This document shows, in pieces, positions 1 through 64,000 of a DNA stretch of 64,000 nt. This DNA comes from Eledone cirrhosa (lineage: Eukaryota), in contig OZ024766.1 of the NCBI GenBank assembly GCA_964016885.1, positions 19,530,001-19,594,000 of the forward strand, in the 5' to 3' direction. The notes beneath the pieces were generated by a model that did not search any database, was not told the origin of the DNA, and saw only the letters and a program-made list of their open reading frames with translations. The position numbers were made by a program, and so were the translations under genes. How positions within the stretch are numbered: the first letter of the stretch is position 1; each line of letters opens with the position of its first letter.

Positions 1-349
1 TCTCTCCAATGTAAGCAGTGATATTCCACGATGCTCTATAAACTATATCCTTCTAACTCTTGGGAGGTCTGCTCTATAGCCTTTACCCAAGAACTTCATT
101 CTTATATGACATTCTAACATGGTAATTGTCTGAGACCTGAGATGTGTAACTTGACAGTTCCTTGTGTAACAGTTCTTTCTACCTGGAAGGGGAAAATTGT
201 TGTGTAATTGCTTGGTAACAGTCAAAGGATTCTCACACATGGCAACCCTAGGCACCCCAATAACATGACTTGTGTTAGGCTTGTAGACACAATTAGTGGG
301 AATTTTTATTCCTAGGGATTACATAATTTTAGCGCTATTTTTTTTTTTT

Positions 350-420
350 CTGTTTGGATGCCTTTCCACTCATCAACCACTTTACAGCAAGGACTGGGTG
401 TATTGTTTGTGTCACTAGAG
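350..420 (-). mobile_element. Old degenerate SINE fragment present in every unit
   Basis: ggatgcctttccactcatcaaccactttacagc..ctgggtg resembles the ggatgcccttcctaacaccaacc..ttacagtg..ctgggtgc core of the younger SINEs at 18764, 47412 and (reverse complement) 60790. Confidence 0.55.
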
Positions 421-445
421 AGGTTATTTTAATGGTCTTAAGCTC

Positions 446-2145
<1,700 letters not shown>

Positions 2146-2280
2146 AAATTTCACCAGAGATAGAAAACCAGAATTAGTCATTTAGTTTACACAATGAGAC
2201 CACAACCCATCCTATTTATTTTAAATGGGTGGGGTGAATTAAGAGTGGGGTGGTGGTGTAAAAAATCTGAAAATTAAATG

Positions 2281-2434
2281 AGTGAGGGTGGGGGAAAATT
2301 ATTTGAGACCAAAGTGAGGGTGGGGGAAAATTATTTGAGACCTAAACGAGGGTAGGGGACAATTATTTGAGACCAAAGTGAGGGTGGGGAACGATTACAT
2401 CAGAAAAAAGTGAGGGTGGGGGACAATTATTTGA
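2281..2434 (+). repeat. G-rich ~32-bp tandem repeat (agtgagggtgggggaaaattatttgagaccaa), copy number varies by unit
   Basis: Direct reading; also at about 10861, 19084, 25884, 32540, 39545, 45404, 53954. Confidence 0.9.
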
Positions 2435-3375
2435 GCTACACACACATCTACTGAGTTACACACACATCTACAGAGCTACACACACATCTACTGAGTTACA
2501 TACACATCTACTGAGTTACACACACATCTACTTAGTTACACACACATCTACTGAGTTACATACACATCTACTGAGTTACATACACATCTAGTGAGTTACA
2601 TACACATCTAGTGAGTTACACACACATCTACTTAGTTACACACACATCTACTTAGTTACACACACATCAACTTAGTTACACACACATCTACTTAGTTACA
2701 CACACATCTACTGAGTTACATACACATCTACTGAGTTATACACACATCTACTGAGTTACACACTCATCTGAGTTATACACACATCTACTGAGTTATACAC
2801 ACATCTGAGTTAAACACACATCTACTGAGTTATACCCATATCTACTGAGTTACATACACATCTACTGAGTTACACACACATCTTCTGATTTACACACACA
2901 TCGGAGTTACATACACATCTACTGAGTTACACACACATCTACTGAGTTACACACACATCTACTGAGTTATACAGACATCTACTGATTGACACACACATCG
3001 GAGTTACATACACATCTACTGAGTTACACACACATCTACTGATTTACACACACATCTACTGAGTTACAACACATCTACTGAGTTATACACACATCTACTG
3101 AGTTATACACATCTACTGAGTTACACACACATCTACTGAGTTATACACATCTACTGAGTTACACACATCTACTGAGTTATACACACATCTACTGTGTTAT
3201 ATACACATGTACATAGTTATACACACATCTACAGAGTTACACACACATCTACTGAGTTATACACACATCTACTGAGTTACACACACATCTACAGAGTTAT
3301 ACACACATCTACTGAGTTACACACACATCTACTGAGTTACACACACATCTACTGAGTTACACACACATCTACTCA
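2435..3375 (+). repeat. 20-bp minisatellite (ctactgagttacacacacat)n
   Basis: Direct reading; homologous arrays at about 10950-11313, 19270-19570, 26069-26365, 32661-33304, 39633-40043, 45492-45934, 54074-54633. Confidence 0.95.
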
Positions 3376-4011
3376 TACATTTTTATAAATAGAGACATTA
3401 TACAAAATAATTATTATATACACTCACATCTATGAATGATTGAGGAAGAGCTGGTGAAACACTATAGCAATATGTGTTTCACCCCTTTTGGTTTTACCGG
3501 CTACATAGCCTATCCGTATTCTTATATCAGATGTGTAGGTGTATTATCTTGTCTAGTATGTATAATGTATGTATGTATATATACAATATATATACACATA
3601 TATATATATGCACATATACATATATATATACACATATATTTATACTTTATATATATATATATATATACTTTATATATATAAAGTATATAAATATTTAGAC
3701 AGAAAATACGGGAAAAATTAGTCAGAAATATTTTAAATATAAAACAGAATAAATTAATGAAAGAAACGTAAAACAGATAAAAATTGTTGAAATACCTTGA
3801 AAATATAAAATATAGAAGAAAGAGACAGGAATTGATTGAGTTTGAAGTAAATTAATGAATGAACGAAAGTAGGTGGGGCAGGAACAGGAAGTAAAGACAG
3901 TAGAGTCTCGCAGTGAATGGTAAGGTTTAGAGTAAGAATTATTTTGTTCCTGGTTGTATAAATAACATTACAAATATCGCAAATATAAAATAGATAAAAA
4001 TATATATACGT

Positions 4012-4051
<40 letters not shown>

Positions 4052-4869
4052 ACACCAGGTCCGAAAAAGATATAGAGAAAGTACAGGTTCGCAGTGAATA
4101 TCTTAAGAATTATTTTATTCCTGGTTGTATAAATAACATTACAAATATCAAGTAGATAAAAAAATATATACGTACACATATATATATATATATTTTATAT
4201 AAATATGTATATATATATTTTATATATATATATATATATATGAAAAAGTAAGTCCTTCGTCAGTGGCCATCCAACCGTACTAGGCATTTCATCACATTAA
4301 GGGCCATATACCTCAGGTTGGTGCGAACAACGGCTAAAAAAAGTCGTTGGGACACGTAAATAAAGGGGACGCTAGGGTGAACAAACAAAATGGTTTAAGC
4401 AACAGAAAGTGAGAAGAAATAGACAAGTCCCAGATCTCTATGAATATAAACTCGGTGAAATCGTGAACGAGACAATAAAGACCATCAAACCTGGTTGAAA
4501 TGTGAGCAAGGAAGGAATTTCGCACAGGTCTAACGGGAGGAAGAAGGGGTCTGGTCTGCGAATTCGGTAAACATAAGTTCTGTGAAGACGCAGACGAGAG
4601 AGAGAGAGAGAGAGAAAAGAATTCATACCGGCTTGGCCAAGAGCCCGCGAGAAAAGAATTCGGACAGGTCAAACGGGAAGATAGAGGAGGAGGAGGAGAG
4701 GTAGTGACAGGGTATGAGTGAGTGAAAGTTGAGGAAGAGGCTAACAGAGAGAGAGAGACTGCTAGAAAGGGTAAAGATACAAAGAACGAAACAGACGGGT
4801 GGCAGCAGAGGAAAAAATATATGTGTAAATCTGATAATAATGGAGCTACGGCGCTGCAAATGGGTTACA

Positions 4870-5064
4870 TATGAAAAAGTTTGTCCTTCATCAGTGGTCT
4901 TCCAACCATCCAAGGCATTTCATCGCTTTAAAGGCCATATACCTCAGGTTGGTGCAAACAACGGCAGGTCCAAAAAAGATATAGAGAAAGTACAGGTTCG
5001 CAGTGAATATCTCAAGAATTGTTTCATTCCTAGTTTTGTAAATAACATTACAAATTATAGTTAG
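4870..5064 (+). mobile_element. Degenerate LINE ORF2 C-terminus; shorter decayed copies are locally repeated 2-4 times in most units
   Basis: VRSEYLKNCFIPSFVN resembles the RTxRxKNSFxP C-terminal motif of L2/CR1/Rex1-group LINEs; gcagtgaat..aagaattatttt.ttcct.gtt..aaataacattacaaat recurs (e.g. 3910, 4090). Confidence 0.45.
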
Positions 5065-5129
5065 ATGAAAAATGTGGAGTAGTAAATATATATATACATA
5101 CACATAAATATGTGTATATATACACATAA

Positions 5130-5164
<35 letters not shown>

Positions 5165-5168
<4 letters not shown>

Positions 5169-5608
5169 TACCAATGAATACAGTGAAGAATTTAGTATAA
5201 AAGTTGGTGTTCATCAAGGCTCTGTCCTTAGCCCCCTCCTATTTATTATTGCTCTTCAGGCTAAAACAGAGGAGTTTAAGACTGGCTGCCCATGGGAACT
5301 TCTATACACAGATGATCTAACAGCTGAACTAGATAAGAAATTCCAAACATGGAAGCATGGCCTAGAATCAAAAGGCCTTAAAGTTAACTTGACTAAGACT
5401 AAAGTTCTAGTTTGTAGGAATGAAAATAGGGCACAGGTACCCTCTGGGAAATGGCCATGTTCAGTGTATAGGAAAGGAGTAGGTAGAAATTCCATTTTAT
5501 CTCCCAAATACAAACTATGGGTACATAACAGACGTACTGGGAACACAGGCCAGCTATCTAAGAACGTAGGTTTTATATGTGGCTGATGCTCAGGTGCAAT
5601 AAGTAGCA
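5165..5608 (+). mobile_element. RTE-clade LINE RT fragment with a PHD-like Cys cluster, degenerate
   Basis: GVHQGSVLSPLLF, ELLYTDDL (YADD), GLKVNLTKTK, WPCSVCRKGVGRNSILC..LWVH; copies at about 13720-14163, 20573-21017, 27377-27821, 34334-34777, 40921-41365, 60981-61377; absent from unit 7. Confidence 0.85.
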
Positions 5609-5997
5609 AGTTCCAGACGTCGGACCTTCAATGTATCCATACCCAGGGAGGCAAGGCATTCAGAGTATGGTAGATGGTTGATGGAGCGTATTCACTTGGT
5701 TGCACGTCTCTAAACAATTTCCAGATCAATGATCTGAGCAAGACAGGGGTTCCAGACTGGTGATGCAAATTCTAAGTGTGGCCGCACCATAGCTATTTAC
5801 AGCTTTAAATAGATAAATGCATGGTCGTACACTTGTACACAGCCAGCTTGAGTTGCAAGTCCGTGGTCCATTGCTGCATTGTATCCAGATCTAGTGTTCA
5901 GGATCTGTCCTTTTTATCTTAATAGACAGCTTGATGTCATCTGCATATTTCAGTACTGTGACATACTTTAAGTTGCCATCTATGTCATTAATAGATG
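5609..5997 (-). mobile_element. CR1-like LINE RT fragment, degenerate with internal deletion
   Basis: Manual minus-strand translation across frameshifts: INDIDGNLKYVTVLKYADDIKL, DLDTMQQWTTD.QLKLAVYKCTTMH, RPHLEFASPVWNP, RRATK, LPYSE.LASLGMDTLKVRRL; copies at about 14164-14546, 21018-21414, 27822-28215, 34778-35171, 41366-41760, 61378-61774. Confidence 0.85.
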
Positions 5998-6634
5998 TGT
6001 AACGGAATTCTCCTATAAATTACCTGGCGAAGATTCAAAACCGAATCTAAGAGTTCTCGCATCTGGGACCACCTATCGTTGCGAGTTTCCCACCATTGTC
6101 CTGTCAAGAGACAACAATGATGAACATACATGCCACTTGACCTGTGACCCCAGCTTCAAGATAGCTGAAACTCACATGGCTACTCATAAATCAACCCTGT
6201 ATACACATCCTTCTAGCTATAGGGTTATTATAAATACAAGTACAAAGGGAATCCAGCAGCCAGACCACGAAGCAGTAGTCCTTAAGAGAATAATGATGTG
6301 AAACATTCACATTCTACAGACCTCTTGGGGTCTACAGACTTCTACTGACCTTTTACTCTATCTCTCTCTCCTGGCCTTACTAGCTCTCACCTTCTCGGCC
6401 ACAGACTACACCACCAAACAAGAGAGACCGAAGCACCAGTCCTTGAGAGGAATGAGAAATACTAAGGATACACACACACTCAGTAGGTTTCATTATACTG
6501 TTTACTACTGTGTTTTATCTATTCTTTTGTCTTCCCATTGAATTACTTCTAGTGTATAGTTGTATTCATACATACATACACGCTAGCTCGAAGTAGCTAG
6601 TCAGCAAATTGATGTAGTGATAATTCCTGTCACA
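5998..6634. mobile_element. Candidate solo LTR (~635 bp, TG...CA with short terminal inverted repeats)
   Basis: Starts TGTAACGGAATT, ends AATTCCTGTCACA; internal TATAAAT; copies 14547-15177, 21415-22045, 28216-28834, 35172-35805, 41761-42407, 49086-49667 (left-truncated), 61775-62411; no TSD seen. Confidence 0.5.
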
Positions 6635-7009
6635 AATTTTTATTACTTGATATTCAATGTAGCAACAAGTTAATATTGTTATTGTAACATAAACATTGTC
6701 AACATCACAATTCGGGCATTATTCTTTTTATCATTCATACACAAAAGAATACATTTATCCACTACATATGCAACAAACAAAAGGGGACACAAATTTCTAC
6801 ACACATACATTCACATATATATAGCGTGTGTAAATTCTGAACGATACAGATTTGTCAGCACAAGTCTTGGTTACAACTTCTACAAATAAAATGAAAGGAG
6901 AAGAATTTCTTAGTAAAACAGTTTTATTCAAAATATTAACATTGGTGGCACTATTTTGGGTGAGTGATATGGTTTTTATCTTGTCTGAAAGTAATCTTTA
7001 CAAGAGAAT

Positions 7010-7430
7010 GATTTAACAGAATGATTTAACAGACATAACAGTGATATAGTTCCTCTCCTGTATATGTTAATGTGTAGTGAAGCCCCAACATTTAGACAAT
7101 GATTTACCACAGACATCACAGTGATATGGTTCCTCTCCTGTATATGTTAGTGTCTAGTGAAGCCACAACATTTAGAGACTGATTTACTGCAGACATTACA
7201 GTGATATGATTTCTCTCCTGTAAATGTTAGTGTCTAGTGAAGCCACAATATTTAGAGAATGATTTCCCCCAGATATCACAGTGATATGGTTTATCTCCTG
7301 TATGTATATGCTTGTGTCTAGTTGAACAAGCTATCATGGATAACAATTTGCCACAAATATTACTGTGATTGGCTTTTCTCCAGTATATATATGTTTGTAT
7401 GAAGTTAAGTAGCAATGAAAGAGAATAGCA
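7010..7430 (-). pseudogene. Degenerate zinc fingers downstream of gene A stop (two decayed fingers + 3 x 80-bp dead-finger repeats)
   Basis: Translates to HCDxCGKSxSKCCGFTRH* with a stop and 80-bp (frameshifting) period. Confidence 0.8.
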
Positions 7431-7503
7431 CAGTGGCCTGGCTTCTCATATGAATGTATTTGTGTTTAATTCACCATTGTCAGACAATGAGATATTTTTT
7501 GGG

Positions 7504-8781
7504 TTATGGGTTCTCAGTCATATGGGTACGTTTGTGTCTAGTTAAGGTACCACCTTCAGTGAATGATTTACCACAGATATCACAGTGGTGTGGCTTGTCT
7601 CCTGTATGGGTACGTAAGTGTTTAGTTAAGTTACTTCTTTCAGTGAATGATATACCACAGGTATCACAGTGGTATGGCTTGTCTCCTGTATGTATACGTT
7701 TGTGTCTAGTTAATGTACCATTTATAAAGAATGATTTACCACAGATATCACAGTGGTATGGCTTGTCTCCTGTATGGGTACGTAAGTGTGAAGTTAAGTT
7801 ACTACTATCAGAGAATGATTTACCACAGATATCACAGTGGTATGGCTTGTCTCCTGTATGTATACGTTTGTGTTTAGTTAAGGTACTACTAACAGAGAAT
7901 GATATACCACAGATATCACAGTGGTATGGCTTGTCCCCTGTATGTATACGTATGTGTGTAGTTAAGTGACTACTATCAGAGAATGATTTACCACAGATAT
8001 CACAGAGGTGTGGCTTCTCTCCTGTATGTATACGTTTGTGGGAAGTTAAGTGGCTACTTTGAGAGAATGATTTACCACAGATTTCACAGTGGTATGGCTT
8101 GTCTGCTGTATGTATATGTTTGTGTTTAGTTAAGTGACTACTATCAGAGAATGATATACCACAGATATCACAGTGGTATGGCTTGTCTCCTGTATGTATA
8201 CGTTTGTGTCTAGTTAAGGTACTACTTCGAGAGAATGATTTACCACAGATACCACAGTGGTGTGGCTTCTCTCCTGTATGCATACGTTTGTGGCAAGTTA
8301 ACTGACCACTTTGAGAGAATGATTTACCACAGATATCGCAGTGGTATGGCTTGTCTCCTGTATGTATACGTTTGTGTGGAATTAACTGACCATTTCGAGA
8401 GAATGATTTACCACAGATTTCGCAGTGGTATGGCTTGTCTCCTGTATGTATACGTTTGTGGCAAGTTAAGTGGCTACTTTGAGAGAATGATTTACCACAG
8501 ATATCGCATTGGTATGGCTTGTCTCCTGTATGGGTACGTTTGTGTGGAATTAACTGACCACTTCCAGAGAATGATTTACCACAGATTTCGCAGTGGTATG
8601 GCTTGTCTCCTGTATGTATACGTATGTGTCTAGTTAAGTTACTACTTATATAGAATGATTTACCACAGATATCACAGTGATATGGTTTCTCTCCTCTAGA
8701 CTTTGGCACCTCTTCTGGAATAGCCATATCTCTAGACAATGTTTCACATTTAATCTTCTTTTCACTCAATTTAGTTTCCAT
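7504..8781 (-). CDS. C2H2 zinc-finger protein A, 425 aa, 32-aa leader + 14 fingers
   Basis: Open ORF of CxxC-x12-HxxxH repeats with TGD/EKPY linkers, 84-bp period; aacATGG start with an in-frame upstream stop. Confidence 0.95.
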
Positions 8782-9156
8782 GTTTCTTCTTCCCTTGGCA
8801 GAATTTACAGATGTTATTCTTGTCTTATTTTATATATTATATTCCTGAAGATATTTCTTCAGCTATATTTCCGGCAACGGTGATCTCAGTCAAGATCTGA
8901 AGATGATGCAAACTTCTTTCTGATCCAAGTTTAGTTAAGATTCAAAATCATCTTGTAAATATTTCAGATGCTGATGAAACAATTCTTTTCCAAGACACAC
9001 AGTTCTGAGGAAATATCTCACAGTAATTCTGCCATAGATTTAAATAAACAGTGTTATATGAGTTCCTTATCAAAAGCTTTAGTCTTGAAATGATGATAAA
9101 TAGAGGGGATGTATTCAAGATTAAAAAATTATTTTATCCCAATGTCATCTGATATT

Positions 9157-9176
9157 CTGAAATAAGAAAGAAACAG
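9157..9176 (-). promoter_or_regulatory. Candidate 3' splice acceptor of the ZNF coding exon
   Basis: Minus strand ctgtttctttcttatttcAG|AATATC; invariant at 18028, 24830, 31736, 38745, 44594, 53071. Confidence 0.65.
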
Positions 9177-9706
9177 TATGAGATAATAGAGAATACTTTA
9201 GAAACAGAGATAGATTTAATGATAAACTGTAGATATCAACTTTCCTGTCCAGAGTTATTCTCTCCAATGTAAGCAGTGATATTCCATGATGCTCTATAAA
9301 CTATATCCTTCTAACTTTTGGGAGGTCTGCCCTATACCCTTTACCCAAGAACTTCACTCTTATATGACATTCTAACATGGTAATTGTCTGAGACCTGAGA
9401 TGTGTAACCTGACAGTTCCTTGAGTAACAGTTCTTTCTACCTGGAAGGGGAAAAGTGCTGTGTAATTGCTTGGTAACAGTCAAAGGATTCTCACACATGG
9501 CTACCCTAGGCACCCCAATAACATGACTTGTGTTAGGCTTGTAGACACAATTAGTAGGAATTTATATTCGTAGGGATTACATAATTTTAGCACTATTTTT
9601 TATCTTTTCTGTTTGGATGCCTTTCCTCTCATCAACCACTTTACAGCAAGGACTGGGTGTACTGTTTGTGACACTAGAGAGGTTATTTTAATGGTCTTAA
9701 GAGCTC

Positions 9707-9769
<63 letters not shown>

Positions 9770-9823
9770 CATATAGATTTCACCAGAGATAGAAAACGAG
9801 AAGTAATCATTTGCTTACATAAT

Positions 9824-10010
9824 TGTTTCTACTTTAGGCACAAGGCCAGCAATTACCCAGTGCATTACTGGTACTTTATTTTATCGACCCCCGTAAGGAT
9901 GAGAGGCAAAGTTAACCTCGGCGGGATTTGAACTCAGATCGTAAAGGGACGTAACTATGCTAGAAAGCATGGCGTCCAACCCTCTACCGACACTGCCACT
10001 ACACCGCCCC
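9824..10010 (-). mobile_element. tRNA-headed SINE with a Nin/Deu-like central domain and 18-bp TSD
   Basis: Minus strand GGGGCGGTG start, A box TGGCAGTGTCGG, B box GAGTTCAAATCC, gaggttaactttgcctctcatcc..ggtcgataaaataaagtaccag; TSD atcatttgcttacataat at 9806-9823 and 10011-10028. Confidence 0.9.
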
Positions 10011-10282
10011 ATCATTTGCTTACATAATGAGGCCCCAACCCATCCTGACTTGTGTTAGGCTTGTAGACACAATTAGTGGGAATTTTTATTCGTAGGGATC
10101 ACATAATTTTAGCGTTATTTTTTTTCTTTTCTGTTTGGATGCCTTTCCTCTCATCAACCACTTTACAGCAAGGACTGGGTGTATTATTTGTGGCACTAGA
10201 GAGGTTATTTTAATGGTCTTAAGAGCTCATATATATACATATATATACATATGTATAAATATTTATATATCTATACATATAT

Positions 10283-10707
10283 ATCATCATTTTCATCATT
10301 TTCATTTTACGTCCGCTTTTCCCTGCTTGCAAGGGTGGGACGGGTCTTATTCAGCACAGCATCTCTCCACTCGTCACGGTCCCTCGTCATCTCCACCGTG
10401 AGCTTCAATGATCTGAGGTCTGTTCTCACCACCTCCGCCCATGTTTTACGTGGTCTACCTCTACCACGTCTTCCTTCAACTGGCATTTCCTGGCACTTCT
10501 TCACCCATCGGTCAACCTCCATGCGCATCACATGTCCATACCACCTCAGTCTCCTCTCCCGTACACTACATTCTATCCCTCTCAGACACAGTTTCTCTCT
10601 CAACACATTTATGCTGGGTCGTTCACGCACATTTACACTGCACATCCAACGGAGCATGCTTGCCTCATTTCTCTCCAGCCGTCGCATATCTTCTGCAGTT
10701 GCTGCCC
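10283..10707 (-). mobile_element. 5'-truncated RTE LINE 3' end with (ATG)n-type tail, inserted in a (TA)n tract
   Basis: Open ORF2 C-terminus MLRWMC..RRLRWYGHVMRM..GRGRPRKTW; absent from other units. Confidence 0.92.
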
Positions 10708-11360
10708 ATATATATATATATACATATAAATTTCACCAGATAGAAAACCAGAATTAGTCATTTAGTTTACATATTGAGACCCCAACCCATCCTATTTATT
10801 TTAAATGGGTGGGGTGAATTAAGAGTGGGGTGGTGGTGTAAAAAATCTGAAAATTAAATGAGTGAGGGTGGGGGAAAATTATTTGAGACCTAAGCGAGGG
10901 TAGGGGACAATTATTTGAGTCCAAAGTGAGGGTGGTGGACAGTTATTTGAGCTACACACACATCTACTAAGTTATACACACATCTGAGTTATATACATCT
11001 ACTGAGTTACACACACATCTACTGAGTTACATACACATCTGAGTTACATACACATCTACTGAGTTACACACACATCTACTGAGTTACATACACATCTGAG
11101 TTACACACACATCTACTGAGTTACACACACATCTACTGAGTTACACACACATCTACTGAGTTACATACACATCTGAGTTACACACACATCTACTGAGTTA
11201 CACACACATCTACAGAGTTATACACACATCTACTGAGTTACACACATCTACTGAGTTATACACACACCTACAGAGTTACACACACATCTACTGAGTTATA
11301 CACACATCTACTCATACATATTTATAAATAGACACATTATACAAAATAATTATTATATAC

Positions 11361-11425
11361 ACTCACATCTATGAATGATTGAGGAAGAGCTGGTGAAACA
11401 CTATAGCAATATGTGTTTCACCCCT
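11361..11425 (-). promoter_or_regulatory. Candidate non-coding 5' exon end / splice donor with adjacent 10-bp hairpin
   Basis: Minus strand ATAGAT|GTGAGT at 11366 (also 3427, 45986, 54685; GTGTGT in the other units); GGTGAAACAC..GTGTTTCACC stem nearby. Confidence 0.35.
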
Positions 11426-11588
11426 TTTGGTTTTACCGGCTACATAGCCTATCCGTATTCTTATATCAGATGTGAAGGTGTATTATCTTGTCTAGTATGT
11501 ATAATGTATGTATACAATATATATACACACATATATTTATATATACTTTATATATATATATATACTTTATATATATATATACATACTT

Positions 11589-11628
<40 letters not shown>

Positions 11629-11970
11629 TTTATATATATAAAGTATATAAATATTTAGGCAGAAAATACGGGAAAAATTAGTCAGAAATATTTTAAATAT
11701 AAAACGGAATAAATTAATGAAAGAAACGTAAAACAGATAAAAGTTGTTGAAATACCTTGAAAATATAAAATATAGAAGAAAGAGACAGGAATTGATTGAG
11801 TTTGAAGTAAATTAATGAATGAACGAAAGTAGGTGTGGCAGGAACAGGAAATAAAGACAGTAGAGTCTCGCAGTGAATGGTAAGGTTTAGAGTAAGAATT
11901 ATTTTATTCCTGGTTGTATAAATAACATTACAAATTATACTGATACGAATAATGTGCTGTAGAATATATA

Positions 11971-12010
<40 letters not shown>

Positions 12011-12135
12011 GTCCGAACAGCAAGTACAGTCTCGCAGTGAATGGTAAGTGTTAGAGTAAGAATTATTTTATTCCTGGTTGTATTAATAACATTACAAATA
12101 TCACAAATATCAAATAGATAAAAATATATATACGT

Positions 12136-12168
<33 letters not shown>

Positions 12169-12412
12169 AATATATACACACACACCAGGGCCGAAAAAGA
12201 CATAGAGAAAGTACAGGTTCGCAGTGAATATCTCAAGAATTATTTTATTCCTAGTTTTGTAAATAACATTACAAATTATACTTAGACGAAGAATGTGGAG
12301 TAGTAAATATATATATATATACACATAAATATGTGTATATATATATATATATATACATACACATAAATATGTGTATATATATATACACATAAATATGTGT
12401 ATATATATATAT

Positions 12413-13690
12413 ATGACTTGGGCTTTGGTGTTGGTGTAGAGCAGTGATATCAGGTCCACTATCCTCTTAGGGATTCCATAAGCCTGTAAGATCTTCATCA
12501 GGCAGTAACGGTCCACAGAATCAAAGGCCTTCCTAAAGTCAATGAAAACCATGACCGCAGGAAGGCACTTTGCTCTAGCTCCCTCTAATATCCTCCTCAG
12601 CATCAGGATGTGACTGGTGGTTGATCTACCCTCTCTGAAGCCGTTCTGGTTGTCCCTGAGCTTCTTCTCCATCTCAGGCTGGATCCTGTTAAGAATCATC
12701 CTGTTGAGGGTCTTTGCCACAAGCCCAAGTCATTACACCTGATGGGATGACAGAGTTCTTTGAGATACTGGGTGGAGTGCTCCAGGGAGATACATTGGCT
12801 CCCTACCTTTTTATCATCGTAGTGGACTATTGTATGCGCCTTGCACTGGAGAAACACCAGGACTCTGGCTTTACTGTAGCACCGGCTCAGAGCAGGAGAG
12901 TTGGGGCGAAAAAGGTATCGGATGCTGAATTTGCCGACGACATAGTTTTGGTGACAAATACAGTGAAGTGGGCAGAGGATTTGATGCGGGAGGTTGAGAC
13001 TGTGTCGATGAGTGTGGGGCTGAGAATGAATGAGACTAAAACAAAATATCTGGTAGAGAATGTTGAAAAGCCAGAGGGGATCACTAATGTAGGCGGGAAG
13101 CCACTGGAATTGGTTGAGGACTTCCTGTATTTGGGAGCAAAGATTGGGAATACGGAAGATGATGTGGTTGAGAGGAAGAGCAAGGCCTGGGCAGCGTGTC
13201 ACAGCTTGAGATCGGTGTGGAAGTCGGACCTTCGTAGAGACCTGAAAATCCGCCTCTTCATTGCTGTAGTGGAGTCTGTGCTGCTGTATGGGTCTGAGAC
13301 TTGGATACTGACCAAGAGACTCACTCAGATGGTGGATGGGTGCTACACGAGAATGCTGAGGATGGCTCTGAACATTAATCAGTATACACTGAGGATGAAA
13401 AACTCAGAGCTGTATGGGAGCATCCCAAAAGTCAGCTCAAAAGTGACACAGAGGAGACTGAGGTTGGCTGGACATGCTCACCGACATCCAGAGTTGACAT
13501 TGCACTCAGTGCTCCTTTGGGAGCCCCTACATGGACACACTAGAAGAGGAAGACCAAGATTAACATATGTTGATGCCCTAAGGACAGACACTGGTCTGTT
13601 GGAGATGCAGGATATGGCAGCGATAATGAGGGACAGAGACCGCTGGAGAGAACTCGTCCATGGATCTCGGGAATTTTACCCGCCTTAGAT
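12413..13690 (+). mobile_element. Young RTE-clade LINE, 5'-truncated with an inverted 5' segment (12413-12720 minus; 12721-13688 plus)
   Basis: Minus piece QNGFREGRST, FIDFRKAFDSV; plus piece GVLQGDTLAPYLF, FADD, LLYGSETW, GRPRLTY; both stop-free and contiguous in RT; empty (TA)n site in other units. Confidence 0.95.
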
Positions 13691-13692
13691 AG

Positions 13693-13723
<31 letters not shown>

Positions 13724-15554
13724 TACCAATGAATACAGTGAAGAATTTAGTATAAAAGTTGGTGTTCATCAAGGCTCTGTCCTTAGCCCCCTCCTATTTA
13801 TTATTGCCCTTCAGGCTAAAACAGAGGAGTTTAAGACTGGCTGCCCATGGGAACTTCTATACACAGATGATCTAACAGCTGAACTAGATAAGAAATTCCA
13901 AACATGGAAGCATGGCCTAGAATCAAATGGCCTTAAAGTTAACTTGTCAAAGACTAAAGTTCTAGTATGTAGGAAGGAAAATAGGGCACAGGTGCCCGCT
14001 GGGAAATGGCTATGTTCAGTGTGTAGGAAAGGAGTAGGTAGAAATTCCATTTTATGTCCCAAATACAAACTATGGGTACATAACAGACGTACTGGGAACA
14101 CAGGCCAGCTATCTAAGAACGTAGGTTTTATATGTGGCTGATGCTCAGGTGCAATAAGTAGCAAGTTCCAGACGTTGGACCTTCAATGTATCCATACCCA
14201 GGGAGGCAAGGCATTCAGAGTATGGTAGATGCTTGATGGAGGGTATTCACTTGGTTGCACGTCTCTAAACAATTTCCAGGAGGTCAATGATCTGAGCAAG
14301 ACAGGGGTTCCAGACTCGTGATGCAATTTCTAAGTGTGGCCGCACCATAGCTATTTACAGCTTTAAATAGATAGATAAATGCATGGTTGTACACTTGTAC
14401 ACAGCCAGCTTGAGTTGCCAGTCCGTGGTCCATTGCTGCATTGTGTCCAGGTTCTGTCCTTTTTATCTCAAGGGACAGCTTGGTGTCATCTGAATATTTC
14501 AGTACTGTGACACTCTTTAAGATGCCATCTATGTCATTAATAGATGTGTAACGGAATTCTCCTATAAATTACCTGGCAAAGATTCAAAACCGAATCTAAG
14601 AGTTCTCGCATCTGGGACCACCTATCGTTGCGAGTTTCCCACCATTGTCCTGTCAAGAGACAACAATGATGAACATACATGCCACTTGACCTGTGACCCC
14701 AGCTTCAAGATAGCTGAAACTCACATGGCTACTCATAAATCAACCCTGTATACACATCTAGCTATAGGGTTATTATAAATACAAGTACAAAGGGAATCCA
14801 GAAGCCAGACCACGAAGCAGTAGTCCTTAAGAGAATAATAATGGGAAACATTCACATTCTACAGACCTCTTGGGGTCTGCAGACTTCTACTGACCTTTTA
14901 CTCTATCTCTCTCCTGGCCTTACTGGCTCTCACCTTCTTGGCCACAGACTACGCCACCAAACAAGAGAGACCAAAGCAGCAGTCCTTGAGAGGAATAACA
15001 AATACTAAGGATACACACACACTCAGTAGGTTTCATTATACTGTTTACTTCTGGGTTTTATCTATTCTTTTGTCTTCATGTTGAATCACTTCTCGTGTAT
15101 CGTTGTATTGATACATACATACACGCTAGCTCGAAGTAGCTAGTCAGAAAATTGATGTAGTGATAATTCCTGTCACAATTTTTATTACTTGATATTCAAT
15201 GTAGACACAAGTTAATATTGTTATTGTAAAATAAACATTGTCAACATCACAATTCTGGCATTATTCTTTTTATCATTCATACACAAAAGAATACATTTAT
15301 CCACTATATATGCAACAAACAAAAGGGGACACAAATTTCTACACACATACATTCACATATATATAGCGTATGTAAATTCTGAACAATACAGATTTGTCAG
15401 CACAAGTCTTGGTTACAACTTCTACAAATAAAATGAAAGGAGAAGAATTTCTTAGTAAAACAGTTTTATTCAAAATATTAACATTGGTGGCACAATTTTG
15501 GGTGAGTGGTATGGTTTTTATCTTGTCTGATTGTGTTGCATTAAGTAATCTTTA

Positions 15555-16420
15555 CAAGAGAATGATTTACCACAAACATCACAGTGATATAGTTCCTCTC
15601 CTGTATATGTTAGTGTCTAGTGAAGCCCCAACATTTAGACAATGATTTACCAGACATTACAGTGACATGGTTCCTCTCCTGTATGTGTTAGTGTCTAGTG
15701 AAGCCCCAACATTTAGACAATGATTTACCACAGACATCACAGTGATATAGTTCCTCTCCTGTATATGGTAGTGTCTAGTGAAGCCACAACATTTAGACAA
15801 TGATTTACTGCAGACATCACAGTGATATGGTTCCTCTCCTGTATATGGTAGTGTCTAGTGAAGGCACAACATTTAGACAATGATTTACTGCAGACATCAC
15901 AGTGATATGGTTCCTCTCCTGTAAATGTTAGTGTCTAGTGAAGCCACAACATTTAGAGAATGATTTACTGCAGACATCACAGTGATATGGTTCCTCTCCT
16001 GTAAATGTTAGTGTCTAGTGAAGCCACAACATTTAGACAATGATTTACTGCAGACATTACAGTGACATAGTTCCTCTCCTGTAAATGTTAGTGTCTAGTG
16101 AAGCCACAACATTTAGAGAATGATTTACTGCAGACATCACAGTGATATAGTTCCTCTCCTGTAAATGTTAGTGTCTAGTGAAGCCACAACATTTAGAGAA
16201 TGATTTACTGCAGACATCACAGTGATATAGTTCCTCTCCTGTAAATGTTAGTGCCGAATGAAGTGAGTTATTTCAGAGAATGATTTCCCACAGATATCAC
16301 AGTGATATGGTTTCTCTCCTGTATGTATATGTTTGTGTCTAGTTGAACAAGCTATCATGGATAACAATTTACCACAAATATTACAGTGATATGGCTTTTC
16401 TCCAGTACATATATGTTTGT
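15555..16420 (-). repeat. 80-bp zinc-finger-derived minisatellite (9 copies) plus two decayed fingers, 3' of gene B
   Basis: Period 80 (aagccacaac at 15781, aaggcacaac at 15861). Confidence 0.9.
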
Positions 16421-16594
16421 ATGAAGTTAATGCAGCAATGAAAGAGAATAGCCCAGTGGCATGGCTTCTCATATGAATATATTTGTGTTAATTCACCATT
16501 GTCAGACATTGAGATATTTTTGGGGTTATGGGTTCTCACCCATATGGGTATATTTGTGTCTAGTTAAACTACTTGATACAGAGAATGATTTACC

Positions 16595-17719
16595 TCAGAT
16601 ATCGCAGTGGTATGGCTTGTCTCCTGTATGGGTATATTTGTGTCTAGTTAAACTACTTGATACAGAGAATGATTTACCACAGATATCGCAGTGGTATGAC
16701 TTGTCTCCTGTATGGGTACGTAAGTGTTTAGTTAAGGTACTACTATCAGAGAATGATATACCACAGATATCACAGTGGTATGGCTTGTCTCCTGTATGTA
16801 TACGTTTGTGTCTAGCTAAGTGAATACTTCGAGAGAATGATTTCCCACAGATATCACAGAGGTGTGGCTTCTCTCCTGTATGTATACGTTTGTGGCAATT
16901 TAAGTTGCTACTTTGAGAGAATGATTTACCACAGATTTCGCAGTGGTATGGCTTGTCTCCTGTATGTATACGTTTGTGTCTAGTTAAGTGACTACTTTTA
17001 GAGAATGATATACCACAGATATCACAGTGGTATGGCTTGTCTCCTGTATGTATACGTATGTGTGTAGTTAAGTGACTACTTCGAGAGAATGATTTACCAC
17101 AGATATCACAATGGTGTGGCTTCTCTCCTGTATGCATACGTTTGTGGCTAGTTAAGTTGCTACTTTGAGAGAATGATTTACCACAGATTTCGCAGTGGTA
17201 TGGCTTGTCTGCTGTATGTATATGTTTGTGTTTAGTTAAGGTACTACTATCAGAGAATGATATACCACAGATATCACAGTGGTATGGCTTGTCTCCTGTA
17301 TGGGTACGTTTGTGTATAGTTAAGGTACTACTTCGAGAGAATGATTTACCACAGATATCACAGTGGTGTGGCTTCTCTCCTGTATGTATACGTTTGTGGC
17401 AAGTTAAGGCACTACGTTGAGAGAATGATTTACCACAGATATCGCAGTGGTATGGCTTGTCTCCTGTATGTATACGTATGTGTGTAGTTAAGGTACGACT
17501 ATAAGAGAATGATTTACCACAGATATCACAGTGGTACGGCTTGTCTCCTGTATGTATACGTTTGTGTGGAATTAACTGACCACTTTTAGAGAATGATTTA
17601 CCACAGACATCACAGTGATATGGTTTCTCTCCTCTAGACTTTGGCATCTCTGCTGGAATAGCCATATCTCTAGACAATGTTTCACATTTAATCTTCTTCT
17701 CACTCAATTTAGTTTCCAT
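16595..17719 (-). CDS. C2H2 zinc-finger protein B, 374 aa, 12 intact fingers; 13th finger cut by TGT>TGA
   Basis: ORF ends at CDI*; the frame continues to the family-standard stop at 16526-16528. Confidence 0.9.
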
Positions 17720-18618
17720 GTTTCTTCTTCCCTTGGCAGAATTTACAGATGTTATTCTTGTCTTATTTTATATGTTATATTCCTGAAGATATTTATTATG
17801 GTATATTTCCGGCAACGGTGATCTCAGTCAAGATCTGAAGATGATGCAAACTTCTTTCTGATCCAAGTTTAGTTAAGATTCAAAATCATCTTGTAAATAT
17901 TTCAGATGCTGATGAAACAATTCTTTTCCAAGAATTTTTCCAAGACGTACAGTTCTGAGGAACTATCTCACAGTAATTCTGCCATAGATTTATAAAAAAT
18001 AATTTTATCCCAATGTCATCTGATATTCTGAAATAAGAAAGAAACAGTATGAGATAATAGAGAATACTTTAGAAACAGAGATAGATTTGACATTGGAAAT
18101 TTTATATTTCTATATTGATAAACTGTAGATATCAACTTTTCTGTCCAGAGTTATTCTCTCCAATGTAAGCAGTGATATTCCACGATACTCTATAAACTAT
18201 ATCCTTCTAACTCTTGGGAGGTCTGCTCTATAGCCTTTACCCAAGAACTTCATTCTTATATGACATTCTAACATGGTAATTGTCTGAGACCTGAGATGTG
18301 TAACTTGACAGTTCCTTGAGTAACAGTTCTTTCTACCTGGAAGGGGATAAGTGCTGTGTAATTGCTTGATAACAGTCAAAGGATTCTCACACATGGCTAC
18401 CCTAGGCACCCCAATAACATGACTTGTGTTAGGCTTGTAGACACAATTAGTGGGAATTTTTATTCGTAGGGATTACATAATTTAAGCACTTTTTTTTATC
18501 TTTTCTGTTTGGATCCATTTCCTCTCATCAACCACTTTACAGCAAGGACTGGGTGTATTGTTTGTGGCACTAGAGAGGTTATTTTACTGGTCTTAAGAGC
18601 TCATATACATACATATAT

Positions 18619-18860
18619 ATCATCATCATCATCATCACCACCGTTTTACGTCCGTCCTTCCACGCTAGCATGGGTTAGGCGGGTTGTCCTGTTGTGTGCA
18701 GTGTCTGGTCGGCTGACCTTGTCTTGCTCATACAGGAACTGATCTGGCTTGATTTCTACAGCTGGATGCCCTTCCTAACACCAACCTCATTTACAGTGTG
18801 GGCTGGGTGCTTTTTTGCCGTGGCACCTAAACGACCATCTTGCGGTGGGGGGGGGGGGCA
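18619..18860 (-). mobile_element. 5'-truncated RTE-tailed SINE (shared with 25421-25660)
   Basis: (CAT)n tail, ttttacgtccg, ctggatgcccttcctaacaccaacc. Confidence 0.8.
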
Positions 18861-20338
18861 TATTGTTTATATATTTATATATATATATACATATGTATAT
18901 ATACATACATATATACATATGTATATATACATATGTATATATACATATAAATTACACCAGAGATAGAAAACCAGAATTAGTCATTTAGTTTACATAATGA
19001 GACCACAACCCATCCTATTTATTTTTAATGGGTGGGGTGAATTAAGAGTGGGGTGGTGGTGTAAAAAATCTGAAAATTAAATGAGTGAGGGTGGGGGAAA
19101 ATTATTTGAGACCAAAGTGAGGGTGGGGAACGATTATTTGAGACGAAAGTGAGGGTGGGGGAAAATTATTTGAGACCTAAGCGAGGGTAGGGGACAATTA
19201 TTTGAGTCCAAAGTGAGGGTGGTGAACGATTATTTCAGAAAAAAGTGAGGGTGGGGGACAATTATTTGAGCTACACACACATCTACTAAGTTACACACAC
19301 ATCTATTGAGTTACACACACATCTACTGAGTTATATACATCTAATGAGTTACACACACACATCTACCGAGTTACACACATATCTACTGAGTTACATACAC
19401 ATCTACTGAGTTACACACACATCTACTGAGTTACACACACATCTACTGAGTTACACACACATCTACTGAGTTACACACACATCTACTGAGTTACATACAC
19501 ATCTACAGAGTTACACACACATCTACTGTGTTATATACACATGTACATAGTTATACACACATCTACTCATACATTTTTTATAAATAGACACATTATACAA
19601 AATAATTATTATATACACACACATCTATGAATGATTGAGGAAGAGCTGGTGAAACACTATAGCAATGTGTTTCACCCCTTTTGGTTTTACCGGCTACATA
19701 GCCTATCCGTATTCTTATATCAGATGTGAAGGTGTATTATCTTGTCTAGTATGTATAATGTATGTATACACATATATATATGCATATATACATGAATACA
19801 TATATATATATATACTCATATATTTATATATATATATAGACATATATTTATATATACATATTTATATATACTTTATATATATAAAGTATATAAATATTTA
19901 GACAGAAAATAGGGGAAAAATTAGTCAGAAATATTTTAAATATAAAACGGAATAAATTAATGAAAGAAACGTAAAACAGATAAAATTTGTTGAAATACCT
20001 TGAAAATATAAAATATAGAAGAAAGAGACAGGAATTGATTGAGTTTGAAGTAAATTAATGAATGAACGAAAGTAGGTGGGGCAGGAACAGGAAGTAAAGA
20101 CAGTAGAGTCTCGCAGTTGAATGGTAAGGTTTAGAGTAAGAATTATTTTATTCCTGGTTGTATAAATAACATTACAAATTATACTTAGACGAATAATATG
20201 CTGTAGTATATATATTTATCAAAGAGCCGAACAGCAAGTACAGTCTCGCAGTGAATGGTAAGTGTTAGGGGAGGAATTATTTTATTCCTGGTTGTATTAA
20301 TAACATTACAAATATCAAATAGATAAAAAAACATATAC

Positions 20339-20379
<41 letters not shown>

Positions 20380-20532
20380 CACACACCAGGTCCGAACAAG
20401 ATATAGAGAAAGTACAGGTTCGCAGTGAATATCTCAAGAATTATTTTATTCCTAGTTTTGTAAATAACATTACAAATTATACTTAGACGAAGAATGTGGT
20501 GTAGTAAACATATATATATATAAACACATAAA

Positions 20533-20576
<44 letters not shown>

Positions 20577-22429
20577 TACCAATGAATACAGTGAAGAATT
20601 TAGTATAAAAGTTGGTGTTCATCAAGGCTCTGTCCTTAGCCCCCTCTTATTTATTATTGCCCTTCAGGCTAAAACAGAGGAGTTTAAGACTGGCTGCTCA
20701 TGGGAACTTCTATACACAGATGATCTAACAGCTGAACTAGATAAGAAATTCCAAACATGGAAGCATGGCCTAGAATCAAAAGGCCTTAAAGTTAACTTGT
20801 CTAAGACTAAAGTTCTAGTATGTAGGAAGGAAGATTGGGCACAGGTGCCCTCTGTGAAATGGCCATGTTCAGTGTGTAGGAAAGGAGTAGGTAGTAATTC
20901 CATTTTATGTCCCAAATACAAACTATGGGTACATAACAGACGTACTGGGAACACAGGCCAGCTATCTAAGAACGTAGATTTTATATGTGGCTGATGCTCA
21001 GGTGCAATAAGTAGCAAGTTCCAGACGTCGGACCTTCAATATATCCATACCCAGGGAGGCAAGGCATTCAGAGTATGGTAGATGCTTGATGGAGGGTATT
21101 CACTTGGTTGCACGTGTCTAAACTATTTCCAGGAGGTCAATGTTCTGAGCAAGATAGGGGTTCCAGACTCGTGATGCAATTTCTAAGTGTGGCCGCACCA
21201 TAGCTATATACAGCTTTAAATAGATAGATAAATGCATGGTCGTACACTTGTACACAGCCAGCTTGAGTTGCCAGTCCGTGGTCCATTGTTGCATTGTGTC
21301 CAGATCTATAGTGTTCAGGATCTGTCCTTTTTATCTTAATAGACAGCTTGATGTCATCTGCATATTTCAGTACTGTGACATACTTTAAGTTGCCATCTAT
21401 GTAATTAATAGATGTGTAACGGAATTCTCCTATAAATTACCTGGCGAAGATTCAAAACCGAATCTAAGAGTTCTCGCATCTGGGACCACCTATCGTTGCG
21501 AGTTTCCCACCATTGTCCTGTCAAGAGACAACAATGATGAACATACATGCCACTTGACCTGTGACCCCAGCTTCAAGATAGCTGAAACTCACATGGCTAC
21601 TCATAAATCAACCCTGTATACACATCTAGCTATAGGGTTATTATAAATACAAGTACAAAGGGAATCCAGCAGCCAGACCACGAAGCAGTAGTCCTTAAGA
21701 GAATAATGATGTGAAACATTCACGTTCTACAGACCTTGGGGTCTGCAGACTTCTACTGACCTTTTACTCTATCCCTCTCTCCTGGCCTTACTTGATCTCA
21801 CCTTCTCGGCCACAGACTACACCACCAGACAATAGAGACCGAAGCAGCAGTCCTTGAGAGGAATAACAAATACTAAGGATACACACACACTCAGTAGGTT
21901 TCATTATACTGTTTACTTCTGTGTTTTATCTATTCTTTTGTCTTCCTGTTGAATCACTTCTCGTGTATCGTTGTATTGATACATACATACACGCTAGCTC
22001 GAAGTAGCTAGTCAGAAAATTGATGTAGTGATAATTCCTGTCACAATTTTTATTACTTGATATTCAATGTAGCAACAAGTTAATATTGTTATTGTAAAAT
22101 AAACATTGTCAACATCACAATTCTGGCATTATTCTTTTTATCATTCATACACAAAAGAATACATGTATCCACTACATATGCAACAAACAAAAGGGGACAC
22201 AAATTTCTACACACATACATTCACATATATATAGCGTATGTAAATTCTGAACAATACAGATTTGTCAGCACAAGTCTTGGTTACAACTTCTACAAATAAA
22301 ATGAAAGGAGAAGAATTTCTTAGTAAAACAGTTTTATTCAAAATATTAACAACATTGGTGGCACAATTTTGGGTGAGTGATATGGTTTTTATCTTGTCTG
22401 ATTGTGTTGCATTAAGTAATCTTTACAAG

Positions 22430-23055
22430 AGAATGATTTACCACAGACATCACAGTGATAAAGTTCCTCTCCTGTATATGTTAGTGTCTAGTGAAGCCAC
22501 AACATTTAGACAATGATTTACCACAGACATCACAGTGATATAGTTCCTCTCCTGTATATGTTAGTGTCTAGTGAAGCCACAACATTTAGAGAATGATTTA
22601 CCACAGACATCACAGTGATATGGTTCCTCTCCTGTAAATGTTAGTGTCTAGTGAAGCCCCAACATTTAGAGAATGATTTACTGCAGACATCACAGTGATA
22701 TAGTTCCTCTCCTGTAAATGTTAGTGTCTAGTGAAGCCACAACATTTAGAGAATGATTTACTGCAGACATTACAGTGATATAGTTCCTCTCCTGTAAATG
22801 TTAGTGTCTAGTGAAGCCACAACATTTAGAGAATGATTTACTGCAGACATTACAGTGATATAGTTCCTCTCCTGTAAATGTTAGTGTCTAGTGAAGCCAC
22901 AATATTTAGAGAATGATTTACTGCAGACATTACAGTGATATGGTTTCTGTCCTGTATGTATGTGTTTGTGTCTAATTGAACAAGCTATCATGGATAACAA
23001 TTTACCACAAATATTACAGTGATATGGCTTTTCTCCAGTGTATATATGTTTGTAT
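22430..23055 (-). repeat. 80-bp dead-finger minisatellite (6 copies) plus decayed fingers, 3' of gene C
   Basis: Same unit, period 80. Confidence 0.9.
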
Positions 23056-23159
23056 GAAGTTAATGCTGCAATGAAAGAGAATAGCACAGTGGCATGGCTT
23101 CTCATATGAATGTATTTGTGTTTAATTCACCATTTTCAGACGATGAGATATTTTTTTGG

Positions 23160-24521
23160 TTATGGGTTCACAGCCATATGGGTATATTTGTGTCTAGTTA
23201 AACTACTTGATACAGAGAATGATTTACCACAGATATCGCAGTCGTATGGCTTGTCTCCTGTATGGGTACGTAAGTGTTTAGTTAAGGTACTACTATCAGA
23301 GAATGATATACCACAGATATCACAGTGGTATGGCTTGTCTCCTGTATGGGTATATTTGTGTCTAGTTAAACTACTTGATACAGAGAATAATTTACCACAG
23401 ATATCACAGTGGTATGACTTGTCTCCTGTATGGGTACGTAAGTGTTTAGTTAAGGTACTACTATCAGAGAATGATATACCACAGATATCACAGTGGTATG
23501 GCTTGTCTCCTGTATGTATACGTTTGTGGCAAGTTAAGTGACTACTTCGAGAGAATGATTTACCACAGATATCACAGTGGTATGGCTTGTCTCCTGTATG
23601 GGTACGTTTATGTCTAGTTAAACTACTTGATACAGAGAATAATTTACCACAGATATTGCAGTGGTATGGCTTGTCTCCTGTATGGGTATATTTGTGTCTA
23701 GTTAAACTACTTGAAACAGAGAATAATTTACTACAGATATCACAGTGGTATGGCTTGTCTTGTGTATGGGTATATTTGTGTCTAGTTAAACTACTTGAAA
23801 CAGAGAATAATTTACCACAGATATCACAGTGGTATGACTTGTCTCCTGTATGGGTACGTAAGTGTTTAGTTAAGGTACTACTATCAGAGAATGATATACC
23901 ACAGATATCACAGTGGTATGGCTTGTCTCCTGTATGTATACGTTTGTGTCTAGTTAAGTGAATACTTCGAGAGAATGATTTACCACAGATATCACAGAGG
24001 TGTGGCTTCTCTCCTGTATGTATATGTTTGTGGCAAGTTAAGTTGCTACTTTGAGAGAATGATTTACCACAGATATCACAGTGGTATGGCTTGTCTCCTG
24101 TATGTATACGTTTGTGTCTAGTTAAGTGACTACTTTTAGAGAATGATATACCACAGATATCACAGTGGTATGGCTTGTCTCCTGTATGTATACGTATGTG
24201 TGTAGTTAAGTGACTACTTCGAGAGAATGATCTACCACAGATATCACAACGGTGTGGCTTCTCTCCTGTATGTATACGTTTGTGCCTAGTTAAGTCACTA
24301 CTTTGAGAGAATGATTTACCACAGATATCACAGTGGTACGGCTTGTCTCCTGTATGTATACGTTTGTGTGGAATTAACTGACCACTTTTAGAGAATGATT
24401 TACCACAGACATCACAGTGATATGGTTTCTCTCCTCTAGACTTTGGCATCTCTGCTGGAATAGCCATATCTCTAGACAATGTTTCACATTTAATCTTCTT
24501 CTCACTCAATTTAGTTTCCAT
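23160..24521 (-). CDS. C2H2 zinc-finger protein C, 453 aa, 15 fingers
   Basis: Intact ORF, same leader and finger scaffold. Confidence 0.95.
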
Positions 24522-25420
24522 GTTTCTTCTTCCCTTGGCAGAATTTACAGATGTTATTCTTGTCTTATTTTATATATTATATTCCTGAAGATATTTATTA
24601 TGGTATATTTCCGGCAACGGTGATCTCAGTCAAGATCTGAAGATGATGCAAACTTCTTTCTGATCCAAGTTTAGTTAAGATTCAAAATCATCTTGTAAAT
24701 ATTTCAGATGCTGATGAAACAATACTTTTCCAAGAATTTTTCCAAGACGTACAGTTCTGAGGAAATATCTCACAGTAATTCTGCCATAGATTTATAAAAA
24801 ATAATTTTATCCCAATGTCATCTGATATTCTGAAATAAGAAAGAAACAGTATGAGATAATAGAGAATACTTTAGAAACAGAGATAGATTTGACATTGGAA
24901 ATTTTATATTTCTATATTGATAAACTGTAGATATCAACTTTTCTGTCCAGAGTTATTCTCTCCAATGTAAGCAGTGATATTCCACGATACTCTATAAACT
25001 ATATCCATCTAACTCTTGGGAGGTCTGCTCTATAGCCTTTACCCAAGAACTTCATTCTTATATGACATTCTAACATGGTAATTGTCTGAGACCTGAGATG
25101 TGTAACTTGACAGTTCCTTGAGTAACAGTTCTTTCTACCTGGAAGGGGATAAGTGCTGTGTAATTGCTTGATAACAGTCAAAGGATTCTCACACATGGCT
25201 ACCCTAGGCACCCCAATAACATGACTTGTGTTAGGCTTGTAGACACAATTAGTGGGAATTTTTATTCGTAGGGATTACATAATTTAAGCACTTTTTTTTA
25301 TCTTTTCTGTTTGGATCCATTTCCTCTCATCAACCACTTTACAGCAAGGACTGGGTGTATTGTTTGTGGCACTAGAGAGGTTATTTTACTGGTCTTAAGA
25401 GCTCATATACATACATATAT

Positions 25421-25660
25421 ATCATCATCATCATCACCACCGTTTTACGTCCGTCCTTCCACGCTAGCATGGGTTAGGCGGGTTGTCCTGTTGTGTGCAG
25501 TGTCTGGTCGGCTGACCTTGTCTTGCTCAGACAGCAACTGATCTGGCTTGATTTCTACAGCTGGATGCCCTTCCTAACACCAACCTCATTTACAGTGTGG
25601 GCTGGGTGCTTTTTTGCCGTGGCACCTCCGCGACCACCTTGCGGTGGGGGGGGGGGGGCA
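25421..25660 (-). mobile_element. 5'-truncated RTE-tailed SINE, duplicate of 18619-18860
   Basis: Near-identical sequence at the same position in the unit. Confidence 0.8.
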
Positions 25661-27156
25661 TATTGTTTATATATTTATATATATATATACATATGTATAT
25701 ATACATACATATATACATATGTATATATACATATGTATATATACATATAAATTACACCAGAGATAGAAAACCAGAATTAATTATTTAGTTTACATAATGA
25801 GACCACAACCCATCCTATTTATTTTTAATGGGTGGGGTGAATTAAGAGTGGGGTGGTGGTGTAAAAAATCTGAAAATTAAATGAGTGAGGGTGGGGGAAA
25901 ATTATTTGAGACCAAAGTGAGGGTGGGGAACGATTATTTGAGACGAAAGTGAGGGTGGGGGAAAATTATTTGAGACCTAAGCGAGGGTAGGGGACAATTA
26001 TTTGAGTCCAAAGTGAGGGTGGTGAACGATTATTTCAGAAAAAAGTGAGGGTAGGGGACAATTATTTGAGCTACACACACATCTACTGAGTTACACACAC
26101 ATCTATTGAGTTACACACACATCTACTGAGTTATATACATCTAATGAGTTACACACACACATCTACCGAGTTACACACATATCTACTGAGTTACATACAC
26201 ATCTACTGAGTTACACACACATCTACTGAGTTACACACACATCTACAGAGTTACACACACATCTGAGTTATACACACATCTACTGAGTTATACACACATC
26301 TACTGAGTTACACACACATCTACTGAGTTACACACACAACTACTGAGTTATACACACATCTACTCATACATTTTTATAAATAGACACATTATACAAAATA
26401 ATTATTATATACACACACATCTATGAATGATTGAGGAAGAGCTGGTGAAACACTGTAGCAATATGTGTGTTTCACCCATTTTGGTTTTACCGGCTACATA
26501 GCCTATCCGTATTCTTATATCAGATGTGAAGGTGTATTATCTTGTCTAGTATGTATAATGTATGTATACACATATATATATGCATATATACATGAATACA
26601 TATATATATATATACTCATATATTTATATATACTTTATATATATATATATATATACTTTATATATATACTTTATATATATATATATACTTTATATATATA
26701 AAGTATATATAAATATTTAGACAGAAAATAGGGGAAAAATTAGTCAGAAATATTTTAAATATAAAACGGAATAAATTAATGAAAGAAACGTAAAACAGAT
26801 AAAATTTGTTGAAATACCTTGAAAATATAAAATATAGAAGAAAGAGACAGGAATTGATTGAGTTTGAAGTAAATCAATGAATGAACGAAAGTAGGTGGCG
26901 CAGGAACAGGAAATAAAGACAGTACAGTCTCGCAGTGAATGGTAAGGTTTAGCGTAAGAATTATTTTGTTCCTGGTTGTATCAATAACATTACAAATTAT
27001 ACTTAGACGAATAATATGCTGTAGTATATATATTTATCAAAGAGCCGAACAGCAAGTACAGTCTCGCAGTGAATGGTAAGTGTTAGGGGAAGAATTATTT
27101 TATTCCTGGTTGTATTAATAACATTACAAATATCAAATAGATAAAAAAACATATAC

Positions 27157-27201
<45 letters not shown>

Positions 27202-29217
27202 CACACACCAGGTCCGAACAAGATATAGAGAAAGTACAGGTTCGCAGTGAATATCTCAAGAATTATTTTATTCCTAGTTTTGTAAATAACATTACAAATT
27301 ATACTTAGACGAAGAATGTGGTGTAGTAAACATATATATATATAAACACATAAATATATGTGTATATATATATATAGAATTACCAATGAATACAGTGAAG
27401 AATTTAGTATAAAAGTTGGTGTTCATCAAGGCTCTGTCCTTAGCCCCCTCTTATTTATTATTGCCCTTCAGGCTAAAACAGAGGAGTTTAAGACTGGCTG
27501 CTCATGGGAACTTCTATACACAGATGATCTAACAGCTGAACTAGATAAGAAATTCCAAACATGGAAGCATGGCCTAGAATCAAAAGGCCTTAAAGTTAAC
27601 TTGTCTAAGACTAAAGTTCTAGTATGTAGGAAGGAAGATTGGGCACAGGTGCCCTCTGGGAAATGGCCATGTTCAGTGTGTAGGAAAGGAGTAGGTAGTA
27701 ATTCCATTTTATGTCCCAAATACAAACTATGGGTACATAACAGACGTACTGGGAACGCAGGCCAGCTATATAAGAACGTAGATTTTATATGTGGCTGATG
27801 CTCAGGTGCAATAAGTAGCAAGTTCCAGACGTCGGACCTTCAATGTATCCATACCCAGGGAGGCAAGGCATTCAGAGTATGGTAGATACTTGATGGAGGG
27901 TATTCACTTGGTTGCACGTCTCTAAACAATTTCCAGATCAATGTTCTGAGCAAGATAGGGGTTCCAGACTGGTGATGCAAATTCTAAGTGTGGCCGCACC
28001 ATAGCTATTTACAGCTTTAAATAGATAGATAAATGCATGGTCGTACACTTGTACACAGCCAGCTTGAGTTGCCAGTCCGTGGTCCATTGCTGCATTGTGT
28101 CCAGATCTATAGTGTTCAGGATCTGTCCTATTTATCTCAAAGGACAGCTTGATGTCATCTGCATATTTCAGTACTGTGACACTCTTTAAGTTGCCATCTA
28201 TGTCATTAATAGATGTGTAACGGAATTCTCCTATAAATTACTTGCCGAATCTAAAAGTTCTCGCATCTGGGACCACCTATCGTTGCGAGTTTCCCACCAT
28301 TGTCCTGTCAAGAGACAACAATGATGAACATACATGCCACTTGACCTGTGACCCCAGCTTCAAGATAGCTGAAACTCACATGGCTACTCATAAATCAACC
28401 CTGTATACACATCTAGCTATAGGGTTATTATAAATACAAGTACAAAGGGAATCCAGCAGCCAGACCACGAAGCAGTAGTCCTTAAGAGAATAATGATGTG
28501 AAACATTCACGTTCTACAGACCTCTTGGGGTCTGCAGACTTCTACTGACCTTTTACTCTATCCCTCTCTCCTGGCCTTACTTGATCTCACCTTCTCGGCC
28601 ACAGACTACAACACCAGACAATAGAGACCGAAGCAGCAGTCCTTGAGAGGAATAACAAATACTAAGGATACACACACACTCAGTAGGTTTCATTATACTG
28701 TTTACTTCTGTGTTTTATCTATTCTTTTGTCTTCCTGTTGAATCACTTCTCGTGTATCGTTGTATTGATACATACATACACGCTAGCTCGAAGTAGCTAG
28801 TCAGAAAATTGATGTAGTGATAATTCCTGTCACAATTTTTATTACTTGATATTCAATGTAGCAACAAGTTAATATTGTTATTGTAAAATAAACATTGTCA
28901 ACATCACAATTCTGGCATTATTCTTTTCATCATTCATACACAAAAGAATACATTTATCCACTACATATGCAACAAACAAAAGGGGACACAAATTTCTACA
29001 CACATACATTCACATATATATAGCGTATGTAAATTCTGAACAATACAGATTTGTCAGCACAAGTCTTGGTTACAACTTCTACAAATAAAATGAAAGGAGA
29101 AGAATTTCTTAGTAAAACAGTTTTATTCAAAATATTAACAACATTGGTGGCACAATTTTGGGTGTGTGGTATGGTTTTTATCTTGTCCGATTGTGTTGCA
29201 TTAAGTAATCTTTACAA

Positions 29218-29765
29218 GAGAATGATTTACCACAGACATCACAGTGATAAAGTTCCTCTCCTGTATATGTTAGTGTCTAGTGAAGCCACAACATTTAGAC
29301 AATGATTTACCACAGACATCACAGTGATATAGTTCCTCTCCTGTATATGTTAGTGTCTAGTGAAGCCACAACATTTAGACAATGATTTACTGCAGACATC
29401 ACAGTGATATAGTTCCTCTCCTGTAAATGTTAGTGTCTAGTGAAGCCACAACATTTAGAGAATGATTTACTGCAGACATTACAGTGATATAGTTCCTCTC
29501 CTGTAAATGTTAGTGTCTAGTGAAGCCACAACATTTAGAGAATGATTTACTGCAGACATTACAGTGATGTAGTTCCTCTCCTGTAAATGTTAGTGTCTAG
29601 TGAAGCCACAATATTTAGAGAATGATTTACTGCAGACATTACAGTGATATGGTTTCTGTCCTGTATGTATGTGTTTGTGTCTAATTGAACAAGCTATCAT
29701 GGATAACAATTTACCACAAATATTACAGTGATATGGCTTTTCTCCAGTATATATATGTTTGTATG
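29218..29765 (-). repeat. 80-bp dead-finger minisatellite (5 copies) plus decayed fingers, 3' of gene D
   Basis: Same unit, period 80. Confidence 0.9.
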
Positions 29766-29868
29766 AAGTTAATGCAGCAATGAAAGAGAATAGCACAGTG
29801 GCATGGCTTCTCATATGAATGTATTTGTGTTTAATTCACCATTTTCAGACGATGAGATATTTTTTTGG

Positions 29869-31314
29869 TTATGGGTTCACAGCCATATGGGTATATTTGT
29901 GTCTAGTTAAACTACTTGATACAGAGAATGATTTACCACAGATATCGCAGTCGTATGGCTTGTCTCCTGTATGGGTACGTAAGTGTTTAGTTAAGGTACT
30001 ACTATCAGAGAATGATTTACCACAGATATCACAGTGGTATGGCTTGACTCCTGTATGGGTATATTTGTGTCTAGTTAAACTACTTGATACAGAGAATAAT
30101 TTACCACAGATATCACAGTGGTATGGGTTGTCTCCTGTATGTATACGTTTGTGGCAAGTTAAGTGACTACTTCGAGAGAATGATTTACCACAGATATCAC
30201 AGTGGTATGGCTTGTCTCCTGTATGGGTACGTTTATGTCTAGTTAAACTACTTGATACAGAGAATAATTTACCACAGATATTGCAGTGGTATGGCTTGTC
30301 TCCTATATGGGTATATTTGTGTCTAGTTAAACTACTTGAAACAGAGAATAATTTACTACAGATATCACAGTGGTATGGCTTGTCTTCTGTATGGGTATAT
30401 TTGTGTCTAGTTAAACTACTTGAAACAGAGAATAATTTACCACAGATATCACAGTGGTATGAATTGTCTCCTGTATGGGTACGTAAGTGTTTAGTTAAGG
30501 TACTACTATCAGAGAATGATATACCACAGATATCACAGTGGTATGGCTTGTCTCCTGTATGTATACGTTTGTGTCTAGTTAAGTGAATACTTCGAGAGAA
30601 TGATTTACCACAGATATCACAGAGGTGTGGCTTCTCTCCTGTATGTATATGTTTGTGGCAAGTTAAGTTGCTACTTTGAGAGAATGATTTACCACAGATA
30701 TCACAGTGGTATGGCTTGTCTCCTGTATGTATACGTTTGTGTCTAGTTAAGTGACTACTTTTAGAGAATGATATACCACAGATATCACAGTGGTATGGCT
30801 TGTCTCCTGTATGTATACGTATGTGTGTAGATAAGTGACTACTTCGAGAGAATGATCTACCACAGATATCACAACGGTGTGGCTTCTCTCCTGTATGTAT
30901 ACGTTTGTGGCTAGTTAAGTTGCTACTTTGAGAGAATGATTTACCACAGATTTCGCAGTGGTATGGCCTCTCTGCTGTATGTATACGTATGTGTGTAGTT
31001 AAGGTACTACTATCAGAGAATGATTTACCACAGATATCACAGTGGTACGGCTTGTCTCCTGTATGTATACGTTTGTGTGGAATTAACTGACCACTTTGAG
31101 AGAATGATTTACCACAGATATCGCAGTGGTATGGCTTGTCTCCTGTATGTATACGTTTGTGTGGAATTAACTGACAATTTTGAGAGAATGATTTACCACA
31201 GATATCACAGTGATATGGTTTCTCTCCTCTAGACTTTGGCACCTCTTCTGGAATAGCCATATCTCTAGACAATGTTTCACATTTAATCTTCTTCTCACTC
31301 AATTTAGTTTCCAT
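29869..31314 (-). CDS. C2H2 zinc-finger protein D, 481 aa, 16 fingers
   Basis: Intact ORF, same leader and finger scaffold. Confidence 0.95.
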
Positions 31315-33619
31315 GTTTCTTCTTCCGTTGGCAGAATTTGCAGATGTTATTATATTATTATATTTATATATTTATTTATATATTATTCTTGTCTTATTTT
31401 ATATATTATATTCCTGAAGATATTTCTTCTGCTATATTTCCGGCAACGGTGATCTCAGTCAAGATCTGAAGATGATGCAAACTTCTTTCTGATCCAAGTT
31501 TAGTTAAGGTCCAAAATCATCTTGTAAATATTTCAGATGGTGATGAAACAATACTTTTCCAAGAATTTTTCCAAGACACAGTTCTGAGGAAATATTTCAC
31601 AGTAATTCTGCCGTAGATTTATATAAACAGTGTTATATGAGTTCCGTATCAAAAGCTTTAGTCTTGAAATGATGATAAATAGAGGGGATGTATTCAAGAT
31701 TAAAAAATAATTTTATCCCAATGTCATCTGATATTCTGAAATAAGAAAGAAACAGTATGAGATAATAGAGAATACTTTAGAAACAGAGATAGATTTAACA
31801 TTGGAAATTTTATATTTCTATATTGATAAACTGTAGATATCAACTTTCCTGTCCAGAGTTATTCTCTCCAATGTAAGCAGTGATATTCCACGATGCTCTA
31901 TAAACTATATCCTTCTAACTCTTGGGAGGTCTGCTCTATAGCCTTTACCCAAGAACTTCATTCTTATATGACATTCTAACATGGTAATTGTCTGAGACCT
32001 GAGATGTGTAACTTGACAGTTCCTTGAGTAACAGTTCTTTCTACCTGGAAGGGGAAAAGTGCTGTGTAATTGCTTGATAACAGTCAAAGGATTCTCACAC
32101 ATGGCTACCCTAGGCACCCCAATAACATGACTTGTGTTAGGCTTGTAGACACAATTAGGGGAAATTTTTATTCATAGGGATTACATAATTTTAGCGCTAT
32201 TTTTTATCTTTTCTGTTTGGTTGCCTTTCCACTCATCAACCACTTTACAGCAAGGACTGGGTGTATTGTTTGTGGCACTAGAGAGGTTATTTTAATGGTC
32301 TTAAGAGCTCATATATACACATATATATACATACATATATATATACATATGTATAAATATTTATATATCTATACATATATATATACATATATATATATAC
32401 ATATAAATTTCACCAGAGATAGAAAACCAGAATTAGTCATTTAGTTTACATAATGAGACCACAACCCATCCTATTTATTTTAAATGGGTGGGGTGAATTA
32501 AGAGTAGGGTGGTGGTGTAAAAAATCTGAAAATTAAATGAGTGAGGGTGGGGGAAAATTATTTGAGACCTAAGTGAGGGTGGTGAACGATTATTTCAGAA
32601 AAAAGTGAGGGTGGGGAACGATTATTTGAGACCAAAGTGAGGGTGGGGGACAATCATTTGAGCTACACACACATCTCCTGAGTTATACACACATCTACTG
32701 AGTTATATACACATCTACTGAGTTACATACACATCTACTGAGTTATACACACATCTACTGAGTTATACACACATCTGAGTTACACACACATCTACTGAGT
32801 TACACACACATCTACTGAGTTACACATACATCTACTGAGTTACACACATATCTACTGAGTTACACACACATCTACTGAGATACATACACATCTGCTGAGT
32901 TACATACACATCTACTGAGTTATACACACATCTACTGAGTTATACACACATCTACTGAGTTACACAAACATCTGAGTTACATACACATCTGAGTTATACA
33001 CACATCTACAGAGTTATACACACATCTACAGAGTTATACACACATCTACTGAGTTATACACACATCTGAGTTATACACACGTCTACTGAGTTATACACAC
33101 GTCTACTGAGTTACACACACATCTGAGTTACACACACATCTACTGAGTTAAACACACGTATACTGAGTTACACACACATCTACTGAGTTACACACACATC
33201 TACTGAGTTACATACATCTACTGAGTTACACACACATCTACAGAGTTACACACACATCTACTGAGTTACACACACATCTACAGAGTTATACACACATCTA
33301 CTCATACATTTTTATAAATAGACACATTATACAAAATAATTATTATATACACACACATCTATGAATGATTGAGGAAGAGCTGGTGAAACACTATAGCAAT
33401 GTGTTTCACCCCTTTTGGTTTTACCGGCTACATAGCCTATCCGTATTCTTATAACAGATGTGAAGGTGTATTATCTTGTCTAGTATGTATAATGTATGTA
33501 TGTATATATACAATATATATACACATATATATATGCATATTTACATGAATACATATATATATATACACATATATTTATATATACACATATATTTATACTT
33601 TATATATATATATATACTT

Positions 33620-33651
<32 letters not shown>

Positions 33652-34054
33652 CTTTATATATATATATATATATACTTTATATATATATATATACTTTATA
33701 TATATATATATACTTTATATATATAAGGTATATAAATATTTAGACAGAAAATACGGGAAAAATTAGTCAGAAATATTTTAAATATAAAACGGAATAAATT
33801 AATGAAAGAAACGTAAAACAGATAAAAATTGTTGAAATACCTTGAAAATATAAAATATAGAAGAAAGAGGCAGGAATTGATTGAGTTTGAAGTAAATTAA
33901 TGAATGAACGAAAGTAGGTGGGGCAGGAACAGGAAATAAAGACAGTAGAGTCTCGCAGTGAATGGTAAGGTTTAGAGTAAGAATTATTTTATTCCTGGTT
34001 GTATAAATAACATTACAAATAGCACAAATATCAAATAGATAAAAGTTTATATAC

Positions 34055-34088
<34 letters not shown>

Positions 34089-34299
34089 CCACACCAGGTC
34101 CGAAAAAGTAATAGAGAAAGTACAGGTTCGCAGTGAAAATCTCAAGAATTATTTTATTCCTAGTTTTGTAAATAACATTACAAATTATACTTAGACGAAG
34201 AATGTGGAGTAGTAAATATATATATATATATATACACATAAATATGTGTGTATATATATATACATACACATAAATATCTGTATATATATATACACATAA

Positions 34300-34338
<39 letters not shown>

Positions 34339-36185
34339 CCAATGAATACAGTGAAGAATTTAGTATAAAAGTTGGTGTTCATCAAAGCTCAGTCCTTAGC
34401 CCCCTCCTATTTATTATTGCCCTTCAGGCTAAAACAGAGGAGTTGAAGACTGGCTGCCCATGGGAACTTCTATACACAGATTATCTAACAGCTGAACTAG
34501 ATAAGAAATTCCAAACATGGAAGCATGGCCTAGAATCAAAAGGCCTTAAAGTTAACTTGTCTAAGACTAAAGTTCTAGTATGTAGGAAGGAAAATAGGGC
34601 ACAGGTGCCCTCTGGGAAATGGCCATGTTCAGTGTATAGGAAAGGAGTAGGTAGAAATTCCATTTTATGTCCCAAATACAAACTATGGGTACATAACAGA
34701 CGTACTGGGAACACAGGCCAGCTATCTAAGAACGTAGGTTTTATATGTGGCTGATGCTCAGGTGCAATAAGTAGCAAGTTCCAGACGTTGGACCTTCAAT
34801 GTATCCATACCCAGGAAGGCAAGGCATTCAGAGTATGGTAGATGGTTGATGGAGCATATTCACTTGGTTGCACGTCTCTAAACAATTTCCAGATCAATGT
34901 TCTGAGCAAGACAGGGGTTCCAGACTGGTGATGCAAATTCTAAGTGTGGCCGCACCATAGCTATTTACAGCTTTAAATAGATAGATAAATGCATGGTCGT
35001 ACACTTGTACACAGCCAGCTTGAGTTGCCAGTCCGTGGTCCATTGCTGCATTGTGTCCAGATCTATAGTGTTCAGGATCTGTCCTTTTTATCTCAAGGGA
35101 CAGCTTGGTGTCATCTGAATATTTCAGTACTGTGACACTCTTTAAGTTGCCATCTATGTCATTAATAGATGTGTGAACGGAATTCTCCTATAAATTACCT
35201 GGCGAAGATTCGAAACCAAATCTAAAAGTTATCATATCTGGGACCAACTATCGTTGCGAGTTTCCCACCATTGTCCTGTCAAGAGACAACAATGATAAAC
35301 ATACATGCCACTTGACCTGTGACCCCAGCTTCAAGATAGCTGAAACTCACATGGCTACTCATAAATCAACCCTGTATACACATCTAGCTATAGGGTTATT
35401 ATAAATACAAGTACAAAGGGAATCCAGCAGCAAGACCACGAAGCAGTAGTCCTTCAGAGAATAATGATGTGAAACATTCACATTCTACAGACCTCTTGGG
35501 GTCTACAGACTTCTACTGACCTTTTACTCTATCTCTCTCTCCTGGCCTTACTGGCTCTCACCTTCTTGGCCACAGACTACACCACCAAACAAGAGAGACC
35601 GAAGCAGCAGTCCTTGAGAGGAATAACAAATACTAAGGATACACACACACTCAGTAGGTTTCATTATACTGTTTACTTCTGTGTTTTATCTATTCTTTTG
35701 TCTTCATGTTGAATCACTTCTATTGTATCGTTGTATTGATACATACATACACGCTAGCTCGAAGTAGCTAGTCAGCAAATTGATGTAGTGATAATTCCTG
35801 TCACAATTTTTATTACTTGATATTCAATGTAGCAACAAGTAAATATTGTTATTGTAAAATAAACATTGTCAACATCACAATTCTGGCTTTATTCTTTTTA
35901 TCATTCATACACAAAAGAATACATTTATCCACTACATATGCAACAAACAAAAGGGGACACAAATTTCTACACACATACATTCACATATATATAGCGTATG
36001 TAAATTCTGAACGCTACAGATTTGTCAGCACAAGTCTTGGTTACAACTTCTACAAATAAAATGAAAGGAGAAGAATTTCTTAGTAAAACAGTTTTATTCA
36101 ACATATTAACATTGGTGGCACTATTTTGGGTGAGTGATATGGTTTTTATCTTGTCTGATTGTGTTGCATTAAGTAACCTTTACAA

Positions 36186-36890
36186 GAGAATGATTTACCA
36201 CAGACATCACAGTGATATAGTTCCTCTCCTGTATATGTTAGTGTGTAGTGAAGCCCCAACATTTAGACAATGATTTACTGCAGACATTACAGTGATATAG
36301 TTCCTCTCCTGTATATGTTAGTGTCTAGTGAAGCCACAACATTTAGACAATGATTTACCACAGACATCACAGTGATATGGTTCCTCTCCTGTATATGTTA
36401 GTGTCTAGTGAAGCCACAACATTTAGACAATGATTTACCACAGACATCACAGTGATATAGTTCCTCTCCTGTATATGTTAGTGTCTAGTGAAGCCACAAC
36501 ATTTAGACAATGATTTACCACAGACATCACAGTGATATGGTTCCTCTCCTGTATATGTTAGTGTATAGTGAAGCCACAACATTTAGAGAATGATTTACTG
36601 CAGACATTACAGTGATATGGTTCCTCTCCTGTAAATGTTAGTGTCTAGTGAAGCCACAACATTTAGAGAATGATTTACTGCAGACATTACAGTGATATAG
36701 TTCCTCTCCTGTAAATGTTAGTGCCGAATGAAGTGAGTTATTTCAGAGAATGATTTCCCACAGATATCACAGTGATATGGTTTCTCTCCTGTATGTATAT
36801 GTTTGTGTCTAATTGAACAAGCTATCATGGATAACAATTTACCATAAATATTACAGTGATATGGCTTTTCTCCAGTATATATATGTTTGT
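36186..36890 (-). repeat. 80-bp dead-finger minisatellite (7 copies) plus decayed fingers, 3' of gene E
   Basis: Same unit, period 80; 3 copies at about 42790-43000, 3 at about 50050-50260, 2 at about 62795-62920. Confidence 0.9.
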
Positions 36891-36995
36891 ATGAAGTTAA
36901 GTAGCAATGAAAGAGAATAGCACAGTGGCATGGCTTCTCATATGAATGTATTTGTGTTTAATTCACCATTTTCAGACAATGAGATATTTTTTTGG

Positions 36996-38357
36996 TTATG
37001 GGTTCTCAGCCATATGGGTATATTTGTGTCTAGTTAAACTACTTGATACAGAGAATGATTTACCACAGATATCGCAGTCGTATGGCTTGTCTCCTGTATG
37101 GGTACGTAAGTGTTTAGTTAAGTAAGTACTATCGGAGAATGATTTACCACAGATATCACAGTGGTATGGCTTGTCTCCTGTATGGGTACGTAAGTGTTTA
37201 GTTAAGTAACTACTTGCAGAGAATGATTTACCACAGATATCACAGTGGTATGGCTTGTCTCCTGTATGGGTATATTTGTGTCTAGTTAAACTACTTGATA
37301 CAGAGAATAATTTACCACAGATATCACAGTGGTATGGGTTGTCTCCTGTATGTATACGTTTGTGGCAAATTAAGTGACTATTTCGAGAGAATGATTTACC
37401 ACAGATATCACAGTGGTATGGCTTGTTTCCTGTATGGGTACGTAAGTGTTTAGTTAAGTAACTACTTGCAGAGAATGATTTACCACAGATATCACAGTGG
37501 TATGGCTTGTCTCCTGTATGGGTATATTTGTGACTAGTTAAACTACTTGAAACAGAGAATAATTTACCACAGATATCACAGTGGTATGGCTTGTCTTGTG
37601 TATGGGTATATTTGTGTCTAGTTAAACTACTTGAAACAGAGAATAATTTACCACAGATATCACAGTGGTATGACTTGTCTCCTGTATGGGTACGTAAGTG
37701 TTTAGTTAAGGTACTACCATCAGAGAATGATATACCACAGATATCACAGTGGTATGGCTTGTCTCCTGTATGTATACGTTTGTGTCTAGTTAAGTGACTA
37801 CTTTTAGAGAATGATATACCACAGATATTACAATGGTATGGCTTGTCTCCTGTATGTATACGTATGTGTGTAGTTAAGTGACTACTTCGAGAGAATGATC
37901 TACCACAGATATCACAACGGTGTGGCTTCTCTCCTGTATGTATACGTTTGTGGCTAGTTAAGTTGCTACTTTGAGAGAATGATTTACCACAGATTTCGCA
38001 GTGGTATGGCTTGTCTGCTGTATGTATACGTAAGTGTGTAGTTAAGGTACTACTATCAGAGAATGATTTACCACAGATATCACAGTGGTATGGCTTGTCT
38101 CCTGTATGTATACGTTTGTGTGGAATTAACTGACCACTTTGAGAGAATGATTTACCACAGATATCGCAGTGGTATGGCTTGTCTCCTGTATGCGTACGTT
38201 TGTGTGGAATTAACTGACAATTTTGAGAGAATGATTTACCACAGATATCACAGTGATATGGTTTCTCTCCTCTAGACTTTGGCATCTCTTCTGGAATAGC
38301 CATATCTCTAGACAATGTTTCACATTTAATCTTCTTCTCACTCAATTTAGTTTCCAT
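36996..38357 (-). CDS. C2H2 zinc-finger protein E, 453 aa, 15 fingers
   Basis: Intact ORF, same leader and finger scaffold. Confidence 0.95.
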
Positions 38358-40684
38358 GTTTCTTCTTCCCTTGGCAGAATTTACAGATGTTATTCTTGTC
38401 TTATTTTATATATTATATTCCTGAAGATATTACTTCTGCAATATTTCCGTCAACAGTGATCTCAGTCAAGATCTGAAGATGATGCAAACTTCTTTCTGAT
38501 CCAAGTTTAGTTAAGGTTAAAAATCATCTGGTAAATATTTCAGATGCTGATGAAACAATACTTTTCCAAGAATTTTTCCAAGACGCACAGTTCTGAGAAA
38601 ATATTTCACACTAATTCTGCCATAGATTTATATAAACAGTGTTATATGAGTTCCGTATCAAAACCTTTAGTCTTGAAATGATGATAAATAGAGGGGACGT
38701 ATTCAAGATTAAAAAATAATTTTATCCCAATGTCATCTGATATTCTGAAATAAGAAAGAAACAGTATGAGATAATAGAGAATACTTTAGAAACAGAGATA
38801 GATTTAACATTGGAAATTTTATATTTCTATATTGATAAACTGTAGATATCAACTTTCCTGTCCAGAGTTATTCTCTCCAATGTAAGCAGTGATATTCCAC
38901 GATGCTCTATAAACTATATCCTTCTAACTCTTGGGAGGTCTGCTCTATAGCCTTTACCCAAGAACTTCATTCTTATATGACATTCTAACATGGTAATTGT
39001 CTGAGACCTGAGATGTGTAACTTGACAGTTCCTTGAGTAACAGTTCTTTCTACCTGGAAGGGGAAAAGTGCTGTGTAATTGCTTGATAACAGTCAAAGGA
39101 TTCTCACACATGGCAACCCTAGGCACCCCAATAACATGACTTGTGTTAGGCTTGTAGACACAATTAGTGGGAATTTTTATTCGTAGGGATTACATAATTT
39201 TAGCGCTATTTTTTATCTTTTCTGTTTGGATGCCTTTCCACACATCAACCACTTTACAGCAAGGACTGGGTGTATTGTTTGTGTCACTAGAGAGGTTATT
39301 TTACTGGTCTTAAGAGCTCATATATATACATATATATACATACATATATATATACATATGTATAAATATTTATATATCTATACATATATATATACATATA
39401 TATATATAGACATATAAATTTCACCAGATAGAAAACCAGAATTAGTCATTTAGTTTACATAATGAGACCACAACCCATCCTATATATTTTAAATGGGTGG
39501 GGTGAATTAAGAGTGGGGTGGTGGTGTAAGAAATCTGAAAATTAAGTGAGGGTGGGGGAAAATTATTTGAGACCAAAGTGAGGGGGTGAACGATTATTTC
39601 AGAAAAAAGTGAGACTGGGGGACAATCATTTGAGCTACACACACATCTCCTGAGTTACACACACATCTCCTGAGTTACACACATATCTACTGAGTTACAT
39701 ACACACATCTGAGTTACACACACATCTACTGAGTTACACACACATCTACTGAGTTACACACATATCTACTGAGTTACATACACATCTGAGTTACATACAC
39801 ATCTACTGAGTTACACACACATCTGCTGAGTTACACACATATCTACTGAGTTACACAAACATCTGAGTTACACACACATCTATTGAGTTATACACACATC
39901 TACTGAGTTACACAAACATTTGAGTTACACACACATCTACTGAGATACATACACATCTACTCAGTTATACACACATCTACAGAGTTATACACACATCTAC
40001 AGAGTTATACACACGTCTACTGAGTTACACACACATCTACTCATACATTTTTATAAATAGACACATTATACAAAATAATTATTATATACACACACATCTA
40101 TGAATGATTGAGGAAGAGCTGGTGAAACACTATAGCAATGTGTTTCACCCCTGTTGGTTTTACCGGCTACATAGCCTATCCGTATTCTTATAACAGATGT
40201 GAAGGTGTATTATCTTGTCTAGTATGTATAATGTATGTATGTATATATACAATATATATACACATATATATATGCATATTTACATGAATACATATATATA
40301 TATACACATATATTTATACTTTATATATATATATATATATATACTTTATATATATAAAGTATATAAATATTTAGACAGAAAATACGGGAAAAATTAGTCA
40401 GAAATATTTTAAATATAAAACGGAATAAATTAATGAAAGAAACGTAAAAAAGAGAAAAATTGTTGAAATACCTTGAAAATATAAAATATAGAAGAAAGAG
40501 GCAGGAATTGATTGAGTTTGAAGTAAATTAATGAATGAACGAAAGTAGGTGGGGCAGGAACAGGAAATAAAGACAGTACAGGCTCGCAGTAAATGATAAG
40601 TGTTAGGAAAGAATTATTTTATTCCTGGTTGTATAAATAACATTACAAATATCACAAATATCAATTAGATAAAAAAATATATAC

Positions 40685-40722
<38 letters not shown>

Positions 40723-43276
40723 CAGGTCCGGAAATGATATAGAGAAAGTACAGGTTCGCAGTGAATATCTCAAGAATTATTTTATTCCTAGTTTTGTAAA
40801 TAACATTACAAATTATACTTAGACGAAGGATGTGGAGTAGTAAATATATATATATATACACATAAATATGTGTATATATATATATATATACACATAAATA
40901 TGTGTATATATATATATATAGAATTACCAATGAATACAGTGAAGAATTTAGTATAAAAGTTGGTGTTCATCAAGGCTCTGTCCTTAGCCCCCTCCTATTT
41001 ATTATTGCCCTTCAGGCTAAAACAGAGGAGTTTAAGACTGGCTGCCCATGGGAACTTCTATACACAGATGATCTAACAGCTGAACTAGATAAGAAATTCC
41101 AAACATGGAAGCATGGCCTAGAATCAAAAGGCCTTAAAGTTAACTTGACTAAGACTAATGTTCTAGTTTGTAGGAAGGAAAATAGGGCACAGGTGCCCTC
41201 TGGGAAATGGCCATGTTCAGTGTATAGGAAAGGAGTAGGTAGAAATTCCATTTTATCTCCCAAATACAAACTATGGGTACATAACAGACGTACTGGGAAC
41301 ACAGGCCAGCTATCTAAGAACGTAGATTTTATATGTGGCTGATGGTCAGGTGCAATAAGTAGCAAGTTCCAGACGTTGGACCTTCAATGTATCCATACCC
41401 AGGAAGGCAAGGCATTTAGAGTATGGTAGATGGTTGATGGAGCGTATTCACTTGGTTGCACGTCTCTAAACAATTTCCAGGAGGTCAATGATCTGAGCAA
41501 GATAGGGGTTCCAGACTGGTGATGCAAATTCTAAGTGTGGCCGCACCATAGCTATTTACAGCTTTAAATAGATAGATAAATGCATGGTCGTACACTTGTA
41601 CACAGCCAGCTTCAGTTGCCAGTCCGTGGTCCATTGCTGCATTGTATCCAGATCTAGTGTTCACGATCTGTCCTTTTTATCTCAAGGGACAGCTTGATGT
41701 CATCTGCATATTTCAGTACTGTGACATACTTTAAGTTGCCATCTATGTCATTAATAGATTTGTAACGGAATTCTCCTATAAATAACCTGGCGAAGATTCA
41801 AAACCGAATCTAAAAGTTCTCGCATCTGGGACCACCTATCGTTGCGAGTTTCCCACCATTGTCCTGTCAAGAGACAACAATGATGAACATACATGTCACT
41901 TGACCTGTGACCCCAGCTTCAAGATAGCTGAAACTCACATGGCGACTCATAAATCAACCCTGTATACACATCCTTCTAGCTATAGGGTTATTATAAATAC
42001 AAGTACAAAGGGAATCCAGCAGCCAGACCACGAAGCAGTAGTCCTTAAGAGAATAACGATATGAAACATTCACATTCTACAGACCTCTTGGTGTCTACAG
42101 ACTTCTACTGACCTCTCTGGACCTTTTACTCTATCTCTCTCTCCTGGCCTTACTGGCTCTCACCTTCTTGGCCACAGACTACACCACCAGACAATAGAGA
42201 CCAAAGCAGCAGTCCTTGAGAGGAATAACAAATACTAAGGATACACACACACTCAGTAGGTTTCATTATACTGTTTACTTCTGTGTTTTATCTATTCTTT
42301 CGTCTTTCTGTTGAATCACCTCTATTGTATCGTTGTATTGATACATACATACACGCTAGCTCGAAGTAGCTAGTCAGCAAATTGATGTAGTGATAATTCC
42401 TGTCACAATTTTTATTACTTGATATTCAATGTAGCAACAAGTTAATATTGTTATTGTAAAATAAACATTGTCAACATCACAATTCTGGCATTATTCTTTT
42501 TATCATTCATACACAAAAGAATACATTTATCCACTACATATGCAACAAACAAAAGGGGACACAAATTTCTACACACATACATTCACATATATATAGCGTA
42601 TGTAAATTCTGAACAATACAGATTTGTCAGCACAAGTCTTGGTTACAACTTCTACAAATAAAATGAAAGGAGAAGAATATCTTAGTAAAACAGTTTTATT
42701 CAAAATATTAACATTGGTGGCACTATTTTGGGTGAGTGATATGGTTTTTATCTTGTCTGATTGTGTTGCATTAAGTAATCTTTACAAGAGAATAATTTAC
42801 CACAGACATCACAGTGATATAGTTCCTCTCCTGTATATGTTAGTGTGTAGTGAAGCCCCAACATTTAGACAATGATTTACTGCAGACATTACAGTGATAT
42901 GGTTCCTCTCCTGTAAATGTTAGTGTCTAGTGAAGCCACAACATTTAGAGAATGATTTACTGAAGACATTACAGTGATATAGTTCCTCTCCTGTGAATGT
43001 TAGTGCCGAATGAAGTGAGTTATTTCAGAGAATGATTTCCCACAGATATCACAGTGATATGGTTTCTGTCCTGTATGTATGTGTTTGTGTCTAGTTGAAC
43101 AAGCTATCATGGATAACAATTTACCACAAATATTACAGTGATATGGCTTTTCTCCAGTATATATATGTTTGTATGAAGGTAAGTAGCAATGAAAGAGAAT
43201 AGCACAGTGGCATGGCTTCTCATATGAATGTATTTGTGTTTAATTCACCATTTTCAGACAATGAGATATTTTTTGG

Positions 43277-44218
43277 TTATGGGTTCTCACCCATATGGGT
43301 ATATTTGTGTCTAGTTAAACTACTTGATACAGAGAATAATTTACCACAGATATCGCAGTGGTAAGACTTGTCTCCTGTATGGGTATGTAAGTGTTGAGTT
43401 AAGTTACTACTTACAGAGAATGATTTACCACAGATATCGCAGTGGTATGGCTTGTCTCCTGTATGTATACGTCTGTGTCTAGTTAAGTGACTATTTTGAG
43501 AAAATGATATACCACAGATATCACAGTGGTATGGCTTGTCTCCAGTATGGGTACGTTTGTGTGTAGTTAAGGTACTACTTTCAGAGAATGATTTACCACA
43601 GATATCGCAGTGGTATGGCTTCTCTCCTGTATGGGTATATTTGTGTGTCGTTAAGATCCTACTTTCAGAGAATAATTTACCACAGATATCACAGTGGTAT
43701 GGCTTGTCTCCTGTATGGGTACGTTTGTGTTTAATTAAGGTACTACTATCAGAGAATAATTTACCACAGATATCACAGTGGTATGGCTTGTCTCCTGTAT
43801 GTATACGTTTGTGTCTAGTTAAGGTACTACTATCAGAGAATGATTTACCACAGATATCACAATGATATGGATTGTCTCCTGTATGTATACGTTTGTGGCT
43901 AGTTAAGGAACTACTTACAGAGAATGATCTACCACAGATATCACAGTGGCATGGCTTGTCTCCTGTATGTATACGTTTGTGTCTAGTTAAGTGACCACTT
44001 TGAGAGAATGATTTACCACAGATATCACAGTGGTATGGCTTGTCTCCTGTATGTATACGTTTGTGTCTAGTTAACTGACCACTTTGAGAGAATGATTTAC
44101 CACAGACATCACAGTGATATGGTTTCCCTCCTCTAGACTTTGGCATCTCTTCTGGAATAGCCATATCTCTAGACAATGTTTCACATTTCATCTTCTTCTC
44201 ACTCAATTTATTTTCCAT
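43277..44218 (-). CDS. C2H2 zinc-finger protein F, 313 aa, 10 fingers
   Basis: Intact ORF, same leader and finger scaffold. Confidence 0.95.
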   Translation of the reverse strand: MENKLSEKKMKCETLSRDMAIPEEMPKSRGGKPYHCDVCGKSFSQSGQLTRHKRIHTGDKPYHCDICGKSFSQSGHLTRHKRIHTGDKPCHCDICGRSFSVSSSLTSHKRIHTGDNPYHCDICGKSFSDSSTLTRHKRIHTGDKPYHCDICGKLFSDSSTLIKHKRTHTGDKPYHCDICGKLFSESRILTTHKYTHTGEKPYHCDICGKSFSESSTLTTHKRTHTGDKPYHCDICGISFSQNSHLTRHRRIHTGDKPYHCDICGKSFSVSSNLTQHLHTHTGDKSYHCDICGKLFSVSSSLTRHKYTHMGENP

Positions 44219-45232
44219 GTTTCTTCTCCCCTTGGCAGAATTTACAGATGTTATTCTTGTCTTATTTTATATATTATATTCCTGAGGATATTTCTTCTGC
44301 TATATTTCCGGCAACGGTGATCTCAGTCAAGATCTGAAGATGATGCAAACTTCTTTCTGATCGAAGTTTAGTTAAGATTCAAAATCATCTTGTAAATATT
44401 TCAGATGCTGATGAAACAATACTTTTCCAAGACACACAGTTCTGAGGAAATATCTCACAGTAATTCTGTCATAGATTTATATAAACAGTGTTATATGAGT
44501 TCTGTATCAAAAGCTTTAGTCTTTAAATGATGATAAATAGAGGGGATGTATTCAAGATTAAAAAATTATTTTATCCCAATGTCATCTGATATTCTGAAAT
44601 AAGAAAGAAACAGTATGAGATAATAGAGAATACTTTAGAAACAGAGATAGATTTAACATTGGAAATTTTATATTTCTATCTTGATAAACTGTAGATATCA
44701 ACTTTCCTGTCCAGAGTTATTCTCTCCAATGTAAGCAGTGATATTCCACGATGCTCTATAAACTATATCCTTCTAACTTTTGGGAGGTCTGCTCTATAGC
44801 CTTTACCCAAGAACTTCATTCTTATATGACATTCTAACATGGTAATTGTCTGAGACCTGAGATGTGTAACTTGACAGTTCCTTGAGTAACAGTTCTTTCT
44901 AACTGGAAGGGGAAAATTGTTGTGTAATTGCTTGGTAACAGTCAAAGGATTCTCACACATGGCTACCCTAGGCACCCCAATAACATGACTTGTGTTAGGC
45001 TTGTAGACACAATTAGGGGAAATTTTTATTCGTAGGGATTACATAATTTTAGGGCTATTTTTTATCTTTTCTGTTTGGATGCCTTTCCACTCATCAACCA
45101 CTTTACAGCAAGGACTGGGTGTATTGTTTGTGGCACTAGAGAGGTTATTTTAATGGTCTTAAGAGCTCATATACATACATATATACATATGTATAGATAT
45201 TTATATATATATACATATACATATATATATAC

Positions 45233-45263
<31 letters not shown>

Positions 45264-46723
45264 CATATAAATTTCACCAGAGATAGAAAACCAGAATTAG
45301 TCATTTAGTTTACATAATGAAACCACAACACATCCTAGTTATTTTAAATGGATGGGGTGAATTAAGAGTAGGGTGGTGGTGTAAAAAATCTGAAAATTAA
45401 ATGAGTGAGGGTGGGGGAAAATTATTTGAGACCTAAGTGAGGGTGGTGAACGATTATTTCATAAAAAAGTGAGGGTGGGGGACAATTATTTGAGTTACAC
45501 ACACATCTACAGAGTTATACACACATCTACTGAGTTACATACACATCTACTGAGTTACACACACATCTACTGAGCTACACACACATCTGAGTTACACACA
45601 TCTACTGAGTTACACACACATCTGCGTTACATACACATCTACTGACTTATACACACATCTGAGTTACACACACATCTGAGTTACACACATCTACAGAGTT
45701 ATACACACATCTACTGCGTTACACACACATTTGAGTTACACACACGTCTACTGAGTTACACACACAGCTACTGAGTTACACACACATCTACAGAGTTATA
45801 CACACATCTACTGAGTTACACACACATCTACTGAGTTACACACACATCTACTGAGTTACACACACATCTACTGAGTTACACACACATCTACTGAGTTATA
45901 CACACATCTACAGAGTTATACACACATCTACTCATATATATTTATAAATAGACACATTATACAAAATAATTATTATATACACTCACATCTATGAATGATT
46001 GAGGAAGAGCTGGTGAAACACTATAGCAATGTGTTTTACACCTTCTGGTTTTACCGGCTACATAGCCTATCCGTATTCTTATATCAGATGTGAAGGTGTA
46101 TTATCTTGTCTAGTATGTATAATGTATGTATGTATATATACAATATATATACACATATATATATATGCATATTTACATGAATACATATATATACACATAT
46201 ATTTATACTTTATATATATATATATTTATACTTTATATATATATATACTTTATATATATATATATACTTTATATATATATATATTTTATATATATATATA
46301 CTTTATATAAATAGACAGAAAATACGGGAAAAATTAGTCAGAAATATTTTAAATATAAAACGGAATAAATTAATGAAAGAAACGTAAAACAGATAAAAAT
46401 TGTTGAAATACCTTGAAAATATAAAATATAGAAGAAAGAGACAGGAATTGATTGAGTTTGAAGTAAATTAATGAATGAACGAAAGTAGGTGGGGCAGGAA
46501 CAGGAAGTAAAGACAGTAGAGCCTCGCAGTGAATGGTAAGGTTTAGAGTAAGAATTATTTTATTCCTGGTTGTATAAATAACATTACAAATTATACTGAT
46601 ACGAATAATGTGCTGGAGTAAATATATATATATATATGCAAAGTTTTATTTAAATTGTTGGGTTACAACGAGTAAATATTTATAACTGATATAAAAGCAC
46701 TCAACAAGTATTTGGAGTATATT

Positions 46724-47058
46724 TACGATATTAAATAAATGGAAACTATATTTATAAAACCATATATATTTCAGGGATATCACATTAAAAATATGGTATG
46801 CCTTCTTCAGACAAAATACAATATAAACAGTCTTAAAAATAGATAGATTTGACATACCTTTCAACTTCATTTTCCAAATCAACTTTTTAAATGGAAGATG
46901 AAGTTGAAAGGTATGTCAAATCTATCTATTTATAAGACTGTTTATATTGTATTTTGTCTGAAGAAGGCATACCATATTTTTAATGTGATATCCCTGAAAT
47001 ATATATAATGAAATAAATATGGTTTTATAAATATAGTTTCCATTTATTTAATATCGTA
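46724..47058. repeat. Long near-perfect inverted repeat (arms about 153/167 bp, 15-nt loop)
   Basis: 46724-46876 is the reverse complement of 46892-47058 apart from a few mismatches and a ~14-nt insertion. Confidence 0.93.
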
Positions 47059-47244
47059 TATATATATATATATATTTATATACATATATTTATTTATATA
47101 TATATAAATCTCAAGTCCGAACATCAAGTACAGTCTCGCAGTGAATGGTAAGGATTAGGGGAATAATTATTTTATTCCTGGTTGTATAAATAACATTAAA
47201 AATATCAAATAGATAAAAAAATATATATGTACACATATATTTTA

Positions 47245-47277
<33 letters not shown>

Positions 47278-47279
<2 letters not shown>

Positions 47280-47570
47280 CATCATCATCATCATCATCAA
47301 CGTTTAACGTCCGTGTTCCACGCTTGCATGGGTTTGGACGGGGGTAGTCCCACTTGAGGCAAGAGTGATTGTCTTGCTCGCATAGGACTGTCTGGCAGGT
47401 TTTCTACAGTTGGATGCCCTTCCTAACACCAACCACATTTACAGTGTGGGTCTGGGAGGTTTTTACCGTGTTGCCTACACGGCCACATTACAGCGTGGAC
47501 TGTGTGTTTTTTTGTCGTGACACCTACACGATCTCATTTGTTTCGGCCTCGATGGCGCGGCACCAACATA
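47278..47570 (-). mobile_element. RTE-tailed SINE fragment
   Basis: (CAT)n tail, gtttaacgtccg, ttggatgcccttcctaacaccaacc. Confidence 0.75.
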
Positions 47571-47669
47571 ACTTTACATAGAACGGGGTGGTCTGGGTCG
47601 GGTGGGGGTGGTGGGACGGGGTGTATTTGTTAGAGATGCCTACTGGCTGGAGTAGGTTTTACTATATAT

Positions 47670-47820
47670 TTAGGTAAGGCGGGTCTTCTCTGTTACTGAG
47701 TACCGCCAAAGGTCTCGGTCCAGTGACATTGTCTTGGAGAGGTGTAAGTGTGTGATGTCGGAGTTTATCAGCTCGTCCCAGGTTTTTCTAGGTCTGCCTA
47801 TTCCGTGACTACCGTCTATC
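47670..47820 (-). mobile_element. Short RTE LINE 3' fragment
   Basis: GIGRPRKTWDELI..DRDLWRYSV.EKTR*, homologous to the end of 10307-10687. Confidence 0.8.
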
Positions 47821-48817
47821 TTTATATCTATATATATATATACGTAAACACACATGCTCTATGGTGCAACACAAAAAATATGTGTATATATATATATAGT
47901 GAATATATGTATATATATATACATATATTGAATATATATATATATATAGTGAATATCATTTCACACCTTTTATTGTTAAGATTTTTGATGTTCTATTAAG
48001 AGAACCGATTTTACTGAAAATATCGAATAATGTACACCATTTTACCAGGGAAAAAATACTGGTCCACCCAGCCACACCACACACACACATATATAGACAC
48101 ACACACACACGCGTACATTAACATACAAAGAGACTTATACACACACACACACACACACTTCTCCGTATAAGACAAAAGCTGAAAAATATCTTTTGACATG
48201 CTAAAATACCCCCCACTGCTTACAGACACATTCCTACTGACCATCCCGCTACCATGAATTACTCTGCTATACACACACACACACACTTATCTTAATAGCC
48301 AATTGACACACATCCCTGCTAACCATTATCACAACATCGAACACTTTACTACTACTACACACACACACACATATTTGTTGTGAAAGAGACATTTCTCAGT
48401 CTTGGCGCAAAATCAATTTTTTATTCACATGACCTCTACCGACCAATCAAAATTGTTTGGACCACAAGAATTTTTGCAACACCAAATAGTGCTGGAGCCA
48501 CTTTTTTAGCATAAAAACAGGTAGAATTCCCAAAACTAATCAGATCAGAGCAAACAACACGGACACTCTATCTCAAAATTATTTTTGAAAAGTATCTAGA
48601 AATGCGCAATCGGTAATAACTTAAAAACACAACTGAATACTAACCCATACAATTACTAATACTCTTTTATTCCTAATTAAACCATCTTTAAACTGTGAAC
48701 AATTTGTCAGCATTTTCTAACCTGTTTACAAATAAATAAATAAATAAAATAAATAAATAAATAAAAATAAACAAACAAACAAACAAACAAATAAATAAAT
48801 AAATATATATATATATA

Positions 48818-49085
48818 TGGCTTAATTGTTAGAGCATTGGCCTTGCAATGGAAAGGTTGTGAGCTCAATTCTCAGACCAGGTGGTGTGTTTTTTCCTTGA
48901 GCAAGACACTTTATTTCACATTGCTCCAGTTTACTCAGCTGTAGAAATGAGATGATAGGACTGGGGTCCATATAATTCCACTGCAAAAAAGCACCCAGCA
49001 CTCACTGTAAATGAGGTTGGTGTTAGGAAGGGCATCCAGCTGTAGAAATCAAGCCAGAATCAGTTCCCATCCCGCCCTTGCAAGC
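48818..49085 (+). mobile_element. tRNA-headed SINE with CORE/Meta-like domain; 3' end lost by deletion
   Basis: A box-like tggcttaattg, B box-like gagctcaattct, tccttgagcaagacacttta, ggttggtgttaggaagggcatccagc. Confidence 0.8.
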
Positions 49086-50537
49086 CGAATCTAAAAGTTC
49101 TTGCATCTGGGACCACCTATCGTGGCGAGTTTCCCACCATTGTCCTGTCAAGAGACAACAATGATGAACATACATGCCACTTGACCTGTGACCCCAGCTT
49201 CAAGATAGCTGAACCTCACATGGCTACTCATAAATCAACCCTGTATACACATCCTTCTAGCTATAGGGTTATTATAAATACAAGTACAAAGGGAATCCAG
49301 CAGCCAGACCACGAAGCAGTAGTCCTTAAGAGAATAATGATGTGAAACATTCACATTCTACAGACCTCTTGGTGTCTACAGACTTCTACTGACCTTTTAC
49401 TCTATCTCTCTCCTGGCCCTCACCTTCTCGGCCACAGACTACGCCACCAAAGAAGAGAGACCGAAGCAGCAGTCCTTGAGAGGAATAACAAATACTAAGG
49501 ATACACACACACTCAGTAGGTTTCATTATACTGTTTACTACTGTTTTTTATCTATTCTTTTGTCTTCCTGTTGAATCACTTCTATTGTATCGTTGTATTG
49601 ATACATACATACACGCTAGCTCGAAGTAGCTAGTCAGCAAATTGATGTAGTGATAATTCCTGTCACAATTTTTATTACTTGATATTCAATGTAGTAACAA
49701 GTGAATATTGTTATTGTAAAATAAACATTGTTAACATCACAATTCTGGCATTATTCTTTTTATCATTCATACACAAAAGAATACATTTATCCACTACATA
49801 TGCAACAAACAAAAGGGGACACAAATTTCTACACACATACATTCACATATATATAGCGTATGTAACTTCTGAACGATACAGATTTGTCAGCACAAGTCTT
49901 GGTTACAACTTCTACAAATAAAATGAAAGGAGAAGAATTTCTTAGTAAAACAGTTTTATTCAAAATGTTAACATTGGTGGCACTATTTTGGGTGAGTGAT
50001 ATGATTTTTATCTTGTCTGATTGTGTTGCATTAAGTAATTTTTACAAGAGAATGATTTACCACAGACATCACAGTGATATAGTTCCTCTCCTGTATATGT
50101 TAGTGTGTAGTGAAGCCACAACATTTAGACAATGATATACCACAGACATCACAGTGATATAGTTCCTCTCCTGTATATGTTAGTGTCTAGTGAAGCCCCA
50201 ACATTTAGACAATGATTTACTGCAGACATCACAGTGATATGGTTCCTCTCCTGTATATGTTAGTGCCGAATGAAATGAGTTATTTCAGAGAATGATTTCC
50301 CACAGATATCACAGTGATATGGTTTCTCTCCTGTATGCATATGTTTGTGTCTAGTTGAACAAGCTATCATGGATAACAATTTACCACAAATATTACAGTG
50401 ATTGGCTTTTCTCCAGTATATATATGTTTGTATGAAGTTAATGCAGCAATGAAAGAGAATAGCACAGTGGCATGGCTTCTCATATGAATGTATTTGTGTT
50501 TAATTCACCATTGTCAGACAATGAGATATTTTTTTTG

Positions 50538-52655
50538 TTATGGGTTCTTACCCGTATGAGTATATTTGTGTCTAGTTAAACTACTTGATACAGAGAATAA
50601 TTTACCACAGATATCACAGTCGTATGGCTTGTCTCCTGTATGGGTACGTAAGTGTTTAGTTAAGTAACTACTATCAGAGAATGATTTACCACAGATATCA
50701 CAGTGGTATGGCTTGTCTCCTGTATGCATACGTTTGTGGCAAGTTAAGTTGCTACTTTGAGAGAATGATTTACCACAGATTTCGCAGTGGTATGGCTTGT
50801 CAGCTGTATGTATATGTTTGTGTTGAGTTAAGGTACTACTAACAGAGAATGATATACCACAGATATCACAGTGGTATGGCTTGTCTCCTGTATGTATACG
50901 TACGTGTGTATTTAAGTGAGTACTTCGAGAGAATGATTTACCACAGATATCACAGTGGTGTGGCTTGTCTCCTGTATGCATACGTTTGTGGCAAGTTAAG
51001 TTGCTACTTTGAGAGAATGATTTGCCACAGATTTTGCAGTGGTATGGCTTGTCTGCTGTATGTATATGTTTGTGTCTAGTTAAGGTACTACTAACAGAGA
51101 ATGATTTACCACAGATATCACAGTGGTGTGGCTTGTCTCCTGTATGTATACGTTTGTGTGTAGTTAAGTGGCTACATTGAGAGAATGATTTACCACAGAT
51201 TTCGCAGTGGTATGGCTTCTCTCCTGTATGTATACGTTTGTGTTTAGTTAAGTGACTACTATCAGAGAATGATATACCACAGATATCACAGTGGTATGGT
51301 TTGTCTCCTGTATGTATACGTTTGTGTGTAGTTAAGTGACTACTATCAGAGAATGATTTGCCACAGATATCGCAGTGGTATGGCTTGTCTCCTGTATGTA
51401 TACGTTTGTGGCAAGTTAAGGTACTACTAACAGAGAATGATTTACCACAGCTATCGCAGTGGTATGGCTTGTCACCTGTATGTATACGTTTGTGTGGAAT
51501 TAACTGACCACTTTTAGAGAATGATTTACCACAGACATCACAGTGGTATGGCTTGTCTCCTGTATGGGTACGTAAGTGTGAAGTTAAGGTACCACTTTCC
51601 GAGAATGATTTACCACAGATATCACAGTGGTATGGCTTGTCTCCTGTATGTATACGTTTGTGTCTAGTTAAGGTACTACTAACAGAGAATGATATACCAC
51701 AGATATCACAGTGGTATGGCTTGTCCCCTGTATGTATACGTATGTGTGTAGTTAAGTGACTACTATCAGAGAATGATTTACCACAGATATCACAGAGGTG
51801 TGGCTTCACTCCTGTATGTATACGTTTGTGGCAAGTTAAGTTGCTACTTTGAGAGAATGATTTACCACAGATTTCGCAGTGGTATGGCTTGTCTGCTGTA
51901 TGTATATGTTTGTGTTTAGTTAAGGTACTACTATCAGAGAATGATATGCCACAGATATCACAGTGATATGGCTTGTCTCCTGTATGTATATGTTTGTGGC
52001 AAGTTAAGTGGCTACTTTGAGAGAATGATTTACCACAGATATCACAGTGGTGTGGCTTCTCTCCTGTATGTGTACGTTTGTGTCTAGTTAAGTGGCTACT
52101 TTGAGAGAATGATTTACCACAGATATCGCAGTGGTATGGCTTGTCTCCTGTATGTGTACGTTTGTGTGGAATTAACTGACCATTTTGAGAGAATGATTTA
52201 CCACAGATATCACAGTGGTATGGCTTGTCTCCTGTATGTATATGTTTGTGGCTAGTTAAGGTACTCCTAACAGAGAATGATTTACCACAGATTTCGCAGT
52301 GGTATGGCTTGTCTCTTGTATGTATACGCTTGTGGCAAGTCAAGTTACTACTATCAGAGAATGATCTACCACAGATATCACAGTGGTAAGGCTTGTCTCC
52401 TGTATGTATACGTTTGTGTCTAGTTAAGTCACTACTTTGAGAGAATGATTTACCACAGATATCACAGTGGTATGGTTTGTCTCCTATATGTGTACGTTTG
52501 TGTGGAATTAACTGACCATTTTGAGAGAATGATTTACCACAGACATCACAGTGATATGGTTTCCCTCCTCTAGACTTTGGCATCTCTGCTGGAATAGCCA
52601 TATCTCTAGACAATGTTTCACATTTACTCTTCTTCTCACTCAATTTAGTTTCCAT
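50538..52655 (-). CDS. C2H2 zinc-finger protein G, 705 aa, 24 fingers
   Basis: Intact ORF, same leader and finger scaffold. Confidence 0.95.
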
Positions 52656-53644
52656 GTTTCTTCTACCCTTGGCAGAATTTACAGATGTTATTATATTATT
52701 ATATTTATTTATATATTATTCTTGTCTTATTTTATATATTATATTCCTGAAGATATTACTTCTGCAATATTTCCGTCAACAGTGATCTCAGTCAAGATCT
52801 GAAGATGATGCAAAGTTCTTTCTGATCCAAGTTTAGTTAAGATTCAAAATCATTTTGTAAATATTTCAGATGCTGATGAAACAATACTTTTCCAAGAATT
52901 TTTCCAAGACGCACAGTTCTGAGGAAATATTTCACACTAATTCTGCCATAGATTTATATAAACAGTGTTATATGAGTTCCGTATCAAAAGCTTTAGTCTT
53001 GAAATGATGATAAATAGAGGGGATGTATTCAAGATTAGAAAATAATTTTATCCCAATGTCATCTGATATTCTGAAATAAGAAAGAAACAGTATGAGATAA
53101 TAGAGAATACTTTAGAAACAGAGATAGATTTAACATTGGATATTTCATATTTCGATATTGATAAACTGTAGATATCAACTTTCCTGTCCAGAGTTATTCT
53201 CTCCAATGTAAGCAGTGATATTCCACGATGCTCTATAAACTATATCCTTCTAACTCTTGGGAGGTCTGCTCTATAGCCTTTACCCAAGAACTTCATTCTT
53301 ATATGACATTCTAACATGGTAATTGTCTGAGACCTGAAATGTGTAACTTGACAGTTTCTTGAGTAACAGTTCTTTCTACCTGGAAGGGGAAAAGTGTTGT
53401 GTAATTGCTTGATGACAGTCAAAGGATTCTCACACATGGCTACCCTAGGCACCCCAATAACATGACTTGTGTTAGGCTTGTATACACAATTAGTGGGAAT
53501 TTTTATTCGTAGGGATTACATAATTTTAGCGCTATTTTTTCTTTTTCTGTTTGGATGCCTTTCCTCTCATCAACCACTTTACAGCAAGGACTGGGTGTAT
53601 TGTTTGTGGCACTAGAGAGGTTATTTTAATGGTCTTAAGAGCTC

Positions 53645-53680
<36 letters not shown>

Positions 53681-53768
53681 ACATATGTATAGATATTTAT
53701 ATATATATACATATGTATATATACATATATATATATACATATATGTATAGATATTTATATATATATAC

Positions 53769-53813
<45 letters not shown>

Positions 53814-55027
53814 CATATAAATTTCACCAGAGATAGAAAACCAGAATTAGTCATTTAGTTTACACAATGAGACCACAACCCATCCTATTTATTTTAAATG
53901 GGTGGGGTGAATTACGAGAGGGGTGGTGTTGAAAAAAATCTGAAAATTAAATGAGTGAGGGTGGGGGAAAAATATTTGAGACCTAAACGAGGGTCGGGGA
54001 CAATTATTTGAGACCAAAGTGAGGGGGGTGAACGATTATTTCAGAAAAAAGTGAGGATGGGGGACAATTACTTGAGCTACACACACATCTACAGAGTTAC
54101 ACACACATCTACTGAGTTACATACACATCTACTGAGTTACACACATCTACTGAGTTATACCCACATCTACTGAGTTACACACACATCTACTTAGTCACAC
54201 ACACATCTACTGAGTTACACAGACATCCACTGAGTTACACACACATCTACTGAGTTACACACACATCTACTGAGTTACACACACATCTACTGAGTTATAC
54301 ACACGTCTACTGAGTTACACACACATCTACTGAGTTACACACACATCCACTGAGTTACACACACATCTACTGAGTTACACACACATCTACTGAGTTACAC
54401 ACACATCTACTGAGTTACATACACATCTACTGAGTTATACACACATCTACTGAGTTACACACACATCTACTGAGTTATACACACGTCTACTGAGTTACAC
54501 ACACATCTACTGAGTTACACACACATCTACTGAGTTATACACACATCTACTGAGTTACACACACATCTACTGAGTTATACACACATCTACAGAGTTATAC
54601 ACACATCTACTGAGTTATACACACATCTACTCATACATATTTATAAATAGACACATTATACAAAATAATTATTATATACACTCACATCTATGAATGATTG
54701 AGGAAGAGCTGGTGAAACACTATAGCAATGTGTTTCACCCCTTTTGGTTTTACCGGCTACATAGCCTATCCGTATTCTTATATCAGATGTGAAGGTGTAT
54801 TATCTTGTCTAGTATGTATAATGTATGTATGTATATATACAATCTATATACACATATATATATGCATATATACATGAATACATATATATATATAGACATA
54901 TATATATACCTTATATATATATATACTTTATATATATATATATACTTTATATATATACTTTATATATATATATATACTTTATATATATATATTTATATAT
55001 ACTTTATATATATATATATATATACTT

Positions 55028-55060
<33 letters not shown>

Positions 55061-55428
55061 ATACTTTATATATATACATATATATACTTTATATATATAA
55101 AGTATATATAAATATTTAGACAGAAAATACGGGAAAAATTAGTCAGAAATATTTTAAATATAAAACGGAATAAATTAATGAAAGAAACGTAAAACAGATA
55201 AAAATTGTTGAAATACCTTGAAAATATAAAATATAGAAGAAAGAGACAGGAATTGATTGAGTTTGAAGTAAATTAATGAATGAACGAAAGTAGGTGGGGC
55301 AGGAACAGGAAGTAAAGACAGTAGAGTCTCGCAGTGAATGGTAAGGTTTAGCGTAAGAATTATTTTATTCCTGGTTGTATAAATAACATTACAAATTATA
55401 CTGAGACAAATAATGTGCTGTAGTAAAT

Positions 55429-55486
<58 letters not shown>

Positions 55487-55659
55487 ATTGGTAAAATATG
55501 ACGTTCGGGAAATTGAAACTAGTTTTTCTGACAAGTGAATGTGTTTGTTTTTTGTTTTTTTACAATGAAATTTACGATACACTCTTTGTTTATTTACAAC
55601 AGGTCTCTATAGTGATATGGTGTTAATTAGTATTGCGTGTGTGATTATTTTCTCTTATA

Positions 55660-58600
55660 TATATACATATGTGTGGGTGTGTATATGTGTGTATATATAT
55701 GTGTGTCTGTATGTATATATATATGTGTGTGGGTGTGTATATGTGTGTATATATATGTGTGTCTGTATGTATATATATATATGTGTGGGTGTGTATATGT
55801 GTGTATATATATGTGTGTCTGTATGTATATATATATGTGTGTGGGTGTGTATATATATGTGTGTCTGTATGTATATATATATATATGTGTGGGTGTGTAT
55901 ATGTGTATATATATATGTGTGTGTCTGTATGTATATATATATATGTGTGGGTGTGTATATGTGTGTATATATATGTGTGTCTGTATGTATATATATATGT
56001 GTGAGGGTGTGTATATGTGTGTATATATATGTGTGTCTGTATGTATATATATATGTGTGGGTGTGTATATGTGTGTATATATATGTGTGTCTGTATGTAT
56101 ATATATATGTGTGTGGGTGTGTATATATATGTGTGTCTGTATGTATATATATATATATGTGTGGGTGTGTATATGTGTGTATATATATGTGTGTCTGTAT
56201 GTATATATATATGTGTGTGGGTGTGTATATGTGTGTATATATATGTGTGTCTGTATGTATATATATATATGTGTGGGTGTGTATATGTGTGTATATATAT
56301 GTGTGTCTGTATGTATATATATATGTGTGTGGGTGTGTATATGTGTGTATATATATGTGTCTGTATGTATATATATATATGTGTGGGTGTGTATATGTGT
56401 GTCTGTATGTATATATATATATATGTGTGGGTGTGTATATGTGTGTATATATATGTGTGTCTGTATGTATATATATATGTGTGTGGGTGTGTATATGTGT
56501 GTATATATATGTGTGTCTGTATGTATATATATATGTGTGTGGGTGTGTATATGTGTGTATATATATGTGTGTCTGTATGTATATATATATATGTGTGTGT
56601 GGGTGTGTATATATATGTGTGTCTGTATGTATATTTATATATATATGTGTGGGTGTGTATATGTGTGTCTGTATGTATATATATATGTGTGTATATGTGT
56701 GTATATATATGTGTGTCTACGTATATATATATGTGTGTGGGTGTGTATATGTGTGTATATATATGTGTGTCTGTATGTATATATATATGTGTGTGGGTGT
56801 GTATATGTGTGTCTGTATGTATATATATATGTGTGTGGGTGTGTATATATATGTGTGTCTGTATGTATATATATATGTGTGTGGGTGTGTATATGTGTGT
56901 ATATATATGTGTGTCTGTACGTATATATATATATATGTGTGGGTGTGTATATATATGTGTATCTGTATGTATATATATATATATGTGTGTGGGTGTGTAT
57001 ATGTGTGTATATATATGTGTGTCTGTATGTATATATATATATATGTGTGTGGGTGTGTATGTGTGTATATATATGTGTGTGTCTGTATGTATATATATAT
57101 GTGTGTGGGTGTGTATATGTGTGTATATATATGTGTGTCTGTATGTATATATATATGTGTGTGGGTGTGTATATGTGTGTATATATATGTGTGTCTGTAT
57201 GTATATATATATATGTGTGTGTGGGTGTGTATATGTGTGTATATATATGTTTTTCTGTATGTATATATATATGTGTGTGGGTGTGTATATCTGTGTATAT
57301 ATATGTGTATCTGTATGTATATATATATATGTGTGTGGGTGTGTATATGTGTGTATATATATATGTGTGTCTGTATGTATATATATATATATGTGTGGGT
57401 GTGTATATGTGTGTCTGTATGTATATATATATGTGTGTGGGTGTGTATATATATGTGTGTCTGTATGTGTATATATATATATATGTGTGTGGGTGTGTAT
57501 ATGTGTGTATATATATGTGTGTCTGTATGTATATATATATATATGTGTGTGGGTGTGTATGTGTGTATATATATGTGTGTGTCTGTATGTATATATATAT
57601 GTGTGTGGGTGTGTATATGTGTGTATATATATGTGTGTCTGTATGTATATATATATGTGTGTGGGTGTGTATATGTGTGTATATATATGTGTGTCTGTAT
57701 GTATATATATATATGTGGGTGTGTATATGTGTGTATATATATGTGTGTCTGTATGTATATATATATGTGTGTGGGTGTGTATATGTGTGTATATATATGT
57801 GTGTCTGTATGTATATATATATATATGTGTGTGGGTGTGTATATGTGTGTATATATATGTGTGTCTGTATGTATATATATATATGTGTGTGTGGGTGTGT
57901 ATATATATGTGTGTCTGTATGTATATATATATATATGTGTGGGTGTGTATATGTGTGTCTGTATGTATATATATATGTGTGTATATGTGTGTATATATAT
58001 GTGTGTCTACGTATATATATATGTGTGTGGGTGTGTATATGTGTGTATATATATGTGTGTCTGTATGTATATATATATGTGTGTGGGTGTGTATATGTGT
58101 GTCTGTATGTATATATATATGTGTGTGGGTGTGTATATCTGTGTATATATATGTGTATCTGTATGTATATATATATATGTGTGTGGGTGTGTATATGTGT
58201 GTATATATATGTGTGTCTGTATGTATATATATATATATGTGTGGGTGTGTATATGTGTGTATATATATGTGTGTCTGTATGTATATATATATGTGTGTGG
58301 GTGTGTATATGTGTGTATATATATGTGTGTCTGTATGTATATATATATGTGTGTGGGTGTGTATATGTGTGTATATATATGTGTGTCTGTATGTATATAT
58401 ATATATGTGTGTGGGTGTGTATATGTGTGTATATATATGTGTGTCTGTATGTATATATATATATGTGTGGGTGTGTATATGTGTGTATATATATGTGTGT
58501 CTGTATGTATATATATATGTGTGTGGGTGTGTATATGTGTGTATATATATGTGTGTCTATGTATATATATATGTGTGTGGGTGTGTATATGTGTGTCTGT

Positions 58601-60030
58601 ATGTATATATATATGTGTGTGGGTGTGTATATGTGTGTCTGTATGTATATATATATGTGTGTGGGTGTGTATATGTGTGTCTGTATGTATATATATATGT
58701 GTGTGGGTGTGTATATGTGTGTATATATATGTGTGTCTGTATGTATATATATATATGTGTGTGTGGGTGTGTATATGTGTGTCTGTATGTATATATATAT
58801 GTGTGTGGGTGTGTATATCTGTGTATATATATGTGTATCTGTATGTATATATATATATGTGTGTGGGTGTGTATATGTGTGTATATATATGTGTGTCTGT
58901 ATGTATATATATATATATGTGTGGGTGTGTATATGTGTGTATATATATGTGTGTCTGTATGTATATATATATGTGTGTGGGTGTGTATATATATGTGTGT
59001 CTGTATGTGTATATATATATATATGTGTGTGGGTGTGTATATGTGTGTATATATATGTGTGTCTGTATGTATATATATATGTGTGTGGGTGTGTATATGT
59101 ATGTATATATATGTGTGTCTGTATATATATATATGTGTGGGTGTGTATATGTGTGTCTGTATGTATATATATATGTGTGTGGGTGTGTATATGTGTGTAT
59201 ATATATGTGTGTCTGTATGTATATATATATATGTGTGGGTGTGTATATGTGTGTATATATATGTGTGTCTGTATGTATATATATATATGTGTGGGTGTGT
59301 ATATGTGTGTATATATATGTGTGTCTGTATGTATATATATATGTGTGTGGGTGTGTATATGTGTGTATATATATGTGTGTCTGTATGTATATATATATGT
59401 GTGTGGGTGTGTATATGTGTGTATATATATGTGTATCTGTATGTATATATATATATGTGTGTGGGTGTGTATATGTGTGTATATATATGTGTGTCTGTAT
59501 GTATATATATATATATGTGTGGGTGTGTATATGTGTGTATATATATGTGTGTCTGTATGTATATATATATGTGTGTGGGTGTGTATATATATGTGTGTCT
59601 GTATGTGTATATATATATATATGTGTGTGGGTGTGTATATGTGTGTATATATATGTGTGTCTGTATGTATATATATATGTGTGTGGGTGTGTATATGTAT
59701 GTATATATATGTGTGTCTGTATATATATATATGTGTGGGTGTGTATATGTGTGTCTGTATGTATATATATATGTGTGTGGGTGTGTATATGTGTGTATAT
59801 ATATGTGTGCCTGTATGTATATATATATATGTGTGGGTGTGTATATGTGTGTATATATATGTGTGTCTGTATGTATATATATATGTGTGTGGGTGTGTAT
59901 ATGTGTGTATATATATGTGTGTCTGTATGTATATATATATATGTGTGTGGGTGTGTATATGTGTGTATATATATGTGTGTCTGTATGTATATATATATAT
60001 GTGTGTTTGTATATATATATATGTGTTTGT
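55660..60030. repeat. ~4.4-kb compound (GT/AT) minisatellite, unit about 50 bp (gtgtgggtgtgtatatgtgtgtatatatatgtgtgtctgtatgtatatatatat)
   Basis: Direct reading. Confidence 0.97.
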
Positions 60031-60289
60031 GTCATCATCATCGTTTAGATGTTTTTGTAATATCTTGCCAAAGTTGGCACCAACTTTCTGTCCCCCAAAG
60101 AAATTAAGGCCGGGTCATAAGAAGGACAGAGAATGATAAAGGATTTGGGTCAGAGGGGCAGCTTGGGGTCAGAAAGGCATATAGGCGGAAAGTTGATGCC
60201 AACTTTGGCAAGATATTACAAAAACATCTAAACGATGATGATGACACAAACACATATATATATATACAAACACACATATATATATATAT
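59987..60289. repeat. Inverted repeat, ~104-bp arms, 95-nt spacer
   Basis: 59987-60090 vs 60186-60289, about 2 mismatches; arms contain a (CAT)n retroelement-type tail. Confidence 0.92.
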
Positions 60290-60451
60290 CCCAGGTCCGA
60301 ACAGCAAGTACAGTCTCGCAGTGAATGGTAAGTGTTAGAGTAAGAATTATTTTATTTCTGGTTGTATAAATAACATTACAAATATCAAATAGATAAAAAA
60401 ATATATACGTACACACACACACAAATGTATATATATATATATATATTTTCG

Positions 60452-60888
60452 ACAGGTTGTGAGTTCAATTCCCAGACCGGGTGATGTGTTGTTTCCTTGA
60501 GCAAGACACTTTATTTCACGTTGCTCAAGTTTATTCAGCTGTAGAAATGAGATGATATGGACTGGGGTCCATATAATTCCACTGTAAAGTGGTCGTGGAG
60601 GTGCCACGGCAAAAAAGCACCCAGCACTCACTGTAAAGTGGTCGTGGAGGTGCCACGGCAAAAAAGCACCCAGCACTCACTGTAAAGTGGTCGTGGGGGT
60701 GCCACGGCAAAAAAGCACCCAGCCCTCACTGTAAAGTGGTCGTGGAGGGGCCACAGCAGAAAAGTACCCAGCACTCACTGTAAATGAGGTTGGTGTTAGG
60801 AAGGGCATCCAGCTGTAGAAATCAAGTCAGAATCAGTTCCCATCCCACCCTTGCAAGCAGGGGAAAGCGGACGTAAAATGATGATGAT
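60452..60888 (+). mobile_element. SINE (B box, CORE/Meta-like domain, internal 49-bp x4 repeat, RTE 3' tail)
   Basis: gagttcaattcc; ccttgagcaagacacttta; 49-bp repeats at about 60580-60780; ends gcggacgtaaaatgatgatgat. Confidence 0.88.
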
Positions 60889-63201
60889 CATATATACACA
60901 CCAGGTCCATAAAAGATTTAGAGAAAGTGAATATCTCAAGAATTATTTTATTCCTAAATAACATTACAAATTATAATTAGATCAAAGCTCAGTACTTAGC
61001 CCCCTCCTATTTATTATTGCCCTTCAGGCTAAAACAGAGGAGTTTAAGACTGGCTGCCCATGGGAACTTCTATACACAGATTATCTAACAGCTGAACTAG
61101 ATAAGAAATTCCAAACATGGAAGCATGGCCTAGAATCAAATGGCCTTAAAGTTAACTTGTCTAAGACTAAAGTTCTAGTATGTAGGAAGGAAAATAGGGC
61201 ACAGGTGCTCTCTGGGAAATGGCCATGTCCAGTGTATAGGAAAGGAGTAGGTAGAAATTCCATTTTATGTCCCAAATACAAACTATGGGTACATAACAGA
61301 CATACTGGGAACACAGGCCAGCTATCTAAGAACGTAGGTTTTATATGTGGGTGATGCTCAGGTGCAATAAGTAGCAAGTTCCAGACGTTGGACCTTCAAT
61401 GTATCCATACCCAGGAAGGCAAGGCATTCAGAGTATGGTAGATGGTTGATGGAGGGTATTCACTTGGTTGCACGTCTCTAAACAATTTCCAGGAGGTGAA
61501 TGTTCTGAGCAAGATAGGGGTTCCAGACTGGTGATGCAAATTCTAAGTGTGGCCGCACCATAGCTATTTACAGCTTTAAATAGATAGATAAATGCATGGT
61601 CGTACACTTGTACACAGCCAGCTTGAGTTGCCAGTTCGTGGTCCATTGCTGCATTGTGTCCAGATCTATAGTGTTCAGGATCTGTCCTTTTTATCTCAAG
61701 GGACAGCTTGATGTCATCTGCATATTTCAGTACTGTGACACTCTTTAAGTTGCCATCTATGTCATTAATAGATGTGTAACGGAATTCTCCTATAAATTAC
61801 CTGGCAAAGATTTGAAACCGAATCTAAAAGTTATCGTATCTGGGACCACCTATCGTTGCGAGTTTCTCACCATTGTCCTGTCAAGAGACAACAATGATGA
61901 ACATACATGCCACTTGACCTGTGACCCCAGCTTCAAGATAGCTGAAACTCACATGGCTACTCATAAATCAACCCCGTATACACATCCTTCTAGCTATAGG
62001 GTTATTATAAATACAAGTACAAAGGGAATCCAGCAGCCAGACCACAAAGCAGTAGTGCTTGAGGGAGTAATGATGTGAAACATTCACATTCTACAGACCT
62101 CTTGGGGTCTACAGACTTCTACTGACCTTTTACTCTATCCCTCTCTCCTGGCCTTACTGGCTCTCACCTTCTTGGCCACAGACTACGCCACCAAACAAGT
62201 GAGACCGAAGCACCAGTCCTTGAGAGGAATAACAAATACTAAGGATACACACACACTCAGTAGGTTTCATTATACTGTTTACTTCTGTGTTTTATCTATT
62301 CTTTTGTCTTCCTGTTGAATCACTTCTCGTGTATCGTTGTATTGATACATACATACACGCTAGCTCGAAGTAGCTAGTCAGCAAATTGATGTAGTGATAA
62401 TTCCTGTCACAAATATATTACTTGATATTCAATGTAGCAACAAGTTAATATTGTTATTGTAAAATAAACATTGTCAACATCACAATTCTTGCATTATTCT
62501 TTTTATCATTCATACACAAAAGAATAAATTTATCCACTACATATGCAACAAACAAAAGGGGACACATATTTCTACACACATACATTCACATATATATAGC
62601 GTATGTAAATTCTGAACACTACAGATTTGTCAGCACAAGTCTTGGTTACAACTTCAACAAATAAAATGAAAGGAGAAGAATTTCTTAGTAAAACAGTTTT
62701 ATTCAAAATATTAACATTGGTGGCACTATTTTGGGTGAGTGATATGGTTTTTATCTTGTCAGATTGTGTTGCATTAAGTAATCTTTACAAGAGAATAATT
62801 TACCACAGACATCACAGTGATATGGTTCCTCTCCTGTATTAGTTAGTGTCTAGTAAAGCCACAACATTTAGACAATGATTTACCACAGACATCACAGTGA
62901 TATAGTTCCTCTCCTGTAAATGTTAGTGCCGAATGAAGTGAGTTATTTCAGAGAATGATTTCCCACAGATATCACAGTGATATGGTTTCTGTCCTGTATG
63001 TATGTGTTTGTGTCTAATTGAACAAGCTATCATGGATAACAATTTACCACAAATATTACAGTGATATGGCTTTTCTCCAGTATATATATGTTTGCATGAA
63101 GTTAATGCAACAATGAACGAGAATAGCACAGTGGCATGGCTTCTCATATGAATGTATTTGTGTTTAATTCACCATTTTCAGACAATGAGATATTTTTTTG
63201 G

Positions 63202-64000
63202 TTATGGGTTCTCAGCCATATGGGTATATTTGTGTCTAGTTAAACTACTTGATACAGAGAATGATTTACCACAGATATCGCAGTCGTATTGCTTGTCTCC
63301 TATATGGGTATGTAAGTGTTTAGTTAAGTTACTACTATCGGAGAATGATTTACCACAGATATCACAGTGGTATGGCTTGTCTCCTGTATGGGTACGTAAG
63401 TGTTTAGTTAAGGTACTACTATCAGAGAATGATTTACCACAGATATCACAGTGGTATGGCCTGTCTCCTGTATGTATACGTTTGTGTCTAGTTAAGTTAC
63501 TACTTATATAGAATGATTTACCACAGATATCACAGTGGTATGGCTTGTCTCCAGTATGGGTACGTTCGTGTTTAGTTAAGGTACCACCTTCAGAGAATGA
63601 TTTACCACAGATATCACAGTGGTATGGCTTGTCTCCTGTATGGGTACGTAAGTGTTTAGTTAAGTAACTACTTGCAGAGAATGATTGACCACAGATATCA
63701 CAGTGGTATGTCGTGTCTCCTGTATGTATAAGTTTGTGTTTAGTTAAGGTACTACTATCAGAGAATGATCTACCACAGATATCACAGTGGTATGGCTTGT
63801 CTCCTGTATGTATACGTTTGTGTCTAGTTAAGCTAGCACTTCCAGAGAATGATTTACCACAGATATCACAGTGATATGGCTTGTCTCCTGTATGTGTACG
63901 TTTGTGGCAAGTTAAGTTACTACTATCAGAGAATGATCTACCACAGATATCACAGTGGTATGGCTTGTCTCCTGTATGTGTACGTTTGTGTCTAGTTAAG
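63202..64000 (-). CDS. C2H2 zinc-finger protein H, partial (C-terminal 9 complete fingers plus part of another; start beyond window)
   Basis: Manually translated stop-free frame ending [10 protein letters not shown]; missing from the ORF track because its start lies outside the window. Confidence 0.9.

What the first reader, a model, noticed from the sequence alone, without database searches (positions are those of the whole stretch)
7504..64000. KRAB-less ZNF array acting as a combinatorial generator of DNA-binding specificities
Seen: eight paralogs have near-identical flanks and finger scaffold ([14 protein letters not shown]...HTGDK), yet the complete ones have 14, 13, 15, 16, 15, 10 and 24 fingers. 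Variation is concentrated at helix positions -1 to 6 (QSSHLTC, RSSTLTR, DSSTLTK, VSSSLTR, RSIHLTR, ASSYLTK, EGGTLTR), and the same finger types are reused in different orders across genes. Established: positions -1, 2, 3 and 6 contact bases; PRDM9 and vertebrate KRAB-ZNF arrays evolve this way; octopus has large clustered C2H2 expansions. Inference: a fast-evolving repeat/TE-recognition system that works without a known effector domain.
Basis: partly seen in the sequence, partly recalled or inferred. Interest (0 to 1): 0.75.

Follow-up and report, generated by a model that had tools for sequence, protein, structure and literature searches.

The report
Fast-shuffling octopus zinc-finger gene cluster
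Eight neighbouring zinc-finger genes in an octopus-like genome share and rearrange their DNA-reading units and differ mostly at the amino acids that touch DNA, likely through selection for new binding targets, which would probably be repeats or jumping genes; this kind of gene cluster is already known, and its targets and expression are untested.

Summary
Observation largely confirmed. The window holds eight minus-strand C2H2 zinc-finger genes, 115 intact fingers in all. They are part of at least 47 such genes nearby in an octopus-like 3-Gb genome. Two corrections: gene 2 has 12 intact fingers plus a stop-broken 13th, and the hypervariable positions are -1, 3 and 6, while position 2 is barely elevated. 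Pairwise dN/dS at -1/3/6 is about 7.5, or 2.4-2.5 when each variant is counted once; zinc ligands are invariant. A non-coding 80-bp dead-finger repeat behind each gene is a built-in control: similar scaffold diversity, but 14-fold less at those codons. Fingers recombine within and between genes, mostly as colinear blocks. No effector domain was found. The 32-residue leader is shared by many octopus ZNF genes but evolves nearly neutrally (dN/dS 0.91), with a weak hint at a SUMO-type motif. Repeat or transposon binding was not tested; it is published only as a prediction for octopus ZNFs overall. Domain-less shuffled ZNF clusters are known from insects, and this scan noted the same pattern elsewhere in this genome (e1-9557371). 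New member of a known kind.

The parts
7504..8781 (-). ZNF gene 1: 32-aa leader + 14 C2H2 fingers, 425 aa
16595..17719 (-). ZNF gene 2: leader + 12 intact fingers; 13th unit broken by TGA at its second Cys, 374 aa
23160..24521 (-). ZNF gene 3: leader + 15 fingers, 453 aa
29869..31314 (-). ZNF gene 4: leader + 16 fingers, 481 aa; shares 13 of gene 3's 15 fingers at up to 1 nt difference
36996..38357 (-). ZNF gene 5: leader + 15 fingers, 453 aa
43277..44218 (-). ZNF gene 6: leader + 10 fingers, 313 aa
50538..52655 (-). ZNF gene 7: leader + 24 fingers, 705 aa
63202..64000 (-). ZNF gene 8, last 9 of 13 fingers (start codon 395 nt beyond the window edge)
8686..8781 (-). 32-codon N-terminal leader (example; the seven genes whose start lies in the window each have one); no Pfam match; near-neutral except Met1-Glu2; carries an IKCE motif
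9157..9178 (-). putative splice acceptor 375 nt upstream of the start codon (16 of 19 pyrimidines); in-frame stop lies between it and the ATG, so inferred to join an untranslated exon
   Evidence: inferred, no RNA
7018..7303 (-). non-coding 80-bp dead-finger minisatellite 3' of gene 1 (finger unit with a 4-nt loss and a stop)
15557..16323 (-). 80-bp dead-finger minisatellite 3' of gene 2 (9.6 copies)
22428..22956 (-). 80-bp dead-finger minisatellite 3' of gene 3 (6.6 copies)
29217..29665 (-). 80-bp dead-finger minisatellite 3' of gene 4 (5.6 copies)
36185..36794 (-). 80-bp dead-finger minisatellite 3' of gene 5 (7.6 copies)
42787..43075 (-). 80-bp dead-finger minisatellite 3' of gene 6 (3.6 copies)
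50047..50336 (-). 80-bp dead-finger minisatellite 3' of gene 7 (3.6 copies)
62790..62999 (-). 80-bp dead-finger minisatellite 3' of gene 8 (2.6 copies)
12010..14138 (.). reverse-transcriptase (RVT_1) fragments on both strands between genes 1 and 2; the only clear Pfam family in the intergenic frames scanned

Best explanation
This is a young tandem cluster of octopus-type C2H2 zinc-finger genes with no known effector domain, whose 84-bp fingers are gained, lost and exchanged within and between genes, likely by unequal crossover and gene conversion, while selection likely keeps the zinc ligands fixed and favours new residues at helix positions -1, 3 and 6, so each gene is predicted to bind different DNA, probably young repeats or transposons. 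Shown: the anatomy, finger-number change, chimeric genes, excess amino-acid change at -1/3/6, invariant Cys/His, a near-neutral leader, and no domain hit. Inferred: that the genes are translated from the leader Met in one coding exon; that the excess reflects positive selection. Least supported (about even odds): that the targets are repeats or transposons, and that the proteins act by occupancy or through cofactors recruited without a folded domain.
For: dN/dS over the 115 window fingers is 7.5 at -1/3/6 (gene bootstrap 6.5-8.7), 1.3 at position 2, 1.1 at other scaffold sites and 0 at C, C, H, H, F, L. Each of 8 genes alone gives 5.5-12.5 at -1/3/6. Counting every distinct codon variant once, which does not depend on a finger tree, gives 2.36 at -1/2/3/6, p=0.0007. 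Synonymous diversity at interleaved codons -2, 4, 5 and 7 is only 0.032, so an old local genealogy does not explain the peaks. Non-coding control: diversity at -1/3/6 is 0.035 in 30 dead units against 0.508 in 119 coding fingers, while other sites are 0.067 against 0.083. Recombination: r2 falls with distance (rho -0.20, permutation p=0.005); 48-60% of site pairs fail the four-gamete test. Two copies with identical 5' flanks have 24 and 26 fingers, and gene 1 shares a 99.7% flank with a paralogue with which it shares 0 of 14 fingers. No effector: no Pfam hit in the leader, only RVT_1 among 148 minus-strand intergenic frames, no PR/SET hit on this contig. Met1 is kept in 118 of 119 leaders and Glu2 in 119 of 119, while the rest has dN/dS 0.91. 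11 of 14 database homologues fetched begin at this Met and the other 3 within 8 residues; 9 of the 10 looked up are named Octopus proteins. Predicted octopus ZNF motifs are enriched in TE libraries (PMC10547256 section 6).
Against: No binding, target or expression data for these genes. Gene conversion breaks dN/dS significance tests (PMC5519329 section 25), and my bootstrap treats related genes as independent. Synonymous diversity is itself raised at the contact codons (0.28-0.29 against 0.14), so dN/dS against local dS is only 1.5-2.5. Over the wider cluster the distinct-variant count saturates (1.36, p=0.053), and one-step changes are uninformative in the window (13 events, p=0.56) and modest in the cluster (1.85, p=0.025). 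The control dropped 5 of 35 units of a different dead-finger type; with them diversity at -1/3/6 is 0.176, and the dead units may be younger. Non-ligand scaffold sites evolve near neutrally (1.1), 11 of 115 fingers have Pro at position 6, and 4 of 47 genes have internal frameshifts, so part of the repertoire may be dead or non-binding. Octopus-expanded C2H2 genes are mostly expressed in nervous tissue (PMC12513265), which also fits gene regulation.
Confidence: 0.65

Rival explanations
1. The genes are ordinary fast-evolving transcription factors for neural or developmental host genes; diversification is real but is not driven by repeats.
For: Octopus-specific expanded C2H2 genes are expressed most in optic lobe, supraesophageal mass and nerve cord and fall in neural co-expression modules (PMC12513265). 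No repressor domain was found.
Against: Arrays are rebuilt between copies whose flanks differ by 0-3%, faster than stable host targets would be expected to allow (inference). ZNF number correlates with retroelement number across animals (PMC10547256 abstract).
Confidence: 0.15
2. No arms race: gene conversion homogenises the scaffold and selection only resists homogenisation (or constraint is relaxed) at contact codons, keeping a stock of old helix types that are reshuffled neutrally.
For: Synonymous diversity is raised at contact codons and local dN/dS is 1.5-2.5. Scaffold is near neutral. Sharing is block-wise. One-step changes show no excess in the window. Frameshifted and stop-bearing copies exist.
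Against: Relaxed constraint alone cannot give dN/dS above 1. Interleaved synonymous sites are nearly invariant (0.032). The dead-finger control has a flat helix. One-step changes in the cluster favour contact sites (23 N, 7 S, p=0.025).
Confidence: 0.13
3. The finger-number differences and part of the copy number are assembly artefacts (uncollapsed haplotypes, mis-joined repeats), or the cluster is mostly pseudogenes.
For: A 52-kb block of seven genes just left of the window occurs twice with 0-0.9% flank difference, which could be two haplotypes. No independent long reads were examined.
Against: The eight window genes differ by 0.7-4.7% in flanks and by many substitutions. 119 of 119 open-frame units keep C, C, H, H when cut at DNA level. 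Premature stops seen all sit in the last or second-last unit.
Confidence: 0.04
4. The genes are PRDM9-derived and act in recombination-hotspot placement.
For: Same signature of homogenised scaffold with variable contact residues. The share of amino-acid diversity at contact sites is 0.35-0.43, above conserved fish PRDM9-beta (0.16-0.21) in PMC5519329 Table 1.
Against: No PR/SET hit on this contig (14 hits elsewhere), no KRAB hit (a weak negative) and no domain in intergenic frames. The share is below human (0.69) and mouse (0.91) PRDM9. Fingers within a gene are only 83-86% identical.
Confidence: 0.03

Closest known systems
Octopus-specific C2H2 ZNF expansions (PMC12513265, text parts 1-3 of 7; PMC9068888, passages; PMC10547256, sections 4, 6, 7, 10)
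   Same: Clustered multi-finger C2H2 genes. The leader's named homologues are Octopus sinensis, O. vulgaris and O. bimaculoides ZNF proteins. Variable base-contact residues and predicted TE-motif enrichment are reported for octopus ZNFs in aggregate.
   Different: In the parts I read, dN/dS was tested for zebrafish only. I saw no finger-level shuffling analysis, no dead-finger control and no description of the 32-aa leader for octopus. Supplements (entropy figure, motif tables) were not read and may bear on this.
Hemipteran ZF271-like / APEZ families (PMC6444547, passages)
   Same: No KRAB or any other domain, tandem clusters of 4-8 genes, 3-45 fingers, array variation likened to shuffling, pseudogenes, cofactor unknown.
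   Different: Independent insect expansion; those clustered genes differ in exon structure and have expression support, whereas these appear to have one coding exon and expression is untested.
Cyprinid FiNZ-ZNFs (PMC10547256 sections 4, 7, 10)
   Same: Lineage-specific clustered ZNFs with a short N-terminal peptide (28 aa against 32 aa here) and positive selection at contact residues.
   Different: FiNZ is described as highly conserved and on its own exon, and knockdown derepresses TEs. The leader here is in the finger exon, evolves at dN/dS 0.91, and function is untested.
Vertebrate KRAB-ZNF clusters
   Same: Tandem duplication, finger gain and loss, positive selection at contact residues (as summarised in PMC10547256 and PMC6444547).
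   Different: No KRAB domain found, so no evident KAP1/TRIM28 route.
PRDM9 zinc-finger minisatellite (PMC5519329, passages, sections 10 part 1 and 25)
   Same: 84-bp units under concerted evolution with diversity focused at DNA-contact sites.
   Different: No PR/SET or KRAB found; a multigene cluster with exchange between genes; contact share 0.35-0.43 is at the low end of full-length PRDM9 values (my site set -1, 2, 3, 6 may differ from theirs, which the sections read did not list).

Membership tests
Octopus tandem C2H2 ZNF expansion | tandem C2H2 fingers with TGEKP-type linkers | tested here: met
   zf-H2C2_2 and zf-C2H2, 14 stretches each in gene 1
Octopus tandem C2H2 ZNF expansion | closest relatives are Octopus ZNF proteins | tested here: met
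   leader profile: 16 hits; 9 of 10 looked up are named Octopus, plus P0002 O. bimaculoides
Octopus tandem C2H2 ZNF expansion | genomic clustering of recent paralogues | tested here: met
   47 leader-bearing genes in the 464 kb read
Octopus tandem C2H2 ZNF expansion | expression in neural, embryonic or gonadal tissue | not testable with these tools
KRAB-ZNF | KRAB domain N-terminal to the array | tested here: not met
   no hit in protein or leader or in 148 intergenic frames; genome search found none but its controls were also silent; homologues start at the leader Met
KRAB-ZNF | diversifying selection at base-contact residues | tested here: met
   with the gene-conversion caveat
KRAB-ZNF | binding and silencing of transposons | not testable with these tools
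   no binding data and no recognition-code model or TE library on hand
PRDM9 | PR/SET domain (with KRAB and SSXRD) in the same gene | tested here: not met
   14 PR/SET hits in the genome, none on this contig; none in intergenic frames
PRDM9 | concerted evolution with diversity focused at contact sites | tested here: met
   share 0.35-0.43 against Table 1 of PMC5519329; intermediate value
FiNZ-ZNF-like (short conserved N-terminal effector peptide) | lineage-wide short N-terminal peptide | tested here: met
   150 scored matches of 598 candidates on many contigs; strong hit in 6 of 30 ZNF loci chosen by finger score alone
FiNZ-ZNF-like (short conserved N-terminal effector peptide) | peptide under strong purifying selection | tested here: not met
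   dN/dS 0.91 (0.77-1.10) over 59 independent pairs; 0.96 with pairs chosen on upstream DNA
FiNZ-ZNF-like (short conserved N-terminal effector peptide) | peptide on a separate exon | tested here: not met
   leader is in the same open frame as the fingers

The most novel reading that the evidence does not exclude
The 32-residue leader is an octopus-specific micro-effector: its IKCE motif (a SUMO-acceptor consensus, label recalled) is SUMOylated and recruits heterochromatin machinery, so this recombining cluster is a KRAB-independent, rapidly reprogrammed transposon-silencing system. Hints: Lys11 plus Glu13 change about half as often as the rest of the leader (16 of 286 sites, p=0.005) and Lys11 is kept in 104 of 119 leaders. 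Against: the leader overall is near neutral, Glu7 and position 19 are as slow, only 15 of 41 non-redundant leaders keep the motif at 10-13 (26 of 41 anywhere), and most leaders were found with a query containing the motif.
Probability: 0.12. Interest if true: 0.75.

Novelty: new member of a known kind. Interest (0 to 1): 0.36.

Why it matters
Cephalopods have among the largest ZNF repertoires, and whether these serve neural regulation or transposon defence is open (PMC12988792, passages). This cluster gives a concrete, very young test case: a measured signal of diversification at -1/3/6, a rare internal non-coding control, chimeric paralogues that differ in a few fingers, and a defined leader peptide that can be mutated. 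It does not by itself show a new mechanism.

Tried and rejected
Expression: no RNA holder listed. Contigs of four runs of unknown kind, one study, covered all 30 bins of the stretch laid, coding and non-coding alike, and gave nothing on transcription or splicing. Full-length homologue search returned mostly vertebrate ZNFs by generic finger score and was uninformative. Leader as a conserved effector domain: rejected on dN/dS; one search included one non-homologous locus, dropped. Atlas search with a homologue's leader gave no usable hit. Dead fingers as conversion donors: none of 12 dead-unit helix 15-mers occurs in coding fingers. The 3'-flank comparison was mis-anchored for some genes and is not used. 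The DNA-level unit walk stopped early in 7 of 47 genes with non-84-bp linkers, so stop counts are lower bounds. No tree-based, per-branch selection test was done, so substitution counts rest on pairwise and distinct-variant methods only. Target prediction was not attempted (no recognition model or TE library). The 2015 octopus genome paper was not held and is known here only through citing papers. Literature searches listed no paper whose title or abstract describes this leader or a site-wise selection test on an octopus ZNF cluster; the library lacks most subscription journals, and no supplements were read.
Full report
Observation. Six-frame translation shows eight minus-strand open frames made of tandem C2H2 fingers. 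Their intact finger counts are 14, 12, 15, 16, 15, 10, 24 and, for the copy cut by the window edge, 9 of 13; 115 fingers lie in the window. The 600 nt upstream of the start codons are 95.3-99.3% identical, whereas fingers within a gene are 83-86% identical. The window is G000:C27:19530001-19594000 of a 3.0-Gb genome. In 464 kb read around it there are 47 genes of this type. The organism is octopus-like: the N-terminal peptide's named homologues are Octopus ZNF proteins.

Where the variation sits. Entropy is 2.71, 2.63 and 2.51 bits at helix -1, 3 and 6, but 1.20 at position 2, no more than non-contact positions between the two His (119 fingers including 4 outside the window). With kappa 2.1 taken from flanks, pairwise dN/dS over the 115 window fingers is 7.5 at -1/3/6 (gene bootstrap 6.5-8.7), 1.3 at position 2, 1.1 at other scaffold sites and 0 at the four zinc ligands plus Phe and Leu; each gene alone gives 5.5-12.5. 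The ligand invariance is not a product of my pattern search: units cut at DNA level keep C, C, H, H in all 119 open-frame units of the eight genes.

Robustness. Gene conversion makes such tests unreliable (PMC5519329 section 25), so I ran three checks. First, counting each distinct codon once gives 2.36 at -1/2/3/6 (p=0.0007), 0.95 elsewhere and 0.05 at ligands in the window. It saturates in the wider cluster (1.36, p=0.053). One-step changes are too few in the window (13, p=0.56) and give 1.85 (p=0.025) in the cluster. Second, synonymous diversity at codons -2, 4, 5 and 7, interleaved with the contact codons, is 0.032, so a deep local genealogy is unlikely; but synonymous diversity at contact codons themselves is raised, and dN/dS against local dS is 1.5-2.5. 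Third, each gene is followed by a non-coding 80-bp repeat that is a frame-broken finger. In 30 such units diversity at -1/3/6 is 0.035 against 0.508 in coding fingers, and 0.067 against 0.083 elsewhere. Five of 35 units of a different dead-finger type were dropped; with them the first figure is 0.176. Taken together, diversifying selection at -1/3/6 is likely, and its size is uncertain (about 2 to 7).

How arrays are rebuilt. 40 of 119 fingers have an identical copy in another window gene, 33 in colinear blocks. Copies with identical 5' flanks differ in finger number (24 against 26; 12 against 15 intact fingers), and gene 1 has a 99.7% identical flank but no shared finger with one paralogue and 10 of 14 shared with another whose flank differs by 3.1%. 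Flank distance barely predicts array sharing (rho 0.09, 36 genes). Within fingers, linkage decays with distance (rho -0.20, p=0.005) and 48-60% of site pairs show four gametes. Assortment is not free: 48 triplets at -1/3/6 against 75 +/- 3 expected. Unequal crossover and conversion within and between genes are the inferred mechanism. A 52-kb block beside the window is duplicated almost exactly and could be a haplotype duplicate, which limits what the closest pairs prove.

Is there an effector? Each protein starts with a 32-residue leader in the finger frame; in gene 1 an in-frame stop lies 48 nt upstream and the best acceptor-like site 375 nt upstream. The leader has no Pfam match. 148 minus-strand frames from five of the intergenic stretches gave only reverse transcriptase. 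PR/SET hits exist elsewhere but not on this contig; a KRAB search found nothing, a weak negative. The leader recurs on many contigs (150 scored of 598 candidates) and gave strong hits in 6 of 30 ZNF loci picked by finger score, some of which lacked their N-terminus. A profile found 16 proteins among 1.84 billion; of 14 fetched, 11 begin at this Met, and 9 of 10 looked up are Octopus. Across 119 leaders Met1 (118) and Glu2 (119) are fixed, but the rest has dN/dS 0.91 (0.77-1.10; 0.96). So translation likely starts there and the leader is mostly a spacer, unlike FiNZ or KRAB. A residual hint is slower change at Lys11 and Glu13 of an IKCE motif (p=0.005), a SUMO-type consensus by recall; only 15 of 41 non-redundant leaders keep it in place, and the sample was drawn with a query that contains it.

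Function. No call bears on targets or expression of these genes. Wells et al. [quoted passage not shown] Holzinger et al. (PMC12513265; parts 1-3 of 7) find octopus-expanded C2H2 genes mainly in nervous tissue. A 2026 essay weighs both readings (PMC12988792; passages). I put repeat or transposon targeting at about even odds within the best explanation.

Comparison and novelty. It works like KRAB-ZNF clusters and the PRDM9 array in how it evolves, but fails membership of both (no KRAB, no PR/SET). The contact share of diversity, 0.35-0.43, lies between conserved fish PRDM9-beta and human or mouse PRDM9 (PMC5519329 Table 1). Domain-less, clustered, shuffled ZNF families with pseudogenes are described in the milkweed bug and pea aphid (PMC6444547; passages), and large octopus C2H2 expansions are known (PMC9068888; passages). 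My seven searches listed nothing on the leader or on a site-wise test in an octopus cluster, but supplements were not read and the library is incomplete.

Verdict. A real, young, rapidly diversifying ZNF cluster: a new member of a known kind. Interest 0.36. The added value is the measured selection signal with an internal non-coding control and the finding that the shared leader is not a conserved domain. The bold reading, a SUMO-site micro-effector driving KRAB-independent transposon silencing, has probability about 0.12.

Noticed in passing
window 7018-7303, 15557-16323, 22428-22956, 29217-29665, 36185-36794, 42787-43075, 50047-50336, 62790-62999: Each gene is followed by dead fingers beyond its stop, including an 80-bp frame-broken finger that has expanded as a non-coding minisatellite of 2.6-9.6 copies; it shows the copy-number machinery acts without coding selection.
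   Followed up: yes
G000:C27:19431808-19477954 and 19484537-19529533 (L004-L013): A 52-kb block of seven ZNF genes occurs twice with 0-0.9% flank difference; one gene pair has 24 against 26 fingers. Very recent duplication or uncollapsed haplotype.
   Followed up: partly
G000:C27:19.41-19.66 Mb and 19.94-20.07 Mb: Two sub-clusters face in opposite directions; the DNA between 19.664 and 19.900 Mb was not read.
   Followed up: no
window 16595-16597 and paralogues in L005, L010-L011, L026-L038: The same TGA at the second Cys of the last finger occurs in 12 of 47 genes, an inherited or converted truncation that removes only the terminal finger.
   Followed up: partly
L108, L111, L112, L119, L123, L126, L128, L129: A second ZNF subfamily (8 of 30 loci picked by finger score) has only about 5 residues between its Met and the first finger-like unit, i.e. 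almost no leader, or an upstream exon not seen.
   Followed up: no
leaders genome-wide, e.g. window 8776-8781: Glu at position 2 is invariant in 119 of 119 leaders although the rest drifts; this may reflect start-codon context or N-terminal acetylation (both labels recalled).
   Followed up: partly
window 55658-60022 and 446-2146: Very long microsatellite-like tracts: a 4.4-kb TG/TA tract with a 56-bp higher period and a 1.7-kb AT tract.
   Followed up: no
window 2432-3373, 10948-11312, 19267-19567, 26067-26364, 32659-33302, 39631-40041, 45491-45932, 54073-54631: A 20-bp minisatellite with 15-48 copies, usually next to a 32-bp repeat, lies upstream of each gene and varies in copy number.
   Followed up: no
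first fingers of the cluster genes, e.g. window 52550: Many first fingers carry Pro at helix position 6, which would be expected to disturb the recognition helix; these may be non-binding caps.
   Followed up: no

What the first reader, a model, noticed from the sequence alone, without database searches (positions are those of the whole stretch)
16526..31314. Gene C appears born as a B-head/D-tail chimera by unequal crossover inside the finger arrays
Seen: spacer B-C (17720-23159) and spacer C-D (24522-29868) share private marks: the SINE at 18619/25421, a ~80-bp 5'-flank deletion (about 17993/24794), TGCSW in the RTE fossil and an extra ACA (about 22349/29138). C's leader and finger 1 (PAEMP..CDVC..KSGQLIP) equal B's. 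C fingers 3-11 match D fingers 5-13, including the rare CSKLF and CNIC variants, and both end MAVNP. Inference: the duplication breakpoint lies near finger 2 of C, so adding a gene copy produced a new finger combination in the same event.
Basis: partly seen in the sequence, partly recalled or inferred. Interest (0 to 1): 0.75.

Follow-up and report, generated by a model that had tools for sequence, protein, structure and literature searches.

The report
Hybrid zinc-finger gene from one duplication
In a long row of zinc-finger genes, likely from an octopus, one gene has the front end and upstream DNA of one neighbour and most of the DNA-reading fingers of the other, likely because a misaligned crossover copied one 6.8-kb unit starting inside the gene; this is a clean but textbook way to make hybrid genes.

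Summary
The chimera is confirmed in the assembly. Against 45 paralogues, C's 5' flank pairs with B (4/901 differences; 27/899 to D) and its 3' flank with D (9/1397; 45/1389 to B). Informative sites switch from 30 B:3 D to 6 B:53 D. The duplicated stretch is one 6.8-kb period with its junction at finger 2, the geometry of anti-Lepore globin fusions. Corrections: the extra ACA and CNIC are not private, and the SINE-like insert probably is not. Finger 2's helix is closest to a third finger type. B and D arrays were already relatives. Fingers 12-14 likely changed later, and spacer C-D carries a conversion patch from a distant unit. The birth therefore mainly put D's fingers behind B's upstream DNA. 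Three other mapped duplications break outside finger arrays: 1 of 4, with arrays covering about 20% of the cluster, so no enrichment. Head/tail mosaics are common here. Public reads could not test an assembly artefact (about 7%). Expression of C is unshown. The scan noted finger shuffling in such clusters before, on other DNA. Real, neat, ordinary mechanism.

The parts
23160..24521 (-). Gene C: intact 453-aa ORF, 29-aa leader plus 15 C2H2 fingers; the chimeric gene
24306..24521 (-). B-derived part of C's coding sequence (leader, finger 1, first half of finger 2): 216 bases identical to B
24250..24388 (-). Junction interval. One-step model: 21-bp B2/D4 identity at 24306-24326. Two-step model: the 83-bp B1-2/D2-3 identity (24306-24388 in C). 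Upper bound on the D side: the first D-type site in finger 3
23511..24266 (-). C fingers 3-11 = D fingers 5-13 (4 differences in 756 bases)
23259..23510 (-). C fingers 12-14: near-copies of C7/C8/C7 replacing D14-15-type fingers; likely a change after birth, since D14 = E12 marks the older state
16526..17719 (-). Gene B (head donor): 12 intact fingers, stop codon in finger 13 at 16595-16597
29869..31314 (-). Gene D (tail donor): 16 fingers
17504..24305 (.). Left copy of the duplicated period (B head, spacer B-C, C tail), 6802 bases
24306..30930 (.). Right copy of the duplicated period (C head, spacer C-D, D tail up to D finger 4)
24795..24795 (-). 81-bp deletion in the 5' flank, shared only with B (17993)
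25455..25630 (+). Dispersed SINE-like repeat, 98.8% identical to the copy at 18656-18830
27346..27798 (+). Reverse-transcriptase fossil carried by every unit, with the TGCSW variant; twin at 20524-20994 (Pfam RVT_1; RTE clade not tested)
27845..28255 (.). Gene-conversion patch in spacer C-D: 18 substitutions and 2 indels follow the u455/u507 upstream spacer (46 or 98 kb away), not spacer B-C; one site goes the other way

Best explanation
Gene C has B's upstream region and head joined at finger 2 to D's fingers and 3' flank, likely because neighbouring genes B and D misaligned through their look-alike fingers and crossed over, duplicating one 6.8-kb unit. SHOWN: the two spacers are each other's closest relatives among 46 units; the shared sequence covers one period (17504-24305 ~ 24306-30930); C switches parent inside finger 2; the frame stays open because fingers are 84-base units. 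INFERRED: the ancestor read E-D-B-A; the exchange was out of register (B finger 2 with D finger 4), or in register in the 83-bp B1-2/D2-3 identity followed by loss of one finger; afterwards short conversions and slippage rewrote finger 2's helix, fingers 12-14 and a patch of spacer C-D. LIKELY EFFECT (inferred, untested): a protein that reads much the same DNA as D's fingers 5-13, lacks D's first four fingers, and is expressed under B's upstream DNA - a regulatory swap more than a new specificity.
For: 5' flank: C-B 4/901, C-D 27/899. 3' flank: C-D 2/276 and 7/1121, C-B 17/275 and 28/1114. Trees: B+C SH-aLRT 99 in the 5' flank (42 rows), C+D 99 in the 3' flank (40 rows); the AU test rejects C+D in the 5' flank, p=0.0275. 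Informative sites 30 B:3 D before finger 2 and 6 B:53 D after it, Fisher p=5e-15; finger 2 itself reads B then D. C is the only one of 38 interior genes with head within 1% of its downstream neighbour and tail within 1% of its upstream neighbour (some cells missing). Private 81-bp deletion and TGCSW. No N gap in the 264 kb examined. No second copy of the B/C head among the 40 best genome matches.
Against: The AU test does not reject B+C in the 3' flank (p=0.078). C finger 2 is not a clean B2/D4 hybrid: the best hybrid leaves 3 differences, while the whole finger is 2 bases from u470/u521 finger 2, so an extra event is needed. C12-14 differ from D14-15. Four T2 sites and two array sites follow B. 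The Fisher test treats linked sites as independent. No read or contig was seen that spans the junction. Expression of C is not shown.
Confidence: 0.68

Rival explanations
1. Same product, other machinery: a replication or repair template switch (break-induced replication, fork slippage) from D finger 4 to B finger 2 at about 21 bases of identity made the duplication, not a reciprocal meiotic crossover.
For: The one-step junction has only 21 bp of perfect identity in fingers that are 83% alike, short for classical non-allelic crossover (own knowledge). Finger 2's third-party helix could be a short templated insert from a multi-switch event.
Against: An 83-bp perfect stretch and six 97-98% alike fingers between B and D offer enough homology for misalignment. 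No non-templated bases at the junction.
Confidence: 0.15
2. A whole gene was duplicated with a junction in a spacer, and long gene-conversion tracts later overwrote the head or tail (and upstream spacer) of C, B or D, mimicking a crossover product.
For: Conversion is demonstrably active here (patch at 27845-28255). B, C, D and E share an internal run of fingers. In 10 of 17 units with a relative within 1.5% on one side, that relative is 3% or more away on the other side. Globin fusions of both origins look alike (PMC4041002, passages).
Against: Similarity covers one period and stops on both sides: D's upstream spacer and B's 3' flank have no close relative in B/C/D. The one tract mapped is 0.4-0.6 kb; this model needs several kilobases overwritten.
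Confidence: 0.08
3. Assembly artefact: two haplotypes of D-spacer-B were joined head to tail inside the finger arrays, so C does not exist and the two spacers are alleles.
For: Divergence outside the conversion patch (0.4-0.7%) is within what alleles could show. Nearby 52-kb and 13.5-kb near-identical blocks are the kind of structure that false duplication produces. Reads gave no spanning evidence.
Against: No gap in the region. A false overlap would be expected in register across the 97-98% alike run B7-12/D5-10 and would leave C with B's six head fingers; C has two. C finger 2 carries letters found in neither parent. If the 52-kb twins were alleles, allelic divergence would be 0.0-0.4% in most blocks, mostly below the B/C/D values.
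Confidence: 0.07

Closest known systems
[quoted passage not shown]
   Same: Unequal crossover between tandem paralogues adds a gene with the downstream gene's 5' region and head and the upstream gene's tail, lying between intact parents; effect largely a promoter swap; later conversion blurs the record.
   Different: Here the coding region is itself a tandem repeat, so the exchange can be out of register and change finger number and order while keeping the frame; about 45 paralogues rather than two; no expression or phenotype known.
Young mouse KRAB-zinc-finger clusters (PMC12575710, PMC5363842, PMC13709654; passages read)
   Same: Tandem ZNF clusters expanding by segmental duplication and non-allelic recombination, with arrays that drift and shift between close paralogues.
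   Different: In the passages read the recombination scars are chimeric LINEs and ERVs at block boundaries, not a junction mapped inside a finger. Gene C shows no KRAB, SCAN or SET family among the 25 best of 30 Pfam hits.
Octopod C2H2-ZNF clusters (PMC9795677, passages; PMC10547256, passages; the 2015 octopus genome paper was not held, recalled only)
   Same: Large tandem clusters of many-finger genes on small chromosomes, attributed to tandem duplication.
   Different: The passages read describe numbers, positions, ages and predicted targets, not breakpoints. That this genome is an octopus is my inference (3.0-Gb genome, AT microsatellites, gene type); the protein search returned only generic ZNF hits.
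PRDM9-type finger minisatellite shuffling (search listing only; otherwise recalled)
   Same: 84-base units exchanged, copied and lost within arrays, with variation at the helix.
   Different: PRDM9 shuffles alleles of one locus; here exchange is between paralogues and one event also changed gene number. No PR/SET domain in C's exon.

Membership tests
Anti-Lepore-type chimeric duplicate | 5' flank and head from the downstream paralogue | tested here: met
   4/901 to B vs 27/899 to D; 216 coding bases identical to B
Anti-Lepore-type chimeric duplicate | Tail and 3' flank from the upstream paralogue | tested here: met
   9/1397 to D vs 45/1389 to B; C3-11 vs D5-13 4/756; AU test of the alternative only p=0.078
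Anti-Lepore-type chimeric duplicate | Lies between both parents, with the intergenic spacer duplicated (copy number +1) | tested here: met
   Spacers 98.7% identical and mutual best matches in most 300-bp windows
Anti-Lepore-type chimeric duplicate | One switch point in sequence homologous between the parents | tested here: met
   Switch within finger 2, interval 24250-24388; scattered later patches
Anti-Lepore-type chimeric duplicate | Made by reciprocal crossover (reciprocal deletion allele or pre-duplication haplotype exists) | not testable with these tools
   No second haplotype or relative genome on hand; public reads uninformative
Tandem C2H2 (Kruppel-type) zinc-finger protein | Repeated C-x2-C-x12-H-x3-H fingers with TGEKP-like linkers in one exon | tested here: met
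   15 fingers at 84-base spacing; Pfam zf-H2C2_2 5e-120, zf-C2H2 9e-83
KRAB-ZFP | N-terminal KRAB domain | tested here: not met
   Not among the 25 of 30 Pfam families shown; an in-frame stop lies 16 codons upstream of the ATG; upstream exons of C were not identified
Functional transcription factor | C is transcribed and its protein binds DNA | tested here: inconclusive
   One run of unrecorded kind holds family contigs, none shown to be C's own

The most novel reading that the evidence does not exclude
In these clusters gene birth is coupled to recombination of parts: the finger arrays act as preferred, frame-preserving crossover substrates with many registers, so upstream regions and finger arrays are reassorted among about 45 paralogues faster than they diverge, and each new copy is born with a new pairing of expression pattern and DNA target. 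C would be the one event young and clean enough to read; the cluster-wide decoupling of heads and tails (same nearest neighbour in 5 of 31 units, rank correlation 0.10) would be its long-term trace.
Probability: 0.15. Interest if true: 0.6.

Novelty: new member of a known kind. Interest (0 to 1): 0.3.

Why it matters
It is a base-resolved example of a zinc-finger gene born as a hybrid, in a lineage whose large ZNF expansion is usually described only by counts. It shows that duplicates need not start redundant: C likely pairs one gene's upstream DNA with another's fingers from the first generation. It also warns that trees and age estimates of these genes built from whole sequences mix several histories. 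The mechanism itself is textbook, and nothing here shows that C is expressed, selected or typical.

Tried and rejected
Public reads: one search listed 23 runs, none holding half of the sampled words. I laid 7 of them. One search (4 contig sets) gave only short pieces, none spanning finger 2-3; (3 RAD-seq runs and one contig set again) gave near-zero depth over gene C. Neither supports or refutes the junction; empty bins over the deletion prove nothing. Enrichment of junctions in arrays: not found. The 52-kb block breaks in a spacer about 3.6 kb upstream of u477; the 13.5-kb block 0.3-1.8 kb upstream of u1008; u950/u959 are whole-gene copies with blurred ends outside the array head. With C that is 1 of 4, against 19-22% array content; four events give little power. 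A shared first exon or trans-splicing for the cluster, suggested by a contig end that maps to a splice donor on contig C2, was dropped: a C2 paralogue with a matching acceptor region lies about 2 kb downstream of that donor. A second loose end maps beside another paralogue at C27:17.65 Mb. Finger 2 as a clean B2/D4 or B2/B6 hybrid: leaves 3 or 4 differences. Protein search found no close relative with the leader among the 120 listed. The finger catalogue (638) is incomplete for units with broken fingers; 4 of 46 units dropped out of the 5' block and 6 of the long 3' block on coverage. Literature: 8 searches, aimed at chimeric ZNF genes made by crossover in the array, returned no paper holding the required terms; the library lacks most subscription papers and no supplements were read, so this is no proof of absence.

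Full report
Setting. The window holds eight units of a tandem array; each has a minus-strand, single-exon C2H2 zinc-finger ORF and a 5-10 kb spacer with degenerate fingers, a reverse-transcriptase fossil and AT microsatellites. It lies at G000:C27:19.53-19.594 Mb in a 3.0-Gb genome, likely an octopus (inference). I fetched the rest of this cluster, the inverted cluster at 19.92-20.07 Mb and two outliers and found 46 units. Units outside the window are named by position (u455 = 19.455 Mb). Transcription order is E, D, C, B, A.

Observation. Spacers B-C and C-D are 98.7% identical and each other's best match in most 300-bp windows. The 81-bp deletion (2 of 46 units) and TGCSW (2 of 33) are private. 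The extra ACA is in 5 of 41 units, and a similar SINE-like copy sits at about the same place in u1032. C equals B for 216 bases from the ATG. C3-C11 match D5-D13 at 752 of 756 bases and the last fingers are identical. CSKLF is private to C and D among 638 fingers; CNIC alone is not (21 of 638).

Chimera test. In the 5' flank C differs from B at 4 of 901 and from D at 27 of 899 columns. In two 3' blocks C differs from D at 2 of 276 and 7 of 1121, from B at 17 of 275 and 28 of 1114. Cluster medians are 3.4%, 5.3% and 3.3%. Trees put C with B (support 99) on the 5' side and with D (99) on the 3' side; the AU test rejects C+D on the 5' side (p=0.0275) but does not reject B+C on the 3' side (p=0.078). 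Sites at which B and D differ read 30 B:3 D before finger 2 and 6 B:53 D after it. The shared sequence spans one period, 17504-24305 against 24306-30930, and stops there: D's upstream spacer and B's 3' flank have no close relative among B, C and D. That is what one tandem duplication with its junction inside the gene predicts.

The junction. Finger 2 follows B for its first 45 bases and then mostly D finger 4; the two parents share 21 identical bases there (24306-24326). Three letters in the helix fit neither parent, and the finger as a whole is 2-3 bases from the QSSDLTR finger 2 of u470, u521 and G. B and D are also old relatives: B1-2 and D2-3 share 83 identical bases and a rare codon found only in B2, C2 and D3, and B6-12 parallel D4-10. 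So the exchange was either out of register in one step, or in register followed by loss of a finger; either way a further small conversion or mutation is needed. The safe interval is 24250-24388.

After birth (inferred). C12-14 are near-copies of C7/C8/C7, while D14 equals E12, so C changed. Spacer C-D at 27845-28255 follows the u455/u507 spacer at 18 substitutions and 2 indels, with one contrary site, while spacer B-C keeps its own version: a conversion from a unit 46 or 98 kb away. B has a stop in finger 13. All four C/D differences in fingers 3-11 change an amino acid; too few to read as selection.

How it likely works. B and D misaligned through their look-alike fingers and exchanged; because fingers are 84 bases, the product kept its frame. 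C received B's whole upstream spacer and leader, and D's fingers from the fifth on. It is predicted to bind much as D's core does but under B's control, as in anti-Lepore globin fusions (PMC4041002, passages read). Binding and expression are untested. A template switch would give the same sequence.

Is it special? C is the only one of 38 interior genes with the anti-Lepore pattern below 1% on both sides. Mosaicism is otherwise common: with the twin blocks collapsed, 5 of 31 units have the same nearest neighbour on both sides, and 10 of the 17 units with a relative within 1.5% on one side are 3% or more from it on the other (most distances cluster near 3%, so nearest neighbours are noisy). Three other young duplications (52 kb, 13.5 kb, u950/u959) break outside arrays. 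One junction of four in arrays that fill 19-22% of the clusters is what chance gives.

Artefact. No public run spans the junction. Against an artefact: no gap in 264 kb, no second B/C head among the 40 best genome matches, and a structure that an in-register false overlap would not give. It remains possible, about 7%.

Known systems. Mouse KRAB-ZFP clusters expand by non-allelic recombination, with scars described in transposons (PMC12575710, passages; PMC5363842, passages; PMC13709654, passages). Octopod ZNF clusters are known as tandem expansions (PMC9795677, passages; PMC10547256, passages). Three searches for a ZNF gene with a mapped in-array duplication junction returned no paper with the required terms; the library is incomplete and supplements were not read. 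Earlier notes of this scan describe finger shuffling in similar clusters on other DNA; none covers this place.

Verdict. Observation confirmed with small corrections; interpretation right on structure and junction, overstated on new finger combination and not shown to be a general rule. New member of a known kind; interest 0.3.

Noticed in passing
G000:C27:19.428-19.481 Mb vs 19.481-19.534 Mb (L001-L011, reaching window 1-4000): A 52-kb, seven-gene tandem duplication, 99.6-100% identical in most unique kilobases, with finger-number differences (u477 25, u529 27) and a junction in a spacer; very young or a false duplication.
   Followed up: partly
G000:C27:19.995-20.021 Mb (L030-L033): A 13.5-kb two-gene duplication (u995/u1001 to u1008/u1015), 99.8% identical, in which u1001 and u1015 already differ in finger number.
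   Followed up: partly
window 7504-9660 (gene A): Gene A is another mosaic: 5' flank closest to u602 (1.3%), array 98% identical to u463/u515.
   Followed up: partly
window 12170-13690: A second, longer reverse-transcriptase fragment (326-aa open frame at 12708-13688) is inserted only in spacer A-B among the units examined.
   Followed up: no
window 19890-20220: Possible second conversion patch: spacer B-C and spacer C-D differ at 8 substitutions and 1 indel here, with B-C matching other paralogues at most of them; donor and direction unclear.
   Followed up: partly
window 16595-16597: Gene B has a stop codon at the second cysteine of finger 13, losing its last finger and tail.
   Followed up: no
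window 15600-16420, 22430-23050, 29220-29760: Downstream of each stop lies a run of degenerate, frameshifted 80-bp finger relics whose copy number varies between units (B-C has one more than C-D).
   Followed up: no
G000:C27:19.93-20.07 Mb: A second cluster of the same gene family lies about 320 kb away in the opposite orientation, and several spacer windows have their best match across the two clusters.
   Followed up: no
L041, L043 (G000:C2:105.38 Mb): A related, more diverged ZNF cluster on contig C2; a public contig joins a splice donor there to a family acceptor, suggesting a spliced 5' exon about 2 kb upstream of a ZNF exon.
   Followed up: partly
window 445-2149 and 55650-60030: Very long AT-rich microsatellite expansions (1.7 and 4.4 kb) inside otherwise homologous spacers; u477 and u529 twins differ by about 600 bases in such a run.
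   Followed up: no
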